Shown here: positions 1 to 64,000 of the stretch, piece after piece
Layout of the letters: the number at the start of each line of letters is the position of its first letter
Position numbering within the stretch: the first letter of the stretch is position 1
Translations under genes and position numbers: made by a program
The notes under the pieces: model-generated
Database searches by the model: none
Seen by the model: only the letters and a program-made list of their open reading frames with translations
What the model was told of the DNA's origin: nothing
From: Trypethelium eluteriae
Lineage: Eukaryota
NCBI GenBank assembly: GCA_051942245.1
Contig: JAVECL010000037.1
Span: forward strand, 1-64,000
Length of the DNA stretch: 64,000 nt
Reading direction: 5' to 3'

Positions 1-735
1 CCATTGGCCCCTTCAAGCTCATCTCAGCCATCACGCTGGTTCACGAATCTGCGGGAGTCGTCCACAGTACCGGGTCAAAAGTCGATATGGTCAAGCCTGG
101 AGACCGCGTCGCCTTGGAACCCGGCAAACCCTGTCGTCAATGTATACGATGCAAGGAAGGAAAGTACAATCTCTGCCCTGATACAATGTTCACAGCAACA
201 CCGCCTTTCCATGGAACTCTCGCAAGGTACTACTTAATACCGCAAGACTTCTGCCTCAAACTACCAGACCACGTGTCTCTCGAAGAGGGCGCATTAGTTG
301 AGGTATACTACTCTTGAATTGAAATTCGAAGGAATGCCTGGATCTAACGCAACTTAGCCGACAGCGGTAGCCGTCCACATGACTAGGCAAGCCAATATTA
401 AGCCCGGAGAGAAGGTCGTTGTCTTTGGTGCTGGACCTGTTGGGTCTCTCTGCTGCGCCATCTCCCGGGTATTCGGTGCCTCCAAAGTCGTAACCGTCGA
501 CATCATCGAAGAACGTGTACAATTTGCCAAGAAATTCGCAGCAACGCATTCTTACGTAGCTCGAAAGGAATCTCCAGAGGACGCCGCCAAGCGACTGATT
601 GAAGAGACTGGACTCGTAGTTGGAGCTGATACGGTCATCGATGCTACAGGAGCCGAGCCATGCATACAAACCGGTATCCTCGCTCTACGGGTTGGCGGGA
701 CTTACCTAAGCCTGAGAGCAAGAGCAAAAATCTAG
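1..735 (+). pseudogene. Zinc-binding xylitol/sorbitol (polyol) dehydrogenase; 5' end outside window, 3' end apparently truncated
   Basis: Shows GDRVALEPG, the structural-Zn CxxCxxC..C (CRQCIRCKEGKYNLC), intron 303-357 joining to EPTAVAVH, and the NAD motif VFGAGPVG. The catalytic GHE reads VHE. Similarity ends after GGTY (~706) and a stop follows. Confidence 0.75.
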
Positions 736-984
736 CTAAAGCTACGTTAGTACAAATAAGGTAATAACCACCCATGGAACTACATTCCGTCTGATCCTTC
801 CGCAAGGTCCTCAGAGGCAACTTCCCTCAACAGAGGTGCGGTCACGCTCGTCCAAATTTTGGATCTGTAACTTCCAAAATCAACGAAATTCGCTGCCATG
901 TCTGTAGGGATAGTGGGTTTCTGTCACTAAAACTCGAATGGACATTTGCTCATGGAGAACTCGCCTAAAATTTCCTAGAAAGCC

Positions 985-1160
985 TTTTTGATGTTGTAAC
1001 AAAAAACTGAATGGGTGGTGAAAGCTTGTAGATTAAGCTATGGAGGTGAGGACATCTATATACATGAACAACTTCACGAACCTCACTCGTAATCACGTGA
1101 ATAGGATTGCTAATAGAAAGGTAAATTGCCTTCTCACACATCAAATGCAAAATCACTTTT
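985..1160 (-). repeat. ~175-bp dispersed repeat, copy A (empty site for the palindromic element)
   Basis: Reverse complement aligns by eye with 10208-10306 plus 10490-10555 (gatgtgtgagaaggcaat, cacgtga, gagtgaggttcgtgaa, atgtcctcacctccata, tctacaagctttcaccaccc, acaacatcaaaaa). Confidence 0.9.
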
Positions 1161-2062
1161 GAAGTTGGAAAAGTCGAAGCCGATCATGTCTTACTCTATA
1201 TGGAGTAGGTACCTTATATCCTCTAAGGTAAAACCTATGTGATTAGTAAGCCACACTAAGCCCCTGGCGCTCCTACCAATCCCGCCACTCCCACTACTCC
1301 CGGGGCTGCCACCGCTGTGGTGACTAGTCTTGTGCTACGCTCGCGCTGCACCCAAGACGGCTTGAGCACGGGACCCTAGTCCGCCTGCGCGAGATGCACG
1401 AGCTCGATTCGAATGGTAGGTCCGACTAGGGCGGCGAACTGGACGGAGATTGGCGATATCGAAAGTGGATCCATTCACTCTGTCGTTTCAATACAAATCC
1501 GCAACTTACGCGACTTACGCGACTTGAGTCTACCGTACGCCCTCTGTCTGGCCAGAATTCTCTGCAGACAAAGAAAAAGTTTGAGAAAGGAATAGCGTGA
1601 GGATGGCACTCTGTAAGATCGACTCAATTGAACCCCCACACGCGCGGTACACGCAGCAAAAGAAATATGGATTAGGCTGGGTCGGCTGCATACCGCGTCG
1701 GCATATACCAGGGTAAGACCCAGATCCAACTACATATGACGATCTCTGCAGTCGTGGTATGTACCTCTCGTATTAGCGGTCGCCCCGCATGACCTGAGTC
1801 CTTTCAGCCGTGCTTGGCTGCTTAGGGGCGGTAATATGTGCTGAGGGTCTCAATCAGCCCCGCGTCACCCACCGGTTTGCAGCTCGCCTCGCCTTCCAGA
1901 GCTTTCGACAAGGTTTCCATGCCTACCACCGTAGAATTCGGAGCGGCCACCAGTTACTAAGTGGCTGGCCGTCCTATGATTAGAAACCACTCATTGTAGT
2001 GTTTAAACGTCGCCGCGAGGAGCAACGGACCCTGGAAGATCTGCATTCGCAATTGTTACGAT

Positions 2063-4603
2063 ATGGCACCTACGGAATCGGAAAACATTGTCATTGAAGA
2101 CTTTCGCCGCCACACAGATCCTGAGAGGCCCAGGAAAGATGTCTGGTGTCCCAACTCGAATTTTGAAAAGAGCGACGAGCTAGATTTCTTTGTACCAAAA
2201 AATCAGCTAAAAGAATATTTTGATAGACATTTGGAAGAGATACTCTCGGCCCTTTCAGAAGATATTGGAATAAGATTTGTCGAGCCCAGACTTATTCGAG
2301 ATGGTTACCTCAAGATATTTGCAATACTTCTACGAATAAGGAGAGAAGCTTGGATTCAATATTTTCTGAACTTCCCGTCTCTCAATGATAACAAGCTCCC
2401 TTTTGAAGTCAAACCTCATGACTTTCCCGTCGTGACAGAAGACGACCGCTTCTTTTGGACTTCGTTCAACAAGTGCCAATGGATGTTCTGTGCTCCAGAA
2501 GTCAGATACACGCCGAGATGCAAGTGGAATACTCAGATTGTGCTACCAATAATTTTTAAAGAAAGGATTGCAAGCGGAAGGAGTGCCGATACGTATAAGA
2601 TCCGGATTCACCCCGATTACAATCATTTACATCGGAATAACATGGTTCGTTTGTACTCGTCCCCATCTCTTCTTACGTTAAGTGAAGTTTCAGCATCACG
2701 GTGAGGAGAAAGATGTATTTGTCTTAAAGACGTTTCGCCGAAAAGCGTGCAAGCTTTATAGAAAAGAGATACTGGCATATGAAGCAGTTCGTAGGAGCTT
2801 TGACGGACGAACTGAGAGTGGCATCATTGGATTCTATGGCAGTTTCGAACACAGAGAAGCATTCAACGTGATTTTAGAGTATGCCAACCATGATACCCTG
2901 GAAGAATATATGACGACGCTTCCTCCACCAATGAAGACTGAAGACATCTTTTTGTTTTGGGAGAGCCTTCTCATTCTCACAAGAGCATTGCAAGGGTTAC
3001 ATGCAGTCACTTACTGTGAAGGAGGCATCAATATAACAAAAAATGGGTAGGTCAGTAACATACATGAAAACACCAACTCAATGAATGTAGGTGGCATCAG
3101 GACATCAGGCCTACGAATATTCTCTGCCAATTGAGCGAAGGTCAATCACCTTATCAGTGCATGTTCAAATTGGCCGATCTTGGATTAAGCCATTTGATCG
3201 ATTACGAACAAGAGTCTCATATGGCCCTTGATAACAGCGGGGCGCGTATCTACAGTCAGCATCCCGATTTCTCTGATAGCACTGGTTGATTCTAACTTTC
3301 AAAAGGTGCTCCTGAAGCATATAGAGCTGACAGTATCACTGGCCGCTGTGATCGCGTGGTATCTGAAAAAGCCGACGTTTGGTCTCTTGGCTGCATCTTG
3401 GCAGAAGCTGCTGTCTGGATTATTACGGGTCGGCTTGGCCTTGAGGACTTCAGGAACCGAAGAGCGAAAATGAACTCGACATTGCAAGGTCTAGGATGCT
3501 TTCATGATGGCTTAAAACTTCTCGGATTGGTGGATAAAACATTGAAAGACTTGATTGAATACCGGAGAATAAGCGATCCAGTGACGGACAGACTAATTCC
3601 ATTGATATTGAAAATGCTTTGGCGAGAGACACCACGCCCATACGCACGAGATCTCTGGATCGAAGCCCGAAGCGTCCTTGAAGTGTCTAGGCAGGGGTCT
3701 ATTGCATCCCCTAGTTCTCAGCGATCTCTTGAGAGTATATCGACCGTCCATCCCTTGGACCCACCAACGCCTGAAAGAATACCATCTCATGGAAAGTCAG
3801 AATGGCGAGATGTATCATACGATATCAATGGAAAAATCGCTATTTTGCCGACACAGAATTCACAGACAAACAGTTCAGGCCTTGAAGACAGTCAAAGGTC
3901 ACCACCATCGCTTCCCACGTCACAAGGCTCTTCGGAATTCAGCTCAACTGGACGACGATCTATAACAGAATTAATCAGTCCAGGTGGGTTGGACAAAGCA
4001 ATGACGACGTCGCCCAAAAGAGAAAGTCTCTTTCCCATGATTCAGCAAACTCCTCCAGACATGCGCGGCCTCGCACGATTAATTGACTTTGATGGCGACG
4101 TCGACGAACGGAATGAGAACGGCCAAACACCCATAATGGTTGCTGCCGACATGGGGGACTTCAAAGTCGTCAAACTCTTACTCGGCAAAGCCCGACTGGA
4201 TATACAAGACAAGCTGGGACAGACCTTGCTCCATCAAATTCCGAAGAAACATGGAGGTGAAGACATGCTTGAAATGATTCTATCTCATGCCCGAGTCAAT
4301 GGCAGGCACATTGAAGTTAACGCGGCTGGCATCGGCGGGCGTACGCCATTGCATGAGGCCGTGAGAGCCGGAAAGAGCAAAGCAATAAGGCTGCTTATCG
4401 AGCACGGCGCAAACGTCAATAGTAGGGATAACCGCCGTACGCTACCATCGACAATCGCAATCGAGGGAGAAAAAGTGATGGCTCTAGAATACTTGCTCAA
4501 ATATGACTGCAAGATTGACCCGGACCAGGCGGATCGAAGAGAGATCAGCAAGGACATTAAATGGATGCTTAAACGGTACCAAAAGCTACCCAAAAAGAAG
4601 TAA
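2063..4603 (+). CDS. Ser/Thr protein kinase with C-terminal ankyrin repeats
   Basis: Introns 2645-2693, 3047-3090 and 3255-3305 join VFVLK, WHQDIRPTNIL, KLADLG, YSAPE and DVWSLGCI. Ankyrin motifs GQTPIMVAA and GRTPLHEAV follow. Confidence 0.85.
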
Positions 4604-4618
4604 TTACAGGGATATCTA

Positions 4619-4799
4619 CCTTGCAGCGGCTGGGGGGTTCCCCAACAGGTAATCAATACAATGTTACCTCAGTTTAACTGTTATGACCATGTTGGCCCAT
4701 ATTAAGGCGGTGTTAACATGGACCAATAAGGTCTTAACAGTGAATTCGAAATAACATTGGATTGATTACCTATTGGGGAACCCACCAGCCGCCGTAAGG
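4619..4799. mobile_element. 181-bp palindromic MITE-like element, copy 1
   Basis: TA-ccttgcagcggctgg...ccagccgccgtaagg-TA. Whole-length imperfect inverted repeat with the same length as three other copies. Confidence 0.9.
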
Positions 4800-4976
4800 T
4801 ATTCTTCCACGACGCACGAGGTCTCATGTACTCCGTCGTCGACGAAGCATACAAGGTGCCCAAGGACCGAAACAGTAGAACCGTCGCCACATGAAGCCAC
4901 ACAACTGTTACTTTTATTCGCATTTCTAGATCTGAGCGGTATAGAGAAGAGAAGTTTGCGAATTCTGAGATCTGTC

Positions 4977-7164
4977 TTAAACAGCGTTCTGTCCGCTTCG
5001 AGAGAAATCCCACCACATTTTGAGAGTTGTAGGAAGCTTTTCTTGGACAATTTCAGCATCCGGCCGCATGGAATTCGGTAGATCTTTTGCTTTCAACGAA
5101 TGATACTTAACAACGGCCGAGGTCGGAATCGAGAACAAATAGTTCATCTCCTCAAGTGCTGCTCTCTCTGGGTGATTTGTCTCCGGCACCAGAAACCACA
5201 CGAGTATCGCAGCTAGGAGATCAAGGCCTCTGTACTTTGTCAATAGGGCTGAGATGATCGCACGGTACATGATTTGACTTACGTGAATATGAAGAGCAGC
5301 GTGGTAGGGCCAGAATGTATTGATTCATCTGATGGCGAAGTCCAGGACAACGGAACGAAGAAAATGACGAGGGAGCCAAGGACGAAATTTACGAAACAGC
5401 TCCAAGACATTCCGGCCTCACGGTTGATGAGGGGGAACACTTCACTTGAGTATAGGAAAGGGACGACGCCGGCACCTGGTGAGTAAGCTGCTGTATTGAG
5501 GACGATGAATAGTATGACAATGCCTGTGTGGACACCGCCATTGTTGCCGTTGGTTGAGATAGTCAAGCTTAAGGCTTGACCTATGATGAGAGGAATCATC
5601 AGAATGAGGGAGCCTAGCAGCAGAAAGCGGCGACCCTTAGTGTCAATATACCAATAGCCTACGGTGGAAAAAATTGCATTGCACGCTGCCCAGGCGAAAC
5701 TAGACCACAAGCTGATAATTGGTCTCGTACCCGAGGCGGTTAGGAAAGATGCCACCAAGAACGCGAAGATATTGATACCTGTCAGCTGCCTGTATAGACG
5801 TCAGGATATGTATGCTGGAGGGAGCGCTGCACGTACTGGGATGCCATCACAACGGCGCTCGCAAGCGCGGCTCTTCTGTTCCTGACAATCGAGAATAATT
5901 GCCGGACACGCAAGATGTAGCTTGACCTAGCAAGTTCAAGACTATATGTCCAATAGACTCTCCAATTTACGAGCCTTTGTCTTGCACTTGTTTCCCCTGC
6001 GAACATCGACATTTCCACCCTCAATTGAGCGTAGATGTAATAGAGATCCCTTGCGGCTTGTAATTCGGTACCTCGGAGATCTCGGAGGACTTGAAAGGCT
6101 TCTTTATACCGTTCCTTTTTGATCAGCCAGCGCGGTGATTCGGAACAAGCCCAAGCAAGAGTGACAAAGGTAATTGATGGGATAAAACTGCTGGCTATCT
6201 GCAGCCTCCAGTTATTGAGGAAGATGAGGTTGGCTGAAGCGCCGAGGAATATTCCTGTAGCTGTAAAGACTTGCCATGAGACCAAAAGGCGACCACGACG
6301 GGCACCCGGGGAAACCTCAGCCTCAAAGATGGTGACAACTGAGGCTTTCGCGCCATACCCTACACCAAGGAGCAGGCGGGCAATCAGCAACTCTGGCCAA
6401 GTACGACAATAGCCCGACCACACTGATGCCACAAATGTGCAGGTCCCTGCGGTTATCAGTGCACCACGTCGACCCCAGAATTTGTCGTTTAGTATGTCCG
6501 AAAGCCAAACTCCGATTGTACAGGCGGAGAAATAGATCGCAGCATTAATGGCATTAAATATCCACTTTCTTTGAGTATTGCAGGTTCCGTCGGTTCTGAC
6601 GCCGATACTACCAGGAAGTTCACACGGCCAATTTAGATTCGCTCCAGTCATGCTTGCTTGCGTCCAACCTTGGACTATGGCGCCGACGCAGCAAGTCAGC
6701 AGGATGAGATTGAGCGGCTTGGTCTGGTCGCGTAGGCGTGCTTTCTTTTCCAATTCTAGAGCTTTGAACTCGACGTCATCCAGAGATGAGTCGGATTCGA
6801 GCAGAGAAGATGCCGGTCGAAAGCTGTCTGAGTCTCCCTGTGGATCCAAGCCATTGGGATCCTGTGCGAGGATCGCGCCCCGGATGAACATCGCTTTCGT
6901 GACGACGCGTCTGAGCGCGGCTATTTGCTCTTCAGGTTGGCCTTCCAAAGCACAGTCGTAGAAGAGGGCAGCATCTTCTCTGAGGAGAAAGGGATCGCGA
7001 GAAACAAGGGGATCGTTGACTGGCCCGAGGTGATCGAATTCCATTTTTTGTTCATATCTTCGCTCTTCTTGATGCATGCCGGTGAAAGCTTTACGTGATC
7101 CGGATCTCTCAGTAACTGTGGTTGAGTTCGATAGCGCTCGAACATGCTCGCTTTCACTCGACAT
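4977..7164 (-). CDS. MFS sugar porter family transporter
   Basis: Multiple TM helices with DKFWGRRG, RLLLGVGYG, E.SP...RG.L, ESPRWL, DTKGRR, YSSEVFP and VPET motifs. Two introns near 5785-5837 and 5233-5282 (approximate). Confidence 0.88.
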
Positions 7165-10100
7165 GATTGAAAGTCGTAATGCTTGGAGAGCCGGATGTCT
7201 TAGAGAAGCTTGACGACTGTAAACGGCAGCAGTTGTGTCGGTCAAAGTATGAATGAAAAATCGATACACGTCTTTACCTCGCAATTGTTGGATTCGCTCC
7301 AGACTGACGTCGATTGGACAGACTAAGACGCACACCATGCATCTGCATCTCGAGCGGGAATGATTACGGAGGGCGCGGAGGTCAGCCGTACATTACCTCT
7401 AAGCAGCGCGTTGTGCATCGCGTCTCGCTCTCCTGTGACCATGCATCACCGTACAGATACTTCGTCGGAAACGTCCGAGATAGACCTCGACGTTGTCTCA
7501 TCAGACAGAGATGCTGGAATGGTTGCTCGGGTTCTGCTCAGGCCACAGCTTCAGCATTGGTCGTTAGTCTGCTCATACTTTCCAACTGCTTTCTTTTACT
7601 TGGCATTTTGATGCCCAAGGTTTAGTGTGATCATCTTGCAGCAATTGCCCGACATTAGTCTCGGCTAGCCAACAAATCGATGGCTGAGACAAGGCTTACT
7701 GCAATTTGTGCTGAGTTAGGTAGTATCGAAGTGGAAATGGGTTAAAGGTGTCGAGGTGTGGGGAAGTGGCTAGGTCGTATTTCCACTAGTACCAATTGGG
7801 GAAGCTCAAAAATTCGAATCGCGATTTAGCGCAGTCATTATTGAGCGGTGTCTCGGATAAAATGGCTTTTGTGAAGATCGACAACATTACAGCTGTGCTT
7901 CTCGGTGTCTATTAGGAAGCAAGTAGGACCAAAGTATCGCATATTTCAGCTGCGAACGTCAGCCATATTACACCGCGACGGAGCACTCGGCCGGGTTGAC
8001 ACAAATACATGCTGACCATATAAGTGACCGAGCACTGACAGCACAACCATGGCCATTGGCGAGAAGCCAAGTTATGCAGAACGGATCTTTGCAATGGATA
8101 CTTATTGATATATTCTTCTGGACGTCTTGACTCGTTAATCACCACTCTCTCGGGTTTTCTTCTCGATTGCGCTTCTTTTGAGTCGCTAGGTTCGTCAGCA
8201 TTCGAGATATTGCTTCCCACTTCAGGACACATTACGCGTATCAAGGCTTACAACATGCGTCTCAGTAACTTGAGGCTTGTATCGGTATAGAAGATGCTGA
8301 TCTGCGCGGAACTGTTGTAGAGTATTCATTTGCCTGCACATAAGTCTACGGCCAAGACAAGATATTCTCAAAACTGCATCACCGGCATTAGCAAGTGGTC
8401 TCTAAAGTCCGCCGTAATCCACGATTTAACGTGAAGGTTGGGCTTCTCACGCCACCCAAAACATCAAACTCTATCTTATTCTGTCCAAAATCGTCGAATA
8501 ACGTTTCCACTCCATTGCATCTATAGCGTAAGCTTGTCGGCACCGAGTTGTCGCCATTCGTTGCCGAGTTATGGATTTTCAGAGCTAAAAACTAAGCTTC
8601 GCGCGGATTTTGGCCGCGCGACTTCTTGATGAGACAAATCCTTAGCGAGCTTAGTCATGCGACTCGCGGATAGCTTATACTTTGACTGAGCTTGATGTCA
8701 TTTGTAGACAAAACGCGGTAGGCTGTGCTGTGCAGCCATAGTATGCCATCACACCACCAGAAGCCAATTGTCTTTAGTATGAAGCGAAGGCGCAATGTGG
8801 CTGACAGCTGGATGATGTTCTCAAACAAGATGAAATCTCAGCCGCAACTTAGAAGGTATCTAACGCAGGTTTCCTCCAAGGAGCTTCCAGAGGTCTTCTC
8901 CCTAGTTCAAAGAGATCATGTTCGCCATTATACACATTACATCCATGATACTGTAACCGTCTAGAGATCGCCGCTAAGTAGCTGTGGTTCAATGCTTCGG
9001 TGGCTGTGGCCAACGTACTTCCACAAATTCCCTTCCCCTTGCACAGAGCGGACTAACATTCCTAGATATTCGCTTCCTGACTGCCTGCTTCCTGAACGCC
9101 TATTGCGACGAATTTCGATCCGGTCAATGTCCAACCACAACCGTCTTCGTATCATATTACTCGGGCACGACCCTGGTGGAAAGGCGTATCCAACGTCCGA
9201 AAAATATGGATAATCGCAAGCCGAATATGATAAAAAGAGCGCGCCGGGCGATTAGAGTTTATTCGATGGGATTCACGTGCTTGTGCTTGGAATGTAAATT
9301 CTGATTTATACGTTGCCGCAGTTATTGGCTTTTTGGACCAGGAGGCGCAATCCGTATTATTCGGTCCACTGCTGTGGAAGATACCCAGCCTCACTTTTCT
9401 TTCCACCAAGCGCCATGCCAAACAGCTTCCCGTGCAGCGCAATGCTCAGCGAAGAACGAGTGAATGTTGACGATTATTTTTTGCGAAGATGGACCGAGGA
9501 TGAATTGCGTAGGGAGCAGCGTCTAGTGAAACCACGAAAGACTTGGTTAACAAGAAGGCGATCGGAGAGTCTACTATAAAGATTGATTTTGAGCGTCCGT
9601 GTTGTTTCGCTAACACCACGCTAATGCTCGATTAACCTGTATGTAGTTGGATCCTCCTTCGTCCATACTATGACTTCACTTCACAATAAACAGTATATAT
9701 ACCATCACCTGAAAGCCTCATCTCCCAAATAGCACTGGGCGCGCTATGTCCCGCGAAGAAAGAAGCAAAGAACAAACCTCTACCATCAGCTCCTATCTTA
9801 TCCTATCCACTGCCTCCCCTCCCCTACCATCAACAACTTCTATCTTCTAGCCCTTGCAAGCAGACGCCTCCTAGACCAAATCCATACACCCTACCCCCGC
9901 CCTCTTTGTCACCGATACCCTCACCCTATGCCCTGTCCGATAGATGACATAGGGACATATGACATAATCAATGAAGCCTTGACGGTCAACGTATCAGCGT
10001 CGTGGGAGCTGTCCTCAGGACTCATGCATGACCATGCATATCATCTCAAATTCATCTTCGAAGTAAATCTATAATTCGATAGACTAGCAAACTGATTCAG

Positions 10101-10207
10101 ACACTGCAAAAACTCCATTCAATTTGCATTCATAGTGATAATTCCATTCTTTCAATGTCAGTAGCACTGATAGTGCTTCCTAATCCAACAACCCTGAGAG
10201 CACGAGG

Positions 10208-10555
10208 AAAACTGATGTTGCATGTGATGTGTGAGAAGGCAATCTTATTAGCAAATTGGCAATCCTATCACGTGAATGGGAGTGAGGTTCGTGAATTGGC
10301 TATGTACCTTACCGCGAAGGGGGGGTTCCTCAACTGGTAATCAATACAATGTTATTTCGAATTTACTGTTATGACCATGTTGGCCCATGTTAAGGTGGCG
10401 TTAACATGGGCCAAAATGGCCATAACACTTAAACTGGGGTAACATTGTATTAACTACCAGTTGAGGAACCCCCCCTCCGCGGTAAGGTATATAAATGTCC
10501 TCACCTCCATAACTTGATCTACAAGCTTTCACCACCCCATTTACAACATCAAAAA
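10208..10555 (+). repeat. Dispersed repeat copy B, interrupted by palindromic element copy 2
   Basis: Inverted paralogue of 985-1160 carrying a 181-bp insertion plus an extra TA. Confidence 0.9.
10307..10487. mobile_element. 181-bp palindromic MITE-like element, copy 2
   Basis: TA-ccttaccgcg...cgcggtaagg-TA. The paralogous empty site is at 1061-1062. Confidence 0.92.
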
Positions 10556-10794
10556 CGCGAAGAAAAGAAAGTCAAGACCAACTCCAAACTCCAACTGAAG
10601 TCTCAAGTCTATAATCCGGCTGTAGGGACCGCAGCCATGCTGGGAGGAGTTTCACTATTAAAACCTCGGCTACTGTCGCAAAATATTCCGAGCTCGCAAG
10701 TGTACAACCGCAGGAGGATGTGATCGTGTCTGCGAGTTAAGGCACTATTAAGTAGTGCAATGCCGCACCAAAGAGTAGCATTGTCCATGATAAT

Positions 10795-10941
10795 ATAAAG
10801 TGCGGGTCGTTGACGCTAGCGACACTCCTGTATTGCTATTAAGCCATTATCCAGTCTTGGTTCTTGCAATCGCTGAACAGGCTGTTGACATCAGACTTTC
10901 GAGCAGATGAGAAGTTGATAGGCTGTCCGGGGTTACTCATT
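10795..10941 (+). pseudogene. Duplicated 3' fragment of the GMC oxidoreductase pseudogene
   Basis: Near-identical by eye to ~17471-17617 (gttgacgctag...cctgtattgctatta..ccattatccagtcttggttct...gatgagaagttgata). Confidence 0.8.
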
Positions 10942-12052
10942 TCAGCCTCCCGCCACACAGCCTAGTTGCGAACACCAAAAACACAGCTACAGCCATTGAT
11001 GAGAAATCAGCTGATGTCTACAATCGGGGGCTTGTCCGTGAAGGGTATCATGATAAAGTCTTATTGCGATCATCCATGGGCCGAGGCAAGAATTGATGGG
11101 TCACCCATATGCTATATTGAGGCTCATGGCAGAGCTTCGGTGGTCTATAAATTCTTTCATCTCCTGGTGAACCAACGTTTTAATGGTATTTCCCGGTCTT
11201 TGTAGCCCGATTGACGGTCGATCATTCGATATCAAGAGCTTTTCAGTGGTTAGAGTCGATGCAATCTTCCATGTACTCATATAATTTAGTCAATAGTGGA
11301 GAACGTGGAACGAACACCCTCACTTCTCAAGAGAACGCTTGCTATCTAATAGAAAAGAGGACCTGCTTGCTCAGACGACAACGCCTGGAGTGTCTAATAC
11401 CCTCTCTGGATCACAAGTTTATGTCTGACATCTACACGCGATGGCTCGATTGAGTTTGATCTTTTGCACTTCCGATACTGCGCCGATGCTGTTGTGCGGG
11501 ATAATATTCTGCACCAAGATAGCACCGAGCGGGGGCCCTGACAGATTCTCAGGTTCGCTCCTGATATGCGTTTAACCACCATTCTTATGATGTCTGTTCG
11601 TTAGCTACCGAAGTTTATCAGCAGCTGTGACTGCTTTTCTGTACGTTTTGTTTCAGATACCAAACATCAGAGAAGGCAAGAATGGATCGTGTAAGATAAG
11701 AGTTCGATCAGCGAAGATCAAAACGAGGGCAAAGCTGGTCCTTCATCCCGTATAGGAGGCAGAGCTGAACACTAAACGGCCTCGAATACTTTCTATTAGA
11801 CCACATATCTTTCTTCACAATCACATATGATTGTAATCGTAACAGCGAGCAAGCGTTTACGCAACATGCTCACCGCGAAAGCGACCCAGGGTACTTAAAA
11901 AAGGAGTTGAAGGAGCACAGCAGTCTTACACAAAGAAGACTTTAGTGATTATCAGAATTTTCGATTTCGCTCTTTTTAGGCAAAGGAAAAGGTTGGAACA
12001 TACCTTCTCAGAAGACGAGAGGAGAAAGATTGACCTAGAAGGTCTACCTTAT

Positions 12053-14285
12053 TCATCCCTCCTCAACCCATCCGCCAGGAGTAGGAGGTGTGCTCGATGC
12101 AAGTCGGCCTATGTCCTCTTGTCGCTCTATGAGAGACCAAAAGGTTCCAATCCACTCTTCTTCACACGATTCAAACTGTAGTTCCCAATCTTCCGGCCGA
12201 GGTCCATACGTGAAGTTAGCAAGTCGCAAAGGCGGTATCTCGGCGCCGGACCGATAGCGAGATAGATGTGACACCGGCCCATCGGTCCAAAAAGCGCATT
12301 CTATGGACCAGGGTATATCAATATTTGGAGGATGCTCATTCCGAGGATCCAGCTCACTGCAGCAAGCCAAATGCTCCCTCACATCCGGGGTCTCCTGAAG
12401 GAAGACCTGTTGTTCCCGGCGTCCGTACCCGTCCAGATCAATGCCGCAGTCCGAAAGGACACCCAGCCAGACTCGCACTGCACCCAATACTAGTGTATGG
12501 AAGTCATTGTTTTCTGGGGAGTAAAAGTCCATAACCGCGCCTTTGATTAAAGCTAGAAAAGGTGTCGCCGTCCATAACATATATTCTACGTCGAAACCTG
12601 AAGCATCCTCATCCCAACTATGGACGTTCAGTGTGGCTGCTGGCAAGCTATGCCAAGTGTCTAATCCATGCAAGTCTTCACTGATACGCACAAGGCGACG
12701 CAAAAGGTCTTGCCAGCTGTGTTCGTCCTCCTTAGAGAAATATGCTCTTTCATATCCGTACATATACGTCGCCGCATGTAAGAGAGACATGCTTTTCTCC
12801 ACTGATATTTTTACAAATTGCTCCGTGATGCAGCCATCGCTGGATACAGTATACCCGAAAATTTTGGCAGGGCTGGAGGATAACCCGATCCGGAGGCTTC
12901 GGACCGCTGCCAGTCGCAAGACGATCGGAACTGTGTCGTATGATGGAAACCACCAATCGCGTATCATTTTGAATTGTTGCGGACTTCTGACATTACTACA
13001 CAGTGCCCAAAGTGCACGTCTGATATTTCCGTTGTCAATATCCTGAGAGTAAGAGACCAGTATGTTGCACGTCTCATTGACCTCGTCGTCCGAGGTACTA
13101 TGGGACCAGAAGCTGGAGAATAAGAGGGCAGACCTGACATTAATAGATGAGTATAGCGTTGCGGAAAGACAAGTGAGTGGCAAAAACTCTTACTGTCCTT
13201 TTGCATCAACTTCCATGACATCCAGCCCCTGTTCGGTCAAAAACCGGGAAACTTTCGATCTTCCGAACCCCAAAGCTTCCTACAAGCGATAAGCCTTGGA
13301 GAAGTATGTTCATATCTTATGAACTCACATGCTGTAACGTACTGCCACTGAAAAATTCCCTATCAAACAGCGAAGCCTCTCCACGGTCGAAGAGCTCCTG
13401 CAGGGCCTCGATGTTCCCTGCCTGAACACACTTAAACACTGGTGAGTCCCACTGTCGATAGGTATATTTTCTGATGAAAAAATTCCATCCGGAAATAGCC
13501 CTGGCCACCTGTATCTCCCAGATTATTTGTGTGTACCAGGTGGGCAACGAAAATCGCCAAGAAAACTCTTTCGACGTATAATGATACTGAAGACTTAGTC
13601 GAAGGCGGCGTATACTCCACGTAGAGGGCATGGTGGAGTTTGGCTGATGGTTCTGATCTAGATGACGGCTACCTGAGCTAGTCGAGATTCGTCCAATACC
13701 GTCAGATAAGACCGGTTTTGGAATGAGTGTAGTATCTGTAGAGGCTTTAGATCCGATCATGCGAGGTTGCTTTACTGCAGATGATCTGTAACATATCAGC
13801 AACCTAGAAATGAAGAAAGCCAGGTGACGATACAATTGAGATAGCATGTAATTACTTTGAGCACTCTGAACATGCTGATTGGCCAGAATTAAGAGTCGTA
13901 CAGCCCGATCCAGTTTTGTCGTGAGTCTTTCGATGTCTTCCTTCTTGAGGCATATCTTGACTGCGACAAGCTTTCTCCTAAATCTGTGCGTGGAGATCAA
14001 CTTTCTGTCTAGCATTTCAGCAGCATCATTAAGTGACTTTTGCGCTCTGTGACACAGCGCGATGCTTTCCGTAACGTGGGCTGTATGACAAAGGTTTGGA
14101 GGGAGATTTGCGGACAAAAACGTAGCTTCAGTCGCAGACAGGATATTCCCGATGAGCTCGGCTTTTTCCAGAAGATCAGACACTGTTGCTGGCGCTTCTT
14201 TGACTTCGCTCCAGAGACTTCGCAGTTTAAGCACTGTCTTGACAACCTCAAGGCTACTGGCAACGACTCCAAAGATTTCCGCCAT
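12053..14285 (-). CDS. Protein with fungal STAND-type helical N-terminal domain and degenerate ankyrin-like region; function unknown
   Basis: MAEIFGVVASSLEVVK-type N-terminus and SPVFKCVQAGNIEALQELFDRGEASLFD ankyrin-like segment. About three introns (~13786-13833, ~13283-13329, ~13135-13192, approximate). Confidence 0.6.
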
Positions 14286-16118
14286 CAAACTTGTAATGTA
14301 ATGCAACAACAAGCCTTGGAGATATTAAAAAGTGGGATCCAATATCGTATGTTTTGGGATGAGAGAAAACATCATGAAGATGCTACCAGGCTCCGTAGGT
14401 TTATCTCAAGCTTTTCGACATTTATTATGGGGTGGAGCCTGCACCGTCGGCAGATCGCCTGCATGCAGACACAGCCACACAGAACCGGGGTGATACAGCA
14501 CTACGATTGCTGCGTACAGCACTGATTGGCCCAGATATCCATGTTAGCATTGCCTCCGGAATCAGCCTTGGTTGGAGCGTGTGCTGAACTCAGGAAGAGG
14601 ACTCTTTCAACGATATCGCAATCATTATAAAAACTCCACAGTAGTGACACTGACGGTACCATTCAGCTCCGCGAGCAGTGATCTGAGAAATGAGATATGC
14701 AATGTTGAATTCTTCTACTGCTTTTCTTGCTTTACTCTTCGAGCTATGATCTTCTGCAGATGTCCTTGGCAGAGCACGTCCAGTTGCAGGCCTGATTGTT
14801 GACCCTGGGATCATGTCGAGTGGGCACGCGAGCCTCGCAAGCTCGGCTTCGAGACCTCTAGCAAATCACAGAAGAGAGTAATATTGTATCTGGGCTGTCC
14901 TCAATGTCCTTACTTCTGTGGGAGATTTTCTGATTTGGTCTGTATTGAATACGGAGTCCTGTGAATATTTTATCGAAAAGAACCTTAGGTAGGCGACCTA
15001 CGTTTGCCGAACATGCAAACAGCTCTAGAGTACGGTACGCGATGACGCGAACGCGCGTCGGAGATTCGCGACTCAATTATCTTGCAGCGACCAATACTCC
15101 GCAGATCTAGTGCATTCTTCCGGTCTGGTAGAGGCCTCGGGGTTTCGTTCTCGAGCCTTCTTTTCATACAAGGTACGTATGCACACGCGCTCCACGAATT
15201 GCATGAGAACCCGCCTTGGGAGGTAACTTCATGGATAGACAGCAGTAGCCTGACGGTCGTAGTCCTTTTATATCCAAATCCTGCGTATGCTCCAGCACCC
15301 CTGTCAGTCTGGCCTTTACGACGATAGGCAAGCTTCCTCGGCCGCTCTCTAGCCGGCTCGGCCCGTACATCTCCATATCCCGTCCCACGATGGCTTGGAT
15401 GCTCTGGATTCGACGTTCGAGTAGGGCGGACCTCTGTGGCGCAGCTGCGGGCAATAAGCGTCCTGAATACTCGTTCGTTAGCTGGCGTTAACTTTGTTGC
15501 CTCACACATTTTTATCTCCAGTATATCTGGCTTGGCGTAGTCTCCGCCGACCTTGATACTGTTAAGGCCTCCAGACGGGAAGCTTTGTATCTCTTGAATA
15601 CCATCCTTCCAAGATCTGTCTCGGTAAATTCTGCCGACATCAGGTAGAGCAGTCAATCCAAAGATACGCTATCGTCCATTCCAATGCTAATATGGTCCAA
15701 CAGATGATCATATGACTTCATCGTGCTTGCGGAGAGACCGATGGTCGTGTCCTTGCCTCGACGCTGATTCATCGGTATCCATCGCCAAAGATCGGTCTCA
15801 GAGGCTGAAAAAGATGTAATAGAGCACCTACAGTTATCGAAACCATCCGATACTCCAAATTTCACTTTTCGGAAGGAGACTGGGGCTACGTGACAGTCTC
15901 TCAGCACCATCTTGATGATAAACCGTGTCACAAATGCGGAGTCAAAGCCTTGTCTCGCGGAGTCGTGACGAATTTGGGTATACTGATAGTCTGCAAGACA
16001 TAGAATTGACAATAAGTTTGACCGTGTGATGGGTGGATGGGTTCACGCTGATGCTCTGGACTACACAGAATGCGCTGTATCGGACAAGTGATGGAGCTAT
16101 GAAGGCCCTCTTTCATCT

Positions 16119-17571
16119 TTGAAAGGACTTGATACTACTCCACCCCTCAAGCTGACCCAGGAAAACACGGATCTGAGGGTCCGTTCAACCGTTGTATACA
16201 ACGTCAGTATGCTAGCACTTCAGGCCGCAGTTGTCCTCTCCGCGAGTCTACTTGGAAGGGCTAATTGCAGACTGCCTTTCACCGAGTGCCGGACGCAAAC
16301 AATAGATTACCTACTAGTTTGGCTCGGTTCGTCGAAAACAGAGGTGACGATTTCCGCCGATCCACGATCATCGTCTACCGCTAAAGGAGATACGTGATAA
16401 CGAAAATAGTTGTCGCTCGAGTTCTCACTAACGACAATGATAAGCACGGCAACTCCGCAGTTGTTCTTCAGCATATAGATGGTAGTGGACTACCTTACGG
16501 CGGCTGGGGGGTTCCTCAACAGGTAATCAATACAATGTTATTTCGAATTCACTGTTAAGACCTTGTTGGTCCATATTACCACCGCCTTTACATGGGCCAA
16601 CATGGTCATAACAGTTGAACTGAGGTAACATTGTATTAATTACTAGTTGAGAAACCCGCCAGCCGCCGTAAGGTACGAATCAAACCCGGTGGTGAGGTTG
16701 TCGTGTCTTCCGGCGCTTACTGCTTGCCACGACTGTTATTTCTTTCGGATATTCGTTACTCTTTGGAAAAAGAGGAGCACGGAATGAGCCAGCATGTCAG
16801 TCTTGACGTTGGGCGAAAGCTGTATGACCACTCGATGGTGTTTCGGTACTGGATTGCGTCATGCAGGGAAAAGCTGGCAGCTAGGTCTCCACTATTCGTC
16901 GACCCTGCTTTCCAGAAGGCGAACTTAGTGGACTGGCTTGACACAGTTCCCATCTCCTATTCGGGACTTCAGCCGTCCATTGGGAAAGACGAAGGCTCAT
17001 AGGGAAATGATGACCACGGCTTACTCAAAGGTCCATGGTCTCATCGAATCTGATGTCCTTATCCTATGTTTGGTTACGAATGGATTCGATTCAACATGCC
17101 TCTCGACGAGACTCCAATCGTGACTTATCACATGCACGGCCTACCAACCTCTCGGGGAGACCTTTCGCTACAAGTATCAGACTCAACAGCGCTGCCGGTT
17201 ATCGATCCAAAGTATTTTACCACTGAAGTGGATGAATCTGCCCTCGAGAAGCCTACCGTGCCACCTCTCCGTCTCCTGTCGACTCGCCTGAAGGCCAGTC
17301 AATGATGGCCGATGGAACCCCTCCACCAGAACACGAGGAGCTTGGAGCAAACGCTTCTGATGCATCCATTGATCAATAACTCGCAATGAGCGCGACCTCC
17401 TTTTACCGTGCAGCGGGAATGTGTATCATGGGTAGAGTTGCTGCTAGCTCGCTCAATGCCATTGGGGTTTATAAGTTGCGGAAAGTTGACGCTAGTGTCA
17501 TACCTGTATTGCTATTAGGCCATTATCCAGTCTTGGTTCTCGCAATTGCCGGACAGGCTGTTGAGATCTGA
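16119..17571 (+). pseudogene. GMC (glucose-methanol-choline) oxidoreductase pseudogene
   Basis: Fragments in several frames: GEVVVSSGAY..PRLLFLS, VGRKLYDH, PVIDPKYF, SFYRAAGMCIMGRV, LRKVDASVIP. Stops, frameshifts and a MITE insertion; the catalytic His position reads Arg. 5' boundary approximate. Confidence 0.8.
16493..16673. mobile_element. 181-bp palindromic MITE-like element, copy 3, inside the GMC pseudogene
   Basis: TA-ccttacggcggctgg...ccagccgccgtaagg-TA. Closest to the reverse complement of copy 1. Confidence 0.92.
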
Positions 17572-18306
17572 CTTCCGAGTCGATGAGAAGTTGATATGCT
17601 GTCTGGGTTTACATATCTGGCTTTCTTCGAAGCTGGCAGGGGCATTGGGACATCATCTCAGGGTTTACAAGTGCCAGTTGCTTACAACTAAGAAGCAACA
17701 AGAACACCTGCAGTCGATTCAAAACCGATTAACATCGAAACATCTAGCGCACGTTTCATCCACCACCGAAGTGTCTCACATCAATTAAGATATAAGTCTC
17801 AACAGGATCTCCTTTATCCCACACGAGGTGTATCAGCTCGTTCTGTGACTACCCTACAAGGCAGCTCACTTAGCGTTTTGTACGACTTTGCGTGGTGAGT
17901 TTCGGTTCAAGCAATAGTAGTTTTCCTTCAAAGTAAACCTGTCCCCTCGGCCTCTCTCAAACCTGTTCTCGTGCTCGACAAAAAGCGAGTCTTTCCTACT
18001 ATATCAAAGCAGGGACCACAGCACGGGTATCCAGCCTTTTTGGACCAGGTCAGGCTTCGCCGGCTGTTATTGATCCCGGGGATGGATGAATAGCTTTATG
18101 TTTTGCTTCAATCCAGCACATATCCACATATGATACATAAGCAACACATTCCGCGGTAAGCTACCTTTATCTTGCTTTACATTCCCCGGATGTTTTACTT
18201 GATTTTCAGAACCGGTCAGATTCGTTAAATCAATCTCAAGTTAAATATTTGTAACACATAAATTGACAAATCATGAGTCCATGACGTATTTTGACCTTCC
18301 AGTCTC

Positions 18307-21300
18307 TTATTTCAATAGCTTTATTCTTCTCCAGTAGGAGAGATAGGCTTTGATTGTATCCTCTCCAACGGGTCCCATGTTGGCCATAGTTGAGCTCACG
18401 GTGCGCGAGTTGGATGTGTCCAAAACTATAGACCCACACGACATTTTGAGAAAATCGTTTCGAAGAAAGTCTATGAGACCCGATGCAGGATTGTCCACTC
18501 CTGGCGCAGACGCAACAAGTTCCAGCCAACGCTCTAGTGGGATGATGGATGAGCTGGATATGGGGAGCTCCCTAGAGATGAGCATCACTGCCTCTTTCCA
18601 ATCCTGTCGAGCGGGATTCTCCAGATGATAGACCATTCGGAGCGGGCGATGGTCGAACAGGATCTCGGAGAGTACTTTGGCGGCTGAATCAACTGGAATC
18701 CAGGACAACGTCTTTTCATAGCGATTAGTAGGACGGTGGTCAGATACGGATTGGGAGGACTTACCCCACGGAGATCGGGAAATTTCCCTATCTTCTGAGA
18801 CGAAGCGCACACGGCGACAAAGTGTTCATTGGCGTTCCAATAGCCACTGCTGGCGCCTGCAATTTGCCCTACTCTGACCAAACCTGCCTCAATCTCCGGG
18901 TAATCCTCAGTTGCGCGTTGGACCATCTTCTCGCATACAAGTTTGGCGTTGGCATAACCGAGCTTAAGCGTCCAGGCCGAATCCTGAACAGCGACTTCAG
19001 GAATCAGGCTTTCTCCCTTTACCAATGGATAGTTACCAACAGTGGAGATGGAAGATATGAAGAGTACTCTTGGTTTCCTGTCCTGATGGTAAAAGTGTGC
19101 CTTGCGAGCTAGCTGGATCAGGTTCTGCAGGCTTCTGAACGAGGCATCATAAGACTGCAGACCCATCTTGAAATTCATCGGCCATGCAATGTGTACAATG
19201 TGCGTTACTTCGGTCGCTAGGCGCTCGTACTCAGACTGTACCAATCCGAGGCAAGGGGCTGCTGTGCTAGTTTGGCGTATCTCGACCTTGGTCCACATGT
19301 CATCACTTACTGAGATGCCCCGTGATTTCATGGCAAGTCGTTGGGCTTCAATTGGAGTCTCTCTCCCGGGTCTGTTCAGACAGATGACGCAATCCACTGA
19401 GTCATCCTTGAGAAGCTGTTCAAGGAAGAAGGAACCCAAGCTTCCAGTGGCGCCTGTAAGTAAGACCACTTTCTTTCGATCCCCACGATTATCTCTGCCG
19501 GTGTACTTACTGACAAGCTGTTCTATGAGTTCTGATTCATGTATGATCCCGTTTGGTGTCGAATGTTTTGGAATCAACGCCTCAACAAGCATGCTGACAG
19601 ATGGATGAAGATACACAAAGTCGTCGGTGATCTCATCAACGGGCAGGACGCGGTCTGCCTCAGACCCAAGCGCGGCATGTGTCGCGCGTATCGAGGCTGT
19701 TAGCAACCTTCGCAGCTTAGTTGCCTGAAGACTATCCATTCCCCAAGCAAAGAAGTCGTCGTTGTCCTGCATGTCGACATCATGTGCTTGCCACTGGACG
19801 TTTTCTGTCACAAGAGCCCTAATACTTGTCCGCGGCGAGGACAAGTCAAGCGGGGGTGCGGCTACATTTGCCTCCAGATTGCGATAGAGCTCCGCTATCT
19901 CTTCACCAAACTTCTTGGCCACCGTATTTCGGAGGATAGTCCCCTTATCTGATCGTGGGAGGGCGCCGGGCGGTACAACCAGTATGGCAGCTAGCGACGT
20001 GATCCTAGCATGGGCATCCATTTCACGGCCGGCAGCCTCGATTGCTGGCCATATCGACGCCTTGAAGTTCTCCATCTCGTCATCTCTGATGACTTTGGTG
20101 GACTCGATGATGATCACCAATTCAAACTGCTTCTCTCCAAAGCCAGTGGCATCCTTTACGCCGTCGTGCTGTCTGAGGAGAGATTCCAATATGGTAGGCC
20201 GTACTTTCTCGCCTGTTGCAAGGCAAATTAAGTCATCAGTACGGCCGGCAATAAAGAATTCTAGTTGTCCGATGTCGCTTTCCAGGGGTAACTCCCGCCT
20301 GGTTACGATCAGATCTTGGAGCTCGAAGCGCTCTTTCCATCCGAATGGCCGCAGACTAAGCTTATACTTATAGGCTCGCTCAGAGTCGGAGTCAGGCTGC
20401 TGATCCTCGTCCACGTCGACATGATCCAGTCTGACTTGAAGCGGTTTAAGTGTGTCACTTCGCAGCTTCAGTCGACGCCAGTCATATCCCCTAGCAGGTA
20501 TGAAAAACGGGGTCAGTGGTCCAGTTTCGGTAGCGCCGTATTGCATGACCAATCTTACTCCAGCAGCGTCGAGCCTGTCTCCGACAGACGCCTTCGGTGC
20601 GCCACCACCAAAACCAACAAAATCCAGTGCTCGAAGTACCTCATGCCCTTTGTTCTCCGGTAGAGACTCAATCTCCTCCAAAATCGACGGCACGGTTAAC
20701 AATGCTTTCGCTCCAGCTTCTTCTATGAGCGATGCAGTGGATGCACCATTCGGAATCATAGAAGGTGGAGGGATGCATATCGTTTTGCCAATACTGAGAG
20801 ACAAGCAGATTGCCACGAAGCCAAATCCCTGTCGCCACAGTTAATGCGAAGCTCGCAGCATCATTCGCTTTCTCAAGACTTACGTGAAAGAATGGCAGTG
20901 TCGAGACGGTAAGACCGTGAGCTTCCTCATTGGAATTGAAGGTATGACATGTTGCGTAACCCAAGTAATATCGATGGGAGCAGGGAATTGGCTTCGGGAG
21001 CCCTGAAGTCCCTGAAGAATGGAGAATGAGCACTTGGCGGTCGTCTTCGGAGACGAAGTGGCTTGAATGCGCCACTCGCATAGGTTGATATACATCTGCA
21101 AACTCCTCATCTTTCAGAAAATCTTCATATCCAGCTGCTTGGCGGATTTTCATTTCATTTTCAGCTCCTCTTCCTTTACCATTCTCTACGGCAGGGAAAG
21201 CTTCAGAAGCAAGGGGTTGCAGGCGTGGCGATACAACAACGAACTTCGCGCCTGTTTCTCGGATGAGATGGCGCACGGCAGGTGCACTCAAGCGCGCCGA

Positions 21301-21654
21301 TAGCAGTATAACTGGCACACCAAGACCCATCAGTGCGAGCACATAGATCGCTAGACCCACGTGACTTTCCATCAGGATGGCAACGGGCGCGCATTTCTTC
21401 ACTTGCCCGTTAGTATCGATGATAGGCGCGTGAAGACCAATGGCATCTTCTTTCAGCCAAGCCTGACAGCGGGTTATAGCTCGCTGTAGCCTCTCGTAGT
21501 TCACTGTCACAAAACGATTGTTCTTTTCCGCTTGGATACAGAAAAGGTGCTGCGGATTATTTTCACCGTGGAAGTCAACGAGTTCAGGCAATGTTCGTAT
21601 GCCCGGCCCCATTCCGGGGTCCAGATTCACTTTGGGTGTTATGAAAGCTGCCAT
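18307..21654 (-). CDS. NRPS-like carboxylic acid reductase (A-T-R)
   Basis: A domain ILHSSGTSGLPKP, YGATETG, GRTDD; T domain FFAWGMDSL; R domain LLTGATGSLG and GYANAK. Introns 20829-20883 and 18712-18764. Start MAAFITPK at 21654 is inferred. Confidence 0.92.
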
Positions 21655-21929
21655 ATTTGTAGAGACCGTCATCCCAGCGAATGCTTGTATGTGAAGGTCG
21701 ACGACTGGAGGGATGCCTGTTGCTAGGTTATGAACTTTTCCAGCTACGAAATCACGAAAAACGCCCTTTAGTGCCCATCTGTCCAATGCAAGCAGAGATA
21801 TGTCGACAGGTGGTGGGTTCTCGTTGCTGTTGACCTCAGCTATGAAAGGCAAACCAATCAGGCTTGGTGGGCCCAAGTTGGGGACACCGGCAGCCCGAGT
21901 GGCCGGGAGCAGTTATTGTGGAGCAGTGG

Positions 21930-21939
21930 AACTCGGGTC
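21930..21939 (+). promoter_or_regulatory. Cluster promoter motif AACTCGGGTC upstream of NRPS-like gene
   Basis: Exact 10-mer shared with the P450, DMATS and FAD-oxidase promoters. Confidence 0.6.
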
Positions 21940-22117
21940 CCACTTAACTTCACTTCTCGCCCAGCGGCGACTGAAAAGCTCGGAGTTAGAGCTTTGGGTA
22001 GGCGAGCGGTAGGAGCAATGGCTTATGCAATACAATATTCAAGGGTTTCTGTGCCACAGACTTGGTCTACGTGATGTATATATTTACACGTGCCCAGCGG
22101 CACTTAGGAGATCTATC

Positions 22118-23628
22118 TTAATTATCGTTGACAATGCACTGGATTTTGAGGCCTGCACTGTGTTTGAGAACGCTTCCCATAATCTCGTGGGCAATACACG
22201 GATCCACCTGGCTCAGAGTCAGAGTGACACTGCCCTTTTGTTTGATTTCTTTGCGAGTTTCGCCATGGGCATAGACACTTGCACTGGCATTGTTCTCAAT
22301 GCCCACATGGTTGCTCGAGCCATCTTTGCTTCCTGGTATATCGAAGTACCCAACATCGAGTAATGCGGGATTCTGAAAGCATTGTTCATCCGTGGCACTT
22401 TTGGCCAACCATGGAGTTTGAGAAGCAGCTGCATCGGACGTTGTGGACTCTAATGCATTGAACCATGCTGTAGAGCCACTACAGGGCGTTGAAAGCCCCA
22501 CGTAAGTCTGGTCCTGTCTTGTAGTACCTGACCAGTGCGGCTCAAACACAGAATTCGTCGTCAAATGCGTCGCTGAAGATGTATGAGGCTGCTGAAAGTG
22601 CGGAATGCAAACGGGATCAATTCTGAGCTCTGAGGGGATGCTGATTTCCTGCTGAGTCATGATACCCCTGGACGACTCCTGAGCTTGGTGTAATTCTGAT
22701 GAGCCGGTATATTCACATTCAGAATTTTCATCACACGCATCCTCATCACCGTCGTCCTCTTCTCCATCACTACCCTGTGGTCCACCGTTCACCATATCGT
22801 CATCATCAAATGGCGGGCTAGGTTGTTGAGCTGGGACAGGGCGTCTAGGAAGTGTTTTTCGGCTCCGACGACCAAGAAGAAGACTCCTTGATATATTCAG
22901 CTAGTGTCACCGTTTGGCACAGGTTTTTTCTGGTCTCACCGATTACGAATATCGTGAGTGGAGCGGTCAGGTAGATCTGATAGCCCGATTTGCTTCCAGT
23001 TATTGCCGTATTTTGTGATGGCGTCCAGCAATTTTCTATCCTCTTCGGGAGTCCATGGAGAGTGCTTGAAGTCAGGCCCCAACACATGCTGCCATCGTTT
23101 TGCACACTCTGCCGCCGAATGCATGTTAGTTGAAGCGGACCGAGAATCATACCGGATGAGTACTTACGGTCTGCATTACGAGTTTGGACCATAGTGGCCA
23201 CTTGACACCATCTATGAGAGCTGAGAGTGAGTCTCAAAATCTGAACAGGGTTGCAAAGTCGAGGAGTAAGAGAATGAGAGGTAACGAACTTGAAGCCTAG
23301 TTGTTCAACTGCTTGCTTGAGACGCTCATCCTCTTCTCGTGTCCATGCCCCCTTTCTGATGTCCAGCTGTATCTTGGACCATCGCTTGCGGCAGTCTTTG
23401 TTGGTGCGATCGGGCAACGATGCAGCGATGTCGTTCCAGTTTTGGACAGTGCCATCTTCGCGCACTATGATACATGATGCAATGATTAGAATTCAGCCGT
23501 AACCCAAAGAAACATGTGACCACATAGGTCAGGAGCGGCAGCAGGCGATTACATTGAATTCGCACCCCATTCTTCAAAATATCATCTTCCTGACTGGTCC
23601 ACCATCGGCGTTCTCGCTGGGTAGCCAT
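22118..23628 (-). CDS. Three-repeat Myb/SANT transcription factor, likely cluster regulator
   Basis: Three Trp-spaced repeats across several introns: [60 protein letters not shown]. Acidic C-terminal region. Confidence 0.88.
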
Positions 23629-25148
23629 TGGCAGATCTTTTTAGCTGTTCCAGTTCCACGATCCGGGTAGCTATCTAAAACATAGCGTTACCGGCTTTAC
23701 TAGCAGACAAAAAGAACTAAAGAAGAACCAATACTTCCTATTATCTAAGTATCCTGGCGTCCAAGGTTTTTGGCTGTATACTAATCGAAATATCGAATGC
23801 TCAGCGCCAGGGGTTGACATTAGAAGTGTCGGCGCTCTGCTGAGAAAATGCCGACAATTTTTTTAGTCGCCGCCCGATGTAAGCCATATCTTACATGCGG
23901 TAAGTCTCGGATGGATTACCCAGGACGCTGGTTTGTGCATACGATGCTCGATATGATAGGTTTTCCCCGAGGCTCACCAAGGGCGATGGAGGGCCTTTCC
24001 AGCCGCACTCAATGCATGCAAGATAGGTAATCGTGCCGTCCCGACTTCCCCCTTTTGAGGCAAAGATTTGCGTACTGCTCCAAGCGAGGATCCGGTTTTG
24101 CAAAAATGCATCGCAAATCTTTGCCCCAAAGGGCCCAAAGGGAAGGACCGGGCCCTACCATGGTTAAGGGAGAGAAAAAAGAAAGGCGAATCGGTGAAGC
24201 TCCAGCCTTGCACCCTCGCATCGATCAAGATACTTTGCTTGGGGTCTTCATCCTGGCTGCCACGCGGTGTGAGCAACATAGCAACTGAGCGCGCGGAATC
24301 CGAGTTTCTTGGGGACATTACGCCCCACTCAGCTCGCATTTGCGGTCTACCTGCTTTACAGCGGAGAGATTAGTGTACCATTTTGGCTCTGCCCCGCAGC
24401 TCCTCATATTTCACCAATCTTTCGTCATTTCAGAGCGGATGCGAAGTACAAACCGCTACTACGTTCAGCATCTTCACGACACATATGAAACTAGTAGCTG
24501 AATGGCTCAATACAAGACAGTAAAAGTGGTTGGGATGAGAGGTCCCGCAGTGTGGTGGCTAGTGTCGGAATCGGATACTGATTTCTCTGTCGTAAAGACC
24601 GACCGGGACTCTACCGCGCATGAGGTCTAATCGTGTAATGCTGATAGAAGAGGGTTTGCCCAGCCCCATAAACCCGAGCAAATCCTTAGTGTGCCACTTA
24701 GCCTCCGAGTCAAGCAGCCAAGGACGTTGCAGATGGGCGCAGTCGGAAGGTGGATCCGGGAGAGCGATTCATGGCTTATAGGGACCCGACTTAATGCTGG
24801 TCCCTGTGTGGTTTGCTACAACTAAGCAGATTACAGTTGGTAGGACTATGCAGGGACAGCCGGCCCTTTGCAGCTTCAGAAACATTCACATTCCAGGCGT
24901 GCCCCCATGCTCCAATTTTGCATGGCACCCGGTGGGAGAAACTGACTAGGCTTTGAAGCGAAGCTTCGATCAGCGCCTGTAAAGTTTGTAAGCTTGGTGG
25001 TGCACACCTAACGATACCTCCTATCCCACCGATCCCTTCCTCTATTACTGTGGGTCGCAGCGCACGAATCATGTCACACTCAAGAAAGCAGCACGTGACT
25101 CATGCTTCATGCGTAGCAGCCTGGCATGGTGTAGGGGAAGAGATACTA

Positions 25149-25329
25149 CCTTACCGCGGCTGGGGGGTTCCTCAACTGGCAATCAATACAACGTTATTTC
25201 GACCTTACTGTTATGACCTTGTTGGCCCATGTTAAGGCTGCGTTAACATGGGTCAACAAGGTCATAACAGTAAGGTCGAAATAACGTTGTATTGATTGCC
25301 AGTTGAGGAACCCCCCAGCCGCGGTAAGG
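25149..25329. mobile_element. 181-bp palindromic MITE-like element, copy 4 (87-bp arms, 7-nt loop, 1 mismatch) in the Myb/PKS divergent intergenic region
   Basis: Arms 25149-25235 and 25243-25329 are reverse complements except G25225/T25253. Flanked by TA. Confidence 0.95.
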
Positions 25330-25675
25330 TACATGACGACCTTGCGATCTGGTCTTCATTTTCAAGCCTTGCACAGAAGCTTCACATTTAGGGTAAATTT
25401 TAATAGCACTTTTCTGCCAGTTATTCAGGTCCTTCATCACATATCACAGGCTTTCAGTCCAGCATATAGTGGAGGTCGCGACGCTGTGACTTACTGGATA
25501 AAAAACCCGTCATCAAGACAGACGGGAGGCGGATTACTTCGTACATTTGCCTTGAACCAGAAACCCTAAGATGTGGCGCGCTGATAAGAGACCCTGAGGT
25601 GCGCTGACGAAAGATGCATAAGAGCCGCCAAGAACGGCTCTTGCTTCTTCTCTGCCGTGCCTACATGACTCTGAC

Positions 25676-25687
25676 GGACCCGAGTCA
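25676..25687 (-). promoter_or_regulatory. Cluster promoter motif variant TGACTCGGGTCC upstream of PKS
   Basis: One mismatch from AACTCGGGTC, about 340 bp upstream of the PKS ATG. Confidence 0.55.
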
Positions 25688-26022
25688 AGCTGCATGCGTA
25701 TAGGACTCAGCCTGCAGCTGGACTTGGGGGCCGCCATCCCGTAGCGGTCAATTGGATGTCTGATGTAGCAAGTCAGTATGCTATCTTACCTTCGCCCACT
25801 GATGTACTCGCGTACCGATGACCGTTGATCAACGTCGAGAATAATATTCTCATGCACGCTTGCGAATCTGAATAGCGTCCTTTTTCAGAACAATGCCCTG
25901 TGATTCAAATAGCATGGATATCTTGTAGGCCAACACCCGAATTCAACTTTTTGTCCCACGCAACACTCTTGCTGTCCCTTCCTCTTAACAAGACCTCCTT
26001 TTAACAAGGAGGGATCTCCAAC

Positions 26023-29000
26023 ATGACTACGACATTCGGCTTCGAGACGGCTAGGGCCCTCCCACATGACGTTCCGCCTAATGCCATAGCAGTCGTCGGT
26101 ATGGCATGCAAATTTCCTGGAGCCGACTCCGTGGAAGAATACTGGCGCCTCTTAGACGCAGGAAAATCAATGCTGAGCAAGCCACCCAGCGGACGATTCC
26201 CGACCCATGAACACCCACGAAACACGGAGAGGACGGTGTATTTCGGTAACTATCTCGATGAGCTTGAAAGCTTCGACAACCGCTTCTTCAAGAAGTCCGC
26301 CCGCGAGGCGGCTTCAATGGACCCCCAACAACGACTTCTGCTCGAGGTTTCATATCAAGCCTTGGAATCTTCTGGTTTCTTCGGCCCCCGTGAACCAGAT
26401 CTTGACGTGGGTTGCTTCATTGGAGTGTGCGCGTCCGACTATAACGACAACGTAGCCAGTCATCCATCAAATGCCTTCTCAGCATTAGGAACTTTGAGAG
26501 CCTTCGTCCCAGGCAGAGTCAGCCACTTCTTTGGACTATGTGGGCCTTCGGTCGCTCTAGATACGGCCTGTTCGTCGTCTGCAGTGGCCATTGATGCTGC
26601 TTGTAAGGCGATCCTTTATGGCGACTGCAAGAGTGCCATTGCCGGTGGAGTTTCAGTCTTTACGAGTCCGTTTTTCTACCAAAACCTAGCCGCTGCGTCT
26701 TTCCTTAGTCCGACGGGCGCGAGTAAGTCATTTGATGCTGGCGCTGATGGTTACTGCCGAGGCGAAGGCGTTGGTCTCGTTGTTTTGAAACGACTTTCGC
26801 AGGCCGTCGTAGATGGTGATACCGTCCTGGGCACAATTCTCGCCACTTCAGTCAGACAAAGCAGTAATAAGGTACCTATTACAGTGCCATATTCCGCATC
26901 TCAGACCGGCTTGTACCGCAAGCTTCTGAGTACAGCTGGCATCGCTGCTGAGGATGTCAGTTACGTTGAAGCTCACGGAACCGGCACGCCTGTTGGGGAC
27001 CCCCTCGAATACGAAGCTATCAAGGAGGTATTTGGCGGCAAGTCAAGACGGGAGCCTCTTCATCTAGCCTCCGTCAAAGGGAACATCGGACACACTGAAG
27101 GTGCTTCTGGAGTTGCTGGTCTGATCAAGACCATTTTGATGATGCAGAACCGCACCATCCCGAGACAAGCTAATTATGTATCGGCGCATCCCAAGATTAG
27201 CCTCGTACCAGGGCAGATCTCCATCCCCACAGAGAACCTTCAGTGGAATGCTAAATCCCTCATCGCGTGCGTCAATAACTATGGAGCCGCGGGTAGTATC
27301 GCTGCAATGGTTGTCAAGGAAGCGAGGCAAGGGCAGAGTCTGCAGGCTACACAGACCCGCGGCCTGAGCAAATACCCCTTGATTGTCACTGCGAACAGTA
27401 CCAAAAGTCTCGGCCAGAACTGCGCCAAATTGAGGGACTTTGTGTCCTCGTTCCAGGGTGGTGCCGCTTCTCGTGCGAGTCTGCTGGCGGATCTGACTTT
27501 CAATTTGAGCGAGAAGCAAAATCGATCGTTACCCAACATATTCACAACAACAGTCTCCAGCTTGTCGGATTTGGATGACCAGCTTCGTACTGTGGCGTCG
27601 AATCCCGGTTTGCCACTCTGCCAAACGAATCCCAAGCCGAATCCAATCGTTTTGGTCTTTGGTGGTCAAACAACTCGATCTGTGGGCCTCAACAAGCAGG
27701 TGTACGAGACTTCAGCACTTCTCCGCAAGTACCTTGATGAGTGTGACGCGGTGCTCAAGGGCTTTGGATATCGGGGTATCTATCCTTACATATTTGAGAC
27801 GAAGCCCGCCGACGACGTTGTCTCGAACCAGACAATGCAATTTGCGCTACAATACGCTTGCGCTCAAGCGTGGATCGCCTGCGGTCTGAAGGTCGACGCT
27901 GTCCTGGGTCATTCTTTTGGTCAGCTCGTTGCCCTAACGGTGGCTGGCGTGCTCCCCCTGGTAGACGGTCTTAAGCTAGTGTACGGACGAGCTATTCTGA
28001 TGCGCGATCGATGGGGCTTTGAAAGAGGTTCCATGATTGCCCTTGAAGCTGGTCGTGACGAGGCAATGGGACTTGTCGCGTCAGTACAGCAGACAAACGG
28101 CTCTTCAGACTCTGGACTTGAGGTGGCATGTTTCAACGGACCGAAAAGTCACGTGCTCGTCGGAACTTCCGCCGAAATTAACGAGGCGTCCAAGAAAACA
28201 ACAAGGGCAAAGGCGAAGATCTTGGACGTGACCCACGGCTTCCACTCAAGGTTCTGCGATCCCATACTCTCCGAGTTGGAGAGGCTGGCCCAGGGTTTGA
28301 CATTCAACAAGCCTAAGATACATGTCGAGACCTGTTCCATCGGGGAGACGTGGCCTTCTGTCACACCAAAGCTGATAACGGACCACACTCGCGCACCAGT
28401 CTACTTTGAAGACGCAGTCAAGCGTATCGCGACCCGATATGGCGCGTGTACCTGGTTAGAAGCCGGCTCTCATTCGTCCGTCACTGGCATCGCTCGTCGG
28501 GCTCTATCCGATCAGAATGGCCAAACCGTCAACGATCTATTCTGTCCCGTTAACTTGAATCGAGATGATTCTCTGGGCGCCTTGGCAGATACGACCGTCA
28601 ATCTCTGGAAGCATGGTCACCACGTTCAGTTCTGGCCATTTCATCACATCCACAACCAAGATTACCTATCTCTGAATCTGCCTCCATATCAGTTCGAGAA
28701 GTCACGGCACTGGCTCGAGTTTGACCTTGGCACAGAGGAGGCATCTAAGTCAAACACTGCACCGTCTAAGACGCCTGAGCCGTCAGCCGTTGAACCGGAG
28801 CCGGAGCCAGTACTCATTACCTTTTCTGGCTTCCAAGACGCTGTTGATGGAGGTCACGATGGCGCAAGACAGGCTGTTTTCACGATTGACCCACGTTCGG
28901 AGGAGTGGAAAGCGCTCGTCGCCGGTCATTCCGTGCTACACGAGTCTCTATGTCCGGCGCCATTGTACATCGAGCTGGTTTTACGAGCTGCTAATCAGCT

Positions 29001-32000
29001 TGCCTCCATCAAGAACATTTCCTGCGCCCCATTTGCTCGTGTGGATGACCTAGAAATCCCTTCACCGCTGGGTATGAGTCAGGATAAAATCGTCCAGCTT
29101 GTCCTCAGCCCATCCGACCAAACTGGTTGCAAGTTCAATTTCTCTTTTCTTGCGCAGGCACGTCAAACGGGTCCTGGGCGACAGGGCACATTCCAAGCAT
29201 CCCAGCCTACGACTAAACATGCTATTGGAAGGGTTGAGATAATTCCAGCCCATGACACTGCTGTTACTGCTGAGCTCGAACGGACCAGGAAACTCCTTCG
29301 CCACATGCAGCAGAACCAGAGCCAGGACCGGAATCAGAAATTTGCCGATATGGCGGCGCAGCCTGGTGGCGAGGCTGTCCTAGGTTCGCTCGTGTACAAG
29401 GTCTTCTCCAGAGTTGTACAATACCACGACTTCTACAAAGGTGTTCGTAGAGTCGCCAGCACCAGTGACGGTGCAGTTTCGGCAGAGGTCTACCTACCCG
29501 AATCACAGCCGAGCTGCACCCAGGAGCTTATCTCCACTCCAGTGGCCATTGACAACTTCTTCCAGGTTCCTGGACTGTTTGCGAATTGTCTGGCACCGTG
29601 CCCATCAGACGAGGTCTTTGTCTCTACGCACGTCGATCGCATCCAGTTGTCACCCGAATTCGGCAAGCTGCAGGCCGAAGGGAAAGCCCGCACCTGGGAC
29701 GTTTTTGCGATGTCTACAGCATTAGGCGACAAGGAAAGCAGCAATGACATTTTCGTCACTGATCAGATCACTGGCCAGCTAGTTTTCGTCGCATTCGGTG
29801 CCAAGTTCAGCAGAGTACGGACTGCAGCACTTGCAAAGATTCTATCTCGGGCGAATCCCGGTGATGCATCTACGACTACGTCTTCTACGTCTGCTCCACG
29901 AGGTCGTACGGAGAATAAACCGGTTGTCTCAGCAGCACCTCCAGGAAAGCAATCGGCAGCCATCTCGGGCCAATTGCTTCATCCTCGTCAGTCCGAGCAG
30001 CAACAGCAGCAGCAGCCGTCGCAGAGGCCCCCATCTCCAAATAAAGCAGCTTTCGTTGAGAAGACCATGCCATTGGTACCCTCTGTCACCGAAACGGCGC
30101 CTCAGGTCGTTAGCGTGGAAGATGACTTACGCGAAATGCTCAGCAAGCTGACAGACGTCCCGGCGAATCAATTCCAGAGCCATGTCTCGCTTGAAGACCT
30201 TGGCATCGATTCTCTTCTTGCTACAGAGATAGTGTCAGAGGTTCGTGACTTATTCCATATATCGATAGCACTGGATCGTCTCCTGGAACTCCAAACCTTT
30301 GGATCTCTCTGTAAATATCTAGATGCCCATAAGAGCCAGCAGGTCCCTCTGAAAGAGTTCACCGTTCCTGAACCTCATGCAATCCCCGTCGTAGTTCCTG
30401 TTCCACCTACACTGCTCAGCCACGAAACCACAAACCAGCATGTCAATCCTGGCCATGAACTCGAACAGATCCCACAAATAGCCGGAATTCCAACGACCGA
30501 AGAAAACGACCAACATCAGGATTTAGTGTCGCAATTGGCGAGCCTATTAGGCAGCCATCTCGAGTGTCCAGCGAGTGACTTTGAGCGTTCAACGAATCTC
30601 GCAGATCGCGGTCTCGATTCTCTTCTCTGCATGGAACTTATGAACGACATGAAGACGATGTTTGGCGTCTCGATTGACCTGTCTGTTCTCGTAGGCGACA
30701 GCACCTTCGGCGACCTTTCCGACCTACTTGTCAGTGCGAATACGCCTCTTGGGCATACGGGCACGGCAAATTCAAGCACACCGGCCTCGACGCAAGCCAG
30801 GTCATCTGGTCGCACGACACCAGTGACGATTCCCGATCTTGGCACCAACGAGCCTGATGACTTGAAAATGACCACAAAAGCGCCGTCTCCAACAGGCAAT
30901 GTCCTAGCTAGCGCAGCTCGCGAATTTGAGGGCATCAAGGGTGATTTCGACAAATTCGCAGCCGAATACAAATTCAGTGACTTCTACAGCAAAGTATACG
31001 ACAAGCAGGCACACTTAGTCCTGGCCTACACGGTGGAGGCCTTCTCGGACCTTGGTGTCGACCTGAAGTCATTGAGATCTGGTGATCCGATCCCTAGAAT
31101 CAACGTGGTGCCAAAACATGATCGCCTACTTAATGTCTTGTACGAAGTCCTCCGTCATGGTAAATTGGCCGATTATGACGGTAGAGGATACGTTCGGTCA
31201 GATGCACCTATCGACATAATGCACTCCAGCGTCCTTTACAAGGACATCGTGGCACAGTTTCCCCAGCATGCCAAGGAGCACATGCTTTTGAACCTCTGCG
31301 GACCTGAAATGTCCAATTTCTTGAGCGGCAAGACGGATCCCCTCTCCGTCCTGTTCGGTACGAAGACGAACCGGAGCATTCTCGAGGACGTGTACAGCAC
31401 CGCTCCCATGTTTGTCATTGAGTCGCAGCTTCTCACTTCATTTCTTGAGAAGGCGCTGAGTACTTCGGTGCCCGGGCCTGACGGCAAATTCCACATTGTC
31501 GAGTTAGGAGCAGGCACAGGCGCAACGACGCAATGGGTTGTCGACCGTCTTGTCCAGCGCGGGATACCGATCGAGTACACTTTCACTGACATCTCGTCTT
31601 CACTGCTCATAACGGGCAAGCGCAAGTTCTCCAAATTCGACTGTATGAAGTACACTACCATCGATATTGAGAAGGAGCCAGAAGCCCAATATCAGGGACA
31701 ATTCGATATCGTACTCGCGACCAATTGCATTCACGCGACCAGCAACCTCCAGAACTCCTTGACCAACATTAACAAGCTCTTGCGGCCTCACGGCTTCGTA
31801 TCGCTGGTTGAGTTGACAACGAGGAATTACTGGTTGGACATGGTCTTCGGCCTCCTCGATGGCTGGTGGCTGTACGACGACATGCGACCATATGTGCTTG
31901 CGACTCCCGAGTTCTGGAACAAGTCGATGCGACAGACTGGATTCCAACACGTTTCGTGGACGGGTGGACACACGCGTGAGTCTGAGGTCTGCAGGGTCAT

Positions 32001-33173
32001 CACTGGTTTCAAAAGGCCAGTCGAGGACCCTTCCTCGTATCAAAGCATACCTCAAGAAAAAGTTGGCGATGTTGAGACGGTCGTCTTTGCGCACACCGAC
32101 AAGAAGCTCCCGCTACGAGCTGACGTCTACTACCCTTCGCCGTCGCAGACATCCGCTCACGGGACGTGGGTCGCCGGTACGGTATAAAGTCTGATTACCC
32201 ACCTACATGCTGGAGCTGACGCCGCTCTGGTACAGGCTTGTTGGTCCATGGAGGCGGCCATGTGATGCTGTCCCGAAAAGATTTACGGCCGCGCCAAATC
32301 CAGCTACTCCTCGACAACGGCGTTCTGCCCGTGGCTGTAGACTACAGGCTGTGTCCAGAGACCACAATCCTGGACGGACCACTCGTTGACGTCAGTAACG
32401 CATATGCCTGGGTACGAAAGACGCTCCCGTCCTTGAAGCTAACACAGACTAATGCCAATAAACTGCTCGATCCATCTCGAACGGTGGTCATTGGCTGGTC
32501 GACCGGGGGCACGTTGGCCATGTCGTTAGCCTGGACCTCTATACCACGGGGGCTCCCAGCTCCCGACGCCATTCTGGCCTTCTACTGCCCGACTGACTAC
32601 GAGGATGATTTTTGGCGCAAGCCCAACATCCCCGACCACTCTGACACGTTCGGAAACGAAACCTATAACGTCATCGACGGAGTTTTCCCCGCGCCCATCA
32701 CCTCTTACAATGTACCCTCCAAGATGGCGTCTGCTGGCTGGATTGCGCCGAAAGATCTTCGCAGTCGGGTGGTGCTCCACATGAACTGGCACGGGCAGAC
32801 GCTGCCTGTGCTCTTCAGGGGCCTGCCATCAGCTCAGAACGTGGCATCGCAAGATGCGGTGAGCTTCAATCATTTGGAACAGCCGCCAAGGGAGGACATC
32901 ATACGTGCCAGTCCTTACGCACAGATAGTCCAGGGCAACTACAAGTCTCCGACACACATCGTGTTCGGCACCAAGGATGATTTGATCCCATGGCAGCAGG
33001 GCCAGCGGACGGTGGAGGCGATGAAAGACGCAGGCATCGAGTCTGGATTTACGCTCGCGCCGGATCAGATTCACCTATTTGATATGTATCGTGATCCTGA
33101 TGGAAGGCGCTGGCGTTATGTCATAGAGGGGTATAAGTTTCTGCTTCAGAGGATAGGAAAAGAAATTGTATAG
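26023..33173 (+). CDS. Non-reducing polyketide synthase KS-AT-PT-ACP-ACP-cMT-esterase (methylorsellinate-type), no SAT domain seen
   Basis: KS DTACSSS, EAHGTGT, GHTEGASG; AT GHSFG; PT-like region; two ACPs (LGIDSL, RGLDSL); MT VELGAGTG. Intron 32177-32235 joins an HSL-type hydrolase (HGGG, GWSTGG). Confidence 0.95.
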
Positions 33174-33885
33174 TGTGCAATACACATACTTTAGGCACGA
33201 TAAAGTTTCATAGATCATTTCAATAACTCATATAGAAATAGTCCTACGACAAGTGTCAGTGCAAACGAACAACAGATTCCAGCGTTTAATTTACGCTCAG
33301 CCTTTCTTCTCAGATTGTCTTAAGCCCAAGCTTGATCGCAATTCCATCAGCTATCTGGCTGCATTCGAGCCACTTGAAATTATTCGTCACGACACTGCTT
33401 CCCCTTGTGCATTGCAAGAATACGTGGCAATTCTACTTTGCCGCAAGCTTCGATGAGAGAGCTGTGCCGCCGATTGTCTGAACATCGCGATCCTCCTCGA
33501 CACGTCGCATCCTCTCACTGCCCCGCTTGCTCCGAGTGCTGCCCCAAAATCGCGATCTGAGGTAGGCAACAACTTGTGCCGCCGCACAGGGCGTGCTGTG
33601 CCGCACACGCAATCAGTCAGTAGCTGAGACTCAATACTTATATGCAGTTGGCGGCCATGATACGTTGCCAAAACCATCGTGTACGTCCATTAGGCGTCAA
33701 TCTCTGATCCAATTATGGTGTCATCTGCCTTTTCCCTTGGCTTGAAGGTTGCACTTTGCTTCTTGGCTATTGATGTTAACTTTTTCACAATCAGGTAGGT
33801 AGAGGTAGATCTGCAGCTCACTAAAACATTCTACTCACTCATCCAAAGCGTTTGGTGTCAGGAATTGGAAGACAAACAAATACCA

Positions 33886-35484
33886 ATGGCTCTTCCAAAC
33901 CGGCCTAAACCAGACAGCCAACGACCACCTATATTCGTCCTTGACGTGAAGCCGGAGTCCATCCTACGAAATCCAGATGAAGATCTTGTGGACCTTCAAA
34001 TCGCCCGATGTGCCTTGCAAATTGCACTTCTGGGCGAGACCGATGTCGCACGTGAGCTCGATTCCATTTTCTGGATGTCTGCTCTAGTGAATCCAACTAT
34101 TCGCAACCTCAACTTGAAGTTTGCCTGGGTCGAGACGGGGAAATGGCCTGAAGGCATTCCCGACGACAAAATATTGGAGACTTCGCTGGCAGAATTGGAC
34201 AAGACCGACGGATTTCTCTGGCAGCACAATGCAGATCCGCAACACAGAATGCCTGCGTTTGACGAGGAAAGCATGAGGAAGCTGTTAACCAGAGACGACA
34301 TGTCATTTGGCTTATTCCAAACCGGCGGATTCATGGACAATTTAGAAAAGCTCGTCCGAGCCCTCGTAATTTCGCAAAGTTTGCATCCTACTTCTGGTGT
34401 GCGCAATCCCGAGCGGCATCCTGAACAGGCAATCGAACATGAGAAATGGCCTTCCGGAGAGACCAAGGACAAGCTGCGTGATCGGATCCGACTTTCGGAC
34501 CTGCACGAGCAAAGCGCGAGTATAGTGAGAAATCTCGTTGCACACTGGAACCATCGGGACCATCGGCTTATGGACTACTTTGCCCACGCAGGCATGCTCT
34601 GGCCACTTTATGTGCGCGGCCTCCTTGCCGACGCCCTCAACATCGACCAAACTGAGCTCAAAGCGAAAGGCGAAATCCTGATACGCGTCTTTAAAGAGCG
34701 CATGCGGCATCCCGGCGGAACTTCGTCATTGTCCTCGTTGTCAATAAGGGAGCTTGTCGAGCTTGCGGATAAAAATACTCTCCATGGAGCAGGGAAGGAA
34801 GATTGGATGGAAGTCCACTTTGATGACGATGCGCCCCCTGAGACACTGATGAGGGGTCCTGCTTCTCAGGAAGACATTTCCAAGCTGGAGGCACGTCTGA
34901 ATGCCACTCTACCGGATGACCTCAAAGAATTCTTGCTGATCACTAATGGTTACGGCCAATATATTAGCGAGGTAGTAGGCTGGGAGAAGAGCCACGATAT
35001 GTTCGGATTTTTCAACGGTTACTACAATGATCCAGGTTTATATCGAATTGACGACATACAATGGGAGGAGGACGAAGTGTTCCAGAAACCTCTAGAGATG
35101 CTCGAGCTCCCTATGAAGTTCGGAGAGGGCTTGGTACCGAAACGCATGCACCCGGGACCTTATGCCTGGGACAGTCCGTTCCCGCTCTGCAAGCGAAGAC
35201 TCAAGCTCGGTAGCTGGGATGTCGACTATTTGTTCCTTGTGGAACCGAGCGTCGTGAAAGAGGCACAAGAGGTGTACTTGAGGATGTACGAAGCAGCGAG
35301 TAGCGAGCAAAGGCGTGTACTCGATCGAGCGATTGTGGCATTCGCTGGCAGCATGGAAGACTTCATGAAGGTTGATTGGTTGCTGCTTAGGTGGAGAAAA
35401 GGTTTCGATGACTCGCACAGCGGCGTCAAGAAGTACATTGAATACGTTGCACTGAAATCGCAAGAGGATCCAGGGCCTATGTAG
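33886..35484 (+). CDS. SMI1/KNR4 (SUKH) domain protein
   Basis: Intronless ORF containing GPASQEDISKLEARLNATLPDDLKEFLLITNG, the characteristic N-terminal motif of SMI1/KNR4 domains. Confidence 0.75.
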   Translation: MALPNRPKPDSQRPPIFVLDVKPESILRNPDEDLVDLQIARCALQIALLGETDVARELDSIFWMSALVNPTIRNLNLKFAWVETGKWPEGIPDDKILETSLAELDKTDGFLWQHNADPQHRMPAFDEESMRKLLTRDDMSFGLFQTGGFMDNLEKLVRALVISQSLHPTSGVRNPERHPEQAIEHEKWPSGETKDKLRDRIRLSDLHEQSASIVRNLVAHWNHRDHRLMDYFAHAGMLWPLYVRGLLADALNIDQTELKAKGEILIRVFKERMRHPGGTSSLSSLSIRELVELADKNTLHGAGKEDWMEVHFDDDAPPETLMRGPASQEDISKLEARLNATLPDDLKEFLLITNGYGQYISEVVGWEKSHDMFGFFNGYYNDPGLYRIDDIQWEEDEVFQKPLEMLELPMKFGEGLVPKRMHPGPYAWDSPFPLCKRRLKLGSWDVDYLFLVEPSVVKEAQEVYLRMYEAASSEQRRVLDRAIVAFAGSMEDFMKVDWLLLRWRKGFDDSHSGVKKYIEYVALKSQEDPGPM

Positions 35485-35682
35485 TAAAGCATAGTTCGCT
35501 GATGTTTTCGCTATACATCCTCTCCTGGGATCCATGTATCACCTTCTCTATCAGTATCTTCTAGATGCCTTAAAAGCTCAGCATTGCCACTGCCATTTAG
35601 CATTTCCTAGGCAATGCTTGGTTGTTATTTCCTCACGAGATATTCAAATAGACTTCGACGGGGACCGGCGTTACTTATACGA

Positions 35683-35872
35683 AACTCAGGCAGACTCAGG
35701 TCAACTTAGGTATAACTCAGGCTCAGGTTTGCTTACTAACTGCTCATGCCTGAAATTAGAGAAGGAAATGGGTGAGCCTGGTCAATTTCTATGGACTTAC
35801 CTGTTGGTGAAGCCATATGTTGGTTGGACCCGAGTTGCTTATTGCTTGCGTCGCGGTCATTGGACCCGAGTT
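35683..35872. promoter_or_regulatory. Motif cluster upstream of P450: ~10-bp-spaced ACTCAGG repeats and two TTGGACCCGAGTTG copies
   Basis: actcagg/acttagg/ctcagg five times at 35684-35727; GACCCGAGTT at 35827-35836 and 35863-35872. Confidence 0.65.
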
Positions 35873-36045
35873 GTCCAATCCAAGGGACTCAAAATCGAGT
35901 GCACAACATGAAGTCGCGACATCATTTTCCCTCGAGAACTTAGAAGTGTGGCCATATCTGAGAACTGACGTAGTAATTTATACCCAAGACCAACTGCTGG
36001 AGACATGAATTGATTCGCAGAGTTCACTCGCACGTAATCTCCACC

Positions 36046-38087
36046 ATGGATCTGGAATACCTTTCCAGGCATATCGATGCCAGGGTCTGCAACCTAGCCG
36101 GTATTCTAGCTGCTGCCGCCATATTCGTAGCCGTCTGCAACACTCTGTACTCCTATCTGCGCTTGAGACATATTCCGGGCCCACGTTCAGCAGCTCTCAG
36201 CAACCTGGTGCGTCGATCGTGGGTCAAGACTGGTGACGCCCATCACATACACACCAATTTACATCGTCAATATGGTCCGGTTGTGCGATACGGGCCCAAT
36301 GCAATCATGGTCTCCGACCCTGGTGCCATCGAGAAGATCTATGGATTCAAGAATCGATTTGAGAAAGTATGTCATAATCTCCTTCCGTCTTCGTGGCTAC
36401 CTGCATGTCTAAAGTCACATAGTCTGAGTTTTATGACTCCATCATGCCTAGGATCAAGGGCGGCAAGATTCCAGACGTATTTGCCACTCGTGACGAGAAC
36501 GTACATCGGCAAATGAGACGTCCTGTGGCTAATTTATACTCGGCTACAAATCTGACCAGATTCGAACCGCTTATGACGTCCACTTTACAGTATTTTTTTT
36601 CCCGCTTAGATGAACTATATACTGACGAGAAAGTCGAGTTGGATCTCTTCAAATGGATCCAACTCTTCATGTTCGATGTCCTTGGCGAGGTTACGTTTTC
36701 GCGCGCTCTGGGGTGCCTTGAAAAGGGGGACGATGTCGAAGGCGTCATTGAGGGCATCTGGCTTTACTTCAAGAAGATCTCAGCAGTGCGTACTTATCCC
36801 AGCTCAATCTTTCACGCGGCTTGAACCCTCTTGCTGATCATCTGTCCACGTCTCAGAATACCCAGATGCCTTGGCTGGATTATCTGTGGAGGGACAATCC
36901 CTTGGTCCCCGTTTCGACCAAGAGGAACCCGCTGGCCGAGTTTGGCATGGCTCGTATTATGGAGCGAATGAGTCTGACCGAGAACGAGAAGCTCAACATC
37001 GGCGAGAAAGACTTCCTCTCGTGTTTCATAAAGGAGCAGGCTAAGGACGATACTCTGCCTGATATGTAAGTAATTGCTCAAGCCTTGGCAAATATTGCGT
37101 ACACACCAACTAATACATAACGCACTTACAGGTTCGTTCCCACATGGGTAAGTCGTTTGAGGACCAGTTGAGAGAGTTCATTAAAGCGGCTTAGGGATGC
37201 GCTTTCTGCATGAAACTCTTGAGACGTGGTTCAAGGCGTATCCGCGTGTGAAAGATCAATGACTAACCCGACTCTTACAAGGTTAATTCCAACATTGTTG
37301 CGGGAGCAGACACGACCAGTATAGTTGCCAGCGCTTTGATGTATCATCTTCTCAAGAACCCCGCCTCTCTGTCAAAACTCAGAAAAGAGGTCGATGACGC
37401 CGCATGCGAGGGCCGCATCTCCAAATACGCAACCTGGAAAGAGTCTCGAACCCTGCCCTACCTAGAGGCCTGTGTGAACGAGGCCACTAGGATGAATCCA
37501 CCTTTCGCCCTCCCCTTTGAGCGTGTGGTACCCGAGACAGGAGTGGAAATCGACGGCTACTTTATTCCACCGGGCGCCAGGGTCGGAATGGTAAGTAAAC
37601 TCCTCTGCTTTTGGATCCTCGAATGCCAGTTCTTTGCTGACGCTTTATTAATTGTGCCAGAGCCCTTGGGTGGTGCATCGTGAGGCATCGCTGTACGGCG
37701 ACGATGCCGAGGTTTGGCGACCGGAGCGGTGGATGTGCAGCGAAGAGAAGAGAACGGCCATGTACAACGGACTTCTAACGGTAAGTCAAATCGCTACCAC
37801 GATGACCTTTCCGTTCCGTCAGCTCACTTTCCATTTCGCTCAGTTTGGCGCGGGTCACCGAAGCTGTCTTGGGAAGCAGCTTGCCTATTTTGAGATCTAT
37901 AAGCTCATTCCATCGCTGCTGCAGCGTTACGATGTAAGTGAACCTTGGGTTGCTTATTTTGTTGAGAATCTAAATTGATATTCCGTGTCAGATTGAACTT
38001 GTCAGTCCCGTTGGGGATTGGTCTATCGAGAATAGATGGCTTGCCAAGCCGTCCGGGTTCCGCGTAAAATTATCAAGTCGCCGCTAG
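36046..38087 (+). CDS. Cytochrome P450 monooxygenase
   Basis: N-terminal anchor, IPGP, AGADTT, EATR, PERW and FGAGHRSCLG. About seven introns, including a 16-nt micro-exon at 37132-37147. Confidence 0.93.
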
Positions 38088-38866
38088 AGTCATGTAAAAC
38101 TTTGTAAAATCTTACTGCACATATATGATAGCTTCGCGGACTGTAATCCAGCCTCGTAGAGCAGCTCTTGTGCATCATGGTTCAGGGAGGCTGCATCTCT
38201 TAGACCAGGGTGGGGCCCGTTCTGCCAGCATCCTGTTCATCTTGCCTCCCTGGATTAACCATGCGCTGCATGTGTCGTACTGCAAACCTGTCCCCCTTGA
38301 ATTATGTCTATACCGGGGGAGTGGCACTGAAGCCTCTACCGTTCCATGCGCCGTAATGGCGGGACGGGACTCGAGTTGCCATACTTGACTGTGCACTGTA
38401 GCTAGCTGACAGCTTGGAGTGGCGGATCGCGCGGCACGACCGACTGCTCAACACGCGAACACTTTCAGTGTCACCGAAGACAATCTTACACGACAGCGAA
38501 CGGTAGGTTGTGGTCTTCAATTGATTTGATACTTTTCAGTGCCCTCAAGTCATGAACGCTTGTACACATAAAACAAATTTTGATACCTTGGCTCGTGGCT
38601 TAGCGATCATTGCAACCGGAGCCAGTGCGTCGCCCTTACTCTATTTAGCAGTGGCTGAGAGCTGGCGTCAAATCCTCACCAGCTCCCTGTCAAGTAACTC
38701 AGTCACGCCCTGGCCCTCTAGTATACTAACACACATTGCATTCTTTTGACCATAGTTCTATGGATTTACTGGAGCCTATTCCGATGGATACACTCAGAAT
38801 GCCCATTGCATTATATAAAGCCCGCTGTCTTTGTGTGATTTATGGGTCGATGGTCGCTTATGAAAC

Positions 38867-38894
38867 CAACTCGGGGCCTCCTCAACTCGGGTCC
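38867..38894 (+). promoter_or_regulatory. Tandem cluster motif (CAACTCGGGGCC, CAACTCGGGTCC) upstream of DMATS
   Basis: Exact AACTCGGGTC at 38884-38893, about 115 bp upstream of the ATG. Confidence 0.6.
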
Positions 38895-39008
38895 GTTCAG
38901 CTTGTTCACAATTGTCTGGGTTTGGAATAAAAACGGTTTTGCAGTCGTCCGGAATCTTGTAACCAGTCACTGGTTTGTTAAGCCGTCACCCTTCCATTCC
39001 AATCCATC

Positions 39009-40394
39009 ATGCCAGCTCTCATAACAAAGTCGGAGGCTGAAGCGCCGCCGCCCAAGGTGTGGAATTCGTTGGTGAAGAAGTGTCTCCCGCCCGCCGAAAG
39101 TAAAGATGTCGACTTCTGGTGGAAACTCACTGGGTACCACCTAGCTGTCATGATCGATGCGGCCGGCTATTCCACTGAAAAGCAGTACGAGGTGCTGCTT
39201 TTCCACTATCACTGGGTCGTAAGTAAAACTGGATACGCAAATGGCCAAGAAATGTTCTGATTGCATGTTCAGGTACCTCGGTTGGGTCCCGCACCACATC
39301 CAGATGGCCGCGCTGTGTTCAAGTCACTTATAGCCTACGATGGCTCGCCCTTGGAGTACTCCTGGAAATGGAACACTACAACGGGTGAACCCGATATCCG
39401 CTACTCCTGGGAGGCAATCGGGCCCAACTCGGGCACGGCCGCAGACCCACTGAACCACGATCCCACATTAGATTACATGGAGAAGGTGCCGAGCGTACTC
39501 CCGGGCGTAGATTTCTCTTGGTATCGTCACTTCCTGCGCGAGTTGTACAACCCAGATAGATCCGCCTATGCCAAAGAGCTGGAACAGGGCGAACCCCCAG
39601 CTACTACTCTCATGCACGCTGTCGAGTACAACAAGGAGAAAAGCTTCGGACTCAAGTCGTACTTCCTGCCACGAAAACTGTTCCAAGGAGGTGACCCCGC
39701 GACGTCAAAGGAATGGGACGAGGCCATCATAAAGCTCAACCCCGACGGAAATCATCCTGGCCGTGACGCCCTACAGCACTTCCTCAAGAACAGTCCCGAG
39801 GGCCGACTCATGAAGCCCAACGTGATGGGCATGGACGATGTCAAGCCATCAAAGTCGCGGCTGAAGATGTACTTCACCTCAGCTCACACCTGCTTCAACT
39901 CAGTCCGAGAAATCATGACTATGAGCGGAACCCGAGACATTCCGGAATCTAGCCTGCAGGACCTTCGCTCCATGATCCTCGCCGTGTTGGGTCTTCCCAG
40001 TGACTTCCCCGAGGATGTCGAGATCCCCGTCGAGGGCAACGCCGACAACGATTGGCCCGACTTCGCCGCGCTATGCGAGGGTTTCGTGTACTTCTTTGAC
40101 ATCGCTCCCACAAGTGGCACGCCGGATGTCAAGTTCTACTTGACCACGCGTAAGTACGGGGCGGACGATCTGACCATCGCCCGGAACCTAACGGCTTGGA
40201 TGCGCGCACACGGTCGCGGTGTCTACGCCGACCAGTACATGGGCATGTTGGAGAAGCTCGCAGTGCACAGAGGGCTGGAGAACGGGAAGGGGATGCATGC
40301 GTACATCAGCTACCAGTGTACCAAGAAGGGAGAGCCGGATATTAAGTCGTACATTTCTCCTGAGTTGTACCATAAAGCGCGCTATGCTGCGTAA
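39009..40394 (+). CDS. DMATS/ABBA-family aromatic prenyltransferase
   Basis: DFWWKLTG, AGYS..QY..LLF, LGPAP, DGSPLEYSWKW, LKSYF, SRLKMY, VKFY, IKSYISP. Intron 39219-39272. Confidence 0.92.
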
Positions 40395-40487
40395 AATGCC
40401 CTGCTGGGGATAGCCTATGACCAAATGTAAACACATATTGAACACAACCACGATATTTACAAGCGATATGCATGTCAAATATATCTC

Positions 40488-42047
40488 TCATGACATCTCA
40501 ATGCTCCTGCGCTGGGTATTCTCCCATAGTAAACGGCCTGGATTGTCGTGCAACGCGAATATCCAAGGGAGGCCACACAACTGACGCCGGATAGCTGGCC
40601 AGTCATGTAGGTCCAGTCTTCCGCATGTCTCCAAAATCAAAGATGACAGCCAAGGATGATCCATGCGTTTCAACGTTGAGATGCCAGCCACGAAGAGAGT
40701 CCATAAAAGTAGTGAGGATCCGCCGTCCTTGGAGTCTGTAGATATGGTCTGAAGATACCGAATAGCACTCTCCAGACGAGCAGACAAAAGAAGGTAATTG
40801 GATTGGTCAGAACCGTATTCCGGAAGCAGGGTTGTCATGAATGCTAGCAGTGCAAGATGCGCTGCCTCTTCATGGGTGCTTCTCGACATGCAGCGTGGTT
40901 GACCCAGGGGAGCGGCCTCTAGTAGACGATAGATGAGCGACAATAGCGCCTCCGTGAAGTTAAGTGGATCAAGCTTCGTTCTCCCTTCCTTCTGCCTACT
41001 ATTCAGGAGGCTGACAAAGCTGAGAACATCGAGCATGATACGTGAAAGCCAGGGGTTGGTGCTGGAATACTGCTGTTTGGTGATGGATGAATCGTCTAGG
41101 ACAGCGTTTGCGGGTATTGCATCGCTGTGAAACAGGGTTGGTGAGCCGGTCTGCAACGCCAGCTCGACATCAAGCCTGTCAATTGTAAGAATTTCCGCTG
41201 CGGAGGAAAGATAAGAAGACTAAAAAGGCGGCGGATGCAAGCACATGCACCTACCTCAATGGCTTCAGTGCCAAAGCACGATTCTCTTTCATCAACCTGG
41301 CAATTCCGCCCCGCAACTGTATCATTCGATACAGCCCATTGAGATGTATCAAGCCAGTAGAGTGTTGATGATGCACCTGTTGGTAGATGGCTAGAGTAAC
41401 GACAGCAGCAATCGCGCTATCTGAAACTGACTGGGGACCTGACAGCCTTAAATTCACTAATTCATACGCCTTCGAGATGTGATGTAAAGTCTTCGGCGAG
41501 ATTGAAGACTTGCGCTCGAAGAAGTCGACATAGGACGCCGAGATTGCCAATGTAGAGTGAAAGTCTGGCGACCCTTAATGTTGCTGCATAAAAGGGGTGT
41601 TCGGCTTGTTACTTACATGCTTCATCTGCCAAGACACAATTCATCCAAATTGACTTTATTATGTCGAATTTCCTGCAGAATTGGGGCGGAAATAGCGCAT
41701 CACTAATGTCGAAGAACCCTGACAAGCGTGTAAGAAGATGAAGTGGACAAACGGTTAGAGAACACTGTACATCGATGCATAAGTTTAGTAGCTTCGGAAT
41801 CAAGTTGCTGAGGAAAGGAAATCAGACACAGATCATTCCACAGCAAGGATTTTGGGCTTTCTGCCGGTGTACAGGGCGGAGTTAGGACGCCTTTTTTGGT
41901 ATGAACGTCGGTCGTCTGTCTTCTCCTCGACGGGCGTGGTCTGCCTGCATTCTTGCCTCTCATGACATGGGAACGAATGATGCGCCGCTCGGACTTGCCT
42001 ATCCCTACCGATCCTTGTTCGATGAACTGAATCGCCATGCCCGTCAT
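40488..42047 (-). CDS. Fungal-specific transcription-factor-domain protein lacking a Zn2Cys6 motif
   Basis: N-terminal FI...RRIIRSHVMRGKN basic motif, HLNGLYRMIQLRGG, LLLWTLFVAG and C-terminal W..IRRQL..LPW. Three introns; start at 42047 or 42038. Confidence 0.7.
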
Positions 42048-43151
42048 GCTGGGCTGTTCTTGTCGCGTTGACCGCCAGATCGAGGAAACGTAATGGCTGA
42101 TCGTCACAGGGTCCGATACCGTAAGAACCGGAAGACCAGGACACGGTACCGAAGAAACTCACATTATTGATCATACATCAGACCACTTAGGTAAAGTAGG
42201 TTTCTAGATAGGGCTGTCAAGCACATGATTATCAAAGAGTAAGTGAAACGTGGAATAAGCTGGTCACGCTGGGCTGGATTACCTTGTCCGGAAGAATTTT
42301 CTTCCGCTCCGAAGAATCTTTTGCATACCGTAACAAAGTCACGTGCGTGTAATACGCCAGTCTAGCCTATGACCGATATGTGATTGTGAGTATCTTCGGT
42401 GTTTATGCAAGAAAGCTTCAAGATCGGACGCCCGCGATGGCCTGAGCCAATAAAAATAGAATGAGATAGCCGCCAGCTTTGCCCACCTGCGCACTTGCAG
42501 CCACGCTGCTGCTGATCATGTGACAACCAGACAAAGATCGGGTAGAGGCCAGGAGGTAGTTTGACGAGGACTTAGAATGAACACACCACGAAAGCTACCA
42601 ATGTCAGTAAGAACGAGCGGGATGGGCGATAGCACTGAAATGCACTTACTCATCACCTCGAGCGACCTTAGCAGTACAGACTACCTATGTATTGGAATAT
42701 GTGCAAGAAGGTTTTACCATAGGACCGCCTTGTCCGGCCCCTGTCTACGTCTTTTCCCATCAATCTTTCTGATTGCCATTGACCCGCAAAGAGCGCACCA
42801 ATCAACCGCATTCATTTCTATGGAGGAATAATAATATGGTTATCTCGTACTTCTGTAAGTAAAGCTGTACTGCTCATGACAAATAATGGAGTAATACTAT
42901 ACTCTATCTTATGTACAATGAAGGAGTGCTATGTTTCATATTGTACATAGCGAAAGAGTAATAATATATAGAGAGTGTAGGAGAAAGATATCGGAAATAC
43001 AAAAATTATACAGGAAAACTACGAAAGTGCGATGACCCTTGCTACGAATGAATGCGGTTAGATGGTGCACTCCTTACAGATGTCCCCGTTGACGCCTTAT
43101 GATGCCCAAGTCCAAATTCTTATCACCAGCCCAACCCTGCTCCACATTCTG

Positions 43152-44780
43152 CTATGTCCACTTTGCGAGATCGGACGGTACAGCGTGGTACCCGTTGAAG
43201 AAACCATGAGGGTCGTAGGCGTTCTTCACATTTGTCAGACGCTCATGTCGCCACTCGTCGTATCCGTAAAGGGCTGACAGCGGCTCGTCACCGTGAGCGT
43301 AGTTCTGGTAAATCTGGAGCTGGTCGTAGCCGTCAACAGTGTGGAACTTGTTGCGCCATCCCAGGAAAAAGCTATCAACCGCATCTCCCACGGAATCATC
43401 CGTATATGCACCGATGGCCTCGATGTGGTTGCGGAAAGTCTGACGATGAGGGAAGGCAGTGGCATTGTCGGGGAGTGCCTGGATGCCCTCGACGGCAAAT
43501 GTCTCGATCATCATGGCAGACCCGTTAGCCAGGGGGTTGTCGTGTAGGAACGTACTCAGATCGTTGGTGAAGTCGACCCAGCTTTGCGGCTCCAAAGTCT
43601 TGGATATCAAGCTGTAGAGATCGTATCGCAGTCCTTCAGCGCAGGCCCCCGGGAGAAGACCGAGAACCGACTTCGTGGGTAGGTCTGCCCATGCAACCAT
43701 GCTCTCTGCAAGAGTGAGGCTAAAGTCCGAAAATAGTTTGGTAAACTTCTGACCCTCATCCATGGGACCAGCATACACGATATTGACTATGATTTCGAGC
43801 TCGGACGTTGTGGCATTTTGGAAGAAGAACATGACGAAGGCCAGTGCAGGATCCAATCCGGGGCCCGTCAAGTTGTTAGTGACTTCCATGATTCGGTCTA
43901 CATCACTTTTGGCGAACGTCATGTCTGCATTGTAATGCATGCCATTATTGCTCGCAGGCCAGGTCTGGTAGGTAGTTTCGATGACGACGCCGTAGTTCTG
44001 GCCGGAGCCTCTCACAGCCCAGAACAAATCTGGGTTGACGTCTTCAGAGGCTTCCACGATGGTGCCATTGTACAAAGCCATGCGGACCTTGAGAAGAGCG
44101 TCGCTTGTCAGGCCGTGCTTGCCCTGAAGACGCCCGAGACCACCACCAAGCATGGCGCCAGTTGCACCGACGCAAGGACAGGATCCCACGTCTGAGCCCA
44201 GGTTAGAATGAGCACGAAACACTTGTGATTGAAAAACTTACTCAATTCTCTTCCTGAGTCGCCGACAGTTTTGACCATGTTTCCGAAAAGCACGCCTGTG
44301 CCTACAACGATTGTGCCATCGTCTTGCACGTTGGTGTAGTTGAAGTTCTCAAGGTTGATCAAGACGCCGTTTTGAATTACCTCTAGAGTTTCGGAGTATC
44401 CGTGACCTCCCGATTTTGCCAACCAGCTCAAATTGTTACTTGACATGTATTGAAGCTGCATGACCCGTACATTAGCCTCTATTCCATTCTGACCCGGAGA
44501 TATGGGCCTCAGAGGACGATCTACTTACGCCCTCAGATAACTCTTGCTCGGTCTCCGGAATGAATACTTGATTGAAGGTCGGAGCCTTGTACGTAGACCA
44601 CCGAGTCGTTGCTTCCGTGAAGTTGGGCCAGCTTTGGTCATGAACGAAGCTGGCCACATCACTAGGCCAGACGGAGCCATTCTGCCGCGGATAAAGATTT
44701 ACAGACGTCAAAGGTGTACTTGAGGCAGACTGGATGATTGCCAGGAGCCCCGGCAAGGCTTGAAGTGAAAGGCGCATCAT
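43152..44780 (-). CDS. Secreted FAD-linked oxidoreductase (BBE-like)
   Basis: Signal peptide MMRLSLQALPGLLAIIQSASS; KSGGHG flavinylation motif; CPCVG..G..LGGG.G, DLFWAVRG, YQNY and K..YDP. Two introns. Confidence 0.92.
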
Positions 44781-45166
44781 TTTCGATGGTTGTAAATTTG
44801 GGAATTCCGGGACACAAAAGAATGAATGACACTGACTCTCTGATCTCGTACAGCACAGGGACCTATAACAACAGACGACCACATCCTTTTGTATCCCTCT
44901 TTTGCGCCCTCAACTTCTTGTTAGAATAGCCATCATTTTTTTTTGTCACTCATCACACCAGCCGTTGCCGTCCTTCCATGGCCGTGCCGTGCCGTGTTGG
45001 TGGTGGCTCAGTGTGAAGCTGAATCCTTCAGTTGAGGCGAAATGGCCAAGGCAAACCTGTATTAGCTGAATGCAGGGTCTTACAGAACCCTGCAGAGACC
45101 CTGCATGTCTTTGGCAGGATCCGAAAACGTGCGTTTTACCGAGCATGGATCCTCGCGTGGACTTGA

Positions 45167-45217
45167 TGACTCAGGTCCGTTCACAACTCGGGTCTCATTT
45201 TTGGCCCGACTCAGGCC
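45167..45217 (+). promoter_or_regulatory. Three cluster motif copies upstream of the FAD oxidase
   Basis: TGACTCAGGTCC 45167-45178, AACTCGGGTC 45185-45194, GACTCAGGCC 45208-45217. Confidence 0.62.
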
Positions 45218-45739
45218 TTTCCAGTAAGACGGAAGCTTCGGCATGCCATTCGATTGGCGCTTAGTAGATACCTGATAAACATGGTCCGTCACCGTTTCAA
45301 AAAGCAATCCACGAGTCCCCAGGATCTATTTACAAATCCCAGACGCAGATCAAGAGCCGGCTGCATATACCGACTTTTAGGGTCTGTTGTCTAACGCGTG
45401 CATGAATGCTCTCTCAGGCGAAGCTGCCAATCACTGCCAAGCGAGGAAGAAATATCGAGGCTCGAGCAGAAGATCCCCGTGTCGATCGCTTTTTCAGCAT
45501 CAATATTCTCCACTGAAGAGTGCCGTAGTTATTGGGCGCCGGTGGGCGGTCTACGCAACCAAACCGCCATCCTGCAGCCGACAGAGGACCCAGATTTGCG
45601 CGCATGATCAAGATCATGCGATGATCAGGTCTAAGGAGACCAAATTTTTCAACCTCGGCCTCCGTTTCATATCCACAGCACACCGAGATAGCTACGCATA
45701 GAGTATCTCAGGGCGGTAAGTCCAGCACCATATGGTCGT

Positions 45740-46460
45740 AAGGCTATCTTGGTCACCAATGCAGCCAGGAGGATAGGACAGACAATCTTCATCTCATTCA
45801 CTACTACCGGAGCTGATCGCTTGATAATCGTGAACCGTGTCGACGCTTCTACCGCTCGCACCGGAGTCCTGAAGGCTGCGGCTGATGATGGGTCGATCCG
45901 TCCCCGAGGTGCTTGTTCTGAAGGTACGCGTCTTTGATACTGCTAGTGTTGAGACCGGCGTCAACGAGGTCAGCATGAGACGGGGACATCTTGATATCCT
46001 CATCAATAGCGGAGATAATCCAGCCCCATCAGAGCATCAGCCCCTAAGGCTCTTGCTCTGAAGTACGACCCCTTTGACGTTACGATTGTCAAGGCTGGTA
46101 TGAAGGAGGTCAACCCGAGATGGCGACACCTTGATATCCTCAGTCATAATGGGGATAGTCCGGCTCTTCGGAAGTACCAGCTCTTTTGCACAAGTGATAT
46201 AGACGTTTGGTGGACGACTTGGGAAGTCAACATTCAATGTGCCTACTTGGTTACCCCGGCCCTGCTGCCTTCCAAATTTCGGAAAACAGAGAAGACCATT
46301 ATCAATATGGTCGCCGTTGACTCCTTTGCGTTGATGCCAGGGGCAAGTTCGGAGCAGATCTCTAAGCTGGCGTTCATACGCCTTTTGGAATAACTGAGGC
46401 TCGATTAGGCGTACAAGAGGCTATTCGCACGCTCAGAGTATGCGGATATTTCCCACGTGA
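45740..46460 (+). pseudogene. Degenerate short-chain dehydrogenase
   Basis: ILVTNAARRIG (eroded TGxxxGIG), GHLDILIN, WWTTWEVNI..AYLV, TIINM, ISKLA. Frameshifts, stops and an internal ~140-bp duplication. Boundaries approximate. Confidence 0.65.
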
Positions 46461-47436
46461 TGTTCACTTATAGCATCGTGAGGATTTCTGTGGGAGATTT
46501 TGCTATGGGGGTTTTCGATAGGGTTTACCCAGACCGTGGAACTGGTAACGCTGAACGTTGGCATCGAATTCCGAGATAAAGTAATAATTTGGACGCCCTG
46601 CACTCGGTAAGAAGTCTCATACAAAAGACAATGAGCCGCTGCTGCGATTGGGGGGGCCTGGTCGTCAGAGGCTCAACCTACAAATTCAGGCCTCTAACAC
46701 TGAACGTCAGTGGGCAATGCGATAGGATGTACTTCTCGAGAGCGCCGAGCCCTTGCCCCAAGTCAGCCAAGGGCTTGCAATGACTGGACTGTGCACCAAG
46801 AGAGGATGATTCGAGAAATGTACGGGAACCTCACGTTAATGCGTACCTAGGCAATTGCAATCATGGCAATGCGTACCCTGGGAACAACCCGGGAGTACGG
46901 CGCACAATTACCCGCCGGAAATCTCCGAGAGCACGCGACGTGAAGCATAATCAGCTACTGCAAGATTTCTCCCGAAAGGAATGCATGTCAGATTTGCAGG
47001 AGGTCACCGAGGTGGTCAGACGAACGATCGTCGTCGTGTTATAGCGCTAGTCCAAAAGAAGATACCAATTTCTGATTGGTCAAGTACAAAGCATGGATTA
47101 GACATGGGTCAAAACAACTAACCCGAAACAGATACCAATATCCTATTCGTTCCTTTATCATGGACCCTGTGAGAGCCTATTTTTCGCGGAGACTGAAAGA
47201 GGAACCCAATATCTGATTGGCATGGCCGTGGCGGCCTTCTCGCGGCGCGGAAATTGTTAAGGGCGCCGAATTCGATGAGAAATCCGACGCTTGTATTAAA
47301 TGAATCTTTAGCATGACATCGTCAGACGTTTTACTCGACCGCAACACTATCCCCATCTACAGCTAACCTAGAGTCTGTTGCTTTACTTTGTCAACAATCT
47401 CAAAGATCTCGGCGCCACGACCACAGCGCAGGCAAG

Positions 47437-48555
47437 ATGGCGGTCATGATGAGGTTGACCGCTGAGCAATACAGGAAGCTCCCCATCCTGGCAAACAACT
47501 CGACTTGCTCCGGCAAGACCTACATAGTCACAGGCGGTAACTCCGGTCTGGGACTGGAAACTGCAAGGCATCTAGTCGAATTCTCGTCGGCGCGCGTTAT
47601 CCTAGCTGTCCGGAATCTCAGTTCAGGAGAAAAGGCCAAATCGGAGATTGAGAAATCGACCGGCCGCAAGGGAGTCGTACAGGTAAGTTCGCGAGAACAA
47701 CAATCATTTCGTGCCTCGAAGGTCTAATAGTATCTTGAATAGGTATGGCACATCGATATGGCATCGAACGCGTCAGTTCAAGCCTTCGCCAAGAAGGCAT
47801 CGGAAGAGCTGGACAGGATTGACGGTCTCGTTCTCAACGCCGGCATCATGATAGACAACTGGGCGCTCGCCGAGGGCATGGAGAGCAGTATCCAGGTCAA
47901 CGTGGTGAACACTTTATTTCTGGGGACTCTGATGATGCCCAAGTTGAGTGAGGATGCACGCAAACTGGGGACACATCCCACTCTCGTCTTCATTGTCAGC
48001 GTTCTAGGATACACTGTCAAGGCCGAGATGGACAAGAGCCGCCAGGGCAGCATCTTTGATGGACTCAACGACCAAAAAAAGGCGAATATGGACTCACGGT
48101 AATAACCCCTTGCATTATGTGATTTACTCGGTCAATGTGACTGACGTGGTCAACTTAGGTACGCTCTCACGAAGCTGGTTGAAGAGCTTGCGGTACGCCA
48201 ATTTGCGGCTTTGTGTCCTGTAGAGAAAACGGGCGTGGTTGTAAACATGGTTGCGCCTGGTCTCTGCTCGACCGGCTTAGGCGGGGACGTAAGAACATTT
48301 ACCAAGATCATGCATGAGGGGATCCGAGCTATGATGGCGCGCAGTGCGGAGGTAGGAAGTCGCACCATCTTGCATGGTCTGGTGGCCGGCGAGGAGAGTC
48401 ATGGAAAACTGTTGTCGGGTTGTAAGATTAAGGAATACTGGGTTCCAGGGTGGGTCAGCAATGCAGAAGGTCAACGCTTACAGAAGGGAATCTGGACGGA
48501 GCTCGTTGAGAGGCTAGAGAGTGTGCAGCCTGGATGTATCTCACAAATTTCATAG
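47437..48555 (+). CDS. Short-chain dehydrogenase/reductase
   Basis: TGGNSGLG, NAG, YALTK. Introns 47683-47742 and 48100-48158. Confidence 0.9.
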
Positions 48556-49332
48556 ACTTGCACTGCTTCCAAGTAACCTACCTGTAAGGCTTAGAAAGGT
48601 CGATAGCTTATACCCACTTACTAATGAGTTTTGTTGGCATTCCAAAATGCTCACTTTTTGCACCATGAAGCTTAATTATGTTGGCCAGGCAAAAGTCCAA
48701 GTTTGGGAGTCAGTACATCGGCCAAAGTGCAGCAATCAGTGTTCACTCAGAGTGTTCATTGAGGTCTTAGATGAATTTTGACGTTGCGCGGGGGTTTTGG
48801 CGGAAGGTGTCTCAACCGCGCTCCGTTGTGGTGGCGGTGTCAGCCCCTGTCAAATTAATTTCAGAGTTTTGACTTTTCTGCCATTGGTTTCCAAATCATG
48901 TCATCGTTTATCCAATTCAGCAAATTTATTATAACTCGCGCCATGGTGTCCAAGTCTCGCTGTATCGTCAACTGCCCTCACCCTTTCTACCTTGGATCAA
49001 GGTTGCTTGCCCTCTCAACTTTCCCCGTGTCGTGCGTGATGTGTCACGCACTTCAGACATGAATGGCTCCTGCGTTGATTGTGAATATTGCAATCTCAAT
49101 TAGATCAAGCAGGTCAACATGTTAGAACCTGGTGCTCCGCACGAGCAGGAAGCAGGTATAACTTGCAGATCGTAGCAAAAGACAAAGTAGTACCGATGAC
49201 GGAAAACTATGCGGATATCTAGGTTCACCCTCATGAGAAGTGTGACAGGGGCAAACGTGAGCCTTCAGCCTTTGAAGTGCCCCCCATCCGACGTACCAAA
49301 AGACTCTGCCATTGAACTTACATGATACTGAG

Positions 49333-51399
49333 ATGTCTTGTCAGATATGTCACTCAGCTGCGGAGCTCTTCGAAGACCGCCAAAAGGAAGTTGTCGAACT
49401 TGGTTCCGTTGGAGAGATTCGTCACCGAGCAGACAATTGCACGTCGTGCCAGCAAATCTCTGACCTCTTCAATGATCTAGCGAATGAGTCAAATCCTAAT
49501 CATTGTCTGTGGCTTTTTGCAGACTCGAGTTTCCGTGAATCGGTCGAGCTGAGAGTCCGCACGTATGGTAGCTCATCGGAGAAACTCATCCAACTGGCTA
49601 GGAGAGATCGATACGCAATCAAGGTGGACAGTCTATGGATCAAAAATTCTCGGCTCCGGAAATGGGTAGATCTTTGCGACGGGCATCATGCAGGCTCTTG
49701 CCATCATCTTCCAAGCTGGATGGCAATTGAAGCGATACCAACGATCCTCTTAATTGATGTCAGAAAGGAGTGCTTGGTCGAGCTTCCGGGTTCCACACGA
49801 TACTACGCTTTGTCCTATGTTTGGGGTACCATACCGAACATGCTCGAAACGTTGACGTCTAACCTCGATGACCTAAAGAGAGACGGTGCTCTTGCGCATT
49901 CTAAGGCAATCCATCTAGGTCAAACCCTTCGTGACGCAATGAGCCTTGTTCGCAACCTAGGTGATAGGTACATTTGGATTGACCGGCTTTGCATCGTCCA
50001 AGACCACCCAGACAAGCACGCAATCATCCGGAGAATGGACAGTGTATACTCAAATGCCTATTGTACGATTGTCGTAGCAGATGGCAAGACAGCAGACTAT
50101 GGGCTTCATGGTATTACGCCTACAGCTTCACCGCGTCACTATCACCAGTATGCAATAGACTTGCCCAACTGCTCAGTAGTTACTCACATGGATCTTTCGC
50201 AAAAACAGAAGTACTATGATCGGGGATGGACAATGCAGGAACAATACCTCTCACCTCGCTGTCTCATTCTTTCGGACAGCATGGCCTATTGGGCTTGTCA
50301 AGTTTCCTTTCGGAAGGAAGATGTGCATGGGGAGCCTGACATACAGCAGCGCCGCAGTAGGCTTCCTTTCACCATGCTATTCAAGCGATGGCCTGATCTC
50401 GAAGCCTGGAAAGAATTGTGCCAGAGATATAATCCCAAGCAATTCACTTTTCAGGAAGATGTCTATGTTGCATTCAGTGGAATCCAAAGGGCCATGGAGA
50501 AGTCTTTTCCGGGAGGTTTTCTATACGGACTACCCGAGTTCTTCTTCGATTTCATGCTACTATGGTGGCCGTGTGAATCTATCAAGAGGAGGCGAATTGC
50601 ATGCGGACAACACGGTCATCCCTTACCAAGCTGGTCATGGCTGGGATGGGAAGGACAGATCGTGGCAGCGCCCCACGACCCATGGGAGGATTATGTCAAA
50701 CTGGCAGATCCCGATGACTTCAACGTCGGGGTTTCAGAGGACTATCGAATCTATCCTCTCGTAAAGTGGATGCAGGTAGGCGAGAAACAGGGTCAGCCGC
50801 GCGAAGTGCGCAATCACTATCACGTTTGGCGCGAGAAAGCCTGGGGAGCTTCAGAACTTCCGCCTGGATGGACGCGGATAGAAAACAAGAGAGAGAAGTC
50901 CTTCACGCTGGAACATGTCCCGGACATGCTGTTCAAATACCCACTACCATCGGTCGACAGCTTACCACCTGACGACCTTCAATGGATGTGGCCTCCCTTT
51001 CTCCATCTTCAGTCAAAGCGTGCCTTCTTCAAGACCATGACAACGACGTTACCCAACGCCGATCCCATGTTCCTTTTCATTGCTGACGATGACGACCGAC
51101 CTGCCGGCATAATCTTCTCCAACTCTTCACATCCCAACCTGCGGAAAAGCGAGCCGTGCGAACTTGTGGCCATCTCAAGGGGTACCGCAAAACAGAATCC
51201 GGAATGCGCTGATATGCCGGGTTCCACGATAGATTTGTATTGGGACGAACTTCGCAAGCATGACGGGTTCTACGAGTTCTATAATGTACTTTGGATCAAG
51301 TGGGAAGGTGATCATGTTGTTCGCGAGGGAGTGGGTAGAATTGAAAAATCGGTCTGGGAAATGCAGACTCTTGAAGAAATTGACACTCAGCTTCACTGA
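49333..51399 (+). CDS. HET (heterokaryon incompatibility) domain protein
   Basis: RYYALSYVWG, YIWIDRLCIVQD, MDSVYSNAYCTIV, RGWTMQE, LPSWSWLGW. Intronless. Confidence 0.92.
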   Translation: MSCQICHSAAELFEDRQKEVVELGSVGEIRHRADNCTSCQQISDLFNDLANESNPNHCLWLFADSSFRESVELRVRTYGSSSEKLIQLARRDRYAIKVDSLWIKNSRLRKWVDLCDGHHAGSCHHLPSWMAIEAIPTILLIDVRKECLVELPGSTRYYALSYVWGTIPNMLETLTSNLDDLKRDGALAHSKAIHLGQTLRDAMSLVRNLGDRYIWIDRLCIVQDHPDKHAIIRRMDSVYSNAYCTIVVADGKTADYGLHGITPTASPRHYHQYAIDLPNCSVVTHMDLSQKQKYYDRGWTMQEQYLSPRCLILSDSMAYWACQVSFRKEDVHGEPDIQQRRSRLPFTMLFKRWPDLEAWKELCQRYNPKQFTFQEDVYVAFSGIQRAMEKSFPGGFLYGLPEFFFDFMLLWWPCESIKRRRIACGQHGHPLPSWSWLGWEGQIVAAPHDPWEDYVKLADPDDFNVGVSEDYRIYPLVKWMQVGEKQGQPREVRNHYHVWREKAWGASELPPGWTRIENKREKSFTLEHVPDMLFKYPLPSVDSLPPDDLQWMWPPFLHLQSKRAFFKTMTTTLPNADPMFLFIADDDDRPAGIIFSNSSHPNLRKSEPCELVAISRGTAKQNPECADMPGSTIDLYWDELRKHDGFYEFYNVLWIKWEGDHVVREGVGRIEKSVWEMQTLEEIDTQLH

Positions 51400-51719
51400 A
51401 TGCCCGTCTAGTCGAAGGAAGACACATTCTGGGGTAAAGGTAGTTTTTGTCCCAAGCTTGTTCCCATACTTTGAAACTTTCCCTGTCACCATCAATAGAT
51501 GCCGGCATATCGACCATGTCAAACCCGTAGCGTATTTCTGGGACATAGTTGAGATGCGTCGCAGCCCCCAATACCTTGACCACTCCTGAAGCTCCTGTGG
51601 AGTTCACCGATCGAAGCATACTCTTCATGAAACGTCGGACCTTGCTTGCACACCTCCAGTCGTACCAATCTGATCCATCTACAAGCACGAAGACGGCATT
51701 GTATTGTTCCCGTAGCTTA

Positions 51720-52243
51720 CTCGGAGTCCTCTGGTCTTGGTCCACAGAAGGAGGTCACTCTTGTCATCAGCATTCATGGACGCAAACTCGGATCACTCTT
51801 TCGCCTTAGCGTTGTGTCTACCATTTCCCGTGAACACCATTGGCAGCCATCTTTTGTGCTGGTTTGCCATTTCCGAGCACCTTTGGGCTCACTTGGAGTC
51901 ATTTGGTCTTAGTCCACAGAGCGAGGCCACTCTCGTAATCAACATTCACGGGTGTAGACCCGGATCGCTCTTTCGCCTTAGCGTTGTGTTGATCATTTCC
52001 CATGAAGCCCATTGGCAATCGTATTTCATGCTGGTTCACCGATTCCGAGCACCTTTGAGCTCACTCGGGGTCCTTTAGTCTTAGTCCTCAGAATGAGGTC
52101 ACCCTTATCGTTGACACTCATAGTTGAAGACACCGTTCGCCTCAGCATTGTGTTCATCGTTTCCCGAGAAGACCATTGGCAACTGTCTTTCGTGCTGGGT
52201 CCCCAGTTCCGAGCATCTCTGAGCTCATCCGGAGTCCTCTGGT
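51720..52243. repeat. Tandem repeat, ~3 units of 172 bp
   Basis: Unit starts at 51720, 51892 and 52064, with a partial unit at 52228. Shared ttcgcctyagcrttgtgt, ccattggca and ttccgagca blocks. Confidence 0.9.
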
Positions 52244-53189
52244 GAGTACTGCTTTGATTCAATCAGGCGACCCCCAGCCTTGATGGACCAAGGTTTTTGC
52301 GCTGTGCAGGCAATACGTAACACAAGAAGGGTGATAATAGATCAGGAGATATGCTGGCTCGTTTTCGAGTGTGTACCAAATGAAAGCATGAGCCGAGAAG
52401 AAAAGGAAGGGTTGGTTAAAGCTAGACGCGTAACATGGTTTTGCGCCTCTGAGCCGGCAAGAGTGCCTGCTCGTGTCTATCGGTCCGGAGTGTCTTTGAA
52501 GACTCGTCGCTTCTAGATGTAAACAATCGCGAGCAAGGTATTACGGAAGCCGTGCCGTGGTCGTTACCGCGAACCATGCCGCGAGGAATTGTCAGAAAAA
52601 TGCACCTCCGAACTTGTGGTAGAGAGGAGAGTAAGGGCTATCGACTCCAGATAGCAGGACTAACCTCTTCGAAAGGGTCCCGGACCAGGCAACGACGTTG
52701 AAGCTCGAATTCATGAAGCTTCCGCAACATATCTGGAAAATAAAAGAGAGCACAAAAAGACTCACGTGGTTACTGTTACTGTAAGTCTTTGCCAATTACG
52801 TGAACCTCTTGCAATCCGTGCACACTCACTTGCCACGCTCCTTCCATCCGATGGACCTGCAATTTTTGTTGGATATATCAGTAACTGCGTCCCAAAGTTC
52901 AGACCCGAAACCCCTCTGAGCGTCTCCTTGAACTTCCAATCGAATCGGGCCAACTGCCTTTTAGTACCTTAAGTGATGTTGTTCATGAAGTAGATCCAAT
53001 CAACATAGCCTCGGAGGTGGTGTTTACCACATCTCACGCGCGCTCGGATCCCTTCATGTAGATCCTTACGCCCTGTAGTTATTAGTTCATTTCCCTTCGC
53101 CCTCACCTAGATAGGGAGGTCTATACAGCAGCCTGCACCTCGGGCGACCTAGATAGGTCAATTGAGTTCTTTCCTCCGATTCAGTTGTT

Positions 53190-54933
53190 TGTTACAACAT
53201 CAGCGACAGAAATACAACTTGTACCCAGGGAATGGAGACCTAAACTCTTACGACTTTGGACTCATTCACAATCGTTGAGTCGCAGTGGCTCATCTTTCAC
53301 GCACTGGTAGTGCGAGCGCGGCAACCGCAGTGCAAGGAGCTCGTACCACCTTCCCAAATATCCAATTTACGCTGGGTGTGGGTATCTGTGGTGCCATTCC
53401 AAATTACAAGATCTCCGACTCGAACTCCAGCGAACGCATTCATCGAGGTGATGTCATTATCAGTACGAATGTCCTTCTTTACTCGATAACGAGACTGCAG
53501 CATGGCGAAATTCAGATCAAAGACAAGCGACCGCATAGCCTATCTAGTCCACCAACAGTTATTGCGAATTTCCTCAGTAGATTACAAACCAGTGAATATG
53601 AGACGATCGAAGAAGACACAATAGGAGAGATCGAAGATGCAATTTCAAAGCAGAACAAAAAAGAGAAAAGATTCGGATGGCAACCAACTTATCCCCCCTG
53701 GGAAACGGACATTTCCTATCCATCAAAGTTCCTGCACGTCCATCGCAAGGACAGCACCGGAAAATAAATCGCTCCTGTGAAAAAATGTTGTCAAGAGTGC
53801 GCTTGTGATGGAGCTAGAAATAGCACATGTAAGGGCCTAGAATGCGACAAGTACTACGAAGGAGAAAAACGTTCGCTCCACGACCTTGTAGTACATTTTG
53901 GAGGCATTGCAACCGGAGACTGCGTTTTGAGATCTGCAAGAGACCGCGACATGCTTGCTGAGACGTATGGCGAAGAGTATGATCTAAAAGCATTCGAAAT
54001 GGAGGCTGCCGGCATTTGGAAAGATAGCAATTGCATTATAATCAAAGGGGTAAGTGACTATGCGGACTCGCACAAGACAGATGAATGGCGACCATACGCT
54101 GCTCTAGCAGCTGCTTCTTGCGCGAAGGCAGTTATACGCCATTGGGACTCATTTCCTCCCCAGAGGACAGCATGCCGTACAGGCTAGTTTTTCTCCTCTA
54201 TATATTGGGGCAGTCCCTCATGAGTTCTATAGGTTCAATGAGTCCTGAACCTATATTGAGTCGTTTGGACGCCATGCATATTTCAGCAAAGCCCGGCTTA
54301 TGGAGCAACCGCCCTCTCGCACCGAAGACTTTGAAGTCGACCGTGTGTCGGAAAATCTGTAGTGCATTGAGGCCTTGGCTGAGAGCTACAGAGAGCAGTT
54401 TTCTCATATTCTATGGATCAAATCAAGGAGACTGGCAGAAGAGTCTAGCTCATTCACTTTCCTTTGGATTTCTGGAGAAGCGTTATCCGATCATCTTTCT
54501 TGCCATAGATGCCAGTACCAACCCAGCAGAGTCATTAATTAACGATTTTGCAGTTCAACTCTTTGATTGCCTTCAGATCGAGAGACTGCCGGGTGACAAA
54601 GCAAAGCAGGAAGATGAAAATAGTCTACTAGGAGACTTGGGCGATTTGTTGAAACGGGTAACTCTACCAAGATCCCTTGTCGTTGTTGTTTCTGCATCGA
54701 GGCTACCGACGCCGAAGGATGCTGAAAGCATTGACTATGCTTCTCGATTTTTACATCTTTTGTACCAAGCACCAAAGGTGAAATTCCTGTATTTGGGAAT
54801 AGATCTTGGAGTCTTCCAAGCATTTATTATGGAGCTCCCGGCAGATAAATACTTCAAGATAAATCCTGATCGATGGCAACGTGCAGATAAAGTAGTTCTT
54901 GATAGTCTAATCGAAATTCCTATGGCAAAGTAA
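53190..54933 (+). pseudogene. PNP_UDP (nucleoside phosphorylase-like) NLR-effector gene, disrupted
   Basis: GDLNSYDFG, FPNIQFTLGVGICGAIP, RGDVIIS, VHFGGIATGD, FEMEAAG, IKGVSDYADSHK. In-frame stops at 53276 and 53765. 5' boundary approximate. Confidence 0.82.
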
Positions 54934-55653
54934 GATTGTGCTAGAGTATTGTCAAAGTGAGGAGATGTATCAATTCTACAAGTGACTACTACGGCTTCTA
55001 GACCACTTTGAAGTTTAATTCTTGTGGCTGCTATTTCCCGCGAGACATAAAAAAGTATGTATCTTTTCCACCATGAGTGTTGTTTTCCTCGAATGGCAAA
55101 TGTATACTCCAATTACCCAGTATAATAATTTCCTAAAGGGTCTTGGACTCACGCGTCCTATCCATCTAGAACGAGCTGACTGACTATCTAATTAATATCA
55201 GACTCCTTGTCTAATTTTCCCTGTCTTACCTGATAATCTCGCTTTTCGCCATTGATCCGGTGGTTTTTGGGCTCACGGACTTGTTATTACAATTCTAGAT
55301 GATAAGAGGCTAGTACACATGCAGAGGTCTATACAGACACGCGTCACGACCTAGAACGCCAAGGCTCTACTGATCAGCTGAATTCGATACAGAGGACCAG
55401 CATAGATTAAATCTAGCTCTTTGGCAGATATTTCTTCATTACTATTACGAGAGCCCCTTCCGTGGCAACCCCAATACGAGGCTATAGTTAGGTAAAGTGG
55501 GATAGATCCGAATTCCCTGAAATGCAATGACACAAAGCCGCAGAAACCAGAATCGCCAAATCCAAACATTCCATTGCTATAGGGACTCGATTGTCCAGTT
55601 TCTATACACCGAGTTATGGGTACCATCGTCGGGGCTACTCCCAACCGTACCAC

Positions 55654-58050
55654 TCAGGCCTTGGGGAAAGACCGTCTCTTGTGCCGGCGATTACATAGTG
55701 GTGCAGAACTTGAGCACACTGGGCGACCCGGTTTGCCATGCGGCAATGGCTGTTGATGTGAGGCTGGGCGCTGCGGAGCTTTGCTGCCTGGCTTGGGGTT
55801 AAGCGGCGCAGGTTGTGGATTGGAAAACTGAGACGTCTGCTGAGTACCTGGACGTCTGACTACGTTTTTTTGGCCTGGTATCCCTCCATCTGGCATCGGC
55901 CCGTCATATATCAAAAAGGGTATGTTATTATCGGAGGTATTCAGAAAGGGAACGCCAATACTTGTGTAGTTGACCCCGGCGGGGAGAGAGGCGGCGGGGG
56001 CTGGTAGGACTGCCGAGCTGCTGATATTTCCGGATGTAGCATATCTCGTTGAGCCTTGAGTACACGGTTGGGGAGATGTCCATATCGCATCTGCGGCGTA
56101 CGACCACAGATTAGTAAAGTTGTTGAAGGTGTTCGGCGTCAAGATGATTCTACAGTATGCAGCTTCAAATTGCATTGCGAGAGGCACCGTTTCTCCCCTA
56201 CGGACCTGTGCTCGCAGACTGATTTCTCCATCGTAGAAGAAGAAGTCGATGGATCGATTGGGAAGGTCATTTGGCTGGTTATTTGGCTGGTCTGTATAAA
56301 TGTCGACGGCGGCCTCGATATCGGTGTCGAGCTTGTCCAGATCATAGAATCGAGCATCTCGACTACCGCTTGGGGTTTGCATAGACCCATAATTTGGGCG
56401 TCCGCTAATCACAACATTCTTCACACCACCATCATGATACATCATTTCCATGAAAAGGGAGCACACAGATGCACACAATCCGTCAGAAAGCCAGGAACTA
56501 TCATCAATCACGATGGACGTCCCGCTCAGAAATAGCGACTTACCATGACAATGTTCTCTGGAGCGTCGCCCGAGGATGGTGATAGCAAGACGGAGGGAGG
56601 CACTTCAGCGCCGAAAGCGGAGAAGTCGAAAGGGTAATTCGAGGTGTTCAGTTGCTGGATCAGGGTGGAATTTTGAACGCCATGTCGCCAGTGGCCGCGT
56701 TGAGCTTGATTGTTGCGATCCATTCATCTGAGGACGAGGCAATATAATCACAGCTGGTCGTGTCCAAGCCGTCCCACAATGGGGTGATGGCGTTACCTAT
56801 CTTGTCCTCCAGAGGCTAAGCACGCATGATGCTGCCTGCGTAGGGCTCGATGGACGGAAAGAATTGCTTGGATAAGCTATAGGTTAGGAACATATCGCCT
56901 CCCTCATTCTGCTGAAGATCAATTAGAACTTTTTTCTAAGCCAGCAGCTTTGCTTTAAGCGAGGAATTGCTGAATAGCACTAGTGAAGGCCTGAATGGCG
57001 TCGCCATCCGCATAAAATGTTGGAATACTCAAGACCGCTAGCGACTGATCTCGGAGGAAGCACCCAGTAAAATAAAATGTGTCGGATAGATCATCTTGAA
57101 CAGTTACAGGATCTGCTGGAAAAGCCCCACCCATGGTGTTGGCAAATGAGGTTGGCGGTGGGCTCGTAGAATCCGTCTCTGTGTCATTTGTGGCAGGAGG
57201 AATTATACCAGATGCTGGATAGAAGCCGAGGACGAAAGAATTTTAAAAGTCGCCTCCAGTCTCCAGAGGGCCGGTATCACCGGGTTTGTAGTACGCGGCC
57301 AGCAATGTGTCATCTAGAACAGAGCAATTCTCGAAAGCATAAGTGAACGTGTTGCCAGGGAAGAAGGTAGCTGCACCACTCCAAAGGCTCAAGCTACCCA
57401 GGATATCTTGAACAGGATTTTTCATGAGTATATTCCAACAAGCATGAGGTTCTAGAGTGTTGGAAGAGTTCAGGGCAGCAAAGCGAGAGGGACATTCGAC
57501 AACATTGGTGCCATTGATCTCATTGATGGCAGATGGCTGCCACGACTCATCGGGATCTTTAGTCTGATTGAGGAATAAATCATCTGCCAGATATAATCCA
57601 TTAGTACCGACTTTTCTCTCAAGTATGCGGACATTTACCGGTGAGGTAGACTTTCGGGAGTTCAAGTCCATCAATGGACAATGAAGTGAGACCGTATGCG
57701 CTTCCAAAGGTAAAGGATGACAGAACGCCGCCGATCAAGCTCACATGAGCGTCATTGGCCGAGTAGAGGACGTTTGCGAGGGCAGCTTCGAACTGATACT
57801 CATTCGCAAAACCACCGCTGTCGATAGTGGTCTGGATCTCGTCTAAACCACCGATCAGATCTACTGCAGGTTGCTGATAGCCCGATGGAGGTTGCTTAAG
57901 ATAATCCAAGGTGCTCTGAAACTGGAGCGTGTCATTCCAGTATGCGATGAACTGAGAGGCGACAGCAGGATCAAAGGGAACAGTGATAAAGCAGTTGTGA
58001 ACGTACATCGCGTGGGCAATGAGAGCTTCTGGTATCAGCATGTACTGCGT
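55654..58050 (-). pseudogene. Fungal peptidase S41-family gene, disrupted
   Basis: VPFDPAVA..F....LQFQSTL.YLK.PP.GY, NEYQFE..L, DAH, LIDLQQNEG, DGLCASVCSLFMEMM. Stop at 57243 and frameshifts. Boundaries approximate. Confidence 0.75.
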
Positions 58051-58864
58051 CCGTCGGAAACAGCTGGGCTTACCGTCATTTGCATTGGCCTCTAGATGAG
58101 ATTGCCACAAGCATGCGATGGTCCTGAAGGCGGGTCTGAAGAAACGAGCTGCGGCGCCCCCAAAACTGAAACGATTGATACGCGAGGCAAGAGTGCAAGA
58201 ACGAGGAAGAGTTGCGTATTCATTGCAATGAAAGACAGAAACAAAAATGATTGAAGAAAGCGCACTCAGTAAGCCGTCGAGCAAAAAGAGTAATAGGGAA
58301 GGGCGAAAGGACCAAACTTATTGTGCGTTGTAGACGGAGCATAGGCTGCGTCTCCACTCAGCTCGATGCGTGACTCGTGTGGAGTCAAGACTTTGTATAC
58401 GCATTATTTGTTACCGTCAAGAATACATCTTGGAGCTAAGATGACCTGCAGAACCAAAATAGAACAAAACATAATTAAACTGAATGTCCTTGGAAAACAA
58501 TAAGGCGAAATACTTAGGTACCTTATCTCTACTCTCACCACTCCTCCCTCCAACATTCAACACTACTCTCCTCCAGTGGCTGTGATCTTGTGCCGTCATG
58601 TACAAGCAATCCGACGATGTAATTGAGCAATCTTGGGGTTGTATGCTGCATCCTCTTGGTACTTCATGCTCTCCCACAGCATATTCTGCCGAATCTAACC
58701 ATGCATAAGGTAAGGATGTCCTCGGTCCAATATTTGGTGGTTTCTCAATTATCGCGATAAGTCCGGGCTGGAGGCAGCCAGTGCTGTGCAGTCGCTCTGC
58801 CAGTCAACAATATGAGGTGATACATCTGGACTTGCGCAAGAGAAGACAACTGCTCTCACTTTCA

Positions 58865-59807
58865 CTATCGATTGCCGACATGATCCTCTGGCAGTTCCTG
58901 TCTTGGCTCGCTTGCAAGCTCTAGCCTGTTGTTAGGGTGATCCGGCAATTCATATTTCAGATCCACGGCGCTCAAGCCTTGCGGTGATGCAAACGTACGT
59001 TTTGAACTCAGATCTTGTGTCTTCTTACTCCACCTGCCGATATAAAAAGCGCCCGTGAGGAGACTTAGAGTTACGAGAGCTCCGATAACGATACCTGCAA
59101 TGGCTCCACCTGGAAGAGAAGATCCTTGAGAAGAGAGGGTGGGGGATGTTTGAGGAGTTGTTGTGACTGGAGATAAGGGACTGGAAGCGGTGGAAGCAAG
59201 GCCGGCCGATACCGAGGAACTGGTATGAGAGAAGATTGAAGATGATGATGCGGAATCAGAGGACATAAAACTTGTGACCAAGTATGCATTGGGTGTGAAC
59301 GTGAAGAAGGTCGCCGAGGGGCTTGCAGAGTTCAATGACGAAAATGTCTGGTTCAATTTCGTTACATCTGCATTTGCAAGTATATTTGTGCCAGTCAACC
59401 AACAGTTATTAAATTGGTCTGTTATGATCAGATTAGACACATCTACCAAGGATAATAGGGCAATTTTGGTATTTCACCTGGAGTTCGGGTGCAAGTCTCT
59501 CTAGAAAATTCGAATTAGCCTTATTGTCTCAGGTACACATACACGTAAATAAACTCACGTACAGAGCAGCATAGCAACAATACTCTTCCGATCCACCACA
59601 GGTGATTGTTGAGCCGTCCGGGGCGCAGGAAATGCCTAGAGCCCAGCAGACGCTGTCCGGTCCAAAAGAATCACAACAATATCCTCGCGCTAGTGTTGAG
59701 TTGTGTGCACACGCGTTGGGGGGAGCACACTTCGAGCCATTGAAATAAGGACATGACCACTGCGATGCTTCGGAGGTGAAGAAGAATGAAGAGAGTTGTG
59801 TGGCCAT
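58865..59807 (-). CDS. Single-pass membrane protein: Cys-rich N-terminus, Ser/Thr-rich stalk, TM helix
   Basis: Cys-rich first exon, S/T tract, LPGGAIAGIVIGALVTLSLL, cytoplasmic YELP..LELA..QELP repeats. No clear signal peptide; exon structure approximate. Confidence 0.6.
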
Positions 59808-61722
59808 GGCCGACCGAATTAGTAGTGGAGAGACTACGAGAGGTGATGGAGAGAAGAAGTCAACTTTGTGTTCGCATCCTCTCACGGTCTCTTAACAGGA
59901 TGATGATATCATGAATGGGTTTCATCAGTCGAACAGTAATTATAATCAAGATTTGAAACCATTCTTGCACGTACATTGAGCTATGAGCTTGCTGAATAGG
60001 CTTGGACATCATGCAGCTAATGCTTATATCACCCTACGACCAAGTCATGGAGGTAAATTGATGCTCGGTGTCATAAGTCTTCAGCCCCCACAAGAGCCGG
60101 GTTAGATCACATGGACGCCTGACCGAGAGCTTTTTTGACCAAATGCAGTAGGAAATTCGCTGGTAGACGCCTAGCTGAGACCAACGCCGTTGGCTGTCTC
60201 AGATGCCATATAACCGAAATGGCTCATCCAATGGTTAATGGACCGTAGAGACTCATTGGAATTGTCTACTCGTGAAGCATACTGGTCGTTGCGCAAGGCG
60301 GAAATTTGCACTTCGCCATCTGGCTTGTCAGGTCTGGGAACGGGAAGGACTGAACACTGGCTGAGTTGGCAAAAGATTGCACGAAGGCATAGCTGGAGCT
60401 GCAGGAGGACACGAACTGTCTTGAAGAAATAAACACTGTGTGGTGCATGCTATAACCCGCAGCTGAGCTGCTGGATCAGCAGCGCTAACACCAGTGCTTT
60501 CGCCGTTGAATGGAAGGCTTGCCCTTTTGAGCGATGATTTCACGTGAGATATACCCAATTGGGGTTAACCGTCGAAACCGGCTAAAACAAGGACAGATTT
60601 TCTGAAATGATAGAAACGCGCCCCAATTCTCCTGCACAATGATTACTGAGAGACAGTTGCATTGGTGGGATCGAAGCTAAGGCTCAGGCAGGTGCAGGTA
60701 GGCGTGATAGAGTACCTGATACTCTAAGCAGTACGAGCGAGAACACCGAAAAGTGTCCGAAATTGACACGGACTACTAGAGTACAGCCTAAGACTCTGCA
60801 TTCCGTGTTTCAAGTGATGACTCGTTTAGCCATTGCTCCACCAATTCTGTGCGGCCTTCCACAATAGCTATCGTGCGTATATTAGATCTACTTTTGAGGG
60901 CTATATGAGTTGTAGGAGCGTAAGGAGGAGGTTATTATTTGTTGCTGGTTCGAGTCAGAAGGTTTCCGGCGCTAAGACGAGTTAGGCGTGAAGCTGAAGT
61001 CGAGACCGGCAGGGGCCACCATGGATACAACCTACTGTACTTCCTATCATTCCCTAGCAGCTGCTATAGGCGCGTGCAAGGCTACAGCAAATATCACTGG
61101 AGGTGTTCCTTCATGTAGATTCGGAACCAGGTGTTCTCAAATCGAACAAATCGGCGAGAATCTGGAAAACCCCTATTTTTTAAATTTTGGAGCCGAGTGG
61201 GGCCCCAACCAACCGATATCCTGCCCCTGCGCTGGCCATCGGGCGCGCCGACCTGCTGTACTACTAAGAATCCACATTTTTCCAGGCAAAAAGGCGAATT
61301 CATATCTCACGGGCAAGAGAACTTGAAAAGAAGGCTTGCGGCTGACCCCTCATCTCCCATGTGGGATCCTATCATGGCACCCTTAGCGAGTTACTGGCTC
61401 CGCGCTGTAATGTGCACTACTCATCAGACTTTTTCTCGCCTATCCACTCGTCGTCAATTGAATTACTGGAGAAAAGGATGATAGTTTGGTCTACGGTGGG
61501 AGAGCTGGCTACATGCATGCAAGTGTGCCCGTCCACCTTCTCATCTGTGGTGGAGCGCTCCGTTCCTGCTCCACATCGTCTCTGATTAGCATACTCCAAC
61601 GGACCGAGTGTCCCGTAACCCTAGAACCATCGTTGACTTCTACCTCGTCAAGGTCACATCGCATTCCTTCCGTCCATCACCGAGTATCTTGGTGATATTG
61701 TTGGACCTCTGTGCTCGGTGTC

Positions 61723-64000
61723 ATGGATCCTCTTAGCGTTGCCGCTGCTGTTGCTGGTTTCATCACGCTTGTGCTGGGCACCATTACCTATATGGAGGAT
61801 GTCTGGGAAGAGCCAGAGGAGCGGCGCGCCTCCGAGAGCCGCTTCAAGGATATCGAAGAGAACCTGGAAAGCCTTCTATGCCGCCTCGATATCTTTGAGG
61901 CTTAACTGAAAGATCAGCGAAAGTCACTGGCCCTTTCGCTACGCTTCGGCCCAATGAAAAACTCTTCGCTCGTACTCGGGGGAGATGAATGCCCCGGGTG
62001 GCGATGTCGAGGTCTTAAAATTCAAGTTGGACGCTATTTGCACCGATGTCAGGCAACATTGCCGCTCGAGGCTGATCCATCTTGTTAAGTATAGGAGCCG
62101 TTGGTCGTCGAAAAAAAGCCTTGAAGGAACACCAGGAAGAAGTTCTTTTACATATCAGACACATACGCGACAAGCTTTCAGGCGAAGATGCCCAGGTCAA
62201 CCACGAGGCTTGTTCTCACATCCTGGAGCTCAAAGAAGTCAGTGATCAAAAGCGGATTGTGGACATCTTAGAATGGATCTATCCATCTTCTCTGGAAACG
62301 CCCGCGGCTTTGGCACGCACCGCTATTCTGAAGAACCATAGTTTCATCAGTTCAGACAGCACTTATCAGCAGTGGCATGAAGATGCTGGCTCACCTTGGC
62401 AACTCAATTCCTACGGCAAGCCTGAGTCTGGGAAGAGTGTTCTAGCTCAGACTGTTCTTCGTGACTTACGGCAAAAGTGCGGCCACAGTGGGCCACCCAT
62501 CCTTGCTCTTTTTTTCATCACAAGAATCAATCTGGACAATTCATACAGACCGTCTCTGCAACTTATTGAAACAGCTCATCAATTGTCATCGACCGTTTGC
62601 CGCGCACATCCCCCAAGTCATCATCGACCTATGGGACGCCCAAAGGGTCTCTGGCAGGCACTGACGGAAGACGATGCCAGGCGCATTTTGTACGACGAGT
62701 TATCATCGATCCCGACGAAGTACCTTGTCATTGACGCCATCGATGAAGCAGAAGGATGCAAGTCGTCTATCGACAGGGAGATACGGCAACTACGACACCA
62801 CAATGTCGCTATTTTGAGCACAGATCGCCGCGATCCACGAGAACGGCATGATCAGCCATACTGCTATAGATGCGCTGATGGATCTTTGAATTTGTACTGG
62901 CTGTGCGATCAGTGCATGGGTCACTTTCAAATAAATAGCATAGAGCTGTGTCAGAATTGCTATAAAGTCAAGGGACTTCGCTGTCGTGATACCAGTCACG
63001 AAATGAAGCCACCACTGAAACTCAATATCGAAATGAAGACATCTCAGCAAGACCTGAAGCGCTATGTGGAGATGTTCCTTGACGACGAGTTCAACGGTGG
63101 TGATACCGGCGACGATGATGAAGCCATGTTCGGCGGACAAGACACTTTGCTTTCTATGCTCAGAAAAAAACTCGGGCCAGACTTCTGGGCCTCCCTACCC
63201 TTCAAGGTCAGCACTGCGGCCGATAGTAACTTCCTCTACGCTAAGCTTTTCATGGAACGGCTGAGGGTTCAGCCAACGTTGGACGGAGCTATTACTATGG
63301 TTCGACAACTGGATCAGGTTCACGGCACACTCGACAACCTCGACGAACAATATGGTAATATGGTAAGTCTATGTACCAACAAGAGCGACACGCTTGCTTC
63401 CCAAGTGGCCTATGACCACCTCGCACTCGTCTCGTCTGCCTTCGAGGTGCTCTCCTTCGTTCAATTGTCACATGCCAGGGCAATAGCTTGTGGTGATCGA
63501 CTGCTTGAGCATTTTAGCGGCCGCTTCTGCCTGAAGCAAGTGGTTCGTAGGGGAACGAATGGCTTACTCAATATAGATAATATCGGAGAAGCGGACTCTT
63601 TCCCAGTCACCTTCTTCCACCGTTCCCTATCGACACATATTGAGAAGAACCAAAAGCGACAGTTTCCTGATGCACACCAGCGCATGTTCCAGGCATGTCT
63701 TGCGTATCTCAAACTCGACGAGTTCTCCGGACCATTTGAATCGCTTCCGCGACTAGAAGAAGCGGTCAAGAAATACCTTTTTGTGTCCTGCGCTGCATCA
63801 TATTGGGGATTGCATGCCCAGAATGTCTCCAGCAACGTCGAGAACAGTCTGCTTATCCTGGACCTCCTCAACGATGCGAACCGACTTTCGTATGTGATGC
63901 AGATCGCATGGCACACTCGATCACGCGCCGAAAGCAGCTGGGATGTCAGCGGTGGCATCACACCACTGCATGAGTGCGCATTTTATGGACTGAAAACTTT
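61723..64000 (+). pseudogene. NACHT-ankyrin NLR-like gene with internal ZZ-like zinc finger; 5' part disrupted, runs off window
   Basis: MDPLSVAAAVAG N-terminus with a stop at 61903 and frameshifts. A frame open from ~62076 to 64000 (absent from the ORF track) encodes Walker A YGKPESGKS, Walker B YLVIDAIDE, FLYAKL, FFHRS, CLAYL, YWGLHA and the first ankyrin TPLHECAFYG. Confidence 0.8.

What the first reader, a model, noticed from the sequence alone, without database searches (positions are those of the whole stretch)
18307..48555. Intact cluster predicted to make a prenylated methyl-orsellinaldehyde/phthalide-type metabolite
Seen: NR-PKS with cMT and hydrolase, A-T-R reductase, P450, DMATS, BBE-like oxidase, SDR and Myb TF, all with intact catalytic motifs. 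No O-methyltransferase, FAD monooxygenase or halogenase was seen. Established: NR-PKS plus A-T-R pairs such as A. terreus ATEG_03629/ATEG_03630 give methylated orsellinaldehyde; MpaD-type P450s oxidise the aryl methyl; BBE-like enzymes can cyclise prenylphenols to chromenes or benzofurans; ascochlorin-type clusters use a UbiA-type prenyltransferase rather than a DMATS. Inference: acid, then aldehyde, then methyl oxidation, dimethylallylation and cyclisation or reduction. I do not recognise this exact gene set as a characterised cluster.
Basis: partly seen in the sequence, partly recalled or inferred. Interest (0 to 1): 0.8.

Follow-up and report, generated by a model that had tools for sequence, protein, structure and literature searches.

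The report
Zinniol-like polyketide cluster in lichen fungus
This is an intact fungal gene cluster, labelled as coming from the lichen fungus Trypethelium eluteriae, whose enzymes match one by one those of the recently solved zinniol/zinnimidine pathway of Alternaria except for a missing O-methyltransferase, so it probably makes an unmethylated prenylated phthalide or isoindolinone relative that nobody has yet isolated.

Summary
Window 18307-48555 carries intact genes for these parts:
- a SAT-less NR-PKS (KS-AT-PT-ACP-ACP-cMT-esterase)
- an A-T-R carboxylate reductase
- a P450, a DMATS prenyltransferase, a BBE-like flavoprotein and an SDR
- a Myb regulator

No O-methyltransferase, FAD monooxygenase or halogenase was found anywhere in the window.

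The gene set is not unprecedented. The Alternaria alternata zin cluster (J Biol Chem 2025) has the same six enzyme types plus an O-methyltransferase, and makes zinniol, O-prenyl phthalides and zinnimidine. A metagenome orthologue of zin (L003) is 45-54% identical to the window's P450, DMATS, BBE, SDR and reductase.

In the DMATS and BBE trees the window sits in a tight 12-member clade next to the zin type. That clade holds Trypetheliaceae, Colletotrichum, Seiridium, Pestalotiopsis and Penicillium. Only one of its enzymes has been studied: PnlA of Pestalotiopsis fici, in vitro. The window's reductase shares PnlA's unusual Q specificity residue.

The BBE-like enzyme is therefore more likely a benzylic diol oxidase, as ZinD is, than a prenyl cyclase. 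The product is unknown. I rate this a new variant of a known kind, of moderate interest.

The parts
18307..21672 (-). A-T-R carboxylate reductase (NRPS-like), 3 exons, 1085 aa. Introns at 20829-20883 and 18712-18764. PnlA-type, with Q359 at the specificity position.
   Evidence: Pfam. Exon limits from tblastn with P0057 and the splice solver. Code residue.
22118..23628 (-). Myb-type regulator with three Myb repeats. The limits are approximate and the splice model is not solved.
   Evidence: Pfam Myb_DNA-binding on 22848-23492. Frame reading. The solver found no full model.
26023..33173 (+). SAT-less non-reducing PKS, KS-AT-PT-ACP-ACP-cMT-esterase (Abhydrolase_3), 2363 aa, with one intron at 32177-32235.
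   Evidence: Pfam. Identical to P0001. Motifs. No SAT domain.
33799..35484 (+). SMI1/KNR4 (SUKH) family ORF of 561 codons, stop to stop. It lies inside the cluster and its role is unknown.
   Evidence: Pfam PF09346, E 9.4e-11. Run X2 has a contig on 35064-35273.
36046..38087 (+). Cytochrome P450, 8 exons, 507 aa, ZinA-like.
   Evidence: Pfam and model. 75% identity with 0 gaps over 432 aa to the P450 part of P0029. 51% to the P450 at the zinA position of L003.
39009..40394 (+). DMATS-type aromatic prenyltransferase, 2 exons, 443 aa, ZinC-like.
   Evidence: Pfam Trp_DMAT, E 1.6e-80. Model, homologues, tree, PDB matches. X2 contigs lie on 39412-40174.
40488..42047 (-). Fungal-specific regulator (PF11951), possibly ZinG-like. 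The limits are approximate and the splice model is not solved.
   Evidence: Pfam on 40491-41219 and 41254-41574. A homologous fragment lies beside the DMATS in L002. No full model was found.
43152..44780 (-). BBE-like/VAO flavoprotein with a signal peptide, 3 exons, 501 aa, ZinD-like.
   Evidence: Pfam. Model, checked against six homologues. Homologues and tree.
45692..46390 (+). SDR-like remnant, probably a pseudogene. Its Pfam score is below the gathering cut-off, its motifs are degenerate, and two fragments cover the same profile positions.
   Evidence: No direct DNA repeat was found.
47437..48555 (+). Short-chain dehydrogenase, 3 exons, 332 aa, ZinE-like.
   Evidence: Pfam and model. 49% to the SDR of L003. 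Intron 47683-47742 is confirmed by a spliced X2 contig.
49276..51399 (+). HET-domain ORF directly downstream. The zin cluster also lists a HET gene (ORF1), but homology between the two was not tested.
   Evidence: Pfam HET, E 3.3e-30. zin gene list.

Best explanation
This is a working biosynthetic gene cluster of a lichen-forming Dothideomycete. The database label on the identical proteins is Trypethelium eluteriae.

It is a sister form of the Alternaria zin (zinniol/zinnimidine) cluster and the orthologue of the barely studied 'pnl' locus of Pestalotiopsis fici. All pathway steps below are inferred by homology; none was shown here.

1. The SAT-less NR-PKS makes a C-methylated orsellinic acid. 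3-methylorsellinic acid is the most likely product, and 3,5-dimethyl- or 5-methylorsellinic acid remain possible.
2. The A-T-R reductase turns the acid into the aryl aldehyde.
3. The SDR reduces the aldehyde to the benzyl alcohol, and the P450 hydroxylates the neighbouring aryl methyl. This gives a 1,2-benzenedimethanol.
4. The DMATS puts a dimethylallyl group on a phenolic oxygen.
5. The secreted BBE-like flavoprotein oxidises the diol to a reactive phthalaldehyde. That aldehyde condenses with ammonia or amines to give isoindolinones. Alternatively, the SDR running in reverse leads to phthalides.

No O-methyltransferase is present, so the products should be O-desmethyl relatives of zinniol, prenyl phthalides or zinnimidine. 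The Myb and PF11951 proteins are the likely regulators.
For: Gene content, intactness and motifs are shown.

zin pathway. Gene functions were established by expression, feeding and in vitro assays in PMC12268544. I read sections 4, 5 and 7 and passages of supplement tables S1, S2, S4 and S5.

L003 as a stand-in for zin:
- Metagenome locus L003 has the order P450, O-methyltransferase, DMATS, BBE, SDR, reductase, the same as zinA to zinF.
- Its protein ends match my by-eye translations of the zinA, C, D and E ends at roughly 70-93%. I therefore treat it as a zin orthologue.
- Window proteins against L003: P450 51%, DMATS 54%, BBE 45%, SDR 49%, reductase 54%.
- Window PKS against Alternaria P0044: 58% over the full length. 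P0044's N-terminus matches ZinH by eye.

Trees:
- DMATS tree (42 rows): the window sits in a 12-row clade (SH-aLRT 100). That clade is sister (99) to an 11-row clade that holds the zin-type pair.
- BBE tree (41 rows): a 12-row clade (99) is sister (93) to the zin-type pair.

Clustering in relatives, from locus tags or shared contigs:
- T. subeluteriae: PKS 001872, DMATS 001870, BBE 001869.
- P. fici: reductase 00364, regulator 00365, PKS 00366, BBE 00370.
- Seiridium: PKS, DMATS and BBE on one 205,285-base contig.
- C. somersetense: PKS, BBE and reductase on one 79,943-base contig.
- P. mononematosum: DMATS 010514, BBE 010521.
- L002: BBE, P450, DMATS, regulator.

DMATS type. The best solved relatives are 9iia (E 3e-85) and DMATS1 of entry 8day (E 1e-50). 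The tryptophan C4-prenyltransferase of 3i4x scores only 8e-15.

Transcription. Run X2 has 7 contigs at 99% identity or more on the PKS, SMI1, DMATS and SDR genes, and one of them is spliced across SDR intron 1.
Against: - No product is known for this clade, and no chemistry was seen.
- The window's cluster is the sister of zin, not zin itself (45-58% identity), so steps may differ.
- The O-methyltransferase is absent. In zin it acts before aldehyde reduction, and the authors suggest this avoids quinone methide formation. L002 also lacks it between the P450 and the DMATS. The order of steps, or the outcome, may therefore be different.
- The reductase carries Q where the ZinF-type (L003) and the A. 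terreus enzyme carry H. PnlA, the Q-type enzyme, converted 3,5-dimethylorsellinic acid 100% but 3-methylorsellinic acid 58.8%.
- In the BBE tree the zin pair sits on a long branch (1.02), and the sister relation has SH-aLRT 93, not starred.
- X2 is only guessed to be RNA. Apart from the one spliced contig, its pieces could be DNA.
- About 19 kb of the source contig lies outside the window and was not seen, and no genome was held. An O-methyltransferase elsewhere cannot be excluded.
- As I recall, and did not read here, the metabolites reported from T. eluteriae are trypethelones and phenalenones, not phthalides. The listing shows phenalenone reviews only.
Confidence: 0.6

Rival explanations
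1. The same cluster, but built on 3,5-dimethylorsellinic acid. The PKS methylates twice and the Q-type reductase makes 3,5-dimethylorsellinaldehyde, as the P. fici authors proposed for PFICI_00366/PnlA. With no free ring carbon, the DMATS must O-prenylate. The P450 and BBE then oxidise one or more of three methyl groups, giving hexasubstituted phthalide or phthalaldehyde products unlike zinniol.
For: - PnlA converted DMOA 100%, 3-MOA 58.8%, 5-MOA 19.2% and orsellinic acid 22.6%.
- The window reductase has the same Q at the code position.
- Among the 150 best representatives, the motif was readable in 56. Only 4 of these carry Q, and they are the 4 closest to the window; 40 carry H.
- The window PKS is 66% identical to PFICI_00366.
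Against: - The DMOA proposal rests on 34-37% identity of PFICI_00366 to AusA-type synthases. The window PKS is 58% identical to the ZinH-type (3-MOA) and 56% to the A. terreus enzyme.
- PnlA is promiscuous: it accepted 14 of 28 acids, and vanillic acid at 95.8%.
- The PKS product was never measured for any member of this clade.
- As cited in the zin paper, an O-prenyl methyl phthalide of the zinniol type was isolated from Pestalotiopsis photiniae.
Confidence: 0.2
2. The DMATS C-prenylates the methyl-orsellinaldehyde, and the BBE-like oxidase cyclises the prenyl phenol to a chromene or benzofuran, in the manner of plant cannabinoid and daurichromenic acid synthases.
For: - BBE-like enzymes can do such cyclisations (established knowledge, recalled).
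- The missing O-methyltransferase leaves a free ortho hydroxyl.
- The window clade is distinct from the zin clade, so a change of function is possible.
Against: - The protein is full-length homologous to the ZinD type: 45% to L003 and 51% to the Plenodomus protein that lies beside a ZinC-like DMATS.
- THCA, CBDA and CBCA synthases match only a 70-residue FAD-binding stretch, at E about 4e-9 to 4e-8.
- The nearest characterised DMATS, ZinC, O-prenylates.
- The P450 and SDR partners needed for the diol route are both present and conserved.
Confidence: 0.12
3. The genes are neighbours but not a functioning pathway: a silent or decaying cluster in the lichen fungus.
For: - One SDR-like gene inside it is degenerate.
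- No phthalide-type compound from this species is known to me.
- The one run that may be RNA shows low depth, 3-7 for most pieces.
Against: - All six enzyme genes and both regulators are open with intact motifs.
- Relatives are 78-90% identical in two other Trypetheliaceae, which fits purifying selection.
- A spliced transcript contig exists for the SDR, and contigs lie on three other genes.
Confidence: 0.06

Closest known systems
zin cluster of Alternaria alternata (zinniol, O-prenyl phthalides, zinnimidine, porritoxin); Luo et al., J Biol Chem 2025, PMC12268544
   Same: - The same enzyme families: SAT-less nrPKS with cMT and esterase (ZinH, 2308 aa against 2363), A-T-R reductase (ZinF), P450 (ZinA, 495 against 507), DMATS-type prenyltransferase (ZinC, 443 against 443), flavin oxidoreductase (ZinD, 507 against 501), SDR (ZinE, 331 against 332), and a regulator.
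- A HET gene lies nearby in both.
- Each window enzyme is 45-58% identical to its zin-type counterpart.
- The DMATS and BBE clades are neighbours in the trees.
   Different: - No O-methyltransferase (ZinB) and no second P450 (ZinI).
- The gene order differs: in the window, reductase, Myb, PKS, SMI1, P450, DMATS, TF, BBE, SDR.
- The reductase has Q, not H, at the specificity position.
- There is an extra Myb regulator and an SMI1/KNR4 gene.
- The window belongs to a separate, tightly conserved clade, not the zin clade.
pnl locus of Pestalotiopsis fici (PnlA = PFICI_00364, regulator PFICI_00365, NR-PKS PFICI_00366); Li et al., J Fungi 2022, PMC9605436
   Same: - Probable orthologue. The PKS is 66% identical.
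- The reductase has three exons and 1085 aa, against 3261 bp in three exons for pnlA, and the same Q code.
- The arrangement reductase, regulator, PKS is the same.
- A 67%-identical BBE protein is PFICI_00370, four genes on.
   Different: - Only PnlA was studied, and in vitro only.
- The authors drew a three-gene cluster and did not mention the P450, DMATS or BBE genes. They describe a SAT domain that Pfam does not find in this clade.
- The product is unknown, so it gives no answer for the window either.
Cichorine (cic) and aspernidine (pkf) clusters of Aspergillus nidulans
   Same: Per the zin paper, these are isoindolinone pathways from 3-methylorsellinic or orsellinic units. They use an nrPKS, reduction of the acid, a P450 (CicH/PkfB) and an SDR-like enzyme.
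   Different: - They have no ZinD-type flavoprotein.
- pkf uses an R domain on the PKS.
- cic has no prenyltransferase listed in what I read.
- No sequence of theirs was compared here. The Aspergillus section Nidulantes SAT-less PKSs are about 48.6% identical, and their identity with PkbA is my guess.
   Same: An NR-PKS plus A-T-R pair of the same families. The fused annotation P0057 is 56% identical to the PKS and 47-51% to the reductase.
   Different: - H at the reductase code position.
- As I recall (not read here), the A. terreus locus feeds azasperpyranone and has no DMATS or ZinD-type oxidase.

Membership tests
zin-type (ZinADEF cassette) phthalide/isoindolinone cluster | SAT-less nrPKS with cMT and esterase release domain, homologous to ZinH | tested here: met
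   Architecture. 58% identity to Alternaria P0044, whose N-terminus matches ZinH by eye.
zin-type (ZinADEF cassette) phthalide/isoindolinone cluster | The PKS product is 3-methylorsellinic acid | not testable with these tools
   Identity to the 3-MOA (58%) and 5-MOA (56%) enzymes is nearly equal. Expression is needed.
zin-type (ZinADEF cassette) phthalide/isoindolinone cluster | A-T-R reductase homologous to ZinF | tested here: met
   54% identity to the reductase of zin orthologue L003. All three domains have their motifs. The specificity residue differs: Q against H.
zin-type (ZinADEF cassette) phthalide/isoindolinone cluster | P450 homologous to ZinA | tested here: met
   51% identity to the P450 at the zinA position of L003. 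The L003 N-terminus matches ZinA by eye.
zin-type (ZinADEF cassette) phthalide/isoindolinone cluster | Flavin oxidoreductase homologous to ZinD | tested here: met
   45% identity to L003 and 51% to the Plenodomus 507-aa protein. Sister position in the tree, SH-aLRT 93. The activity was not tested.
zin-type (ZinADEF cassette) phthalide/isoindolinone cluster | SDR homologous to ZinE | tested here: met
   49% identity to the L003 SDR. The N-terminus resembles ZinE by eye.
zin-type (ZinADEF cassette) phthalide/isoindolinone cluster | DMATS-type O-prenyltransferase homologous to ZinC | tested here: met
   54% identity to L003. Sister clades, SH-aLRT 99. Regiochemistry was not tested.
zin-type (ZinADEF cassette) phthalide/isoindolinone cluster | O-methyltransferase ZinB in the cluster | tested here: not met
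   There is no methyltransferase Pfam hit outside the PKS in the 39 + 74 ORFs of the window. L003 has one between the P450 and the DMATS. The window and L002 do not.
PnlA-type (P. fici pnl) cluster | Reductase with Q at the position called 355 in PnlA | tested here: met
   Window Q359, with the four other conserved marker residues at a constant offset of +4. Q occurs only in the 4 nearest of the 56 readable representatives.
PnlA-type (P. fici pnl) cluster | Reductase, regulator and NR-PKS as neighbours, with the PKS orthologous to PFICI_00366 | tested here: met
   The window order is reductase(-), Myb(-), PKS(+). 66% PKS identity. The type of regulator PFICI_00365 was not seen.
Tryptophan dimethylallyltransferase (indole prenylation) | Close kinship to indole C-prenyltransferases and a context of indole alkaloid genes | tested here: not met
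   The tryptophan dimethylallyltransferase of 3i4x scores E 8e-15, against 3e-85 and 1e-50 for 9iia and 8day. The gene sits in a polyketide cluster conserved across genera.

The most novel reading that the evidence does not exclude
The window represents a distinct, unusually conserved sister lineage of the zin cluster.
- It has no O-methyltransferase, a Q-code reductase and a Myb regulator.
- Identity across three fungal classes is DMATS 78-86%, P450 75% and PKS 64-69%.
- It is scattered among Trypetheliaceae lichens, Colletotrichum, Xylariales and Penicillium.

Its end product would be an undescribed family of free-phenol, O-prenylated phthalaldehyde or isoindolinone metabolites, possibly built on 3,5-dimethylorsellinic acid. 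That would be the first of this chemistry from a lichen fungus. The patchy spread could reflect transfer of the whole cluster between classes.
Probability: 0.3. Interest if true: 0.55.

Novelty: new variant of a known kind. Interest (0 to 1): 0.4.

Why it matters
Lichen fungi grow slowly and their chemistry is mostly known from depsides, depsidones and quinones. A zinniol-like, amine-reactive phthalaldehyde pathway in a lichen mycobiont would add a new compound class.

Related PKS-BBE pairs also appear in several Teloschistaceae lichen assemblies.

The practical gain is that the cluster now has a worked-out template, the zin pathway. Each step can therefore be tested directly with known substrates and assays. 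The natural absence of the O-methyltransferase offers a test of the zin authors' idea that methylation protects against quinone methide formation.

For genome mining, the finding also shows that the P. fici 'pnl' cluster was drawn too small, and that its family is widespread in plant-associated fungi.

Tried and rejected
- Whole-PKS homologue search timed out. I repeated it on residues 900-1300.
- No whole genome is held for the window. An O-methyltransferase elsewhere, and paralogous clusters, could not be looked for.
- Earlier findings of this scan: nothing by place or by words.
- Primers zinD-F and zinE-F from the zin supplement do not match L003 with up to 3 mismatches. L003 is therefore not A. 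alternata itself. I established its zin orthology by eye instead.
- I did not type the zin gene sequences of the supplement into any tool. Direct alignments to ZinA-H were therefore not made, and identities to 'zin' are to the stand-ins L003, P0044 and the Plenodomus proteins.
- Fig. 7 of the zin paper (13 genera with ZinADEF homologues) is a figure and could not be read. Whether it already shows this clade is unknown.
- A search for PDB code 9IIA in the paper library gave 19 unrelated papers. The function of that closest solved prenyltransferase stays unknown to me.
- Literature searches for a characterised orthologue found only the zin and PnlA papers.
- The search for 'Trypethelium eluteriae' listed 16 papers by title, none on this cluster. 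I did not open them.
- Splice models for the Myb and PF11951 regulators were not solved.
- No direct DNA repeat was found in the SDR remnant.
- Sequencing runs: no listed holder is on record as RNA. X2 is a guessed RNA run with a 0.07 share of the sampled words. Parts of the cluster without X2 cover say nothing.
- I considered that this cluster might make trypethelone, a prenyl-derived dihydrofuran naphthoquinone known from this species by recollection. I rejected the idea: the PKS belongs to the monocyclic methylorsellinic acid clade and has no relative among naphthalene or phenalenone synthases.

Full report
**What is there**

The window is fungal DNA with short GT-AG introns.
- an A-T-R reductase on the minus strand (18588-21912)
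- a Myb protein (minus, 22848-23492)
- a large PKS (plus, 26005-32184) with KS, AT, PT-type dehydratase fold, two carrier domains and a C-methyltransferase, followed by an Abhydrolase_3 exon (32220-33170)
- an SMI1/KNR4 ORF (33799-35481)
- P450 fragments (36423-37975)
- a DMATS (38982-40391)
- a PF11951 regulator (minus, 40491-41574)
- a FAD_binding_4/BBE protein (minus, 43155-44524)
- a weak SDR-like piece (46019-46390)
- an SDR (47317-48099)
- a HET protein (49276-51396)

I built splice models with a small GT-AG solver, guided by homologues:

| Gene | Coordinates | Introns | Length |
|---|---|---|---|
| PKS | 26023-33173 | one | 2363 aa |
| Reductase | 21672-18307 | two | 1085 aa |
| P450 | 36046-38087 | seven | 507 aa |
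| DMATS | 39009-40394 | one | 443 aa |
| BBE | 44780-43152 | two | 501 aa |
| SDR | 47437-48555 | two | 332 aa |

- The PKS model equals database protein P0001 letter for letter.
- The P450 model aligns without a gap, at 75% identity over 432 residues, to the P450 portion of a Colletotrichum scovillei annotation that fuses PKS and P450 (P0029).
- The BBE model fits six homologues. The deposited model P0182 (468 aa) has a different N-terminus that they do not share.
- The catalytic and cofactor motifs are all present.
- The PKS has no SAT domain. Pfam finds none, and tblastn with the first 380 residues of five SAT-bearing relatives finds nothing better than E 0.09 in the window.

**What is not there**

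I listed 75 flank ORFs of 90 aa or more. I scanned 74 of them, because the HET ORF had already been scanned. Seven had a Pfam hit:
- alcohol dehydrogenase (two)
- ankyrin
- sugar transporter (two)
- CPAF-like PDZ
- NACHT

No O-methyltransferase, FAD monooxygenase or halogenase appears there or in the 39 ORFs.

**Source**

The PKS is 100% identical over the searched part to a protein that NCBI labels as from a Trypethelium eluteriae metagenome-assembled genome (locus tag Q9157_001297). The BBE exon is 100% identical to Q9157_001301. T. eluteriae is a lichen-forming Dothideomycete.

**The closest characterised system**

A full-text search for zinnimidine led to Luo et al., J Biol Chem 2025 (PMC12268544). 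I read sections 4, 5 and 7 and passages of the supplement.

The A. alternata zin cluster encodes:

| Protein | Type | Length |
|---|---|---|
| ZinH | nrPKS | 2308 aa |
| ZinF | A-T-R | 1199 aa |
| ZinA | P450 | 495 aa |
| ZinB | O-methyltransferase | 480 aa |
| ZinC | prenyltransferase | 443 aa |
| ZinD | flavin oxidoreductase | 507 aa |
| ZinE | SDR | 331 aa |
| ZinG | regulator | 417 aa |
| ORF1 | HET protein | 448 aa |
| ORF2 | unknown | 607 aa |
| ZinI | second P450, no role found | 503 aa |

The pathway, shown there by expression, feeding and in vitro assays, runs as follows:
1. ZinH makes 3-methylorsellinic acid.
2. ZinF reduces it to the aldehyde.
3. ZinB O-methylates.
4. ZinE reduces the aldehyde to the alcohol.
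5. ZinA hydroxylates the neighbouring methyl, giving a benzenedimethanol.
6. ZinC O-prenylates it, giving zinniol.
7. ZinD oxidises the diol to a phthalaldehyde with release of H2O2. The aldehyde reacts with ammonia or amines to give zinnimidine and porritoxin.
8. ZinE in reverse gives the phthalides.

Apart from ZinB and ZinI, this is the gene set of the window.

**Testing the homology without typing the published sequences**

A scan of metagenome contigs with the DMATS exon matched 39 stretches, of which 13 became loci.

L003 (21 kb) as a zin orthologue:
- tblastn with my models and Pfam give the order P450, O-methyltransferase (minus), DMATS, BBE (minus), SDR, reductase (minus). This is the order zinA to zinF.
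- I translated by eye the starts and ends of zinA, zinC, zinD and zinE shown in the supplement. I compared them with the L003 translations. They agree at roughly 70-93%.
- L003 is thus a zin orthologue from another fungus. The zinD-F and zinE-F primers do not match it.

Window proteins against zin-type counterparts:

| Window protein | Counterpart | Identity |
|---|---|---|
| P450 | L003 | 51% |
| DMATS | L003 | 54% |
| BBE | L003 | 45% |
| SDR | L003 | 49% |
| Reductase | L003 | 54% |
| PKS (full length) | P0044 (Alternaria alternantherae, 2305 aa) | 58% |

- The N-terminus of P0044 matches ZinH by eye.
- A Plenodomus genome has adjacent genes for a 443-aa DMATS (55% to the window) and a 507-aa BBE protein (51%). 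These are the lengths of ZinC and ZinD.

**The window's own clade**

Closer relatives exist.

| Protein | Relatives and identity |
|---|---|
| PKS (full length) | T. subeluteriae 89%; Bathelium 79%; Colletotrichum, Penicillium hordei, Seiridium, Pestalotiopsis fici and Biscogniauxia 66-69%; P. salamii 64% |
| DMATS | T. subeluteriae and Bathelium 86%; Colletotrichum and Seiridium 83-84%; Penicillium 78%; Histoplasma 72% |
| BBE | T. subeluteriae 82%; Bathelium 73%; Monosporascus, Seiridium, Penicillium, P. fici, Lobaria and Colletotrichum 63-71% |

Locus tags and shared contigs show the genes clustered in these genomes too:
- T. subeluteriae: PKS 001872, DMATS 001870, BBE 001869.
- P. fici: PFICI_00364, 00365, 00366 and 00370.
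- Seiridium: three genes on one contig.
- C. somersetense: PKS, BBE and reductase on one 79,943-base contig.
- P. mononematosum: DMATS 010514 and BBE 010521.
- L002, a 6.4-kb metagenome contig with a 79%-identical DMATS: BBE, P450, DMATS and the PF11951 regulator, with no methyltransferase between the P450 and the DMATS.

Trees made with IQ-TREE (quick search, SH-aLRT only):
- DMATS tree. It has 42 rows: 35 of the 61 hits, mostly named and full-length, plus the window and six locus translations. The window sits in a 12-row clade (support 100). That clade is sister (99) to an 11-row clade holding the zin-type pair.
- BBE tree. It has 41 rows: 39 of the 120 listed hits, plus the window and L003. 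The same genera form a 12-row clade (99), which is sister (93, with a long branch) to the zin-type pair.

The window cluster is therefore a sister form of zin, not zin itself.

**The one studied enzyme of this clade**

Li et al., J Fungi 2022 (PMC9605436; passages and a supplement legend read) characterised PnlA (PFICI_00364).
- It is a reductase of three exons and 3261 bp.
- It lies beside regulator PFICI_00365 and NR-PKS PFICI_00366.

In vitro conversions:

| Substrate | Conversion |
|---|---|
| 3,5-dimethylorsellinic acid | 100% |
| vanillic acid | 95.8% |
| 3-methylorsellinic acid | 58.8% |
| orsellinic acid | 22.6% |
| 5-methylorsellinic acid | 19.2% |

- The authors point to Q355, where other aryl-acid reductases have H or F.
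- In the window reductase the four other marker residues they name fall at a constant offset of +4. The code position is Q359.
- L003 (ZinF type) and A. terreus P0057 have H.
- A HMMER search of 1.84 billion representatives with the large reductase exon listed 150 proteins. The motif was readable in 56: Q in 4, H in 40, F in 4 and other residues in 8. The four with Q are the four best hits. One of them is the C. somersetense protein on the PKS contig.
- The Q code is thus a mark of this clade. It may mean a different acid substrate.
- The P. fici authors proposed 3,5-dimethylorsellinic acid, but on 34-37% identity to AusA-type synthases. The window PKS is nearer to the ZinH type (58%) and to the A. 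terreus enzyme (56%). The product cannot be read from sequence.

**The prenyltransferase and the flavoprotein**
- Against solved structures, the DMATS exon matches 9iia (E 3e-85, about half the residues identical in the printed alignment; function unknown to me) and DMATS1 of entry 8day (E 1e-50). The tryptophan dimethylallyltransferase of 3i4x scores only 8e-15.
- With ZinC as the nearest characterised relative, O-prenylation of a phenol is the best guess. Action on tryptophan is unlikely.
- The BBE exon has only distant solved relatives: PpBBE-like 1 at 8e-20, EncM, and oligosaccharide oxidases. THCA synthase scores 3.5e-9, over about 70 residues.
- Its kinship to the ZinD type, its signal peptide, and the presence of the P450 and SDR that make the diol all favour a benzylic diol oxidase over a prenyl cyclase.

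**Transcription**

One search for sequencing runs listed X1, a DNA run that may be the source, and X2, a guessed RNA run with a small share of the words.

Laid on 30000-49000, X2 gives 7 contigs, all at 99% identity or more:
- PKS: 31203-31375
- SMI1 gene: 35064-35273
- DMATS: three pieces in 39412-40174
- SDR: 47368-47941 and 48303-48609

The 47368-47941 contig skips 60 bases with GT..AG ends. That is exactly my predicted intron 47683-47742. So spliced transcript exists for the SDR. The other pieces fit transcription of three more genes but could be DNA. Depths say nothing about level.

**Verdict**
- The role it gave the BBE-like enzyme is the less likely one.
- What remains new is a distinct, conserved, methyltransferase-less sister lineage with a Q-code reductase, here in a lichen fungus, whose product nobody has determined.
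- I rate it a new variant of a known kind, with interest 0.4.

Noticed in passing
window 33799-35484 (+): An uninterrupted 561-codon ORF with an SMI1/KNR4 (SUKH-1) domain sits between the PKS and the P450. Run X2 has a contig on it. The locus tags of T. subeluteriae leave room for only one gene between PKS and DMATS, so it may be absent there. The zin cluster lists an unknown 607-aa ORF2, which I could not compare.
   Followed up: partly
window 45692-46390 (+): This is an SDR-like stretch with degenerate cofactor and catalytic motifs. Its Pfam score of 25.6 is below the 26.6 cut-off. Two fragments in different frames cover the same profile positions. It looks like a decayed or partly duplicated SDR gene between the BBE and the working SDR.
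   Followed up: partly
window 43152-44780 and 39009-40394: The deposited protein model for the BBE gene (P0182, 468 aa) has an N-terminus that six homologues do not share. No 100% match to the window's DMATS came back (best 96%, a Logan protein), so that gene may be unannotated or mis-modelled in the deposited assembly.
   Followed up: partly
window 48772-48826: In DNA run X1, many contigs begin or end here with loose ends. Summed depth rises from about 400 to about 1130 in the last bin. A short dispersed repeat probably lies between the SDR and the HET gene.
   Followed up: no
window 49276-51399 and 62076-64000: A HET-domain gene and an NPHP3_N/NACHT (NLR-like) gene flank the cluster on the right. 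On the left are an ankyrin-repeat gene (3296-4600) and a sugar transporter (5282-7392).
   Followed up: no
window 12056-15668 (-): Three long minus-strand ORFs (378, 335 and 227 codons) have no Pfam hit. They may be one large unknown gene.
   Followed up: no
proteins P0047, P0049, P0052, P0053 (PKS) and P0212, P0215, P0226 (BBE): Three Teloschistaceae lichen assemblies (Squamulea, Polycauliona, Xanthocarpia) carry a related SAT-less PKS and a ZinD-like flavoprotein two or three locus tags apart. In Variospora velana the two genes are far apart. Lobaria and Heterodermia also have BBE homologues. zin-like cassettes seem common in lichen fungi.
   Followed up: no
PMC9605436 versus P0032: The P. 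fici paper describes PFICI_00366 as having a SAT domain and draws a three-gene cluster. The precomputed Pfam list for P0032 has no SAT family. A 67%-identical BBE homologue is PFICI_00370, so that cluster is probably larger than published.
   Followed up: partly

Follow-up and report, generated by a model that had tools for sequence, protein, structure and literature searches.

A ten-letter word recurs upstream of several enzyme genes in a biosynthetic gene cluster of Trypethelium eluteriae, which raises the question of whether it is a regulatory element of that cluster and, if so, which protein reads it. The cluster lies in a 64,000-nucleotide stretch of contig JAVECL010000037.1 (the window, referring to the whole stretch analysed). 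Judged from its gene content, it is of the zin type, which leads from methylorsellinate to a prenylated phthalide or isoindolinone, as a P450, an FAD oxidase, an SDR, an A-T-R reductase and a C-methylating NR-PKS are found clustered by Pfam (Table 1). The zin cluster of Alternaria alternata (PMC12268544) likewise combines an NR-PKS, an A-T-R reductase, a P450, a DMATS, an FAD oxidase, an SDR and a Myb, while the window adds a SUKH gene, a second transcription factor and an SDR relic, and differs in gene order. A related cluster, L003, has the zin order A-B-C-D-E-F-G and gene starts resembling the zinB/C/E/F primers, and the zinG DNA encodes three recognition helices as in the window Myb; these likenesses were judged by eye, as was the relation of L003 and of the PKS to zin. 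Unlike the zinnimidine pathway proper, the window cluster lacks an O-methyltransferase (ZinB). None of this type was found in genome G000 in a weak search with one exon query, and 48 other O-methyltransferase matches were obtained. A remote enzyme completing the pathway was considered at a single site on contig C63 of G000 (position 42024, between a P450 and an O-methyltransferase) and set aside as no more than a lead; this enzyme is only weakly like that of L003, the site stands alone, and the C63 cluster has its own AflR-type regulator.

Table 1. Genes and motif sites of the window; percentages give the match to the related loci L002 and L003.
Feature	Position	Strand	Remarks
NRPS-like A-T-R carboxylate reductase (ZinF-like)	18307..21672	-	Pfam; 53-58% to L003; end coordinate inferred from last ORF
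Weak partner site CACTCGGGCTG	21891..21901	-	NRPS-like promoter
AACTCGGGTCC	21930..21940	+	258 bp upstream of first NRPS-like ATG (21672)
Three-repeat Myb (ZinG-like)	22118..23628	-	5 exons, 410 aa; proposed motif reader
Variant AAGTCGGGTCC	24782..24792	-	Divergent Myb-PKS interval; ~1.15 kb from Myb ATG
GACTCGGGTCC	25676..25686	-	337 bp upstream of PKS ATG
Non-reducing PKS, KS-AT-PT-ACP-ACP-CMeT-hydrolase (ZinH-like)	26023..33173	+	Pfam (SAT not hit); zinH compared by eye
SUKH-domain gene	33886..35484	+	Pfam; without site
Three degenerate cores: AACTCAGGCAG, GACTCAGGTCA, AACTCAGGCTC	35683..35724	+	P450 322-353 bp downstream
AACTCGGGTCC	35826..35836	-	210 bp upstream of P450; invariant in L002 and L003 P450 promoters
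AACTCGGGTCC	35862..35872	-	174 bp upstream of P450
Cytochrome P450 (ZinA-like)	36046..38087	+	Pfam; 61-66% to L003, 75-77% to L002, two exons
Tandem AACTCGGGGCC and AACTCGGGTCC, spacing 16	38868..38894	+	131 and 115 bp upstream of DMATS
DMATS prenyltransferase (ZinC-like)	39009..40394	+	Pfam
Fungal_trans_2 protein (second TF)	40488..42047	-	Pfam; no Zn2Cys6 domain; promoter without site
FAD/BBE oxidase (ZinD-like)	43152..44780	-	Pfam
GACTCAGGTCC, AACTCGGGTCT, GACTCAGGCCT	45168..45218	+	388-428 bp upstream of FAD oxidase
SDR relic, apparently frameshifted	45695..46393	+	Between FAD oxidase sites and intact SDR; unlike L003 SDR
SDR (ZinE-like)	47437..48555	+	Pfam; 0 sites within 500 bp

A preliminary description of this DNA had placed five exact copies of AACTCGGGTC, together with variants, about 100-450 bp upstream of start codons. 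A count over the whole window and both strands recovers all five, at 21930(+), 35827(-), 35863(-), 38884(+) and 45185(+), against a mean of 0.13 per shuffled window. The variants at 25676, 45167, 45208 and 35693 are also present, while the one given at 38867 is in fact AACTCGGGGCC at 38868, and the listed sites lie 115-428 bp from an ATG. The first of them is also 276 bp from a second NRPS-like ATG (21654), which fits the L003 start better. The degenerate form RACTCRGGTC has nine matches in the window, eight inside the cluster and one, already reported as an outlier, at 1791-1800. The use of 0.12 expected copies as a measure of significance overstated the case, as the commonest 10-mer reaches at least five copies in 39 of 100 windows simulated at Markov order 2 and in 41 of 100 at order 4; an unrelated 10-mer, CAAGGCTTGA, likewise occurs five times in the window. 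Copy number was therefore dropped as evidence, and the significance of the motif derives from its promoter location and its conservation. Among the ten cluster promoters (500 bp before the start, a size picked after the sites were known), ACTCGGGTC is the top word found de novo, being present in five, a number reached in none of 1000 shuffles. The core was refined to ACTCRGG(T/C)CC, in both orientations. Genome-wide, ACTCGGGTCC is not enriched (39 copies versus 44 of a reversed control), nor was enrichment seen in a second comparison (158 versus 255). A second core within 60 bp accompanies the motif in five of eight cluster promoters but in none of the 34 other genomic copies (Fisher P 7e-5). 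The ten-letter motif is thus a cluster-specific promoter element, as had been proposed. A role at the RNA level or in the core promoter was rejected, as copies of the motif lie in either orientation with respect to the genes. A look at expression (run X2) gave five short contigs, none overlying a promoter.

The same element recurs in two independent orthologous clusters held out from its definition, L002 and L003 (L001 equals L002 in the DMATS promoter). The L002 piece is too short to show a Myb, and the PKS promoter of L003, like most of its Myb, falls outside the 21 kb covered; window proteins match those of L003 at 43-66% over the main segments. In the combined 27.5 kb, ACTCGGGTCC has four exact copies against 0.032 expected from its frequency in this genome (P 4e-8), each time less than 500 bp from a start codon, in the 14% that is promoter. 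When promoters are scored with a matrix trained on the window, seven of the eight distinct held-out ones rank within the top 3% of a background of 1173 overlapping windows. Comparison of promoters of different loci by blastn returned three hits, each being the motif itself; the flanks do not align. At the level of sequence, the motif is therefore conserved in orthologous clusters while its surroundings diverge. Individual arrangements are kept as well: GGACCCGAGTT is invariant in the three P450 promoters, the DMATS tandem pair persists in L002 with a spacing of 15, and in the window as in L003 the FAD oxidase and SDR genes diverge from an interval that contains a site group. Over 500 bp the L003 FAD oxidase promoter lacks a site (score 2.8), and base 1 is C in two of the three strongest L003 sites. 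A de novo test on L003 alone gave ACTCGGGTCC as a tied top 10-mer (three of six promoters; 18 of 1000 shuffles) and was kept out of the main evidence because overlapping NRPS-like and Myb windows inflate common words. No exact ACTCGGGTCC was found at the non-orthologous DMATS loci L004-L013. At L006 and L007, ACTCGGGCCC lies within coding sequence, and at L008 and L009, AACTCAGGTCT lies 4.6 kb from the DMATS match.

The extent of the putative regulon follows the earlier description in most respects. None of the Myb, SUKH, second-TF, SDR and HET starts in the window has a site scoring above background less than 500 bp away, in line with the reported absence of exact copies before the SDR, SUKH and second-TF genes, and the SUKH gene probably stands outside the regulon. 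Exclusion of the SDR needs nuance. The site group nearest to it is 2.2 kb upstream, in the interval that it shares with the divergent FAD oxidase; this common site group, together with two sites at the L003 orthologue, suggests that the SDR may belong to the regulon.

As to the reader, the position of the motif before five enzyme genes and its recurrence in the same promoters of two related clusters point to a docking site, very probably that of the cluster's own Myb. The spliced Myb model equals P0074 at 410/410 residues and carries three PF00249 stretches in one intact frame; the ESM Atlas confirmed the Myb fold and nothing beyond, and an exon-only structure search gave no match. Since L003 has a Myb while the second transcription factor is unmatched in its 21 kb, the Myb is the one regulator that the two clusters share and the likeliest reader. 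In the orthologous clusters of Penicillium mononematosum (N7519_010514/010518) and Plenodomus lindquistii (NX059_009866/009870), the locus tags of DMATS and Myb differ by four. We put the probability that ACTCRGG(T/C)CC is the upstream activating site of this zin-type cluster, read by its three-repeat Myb, at roughly 0.8. At a distance of ~110-430 bp upstream of the enzyme genes, the protein would bind between one and three copies irrespective of their orientation, and would switch on the PKS, NRPS-like reductase, P450, prenyltransferase and FAD oxidase together, perhaps with the divergent SDR. That neither the spacing (15-38 bp) nor the orientation is fixed suggests binding as separate monomers and not as a rigid dimer.

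A positive role of such a protein is consistent with the related cichorine (cic) cluster of Aspergillus nidulans, which combines a clustered Myb (CicD) with a methylorsellinate NR-PKS, an NRPS-like enzyme and a P450 (PMC8395729, PMC11199622), and in which deletion of CicD abolishes cichorine (PMC8395729), so that the clustered Myb is a positive pathway regulator there. CicD is listed as a two-repeat protein of 341 aa, versus three repeats and 410 aa here. The 44% hit of ZinG in A. nidulans is presumably CicD, and none of the Myb family hits is labelled Bas1, BasR or CicD. The accessible text of the two cichorine papers gives no CicD binding site, and the main text of PMC12268544 mentions ZinG once and does not use the word "motif".

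How the Myb might read the element can be proposed from residue roles in the WER-DNA structure (PMC7145699, accessible portions), carried over through an alignment with c-Myb. In this register (R)AC would be read by repeat 3 and the GG(T/C)CC tail by the basic helix of repeat 1, and at position 5 a preference for C over G would come from Asp98 of repeat 2, a residue that is Lys in canonical Mybs. The canonical site, (C/T)AACNG, or 5'-AACNDN-3' for WER (PMC7145699), allows the same register, (R)ACTC being set against AACNG with Asn154 as the Asn reading the first A. The two differ in that AACNDN excludes C at position 5, where the present site has this base (as part of the search core), and in that the canonical site lacks the 5-6 bp tail; three of four key residues are changed (Asn to His150, Lys to Arg153, Lys to Asp98). 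Counting against the Myb as reader, Asn154, expected to fix A at position 1, is conserved, yet of the 23 promoter core sites just 13 have A before ACTC and so contain AAC. Among the 86 family members, 22 form a single clade that is marked by the H-[DE]-[IL]-R-N-R helix (100/99).

An alternative, which we regard as unlikely, is that the element is genuine and its reader encoded elsewhere, such as a paralogous, BasR-like Myb, a zinc-cluster protein reading CGG, or a bZIP of Gcn4/BIP1 type. At least two paralogous Mybs, on contigs C54 and C10 of G000, are almost identical to the cluster Myb in the helices of repeats 1 and 2 and could act in trans, and, in the accessible text of the respective papers, BasR controls several clusters in trans, cichorine included (PMC6234034), and BIP1 governs the ACE1 cluster through TGACTCG (PMC10833574). 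The lack of genome-wide enrichment and the unpaired state of the 34 outside copies are, however, unlike a broad regulon. CGG is present in 17 of the 23 sites, but six have CAGG and no CGG triplet, and an intact Zn2Cys6 pattern was searched for in the cluster and not found. As for TGACTC, the word used by Bas1 (PMC6234034, in part), a comparison by site only shows that ACTC is common to both, whereas TG precedes it in two of the 23 sites and conservation continues on the 3' side instead. The earlier argument that the motif unites the AAC and TGACTC cores is weakened by this scarcity and by the C where canonical Myb sites have G. Very unlikely is a reading in which the Fungal_trans_2 protein binds the motif or is required alongside the Myb: its gene adjoins that of the DMATS in the window and in L002, but it has no recognisable DNA-binding domain, L003 retains the motif without a match to it in 21 kb, and the zin cluster, in the accessible text, lists one regulator (PMC12268544). 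Least credible, and largely refuted by the held-out test already, is that the motif plays no regulatory part and arose by chance or is left over from old promoter duplications, since, even though some 10-mer gains five copies in about 40 of 100 simulated windows, the enrichment is confined to promoters, the motif recurs in held-out clusters, and the motif aligns where the flanks do not.

The general principle of one motif before cluster enzyme genes is already well known. Pathway-specific promoter motifs of fungal clusters, for example the AflR site, consist of one short word before the enzyme genes; the present element differs in being asymmetric and non-palindromic and in having a Myb as its proposed reader. 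For clustered Mybs such as CicD and ZinG a role as pathway switch is known or presumed, and our literature search found neither a binding site for these two nor a report of this motif. With a concrete 10-bp site that distant fungi have conserved, the specificity of clustered Mybs becomes testable, and there is a means of drawing cluster borders, the SUKH, second-TF and HET genes being left out here. The site also suggests a route by which a Myb may depart from the canonical AACNG and come to read a longer sequence whose position 5 is C. In the wider family the helices of repeats 1 and 2 are nearly invariant, while 25 types of repeat 3 helix occur among 86 proteins. On C54 the paralogous Myb adjoins a related NR-PKS, and the only ACNCRGGYCC in 38.7 kb lies 83 bp upstream of that gene, beside an inverted half-site, a single case in which the pattern was defined after the site had been seen. 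It is possible, if doubtful, that three-repeat Mybs of this family follow a readable specificity code in which the repeat 3 helix sets the 5' letters before a shared C-R-G-G-Y-C-C tail. Such a code, if true, would link each orphan cluster Myb to its promoters.

Nine matches to RACTCRGGTC lie in the window, eight of them within 21930-45194, and all five exact AACTCGGGTC copies listed in the preliminary description were recovered at their positions (see table). Copy number alone is no evidence, because, repeats masked, the commonest 10-mer reaches at least five copies in 39 windows simulated at order 2 and in 41 simulated at order 4, out of 100 each. The word CAAGGCTTGA likewise has five copies, dispersed, in the masked window. 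Genome-wide (29.03 Mb), RACTCRGGTC occurs 158 times versus 255 for the reversed control, and at this rate 0.15 copies are expected per 30-kb cluster, a figure that disregards the post hoc choice of the word. The genome holds 39 copies of ACTCGGGTCC (control 44), five of them inside this cluster.

Position within promoters is more telling. When the 500 bp upstream of all ten genes from the NRPS-like through the HET gene were compared, a width chosen after the sites had been seen, ACTCGGGTC was present in five promoters (NRPS-like, PKS, P450, DMATS and FAD oxidase), a count that no 9-mer attained in any of 1000 dinucleotide shuffles; the top 10-mers, ACTCGGGTCC and AACTCGGGTC, each occur in four of ten (0/1000 shuffles). 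The promoters of the Myb, SUKH, second transcription factor, SDR and HET genes gave only background-level scores with the motif matrix over 500 bp, in agreement with the earlier observation that exact copies are absent before the SDR, SUKH and second transcription factor genes.

Positions of features in the window and in the contigs (C) of the genome used for genome-wide counts
Feature	Position	Remark
Exact AACTCGGGTC copies	21930, 35827, 35863, 38884, 45185	
Three-repeat Myb	22118..23628 (-)	five-exon model
NR-PKS opening	26023-26100	directly with KS domain
SUKH-domain gene	33886-35484	inside cluster; intronless by ORF; motif-free
Second transcription factor	40488-42047 (-)	Fungal_trans_2
SDR relic	45695-46393	apparently frameshifted
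HET-domain gene	49333-51399	cluster border
188-bp hairpin	25147-25334	Myb-PKS divergent promoter
Other hairpin copies	4617-4804, 10305-10492, 16491-16678	
Tandem repeat, ~170 bp	51715-52243	
143-bp dispersed repeat pair	10794-10936/17470-17612	
ACCCGGGCCC	C54:48264-48273 (L019)	83 bp upstream of NR-PKS, beside inverted half-site
Paralogous Myb	C54:51.3-51.9 kb (L015)	repeat 3 helix TDIKNR
ACNCRGGYCC match	C10:7104-7113 (L022)	~0.9 kb upstream of paralogous Myb L016
Further family Myb	C17:79605-79760 (L017)	in-frame TAA within match
Lone ACTCGGGTCC	C63:42024-42033 (L029:2024-2033)	between divergent P450 and O-methyltransferase

A DMATS search across metagenome contigs gave 13 loci, and for three of them the neighbouring genes indicate orthology. 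Of these, L001 and L002 (79%) share an identical DMATS promoter and were counted once; L003 (54%) carries P450, O-methyltransferase, DMATS, oxidase, SDR and NRPS-like genes and the first Myb exon and, compared by eye rather than with an alignment program, very closely resembles the published zin genes (PMC12268544). L002 and L003, 27.5 kb in total, hold four ACTCGGGTCC copies versus 0.032 expected from the outside-cluster rate of our counting genome, i.e. the background of a different genome (P 4e-8), and all four lie within 500 bp of a start, in 14% of the sequence. With a matrix trained on eight window sites, seven of eight distinct held-out promoters ranked with the highest-scoring 3% of 1173 overlapping background windows: P450 (19.2) and DMATS (14.1) in L002, and P450 (19.2), O-methyltransferase/DMATS (14.8), SDR (14.8), NRPS-like (12.0) and Myb (11.8) in L003, where the matrix scan found no site in the oxidase promoter (2.8). 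Conservation in orthologous clusters, named as a check in the preliminary description, is thereby borne out; the ten remaining DMATS loci contain no exact ACTCGGGTCC.

The conserved footprint is the motif itself, which accounts for all three blastn matches among promoter pairs from different loci. GGACCCGAGTT is invariant and on the same strand in the three P450 promoters, and the tandem pair of the DMATS promoter is preserved in L002. Five of eight cluster promoters with the exact word have another ACTCRGG core no more than 60 bp away, versus none of the 34 genomic ACTCGGGTCC copies outside (P 7e-5). Across 23 promoter cores (window 13, L002 3, L003 7), the preceding base is A in 13, G in 5, C in 4 and T in 1, R is G in 17 and A in 6, and the three following positions are T (13) or C (8), C (18) and C (17). 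This gives ACTCRGG(T/C)CC as the core, in which the search definition itself fixes the first seven letters. We put at about 95% the probability that this is a real, conserved and cluster-specific promoter element.

The clustered Myb is, in our judgement, very probably its reader. Of the regulators, it is the one that the window and L003 share; the second transcription factor has no match in L003 and no zinc cluster was found in it. The Myb model has three repeats and equals P0074, a protein whose source labels it Viridothelium virens, at 410/410 residues. All three helices were detected in 86 family members, in which repeats 1 and 2 hardly vary but repeat 3 does; 22 of them carry an H-[DE]-[IL]-R-N-R helix and form one clade (100/99; helix columns kept in the alignment), including proteins named from Alternaria, Plenodomus, Penicillium, Colletotrichum and Biscogniauxia, and two clade genomes have DMATS and Myb at a locus-tag distance of four, like zinC-zinG. 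The WER-DNA structure shows AAC being read by three repeat 3 residues, two Asn and one Lys, and the fifth base, where C is disallowed, by a repeat 2 Lys (PMC7145699). The corresponding residues of the window Myb, mapped via c-Myb, are Asn154, His150, Arg153 and Asp98; the acidic residue replacing the Lys may favour ACTC over AACNG, and the GG(T/C)CC tail could be contacted by the basic helix of repeat 1. Counting against this register, sites vary at the position where Asn154 would be expected to fix the base.

A factor acting in trans, a paralogous Myb or one of BasR or BIP1 type, is a possible alternative: the genome encodes two Myb paralogues whose helices are similar, BasR regulates the cichorine cluster (PMC6234034), and BIP1 works via TGACTCG (PMC10833574). 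The motif's lack of genome-wide enrichment and the rarity of TGACTC (2/23 sites) speak against such factors. The C54 Myb adjoins a related, SAT-bearing NR-PKS, and in 38.7 kb there ACNCRGGYCC is matched only by ACCCGGGCCC (post hoc pattern, single case); the C10 match is the only one in 30 kb. The C63 NR-PKS cluster has its own AflR-type regulator, and its lone ACTCGGGTCC possibly reflects cross-regulation or chance. For the clustered Myb there is a parallel in cichorine, whose positive regulator CicD is a Myb (PMC8395729, PMC11199622). Full-text literature searching, with subscription journals and bioRxiv supplements outside its scope, returned no report of the motif and no CicD or ZinG binding site; papers matching the motif string were, by title, none on fungal clusters.

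At the regulon edges, the window and L003 each have one site group in the interval separating the oxidase gene from the divergently oriented SDR gene, oxidase-proximal in the former and SDR-proximal in the latter, which may serve both genes; in the window the stretch from the oxidase sites to the intact SDR also contains the SDR relic. In L003 a site lies 66 bp upstream of the Myb start, which hints at Myb autoregulation; the sole match near the window Myb is a variant 1.15 kb away. The near-perfect, MITE-like hairpin with TA-rich ends has 82 genomic matches over both strands, at least ~41 places.

By Pfam, the cluster comprises A-T-R NRPS-like, Myb, NR-PKS, SUKH, P450, DMATS, Fungal_trans_2, FAD/BBE oxidase, SDR and HET genes. 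The NR-PKS reads KS-AT-PT-ACP-ACP-methyltransferase-hydrolase, with no Pfam match for SAT, a domain that the C54 paralogue does have. This enzyme set matches that of the zin cluster for zinnimidine, for which a HET-like ORF1 is also listed (PMC12268544); no O-methyltransferase lies within the window. The analogy would make the product a prenylated phthalide or isoindolinone derived from 3-methylorsellinic acid, possibly missing the O-methyl group.

What the first reader, a model, noticed from the sequence alone, without database searches (positions are those of the whole stretch)
25149..25329. Both arms of a copy carry the same private variants: arm-to-arm homogenisation
Seen: copy 4 is 86/87 palindromic, and its one mismatch would be a G-U pair. 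It differs from the other copies at positions changed symmetrically in both arms (ggCaatc vs ggTaatc, acaaCgtt vs acaaTgtt, tcgaCCTtact vs tcgaATTcact). It also has the 'tttcga' segment on both arms, whereas copies 1-3 have 'tttcga' on one arm and a 'cctcag/ccccag' type on the other. Copy 2 has AG in place of CT near both termini. Copies 2 and 4 share ccttacCg and caacTgg in both arms, while copies 1 and 3 mostly have ccttacGg. Inference: hairpin-templated repair or conversion, or selection for pairing, keeps the arms concerted.
Basis: partly seen in the sequence, partly recalled or inferred. Interest (0 to 1): 0.72.

Follow-up and report, generated by a model that had tools for sequence, protein, structure and literature searches.

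The report
Hairpin mini-transposon copying its own arms
This is one copy of a small hairpin-shaped jumping element in a fungus; in a minority of copies one half has been overwritten by, or swapped with, the other half, a known kind of DNA copying error that here can be counted across a whole element family.

Summary
Copy 4 (25149-25329) is real: 86 of 87 pairs, against a family median of 75/92. It belongs to a 181-bp, TA-flanked fold-back MITE family of a filamentous ascomycete (168 centre-motif matches; 120 full-length copies analysed). The family's two arms differ at fixed diagnostic sites: 89 of 120 copies keep this L/R asymmetry, 12 are R/R, 1 is L/L, 9 have the centre flipped against the outer arms, 9 are unclear. 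Copy 4's left arm took all seven R-diagnostic bases plus two rare variants, a conversion tract. A Logan unitig from the raw reads ends where a homogenised left arm predicts (75 nt, not 108), which argues against an assembly artefact. Rare alleles are shared within copies 14 times against 1.4 expected. Centre flips gain no pairing and G-T mismatches show no strand excess, so selection for RNA pairing is unlikely. But arms mostly cluster by side (202 of 240), so homogenisation is episodic, and most of the 'private' variants are subfamily or consensus alleles. Best reading: polymerase template switching between arms, a known mechanism; some products appear to have transposed afterwards. An R-to-L bias (8:1) is only a lead. 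No autonomous partner was found.

The parts
25149..25329 (.). Copy 4 of the fold-back MITE, 181 bp, R/R type (both arms carry the right-arm block)
25147..25148 (.). Left TA, target-site duplication
   Evidence: TA at both ends in 101 of 120 copies; empty site of copy 2
25330..25331 (.). Right TA, target-site duplication
25192..25219 (+). Minimal conversion tract in the left arm (arm positions 46-73): rare C46 and C58 plus R-diagnostic bases 51, 52, 55, 56, 57, 60, 73; probably runs further outward
   Evidence: sister copy L003 keeps the L block
25259..25286 (-). Donor segment in the right arm (arm positions 46-73)
   Evidence: both arms of copy 4 are nearest to right-type arms of other copies
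25225..25225 (+). Only stem mismatch (pairs with 25253): arose after the conversion or lies inside its inner boundary
   Evidence: Logan unitig 25209-25283 without differences
25236..25242 (+). Asymmetric loop that defines the element's orientation
4617..4801 (+). Copy 1 (with TA ends), canonical L/R; C26/A31/C38 subfamily with G7 on the L arm, parent type of the converted pair L022/L098
10305..10489 (+). Copy 2 (with TA ends), swapped type: outer blocks exchanged relative to the loop, L-type base 73 on both arms
16491..16675 (-). Copy 3 (with TA ends), canonical L/R in the opposite orientation
1021..1100 (-). Paralogous empty site of copy 2's flanks: one TA (1061-1062) where copy 2 has TA-element-TA
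   Evidence: (I11, I14)
26023..32187 (+). Context: non-reducing-type PKS reading frame starting about 690 bp downstream of copy 4; not part of the element

Best explanation
The element is a non-autonomous fold-back MITE with a TA target (Tc1/mariner type by its target site). Its masters have two arms that differ at 10 of 92 positions. Now and then, in a single copy, DNA synthesis (at a replication fork or in repair of an excision gap) leaves its template inside one arm, copies the other arm, and returns. Depending on the two switch points this makes both arms alike over a tract (copy 4, L116, L006), flips the centre against the outer arms (copy 2, L023, L094, L112), or does both in one event (L022/L098). 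A changed copy can serve as a master, so symmetric alleles become subfamily markers of the outer 50 bp. Shown: the family, the TA ends, the classes of copies, the tracts, read-derived support for copy 4. Inferred: template switching as the chemistry, mobilisation by an unidentified transposase, transposition of converted copies.
For: Copy 4's left arm holds all 7 R-diagnostic bases, each found in only 1-10 of 89 canonical left arms, plus C46 and C58, while its closest relative L003 keeps the L block. 22 of 120 copies are R/R (12), L/L (1) or swapped (9); strictly scored 15 of 77; in the young core subfamily, where L/R is the majority state, 8 of 44 (5 R/R, 3 swapped), 1 unclear. Alleles found in at most 5 copies are shared by both arms of one copy 14 times against 1.37 (max 7) in 2000 cross-copy pairings; all alleles 180 against 64. 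L022 and L098, at different sites, both have G7 on the arm opposite to that of their relatives L036 and copy 1, plus the R block on both arms: the outcome of one inter-strand switch, inherited twice. Copy 2's flanks are contiguous in the empty site, so its swap was not a crossover between two loci. Logan unitig 25209-25283, 75 nt, no differences, depth 256 against about 400 in the flanks; a simulated k = 31 graph gives exactly this unitig with the homogenised left arm and 108 nt without it; the deciding 30-mer occurs in the assembly only in copy 4's two arms. Arm homogenisation and spacer inversion are the two described products of template switching (PMC8604942, passages; PMC10710096, passages); left-to-right TIR switching in gap repair was proposed for the birth of the MITE Goblin (PMC3814204, passages).
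Against: Most copies (89 of 120) show no exchange of the diagnostic block and arms cluster by side. The sequence outcome does not tell template switching from recombination between arms. Some R/R copies of older subfamilies may be ancestral rather than converted: intermediate blocks exist (9 unclear copies). The 120 copies are not a random sample (top hits to copies 4 and 3, two picked by symmetric patterns), and some 50 copies were not fetched. The read check rests on one run that may be the source of the assembly, on contigs rather than raw reads, and covers copy 4 only. No autonomous partner was found.
Confidence: 0.65

Rival explanations
1. The same arm-to-arm exchange, but by breakage and recombinational repair: the hairpin or cruciform is cut or mismatch-corrected, and one arm is repaired on the other, with crossover giving the flips.
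For: Gives the same products; the stem is very stable. Repair of one TIR on the other was proposed for Galileo (PMC3573991, passages), and TIRs of one Galileo copy are closer than TIRs of different copies in a table of PMC2775673 (passage).
Against: Galileo TIRs are hundreds of bases long; here arms are 90 bp, about 82% alike, with a 7-nt loop, short for homologous recombination (own knowledge, not tested). Pure mismatch correction of a hairpin cannot flip the centre (9 of 120 copies) and should not move six mixed base changes all one way.
Confidence: 0.18
2. Conversion between different copies (ectopic), not between arms: an arm is overwritten by an arm of another copy.
For: L117's left arm shares a seven-base haplotype with both arms of L116, 2.7 kb away on the same contig; L088's two R-type arms differ from each other (78 of 92). 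About 170 donors exist.
Against: Cannot explain alleles found on both arms of one copy and in no other of 118 (L006 C47, L013 C33, L140 G27), nor copy 4's 30-mer, which is nowhere else in the assembly. Likely a minor added process.
Confidence: 0.07
3. Assembly or library artefact: fold-back reads or polishing made the arms of copy 4 and the like identical.
For: Fragmented assembly (1369 contigs); only one run holds the DNA and may be its source; depth of the central unitig is lower than in the flanks.
Against: An independent k = 31 assembly breaks where the homogenised arm predicts; arms of several R/R copies have re-diverged (78-86 of 92); the same converted layout sits at two loci (L022/L098, 82 and 81 of 92); partial tracts and swaps are not what collapse would give.
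Confidence: 0.05
4. Selection for a base-paired RNA or single-stranded DNA fixes compensatory changes one by one.
For: Strong apparent covariation in the outer 50 bp (163 symmetric cells against 55 expected); symmetric ends may favour mobilisation by the transposase.
Against: Changes come as contiguous multi-base tracts; swaps gain nothing; no significant G-T excess on either strand; median 8 mismatches at non-diagnostic sites are tolerated; no Rfam match in the window. Selection may sort masters but does not create the symmetry. Expression was not tested.
Confidence: 0.05

Closest known systems
Template switching at quasi-palindromes (Ripley model; yeast IR homogenisation and spacer inversion, PMC8604942; TSMs in miRNA and rRNA genes, PMC10710096, bioRxiv 10.1101/2021.04.15.439925)
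   Same: Two products seen here, arm homogenisation and inversion of the centre, and their combination in one event; apparent compensatory changes made in one step.
   Different: Those studies follow short repeats (arms of 7-16 bp in yeast genes) at single orthologous loci, and the miRNA study left out repeat-overlapping events from its polymorphism data; here arms are 90 bp and about 120 paralogous copies give a census, with products that can be multiplied by transposition.
Whole-element fold-back MITEs with TA target (Stowaway-like; Goblin of Aedes; CeleTc2, PALTA, Hairpin as listed in PMC3814204)
   Same: Short, non-coding, high copy, TA ends, whole element a hairpin; Goblin's birth was explained by a switch from the left to the right TIR during gap repair.
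   Different: That model concerns the one-time origin of a family; here exchange recurs in extant copies. No autonomous parent was found here, and no sequence comparison with those families could be run (no Repbase or Dfam among the tools).
Galileo fold-back transposon of Drosophila (PMC3573991, PMC2775673)
   Same: TIR-to-TIR exchange within one copy and chimeric copies, proposed as a source of subfamilies.
   Different: P-superfamily, 7-bp target duplication, TIRs of hundreds of bases to over 1 kb, explained by non-allelic recombination; its chimeras have non-matching flanks, whereas copy 2 here has matching flanks.

Membership tests
MITE (non-autonomous class II element) | Short, non-coding, with terminal inverted repeats | tested here: met
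   181 bp, fold-back over its whole length; too short to encode a transposase
MITE (non-autonomous class II element) | High copy number, dispersed, uniform length, unrelated flanks | tested here: met
   168 centre matches, control 0; 127 places fetched, 118 full length, mostly 183-186 bp with TA; flank similarities limited to a few local repeats
Tc1/mariner-type (Stowaway-like) MITE | TA target-site duplication | tested here: met
   TA at both ends in 101 of 120, at one end or both in 113; one paralogous empty site has one TA fewer, though it lies in a short TA run
Tc1/mariner-type (Stowaway-like) MITE | TIR shared with an autonomous Tc1/mariner element | tested here: inconclusive
   No element with these ends around 30 DDE_1, 6 DDE_3 and 17 HTH_Tnp_Tc5 matches, 1.5 kb of flank each; assembly fragmented; ends far apart could not be searched
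Template-switch mutation | Multi-base change in one arm templated by the other arm | tested here: met
   copy 4, L116, L006, L013, L140
Template-switch mutation | Spacer or centre inversion as twin product, alone or with conversion | tested here: met
   9 swapped copies of 120; L022/L098 against L036 and copy 1
Template-switch mutation | Made during DNA synthesis, independent of homologous recombination | not testable with these tools
   needs genetics
Structured RNA family | Match to a curated family; strand-specific tolerance of G-U | tested here: not met
   0 Rfam matches in the window; 309 G-T against 355 A-C
RIP-mutated repeat | Excess of C-to-T, mostly at CpA | tested here: not met
   T>C 610, C>T 594; C>T per site CA 8.1, CT 9.3, CG 8.4, CC 5.0 in 118 copies

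The most novel reading that the evidence does not exclude
Arm-to-arm copying here is coupled to transposition (repair of the excision gap) and is polar, right arm onto left (8 R/R against 1 L/L genome-wide; markers A31, C38, G23 found alone more often on the right arm). It would then be the engine that keeps a DNA transposon's two TIRs identical and founds its subfamilies, caught in action in about a fifth of copies, making the question of how both TIRs change together directly measurable.
Probability: 0.2. Interest if true: 0.65.

Novelty: new member of a known kind. Interest (0 to 1): 0.42.

Why it matters
The mechanism and the element type are both known, so this is not a new system. Its value is as a natural data set: one family shows unconverted, converted, flipped and partly converted copies side by side, and suggests that symmetric TIR changes of MITE subfamilies arise in one step. 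My searches of the paper library turned up no census of arm conversion in a MITE family; that library lacks most subscription journals.

Tried and rejected
Autonomous partner: none around DDE_1 (30 matches), DDE_3 (6) or HTH_Tnp_Tc5 (17) loci, which have other TIRs; a solo 59-bp end on C785 leads to no second end within 2.8 kb. Relatives elsewhere: none in metagenome contigs by one 25-nt pattern or in phages; no related fungal genomes are on offer, so orthologous alleles could not be compared. Rfam: nothing. RIP as source of symmetric changes: rejected by the spectrum. G-U wobble as a sign of RNA selection: rejected. 'Private' status of C34, C57, AG14-15, C9, caacTgg: rejected. Long flanking duplication at L110: it sits between two units of an old tandem repeat, not a target duplication. 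The cross-copy null for single-copy alleles is zero by construction and was not used; the class of at most 5 copies was. Earlier scan notes: nothing by sequence or words; one note on an intron palindrome elsewhere in this genome, not examined and not used. RNA runs were not searched. A giant-virus preprint (passages) was not relevant. Supplements of the cited papers were not read; they could hold cases of conversion inside transposons.

Full report
Setting. The window is the first 64 kb of contig C37 of a 29-Mb assembly in 1369 contigs. It encodes a polyketide synthase, an adenylation-reductase protein, a prenyltransferase and a HET protein; named relatives of the prenyltransferase are from filamentous ascomycetes. 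Four 185-bp palindromic repeats lie at 4617, 10305, 16491 and 25147. The finding concerns the fourth.

The observation. Copy 4 pairs at 86 of 87 positions between 25149 and 25329, with one mismatch, G25225/T25253; with the terminal TA and loop edge it is 90 of 92, against 74, 77 and 72 for copies 1-3. It folds at -114.8 kcal/mol, z = -30. The described variants are present.

What the element is. A genome search gave 188 candidates, 40 scored; a strand-specific centre motif gave 168 matches with 0 in the control; an intact-ends pattern gave 73, of which one of the 50 listed is unrelated. I fetched 127 distinct places, 118 of them full length, and added two found by symmetric patterns, 120 in all; nine partial copies were left out of the counts. 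The set is enriched for relatives of copies 3 and 4 and is not random. TA stands at both ends of 101 of 120. The flanks of copy 2 recur at window 1021-1100 without the element and with one TA fewer, so the element is 181 bp with a TA duplication, with the caveat of a short TA run at that site. This is a non-autonomous fold-back MITE of Tc1/mariner target type. No partner with these ends was found around 30 DDE_1, 6 DDE_3 and 17 HTH_Tnp_Tc5 matches. There is no Rfam match and no RIP signature.

Arm anatomy. With each copy oriented by its loop, the majority left and right arms differ at 10 of 92 positions: a six-base block (51, 52, 55, 56, 57, 60), 73, 80 and 90-91. Median arm identity is 75 of 92. 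Of 120 copies, 89 are L/R, 12 R/R, 1 L/L, 9 swapped (R block on the left arm, L block on the right) and 9 unclear; scored strictly, 62, 8, 1 and 6 (a looser rule on 118 gave 90, 13, 0, 9 and 6). In the young core (44 copies, median 11 differences from consensus) 35 are L/R, 5 R/R, 3 swapped, 1 unclear.

Copy 4. Its left arm has all seven R bases (block plus 73), each carried by only 1 to 10 of 89 canonical left arms, and shares C46 and C58 with the right arm; its closest relative, L003 (18 differences), has the same C9/C34/C38 markers but an L block. The tract covers at least positions 46-73. Several variants called private are not: C34 is in 4 of 118 copies, C57 is the right-arm consensus, C9 is symmetric in 44 of 120, AG14-15 in 3 of 120. 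Only C58 is symmetric in copy 4 alone.

Artefact check. One run holds this DNA and may be the source of the assembly. Its Logan contigs include a 75-nt record covering 25209-25283 without differences, depth 256 against about 400-414 in the flanks. A k = 31 graph simulated from the fetched copies yields exactly 25209-25283; leaving out the outer left arm of copy 4 extends it to 25316, 108 nt. The word that causes the break occurs in the assembly only in copy 4's two arms. So the reads most likely hold the R-type left arm. This is one library, contigs only, one copy.

Family-wide tests. Alleles present in at most 5 copies are shared by both arms of one copy 14 times (10 copies) against a mean of 1.37, maximum 7, in 2000 cross-copy pairings; all alleles 180 against 64 (n = 118). 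Three alleles are on both arms of one copy and in no other. The excess is in the outer part: 163 symmetric cells against 54.9 expected at positions 3-50, 18 against 10.5 at 61-89; most are subfamily markers (C9, G23, C26, A31, C38), that is, few events inherited many times. Homogenisation is episodic.

Mechanism. Template switching between imperfect inverted repeats gives arm homogenisation and, when inter-molecular, spacer inversion (PMC8604942, passages; PMC10710096, passages; bioRxiv 10.1101/2021.04.15.439925, abstract and opening). Both products are here. The clearest case: L036 and copy 1 have G7 and the L block on the left arm; L022 and L098, of the same C26/A31 subfamily and at different sites, have G7 on the right arm and the R block on both. 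One switch out between positions 7 and 50 and back between 60 and 67 gives this, and two insertions inheriting it imply transposition afterwards (inference). L094 and L095 may be a second such pair. Copy 2 fits a switch pair in the other order (blocks swapped, L base 73 on both arms), and its flanks match one empty site, which excludes a crossover between loci at this place. Swaps gain no pairing, and mismatches are 309 G-T against 355 A-C (p = 0.08), so selection on RNA structure is unlikely. Sequence alone cannot separate fork switching, gap-repair switching (proposed for the MITE Goblin, PMC3814204, passages) and recombinational repair (proposed for Galileo, PMC3573991, passages; PMC2775673, one table). 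That 90-bp arms are short for homologous recombination is my own knowledge.

Polarity. Genome-wide exact patterns found 8 R/R and 1 L/L copies; the two patterns are about equally sensitive (61 and 60 matches on the expected arm outside R/R and swapped copies, of 118); p = 0.039 if independent, which they are not wholly. In canonical copies A31 is alone on the right arm 5 times and on the left 0, C38 10 and 4, G23 2 and 0, but C9 6 and 7 and C26 2 and 2. R/R may be ancestral in older subfamilies. This is a lead only.

Novelty. Fold-back TA MITEs and template switching are known; the family has no match in the collections I could search, and eight library searches showed no census of this kind. 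Verdict: real, largely explained, new member of a known kind; interest 0.42.

Noticed in passing
L116 (G000:C49:60156-60340) and L117 (G000:C49, about 62893-63077): L116 is the most symmetric copy (91 of 92) with about eight unusual bases on both arms; seven of them recur on one arm only of L117, 2.7 kb away, suggesting local exchange between copies or shared descent.
   Followed up: partly
window 4617-25331 and G000:C37:78236: Four copies in 21 kb (five on this 83-kb contig) against about one per 170 kb genome-wide; similar clusters on C77 (four in 3.5 kb) and C1309. Local hopping or tolerance near secondary-metabolite clusters.
   Followed up: no
window 23628-26023: Copy 4 lies in the divergent intergenic region between a Myb-domain gene and the PKS, about 690 bp before the PKS start; an effect on cluster regulation was not tested.
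   Followed up: no
window 24051-24133: A second, smaller inverted repeat (22-nt arms, 91% complementary, 39 nt apart) in the same intergenic region.
   Followed up: no
window 989-1160, 10208-10537, 53173-53202: Another dispersed repeat, into which copy 2 inserted; a flank of L089 resembles it too.
   Followed up: partly
window 51714-52243: Four tandem units of about 172 bp, about 80% alike, after the HET-domain gene.
   Followed up: no
window 10794-10936 and 17470-17612: A 143-bp direct repeat, 85% alike.
   Followed up: no
L161 (G000:C486:14877-14967) and L117: Loop-adjacent mismatch at arm positions 90-91 partly removed; L161 is the only L/L copy and has R-type inner arms.
   Followed up: partly
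L056, L057, L061, L064, L075, L077: Several Fot1/pogo-like elements with intact 39-54-bp TIRs and long open frames beside RIP-like degenerate relatives, while the MITE shows no RIP signature.
   Followed up: no
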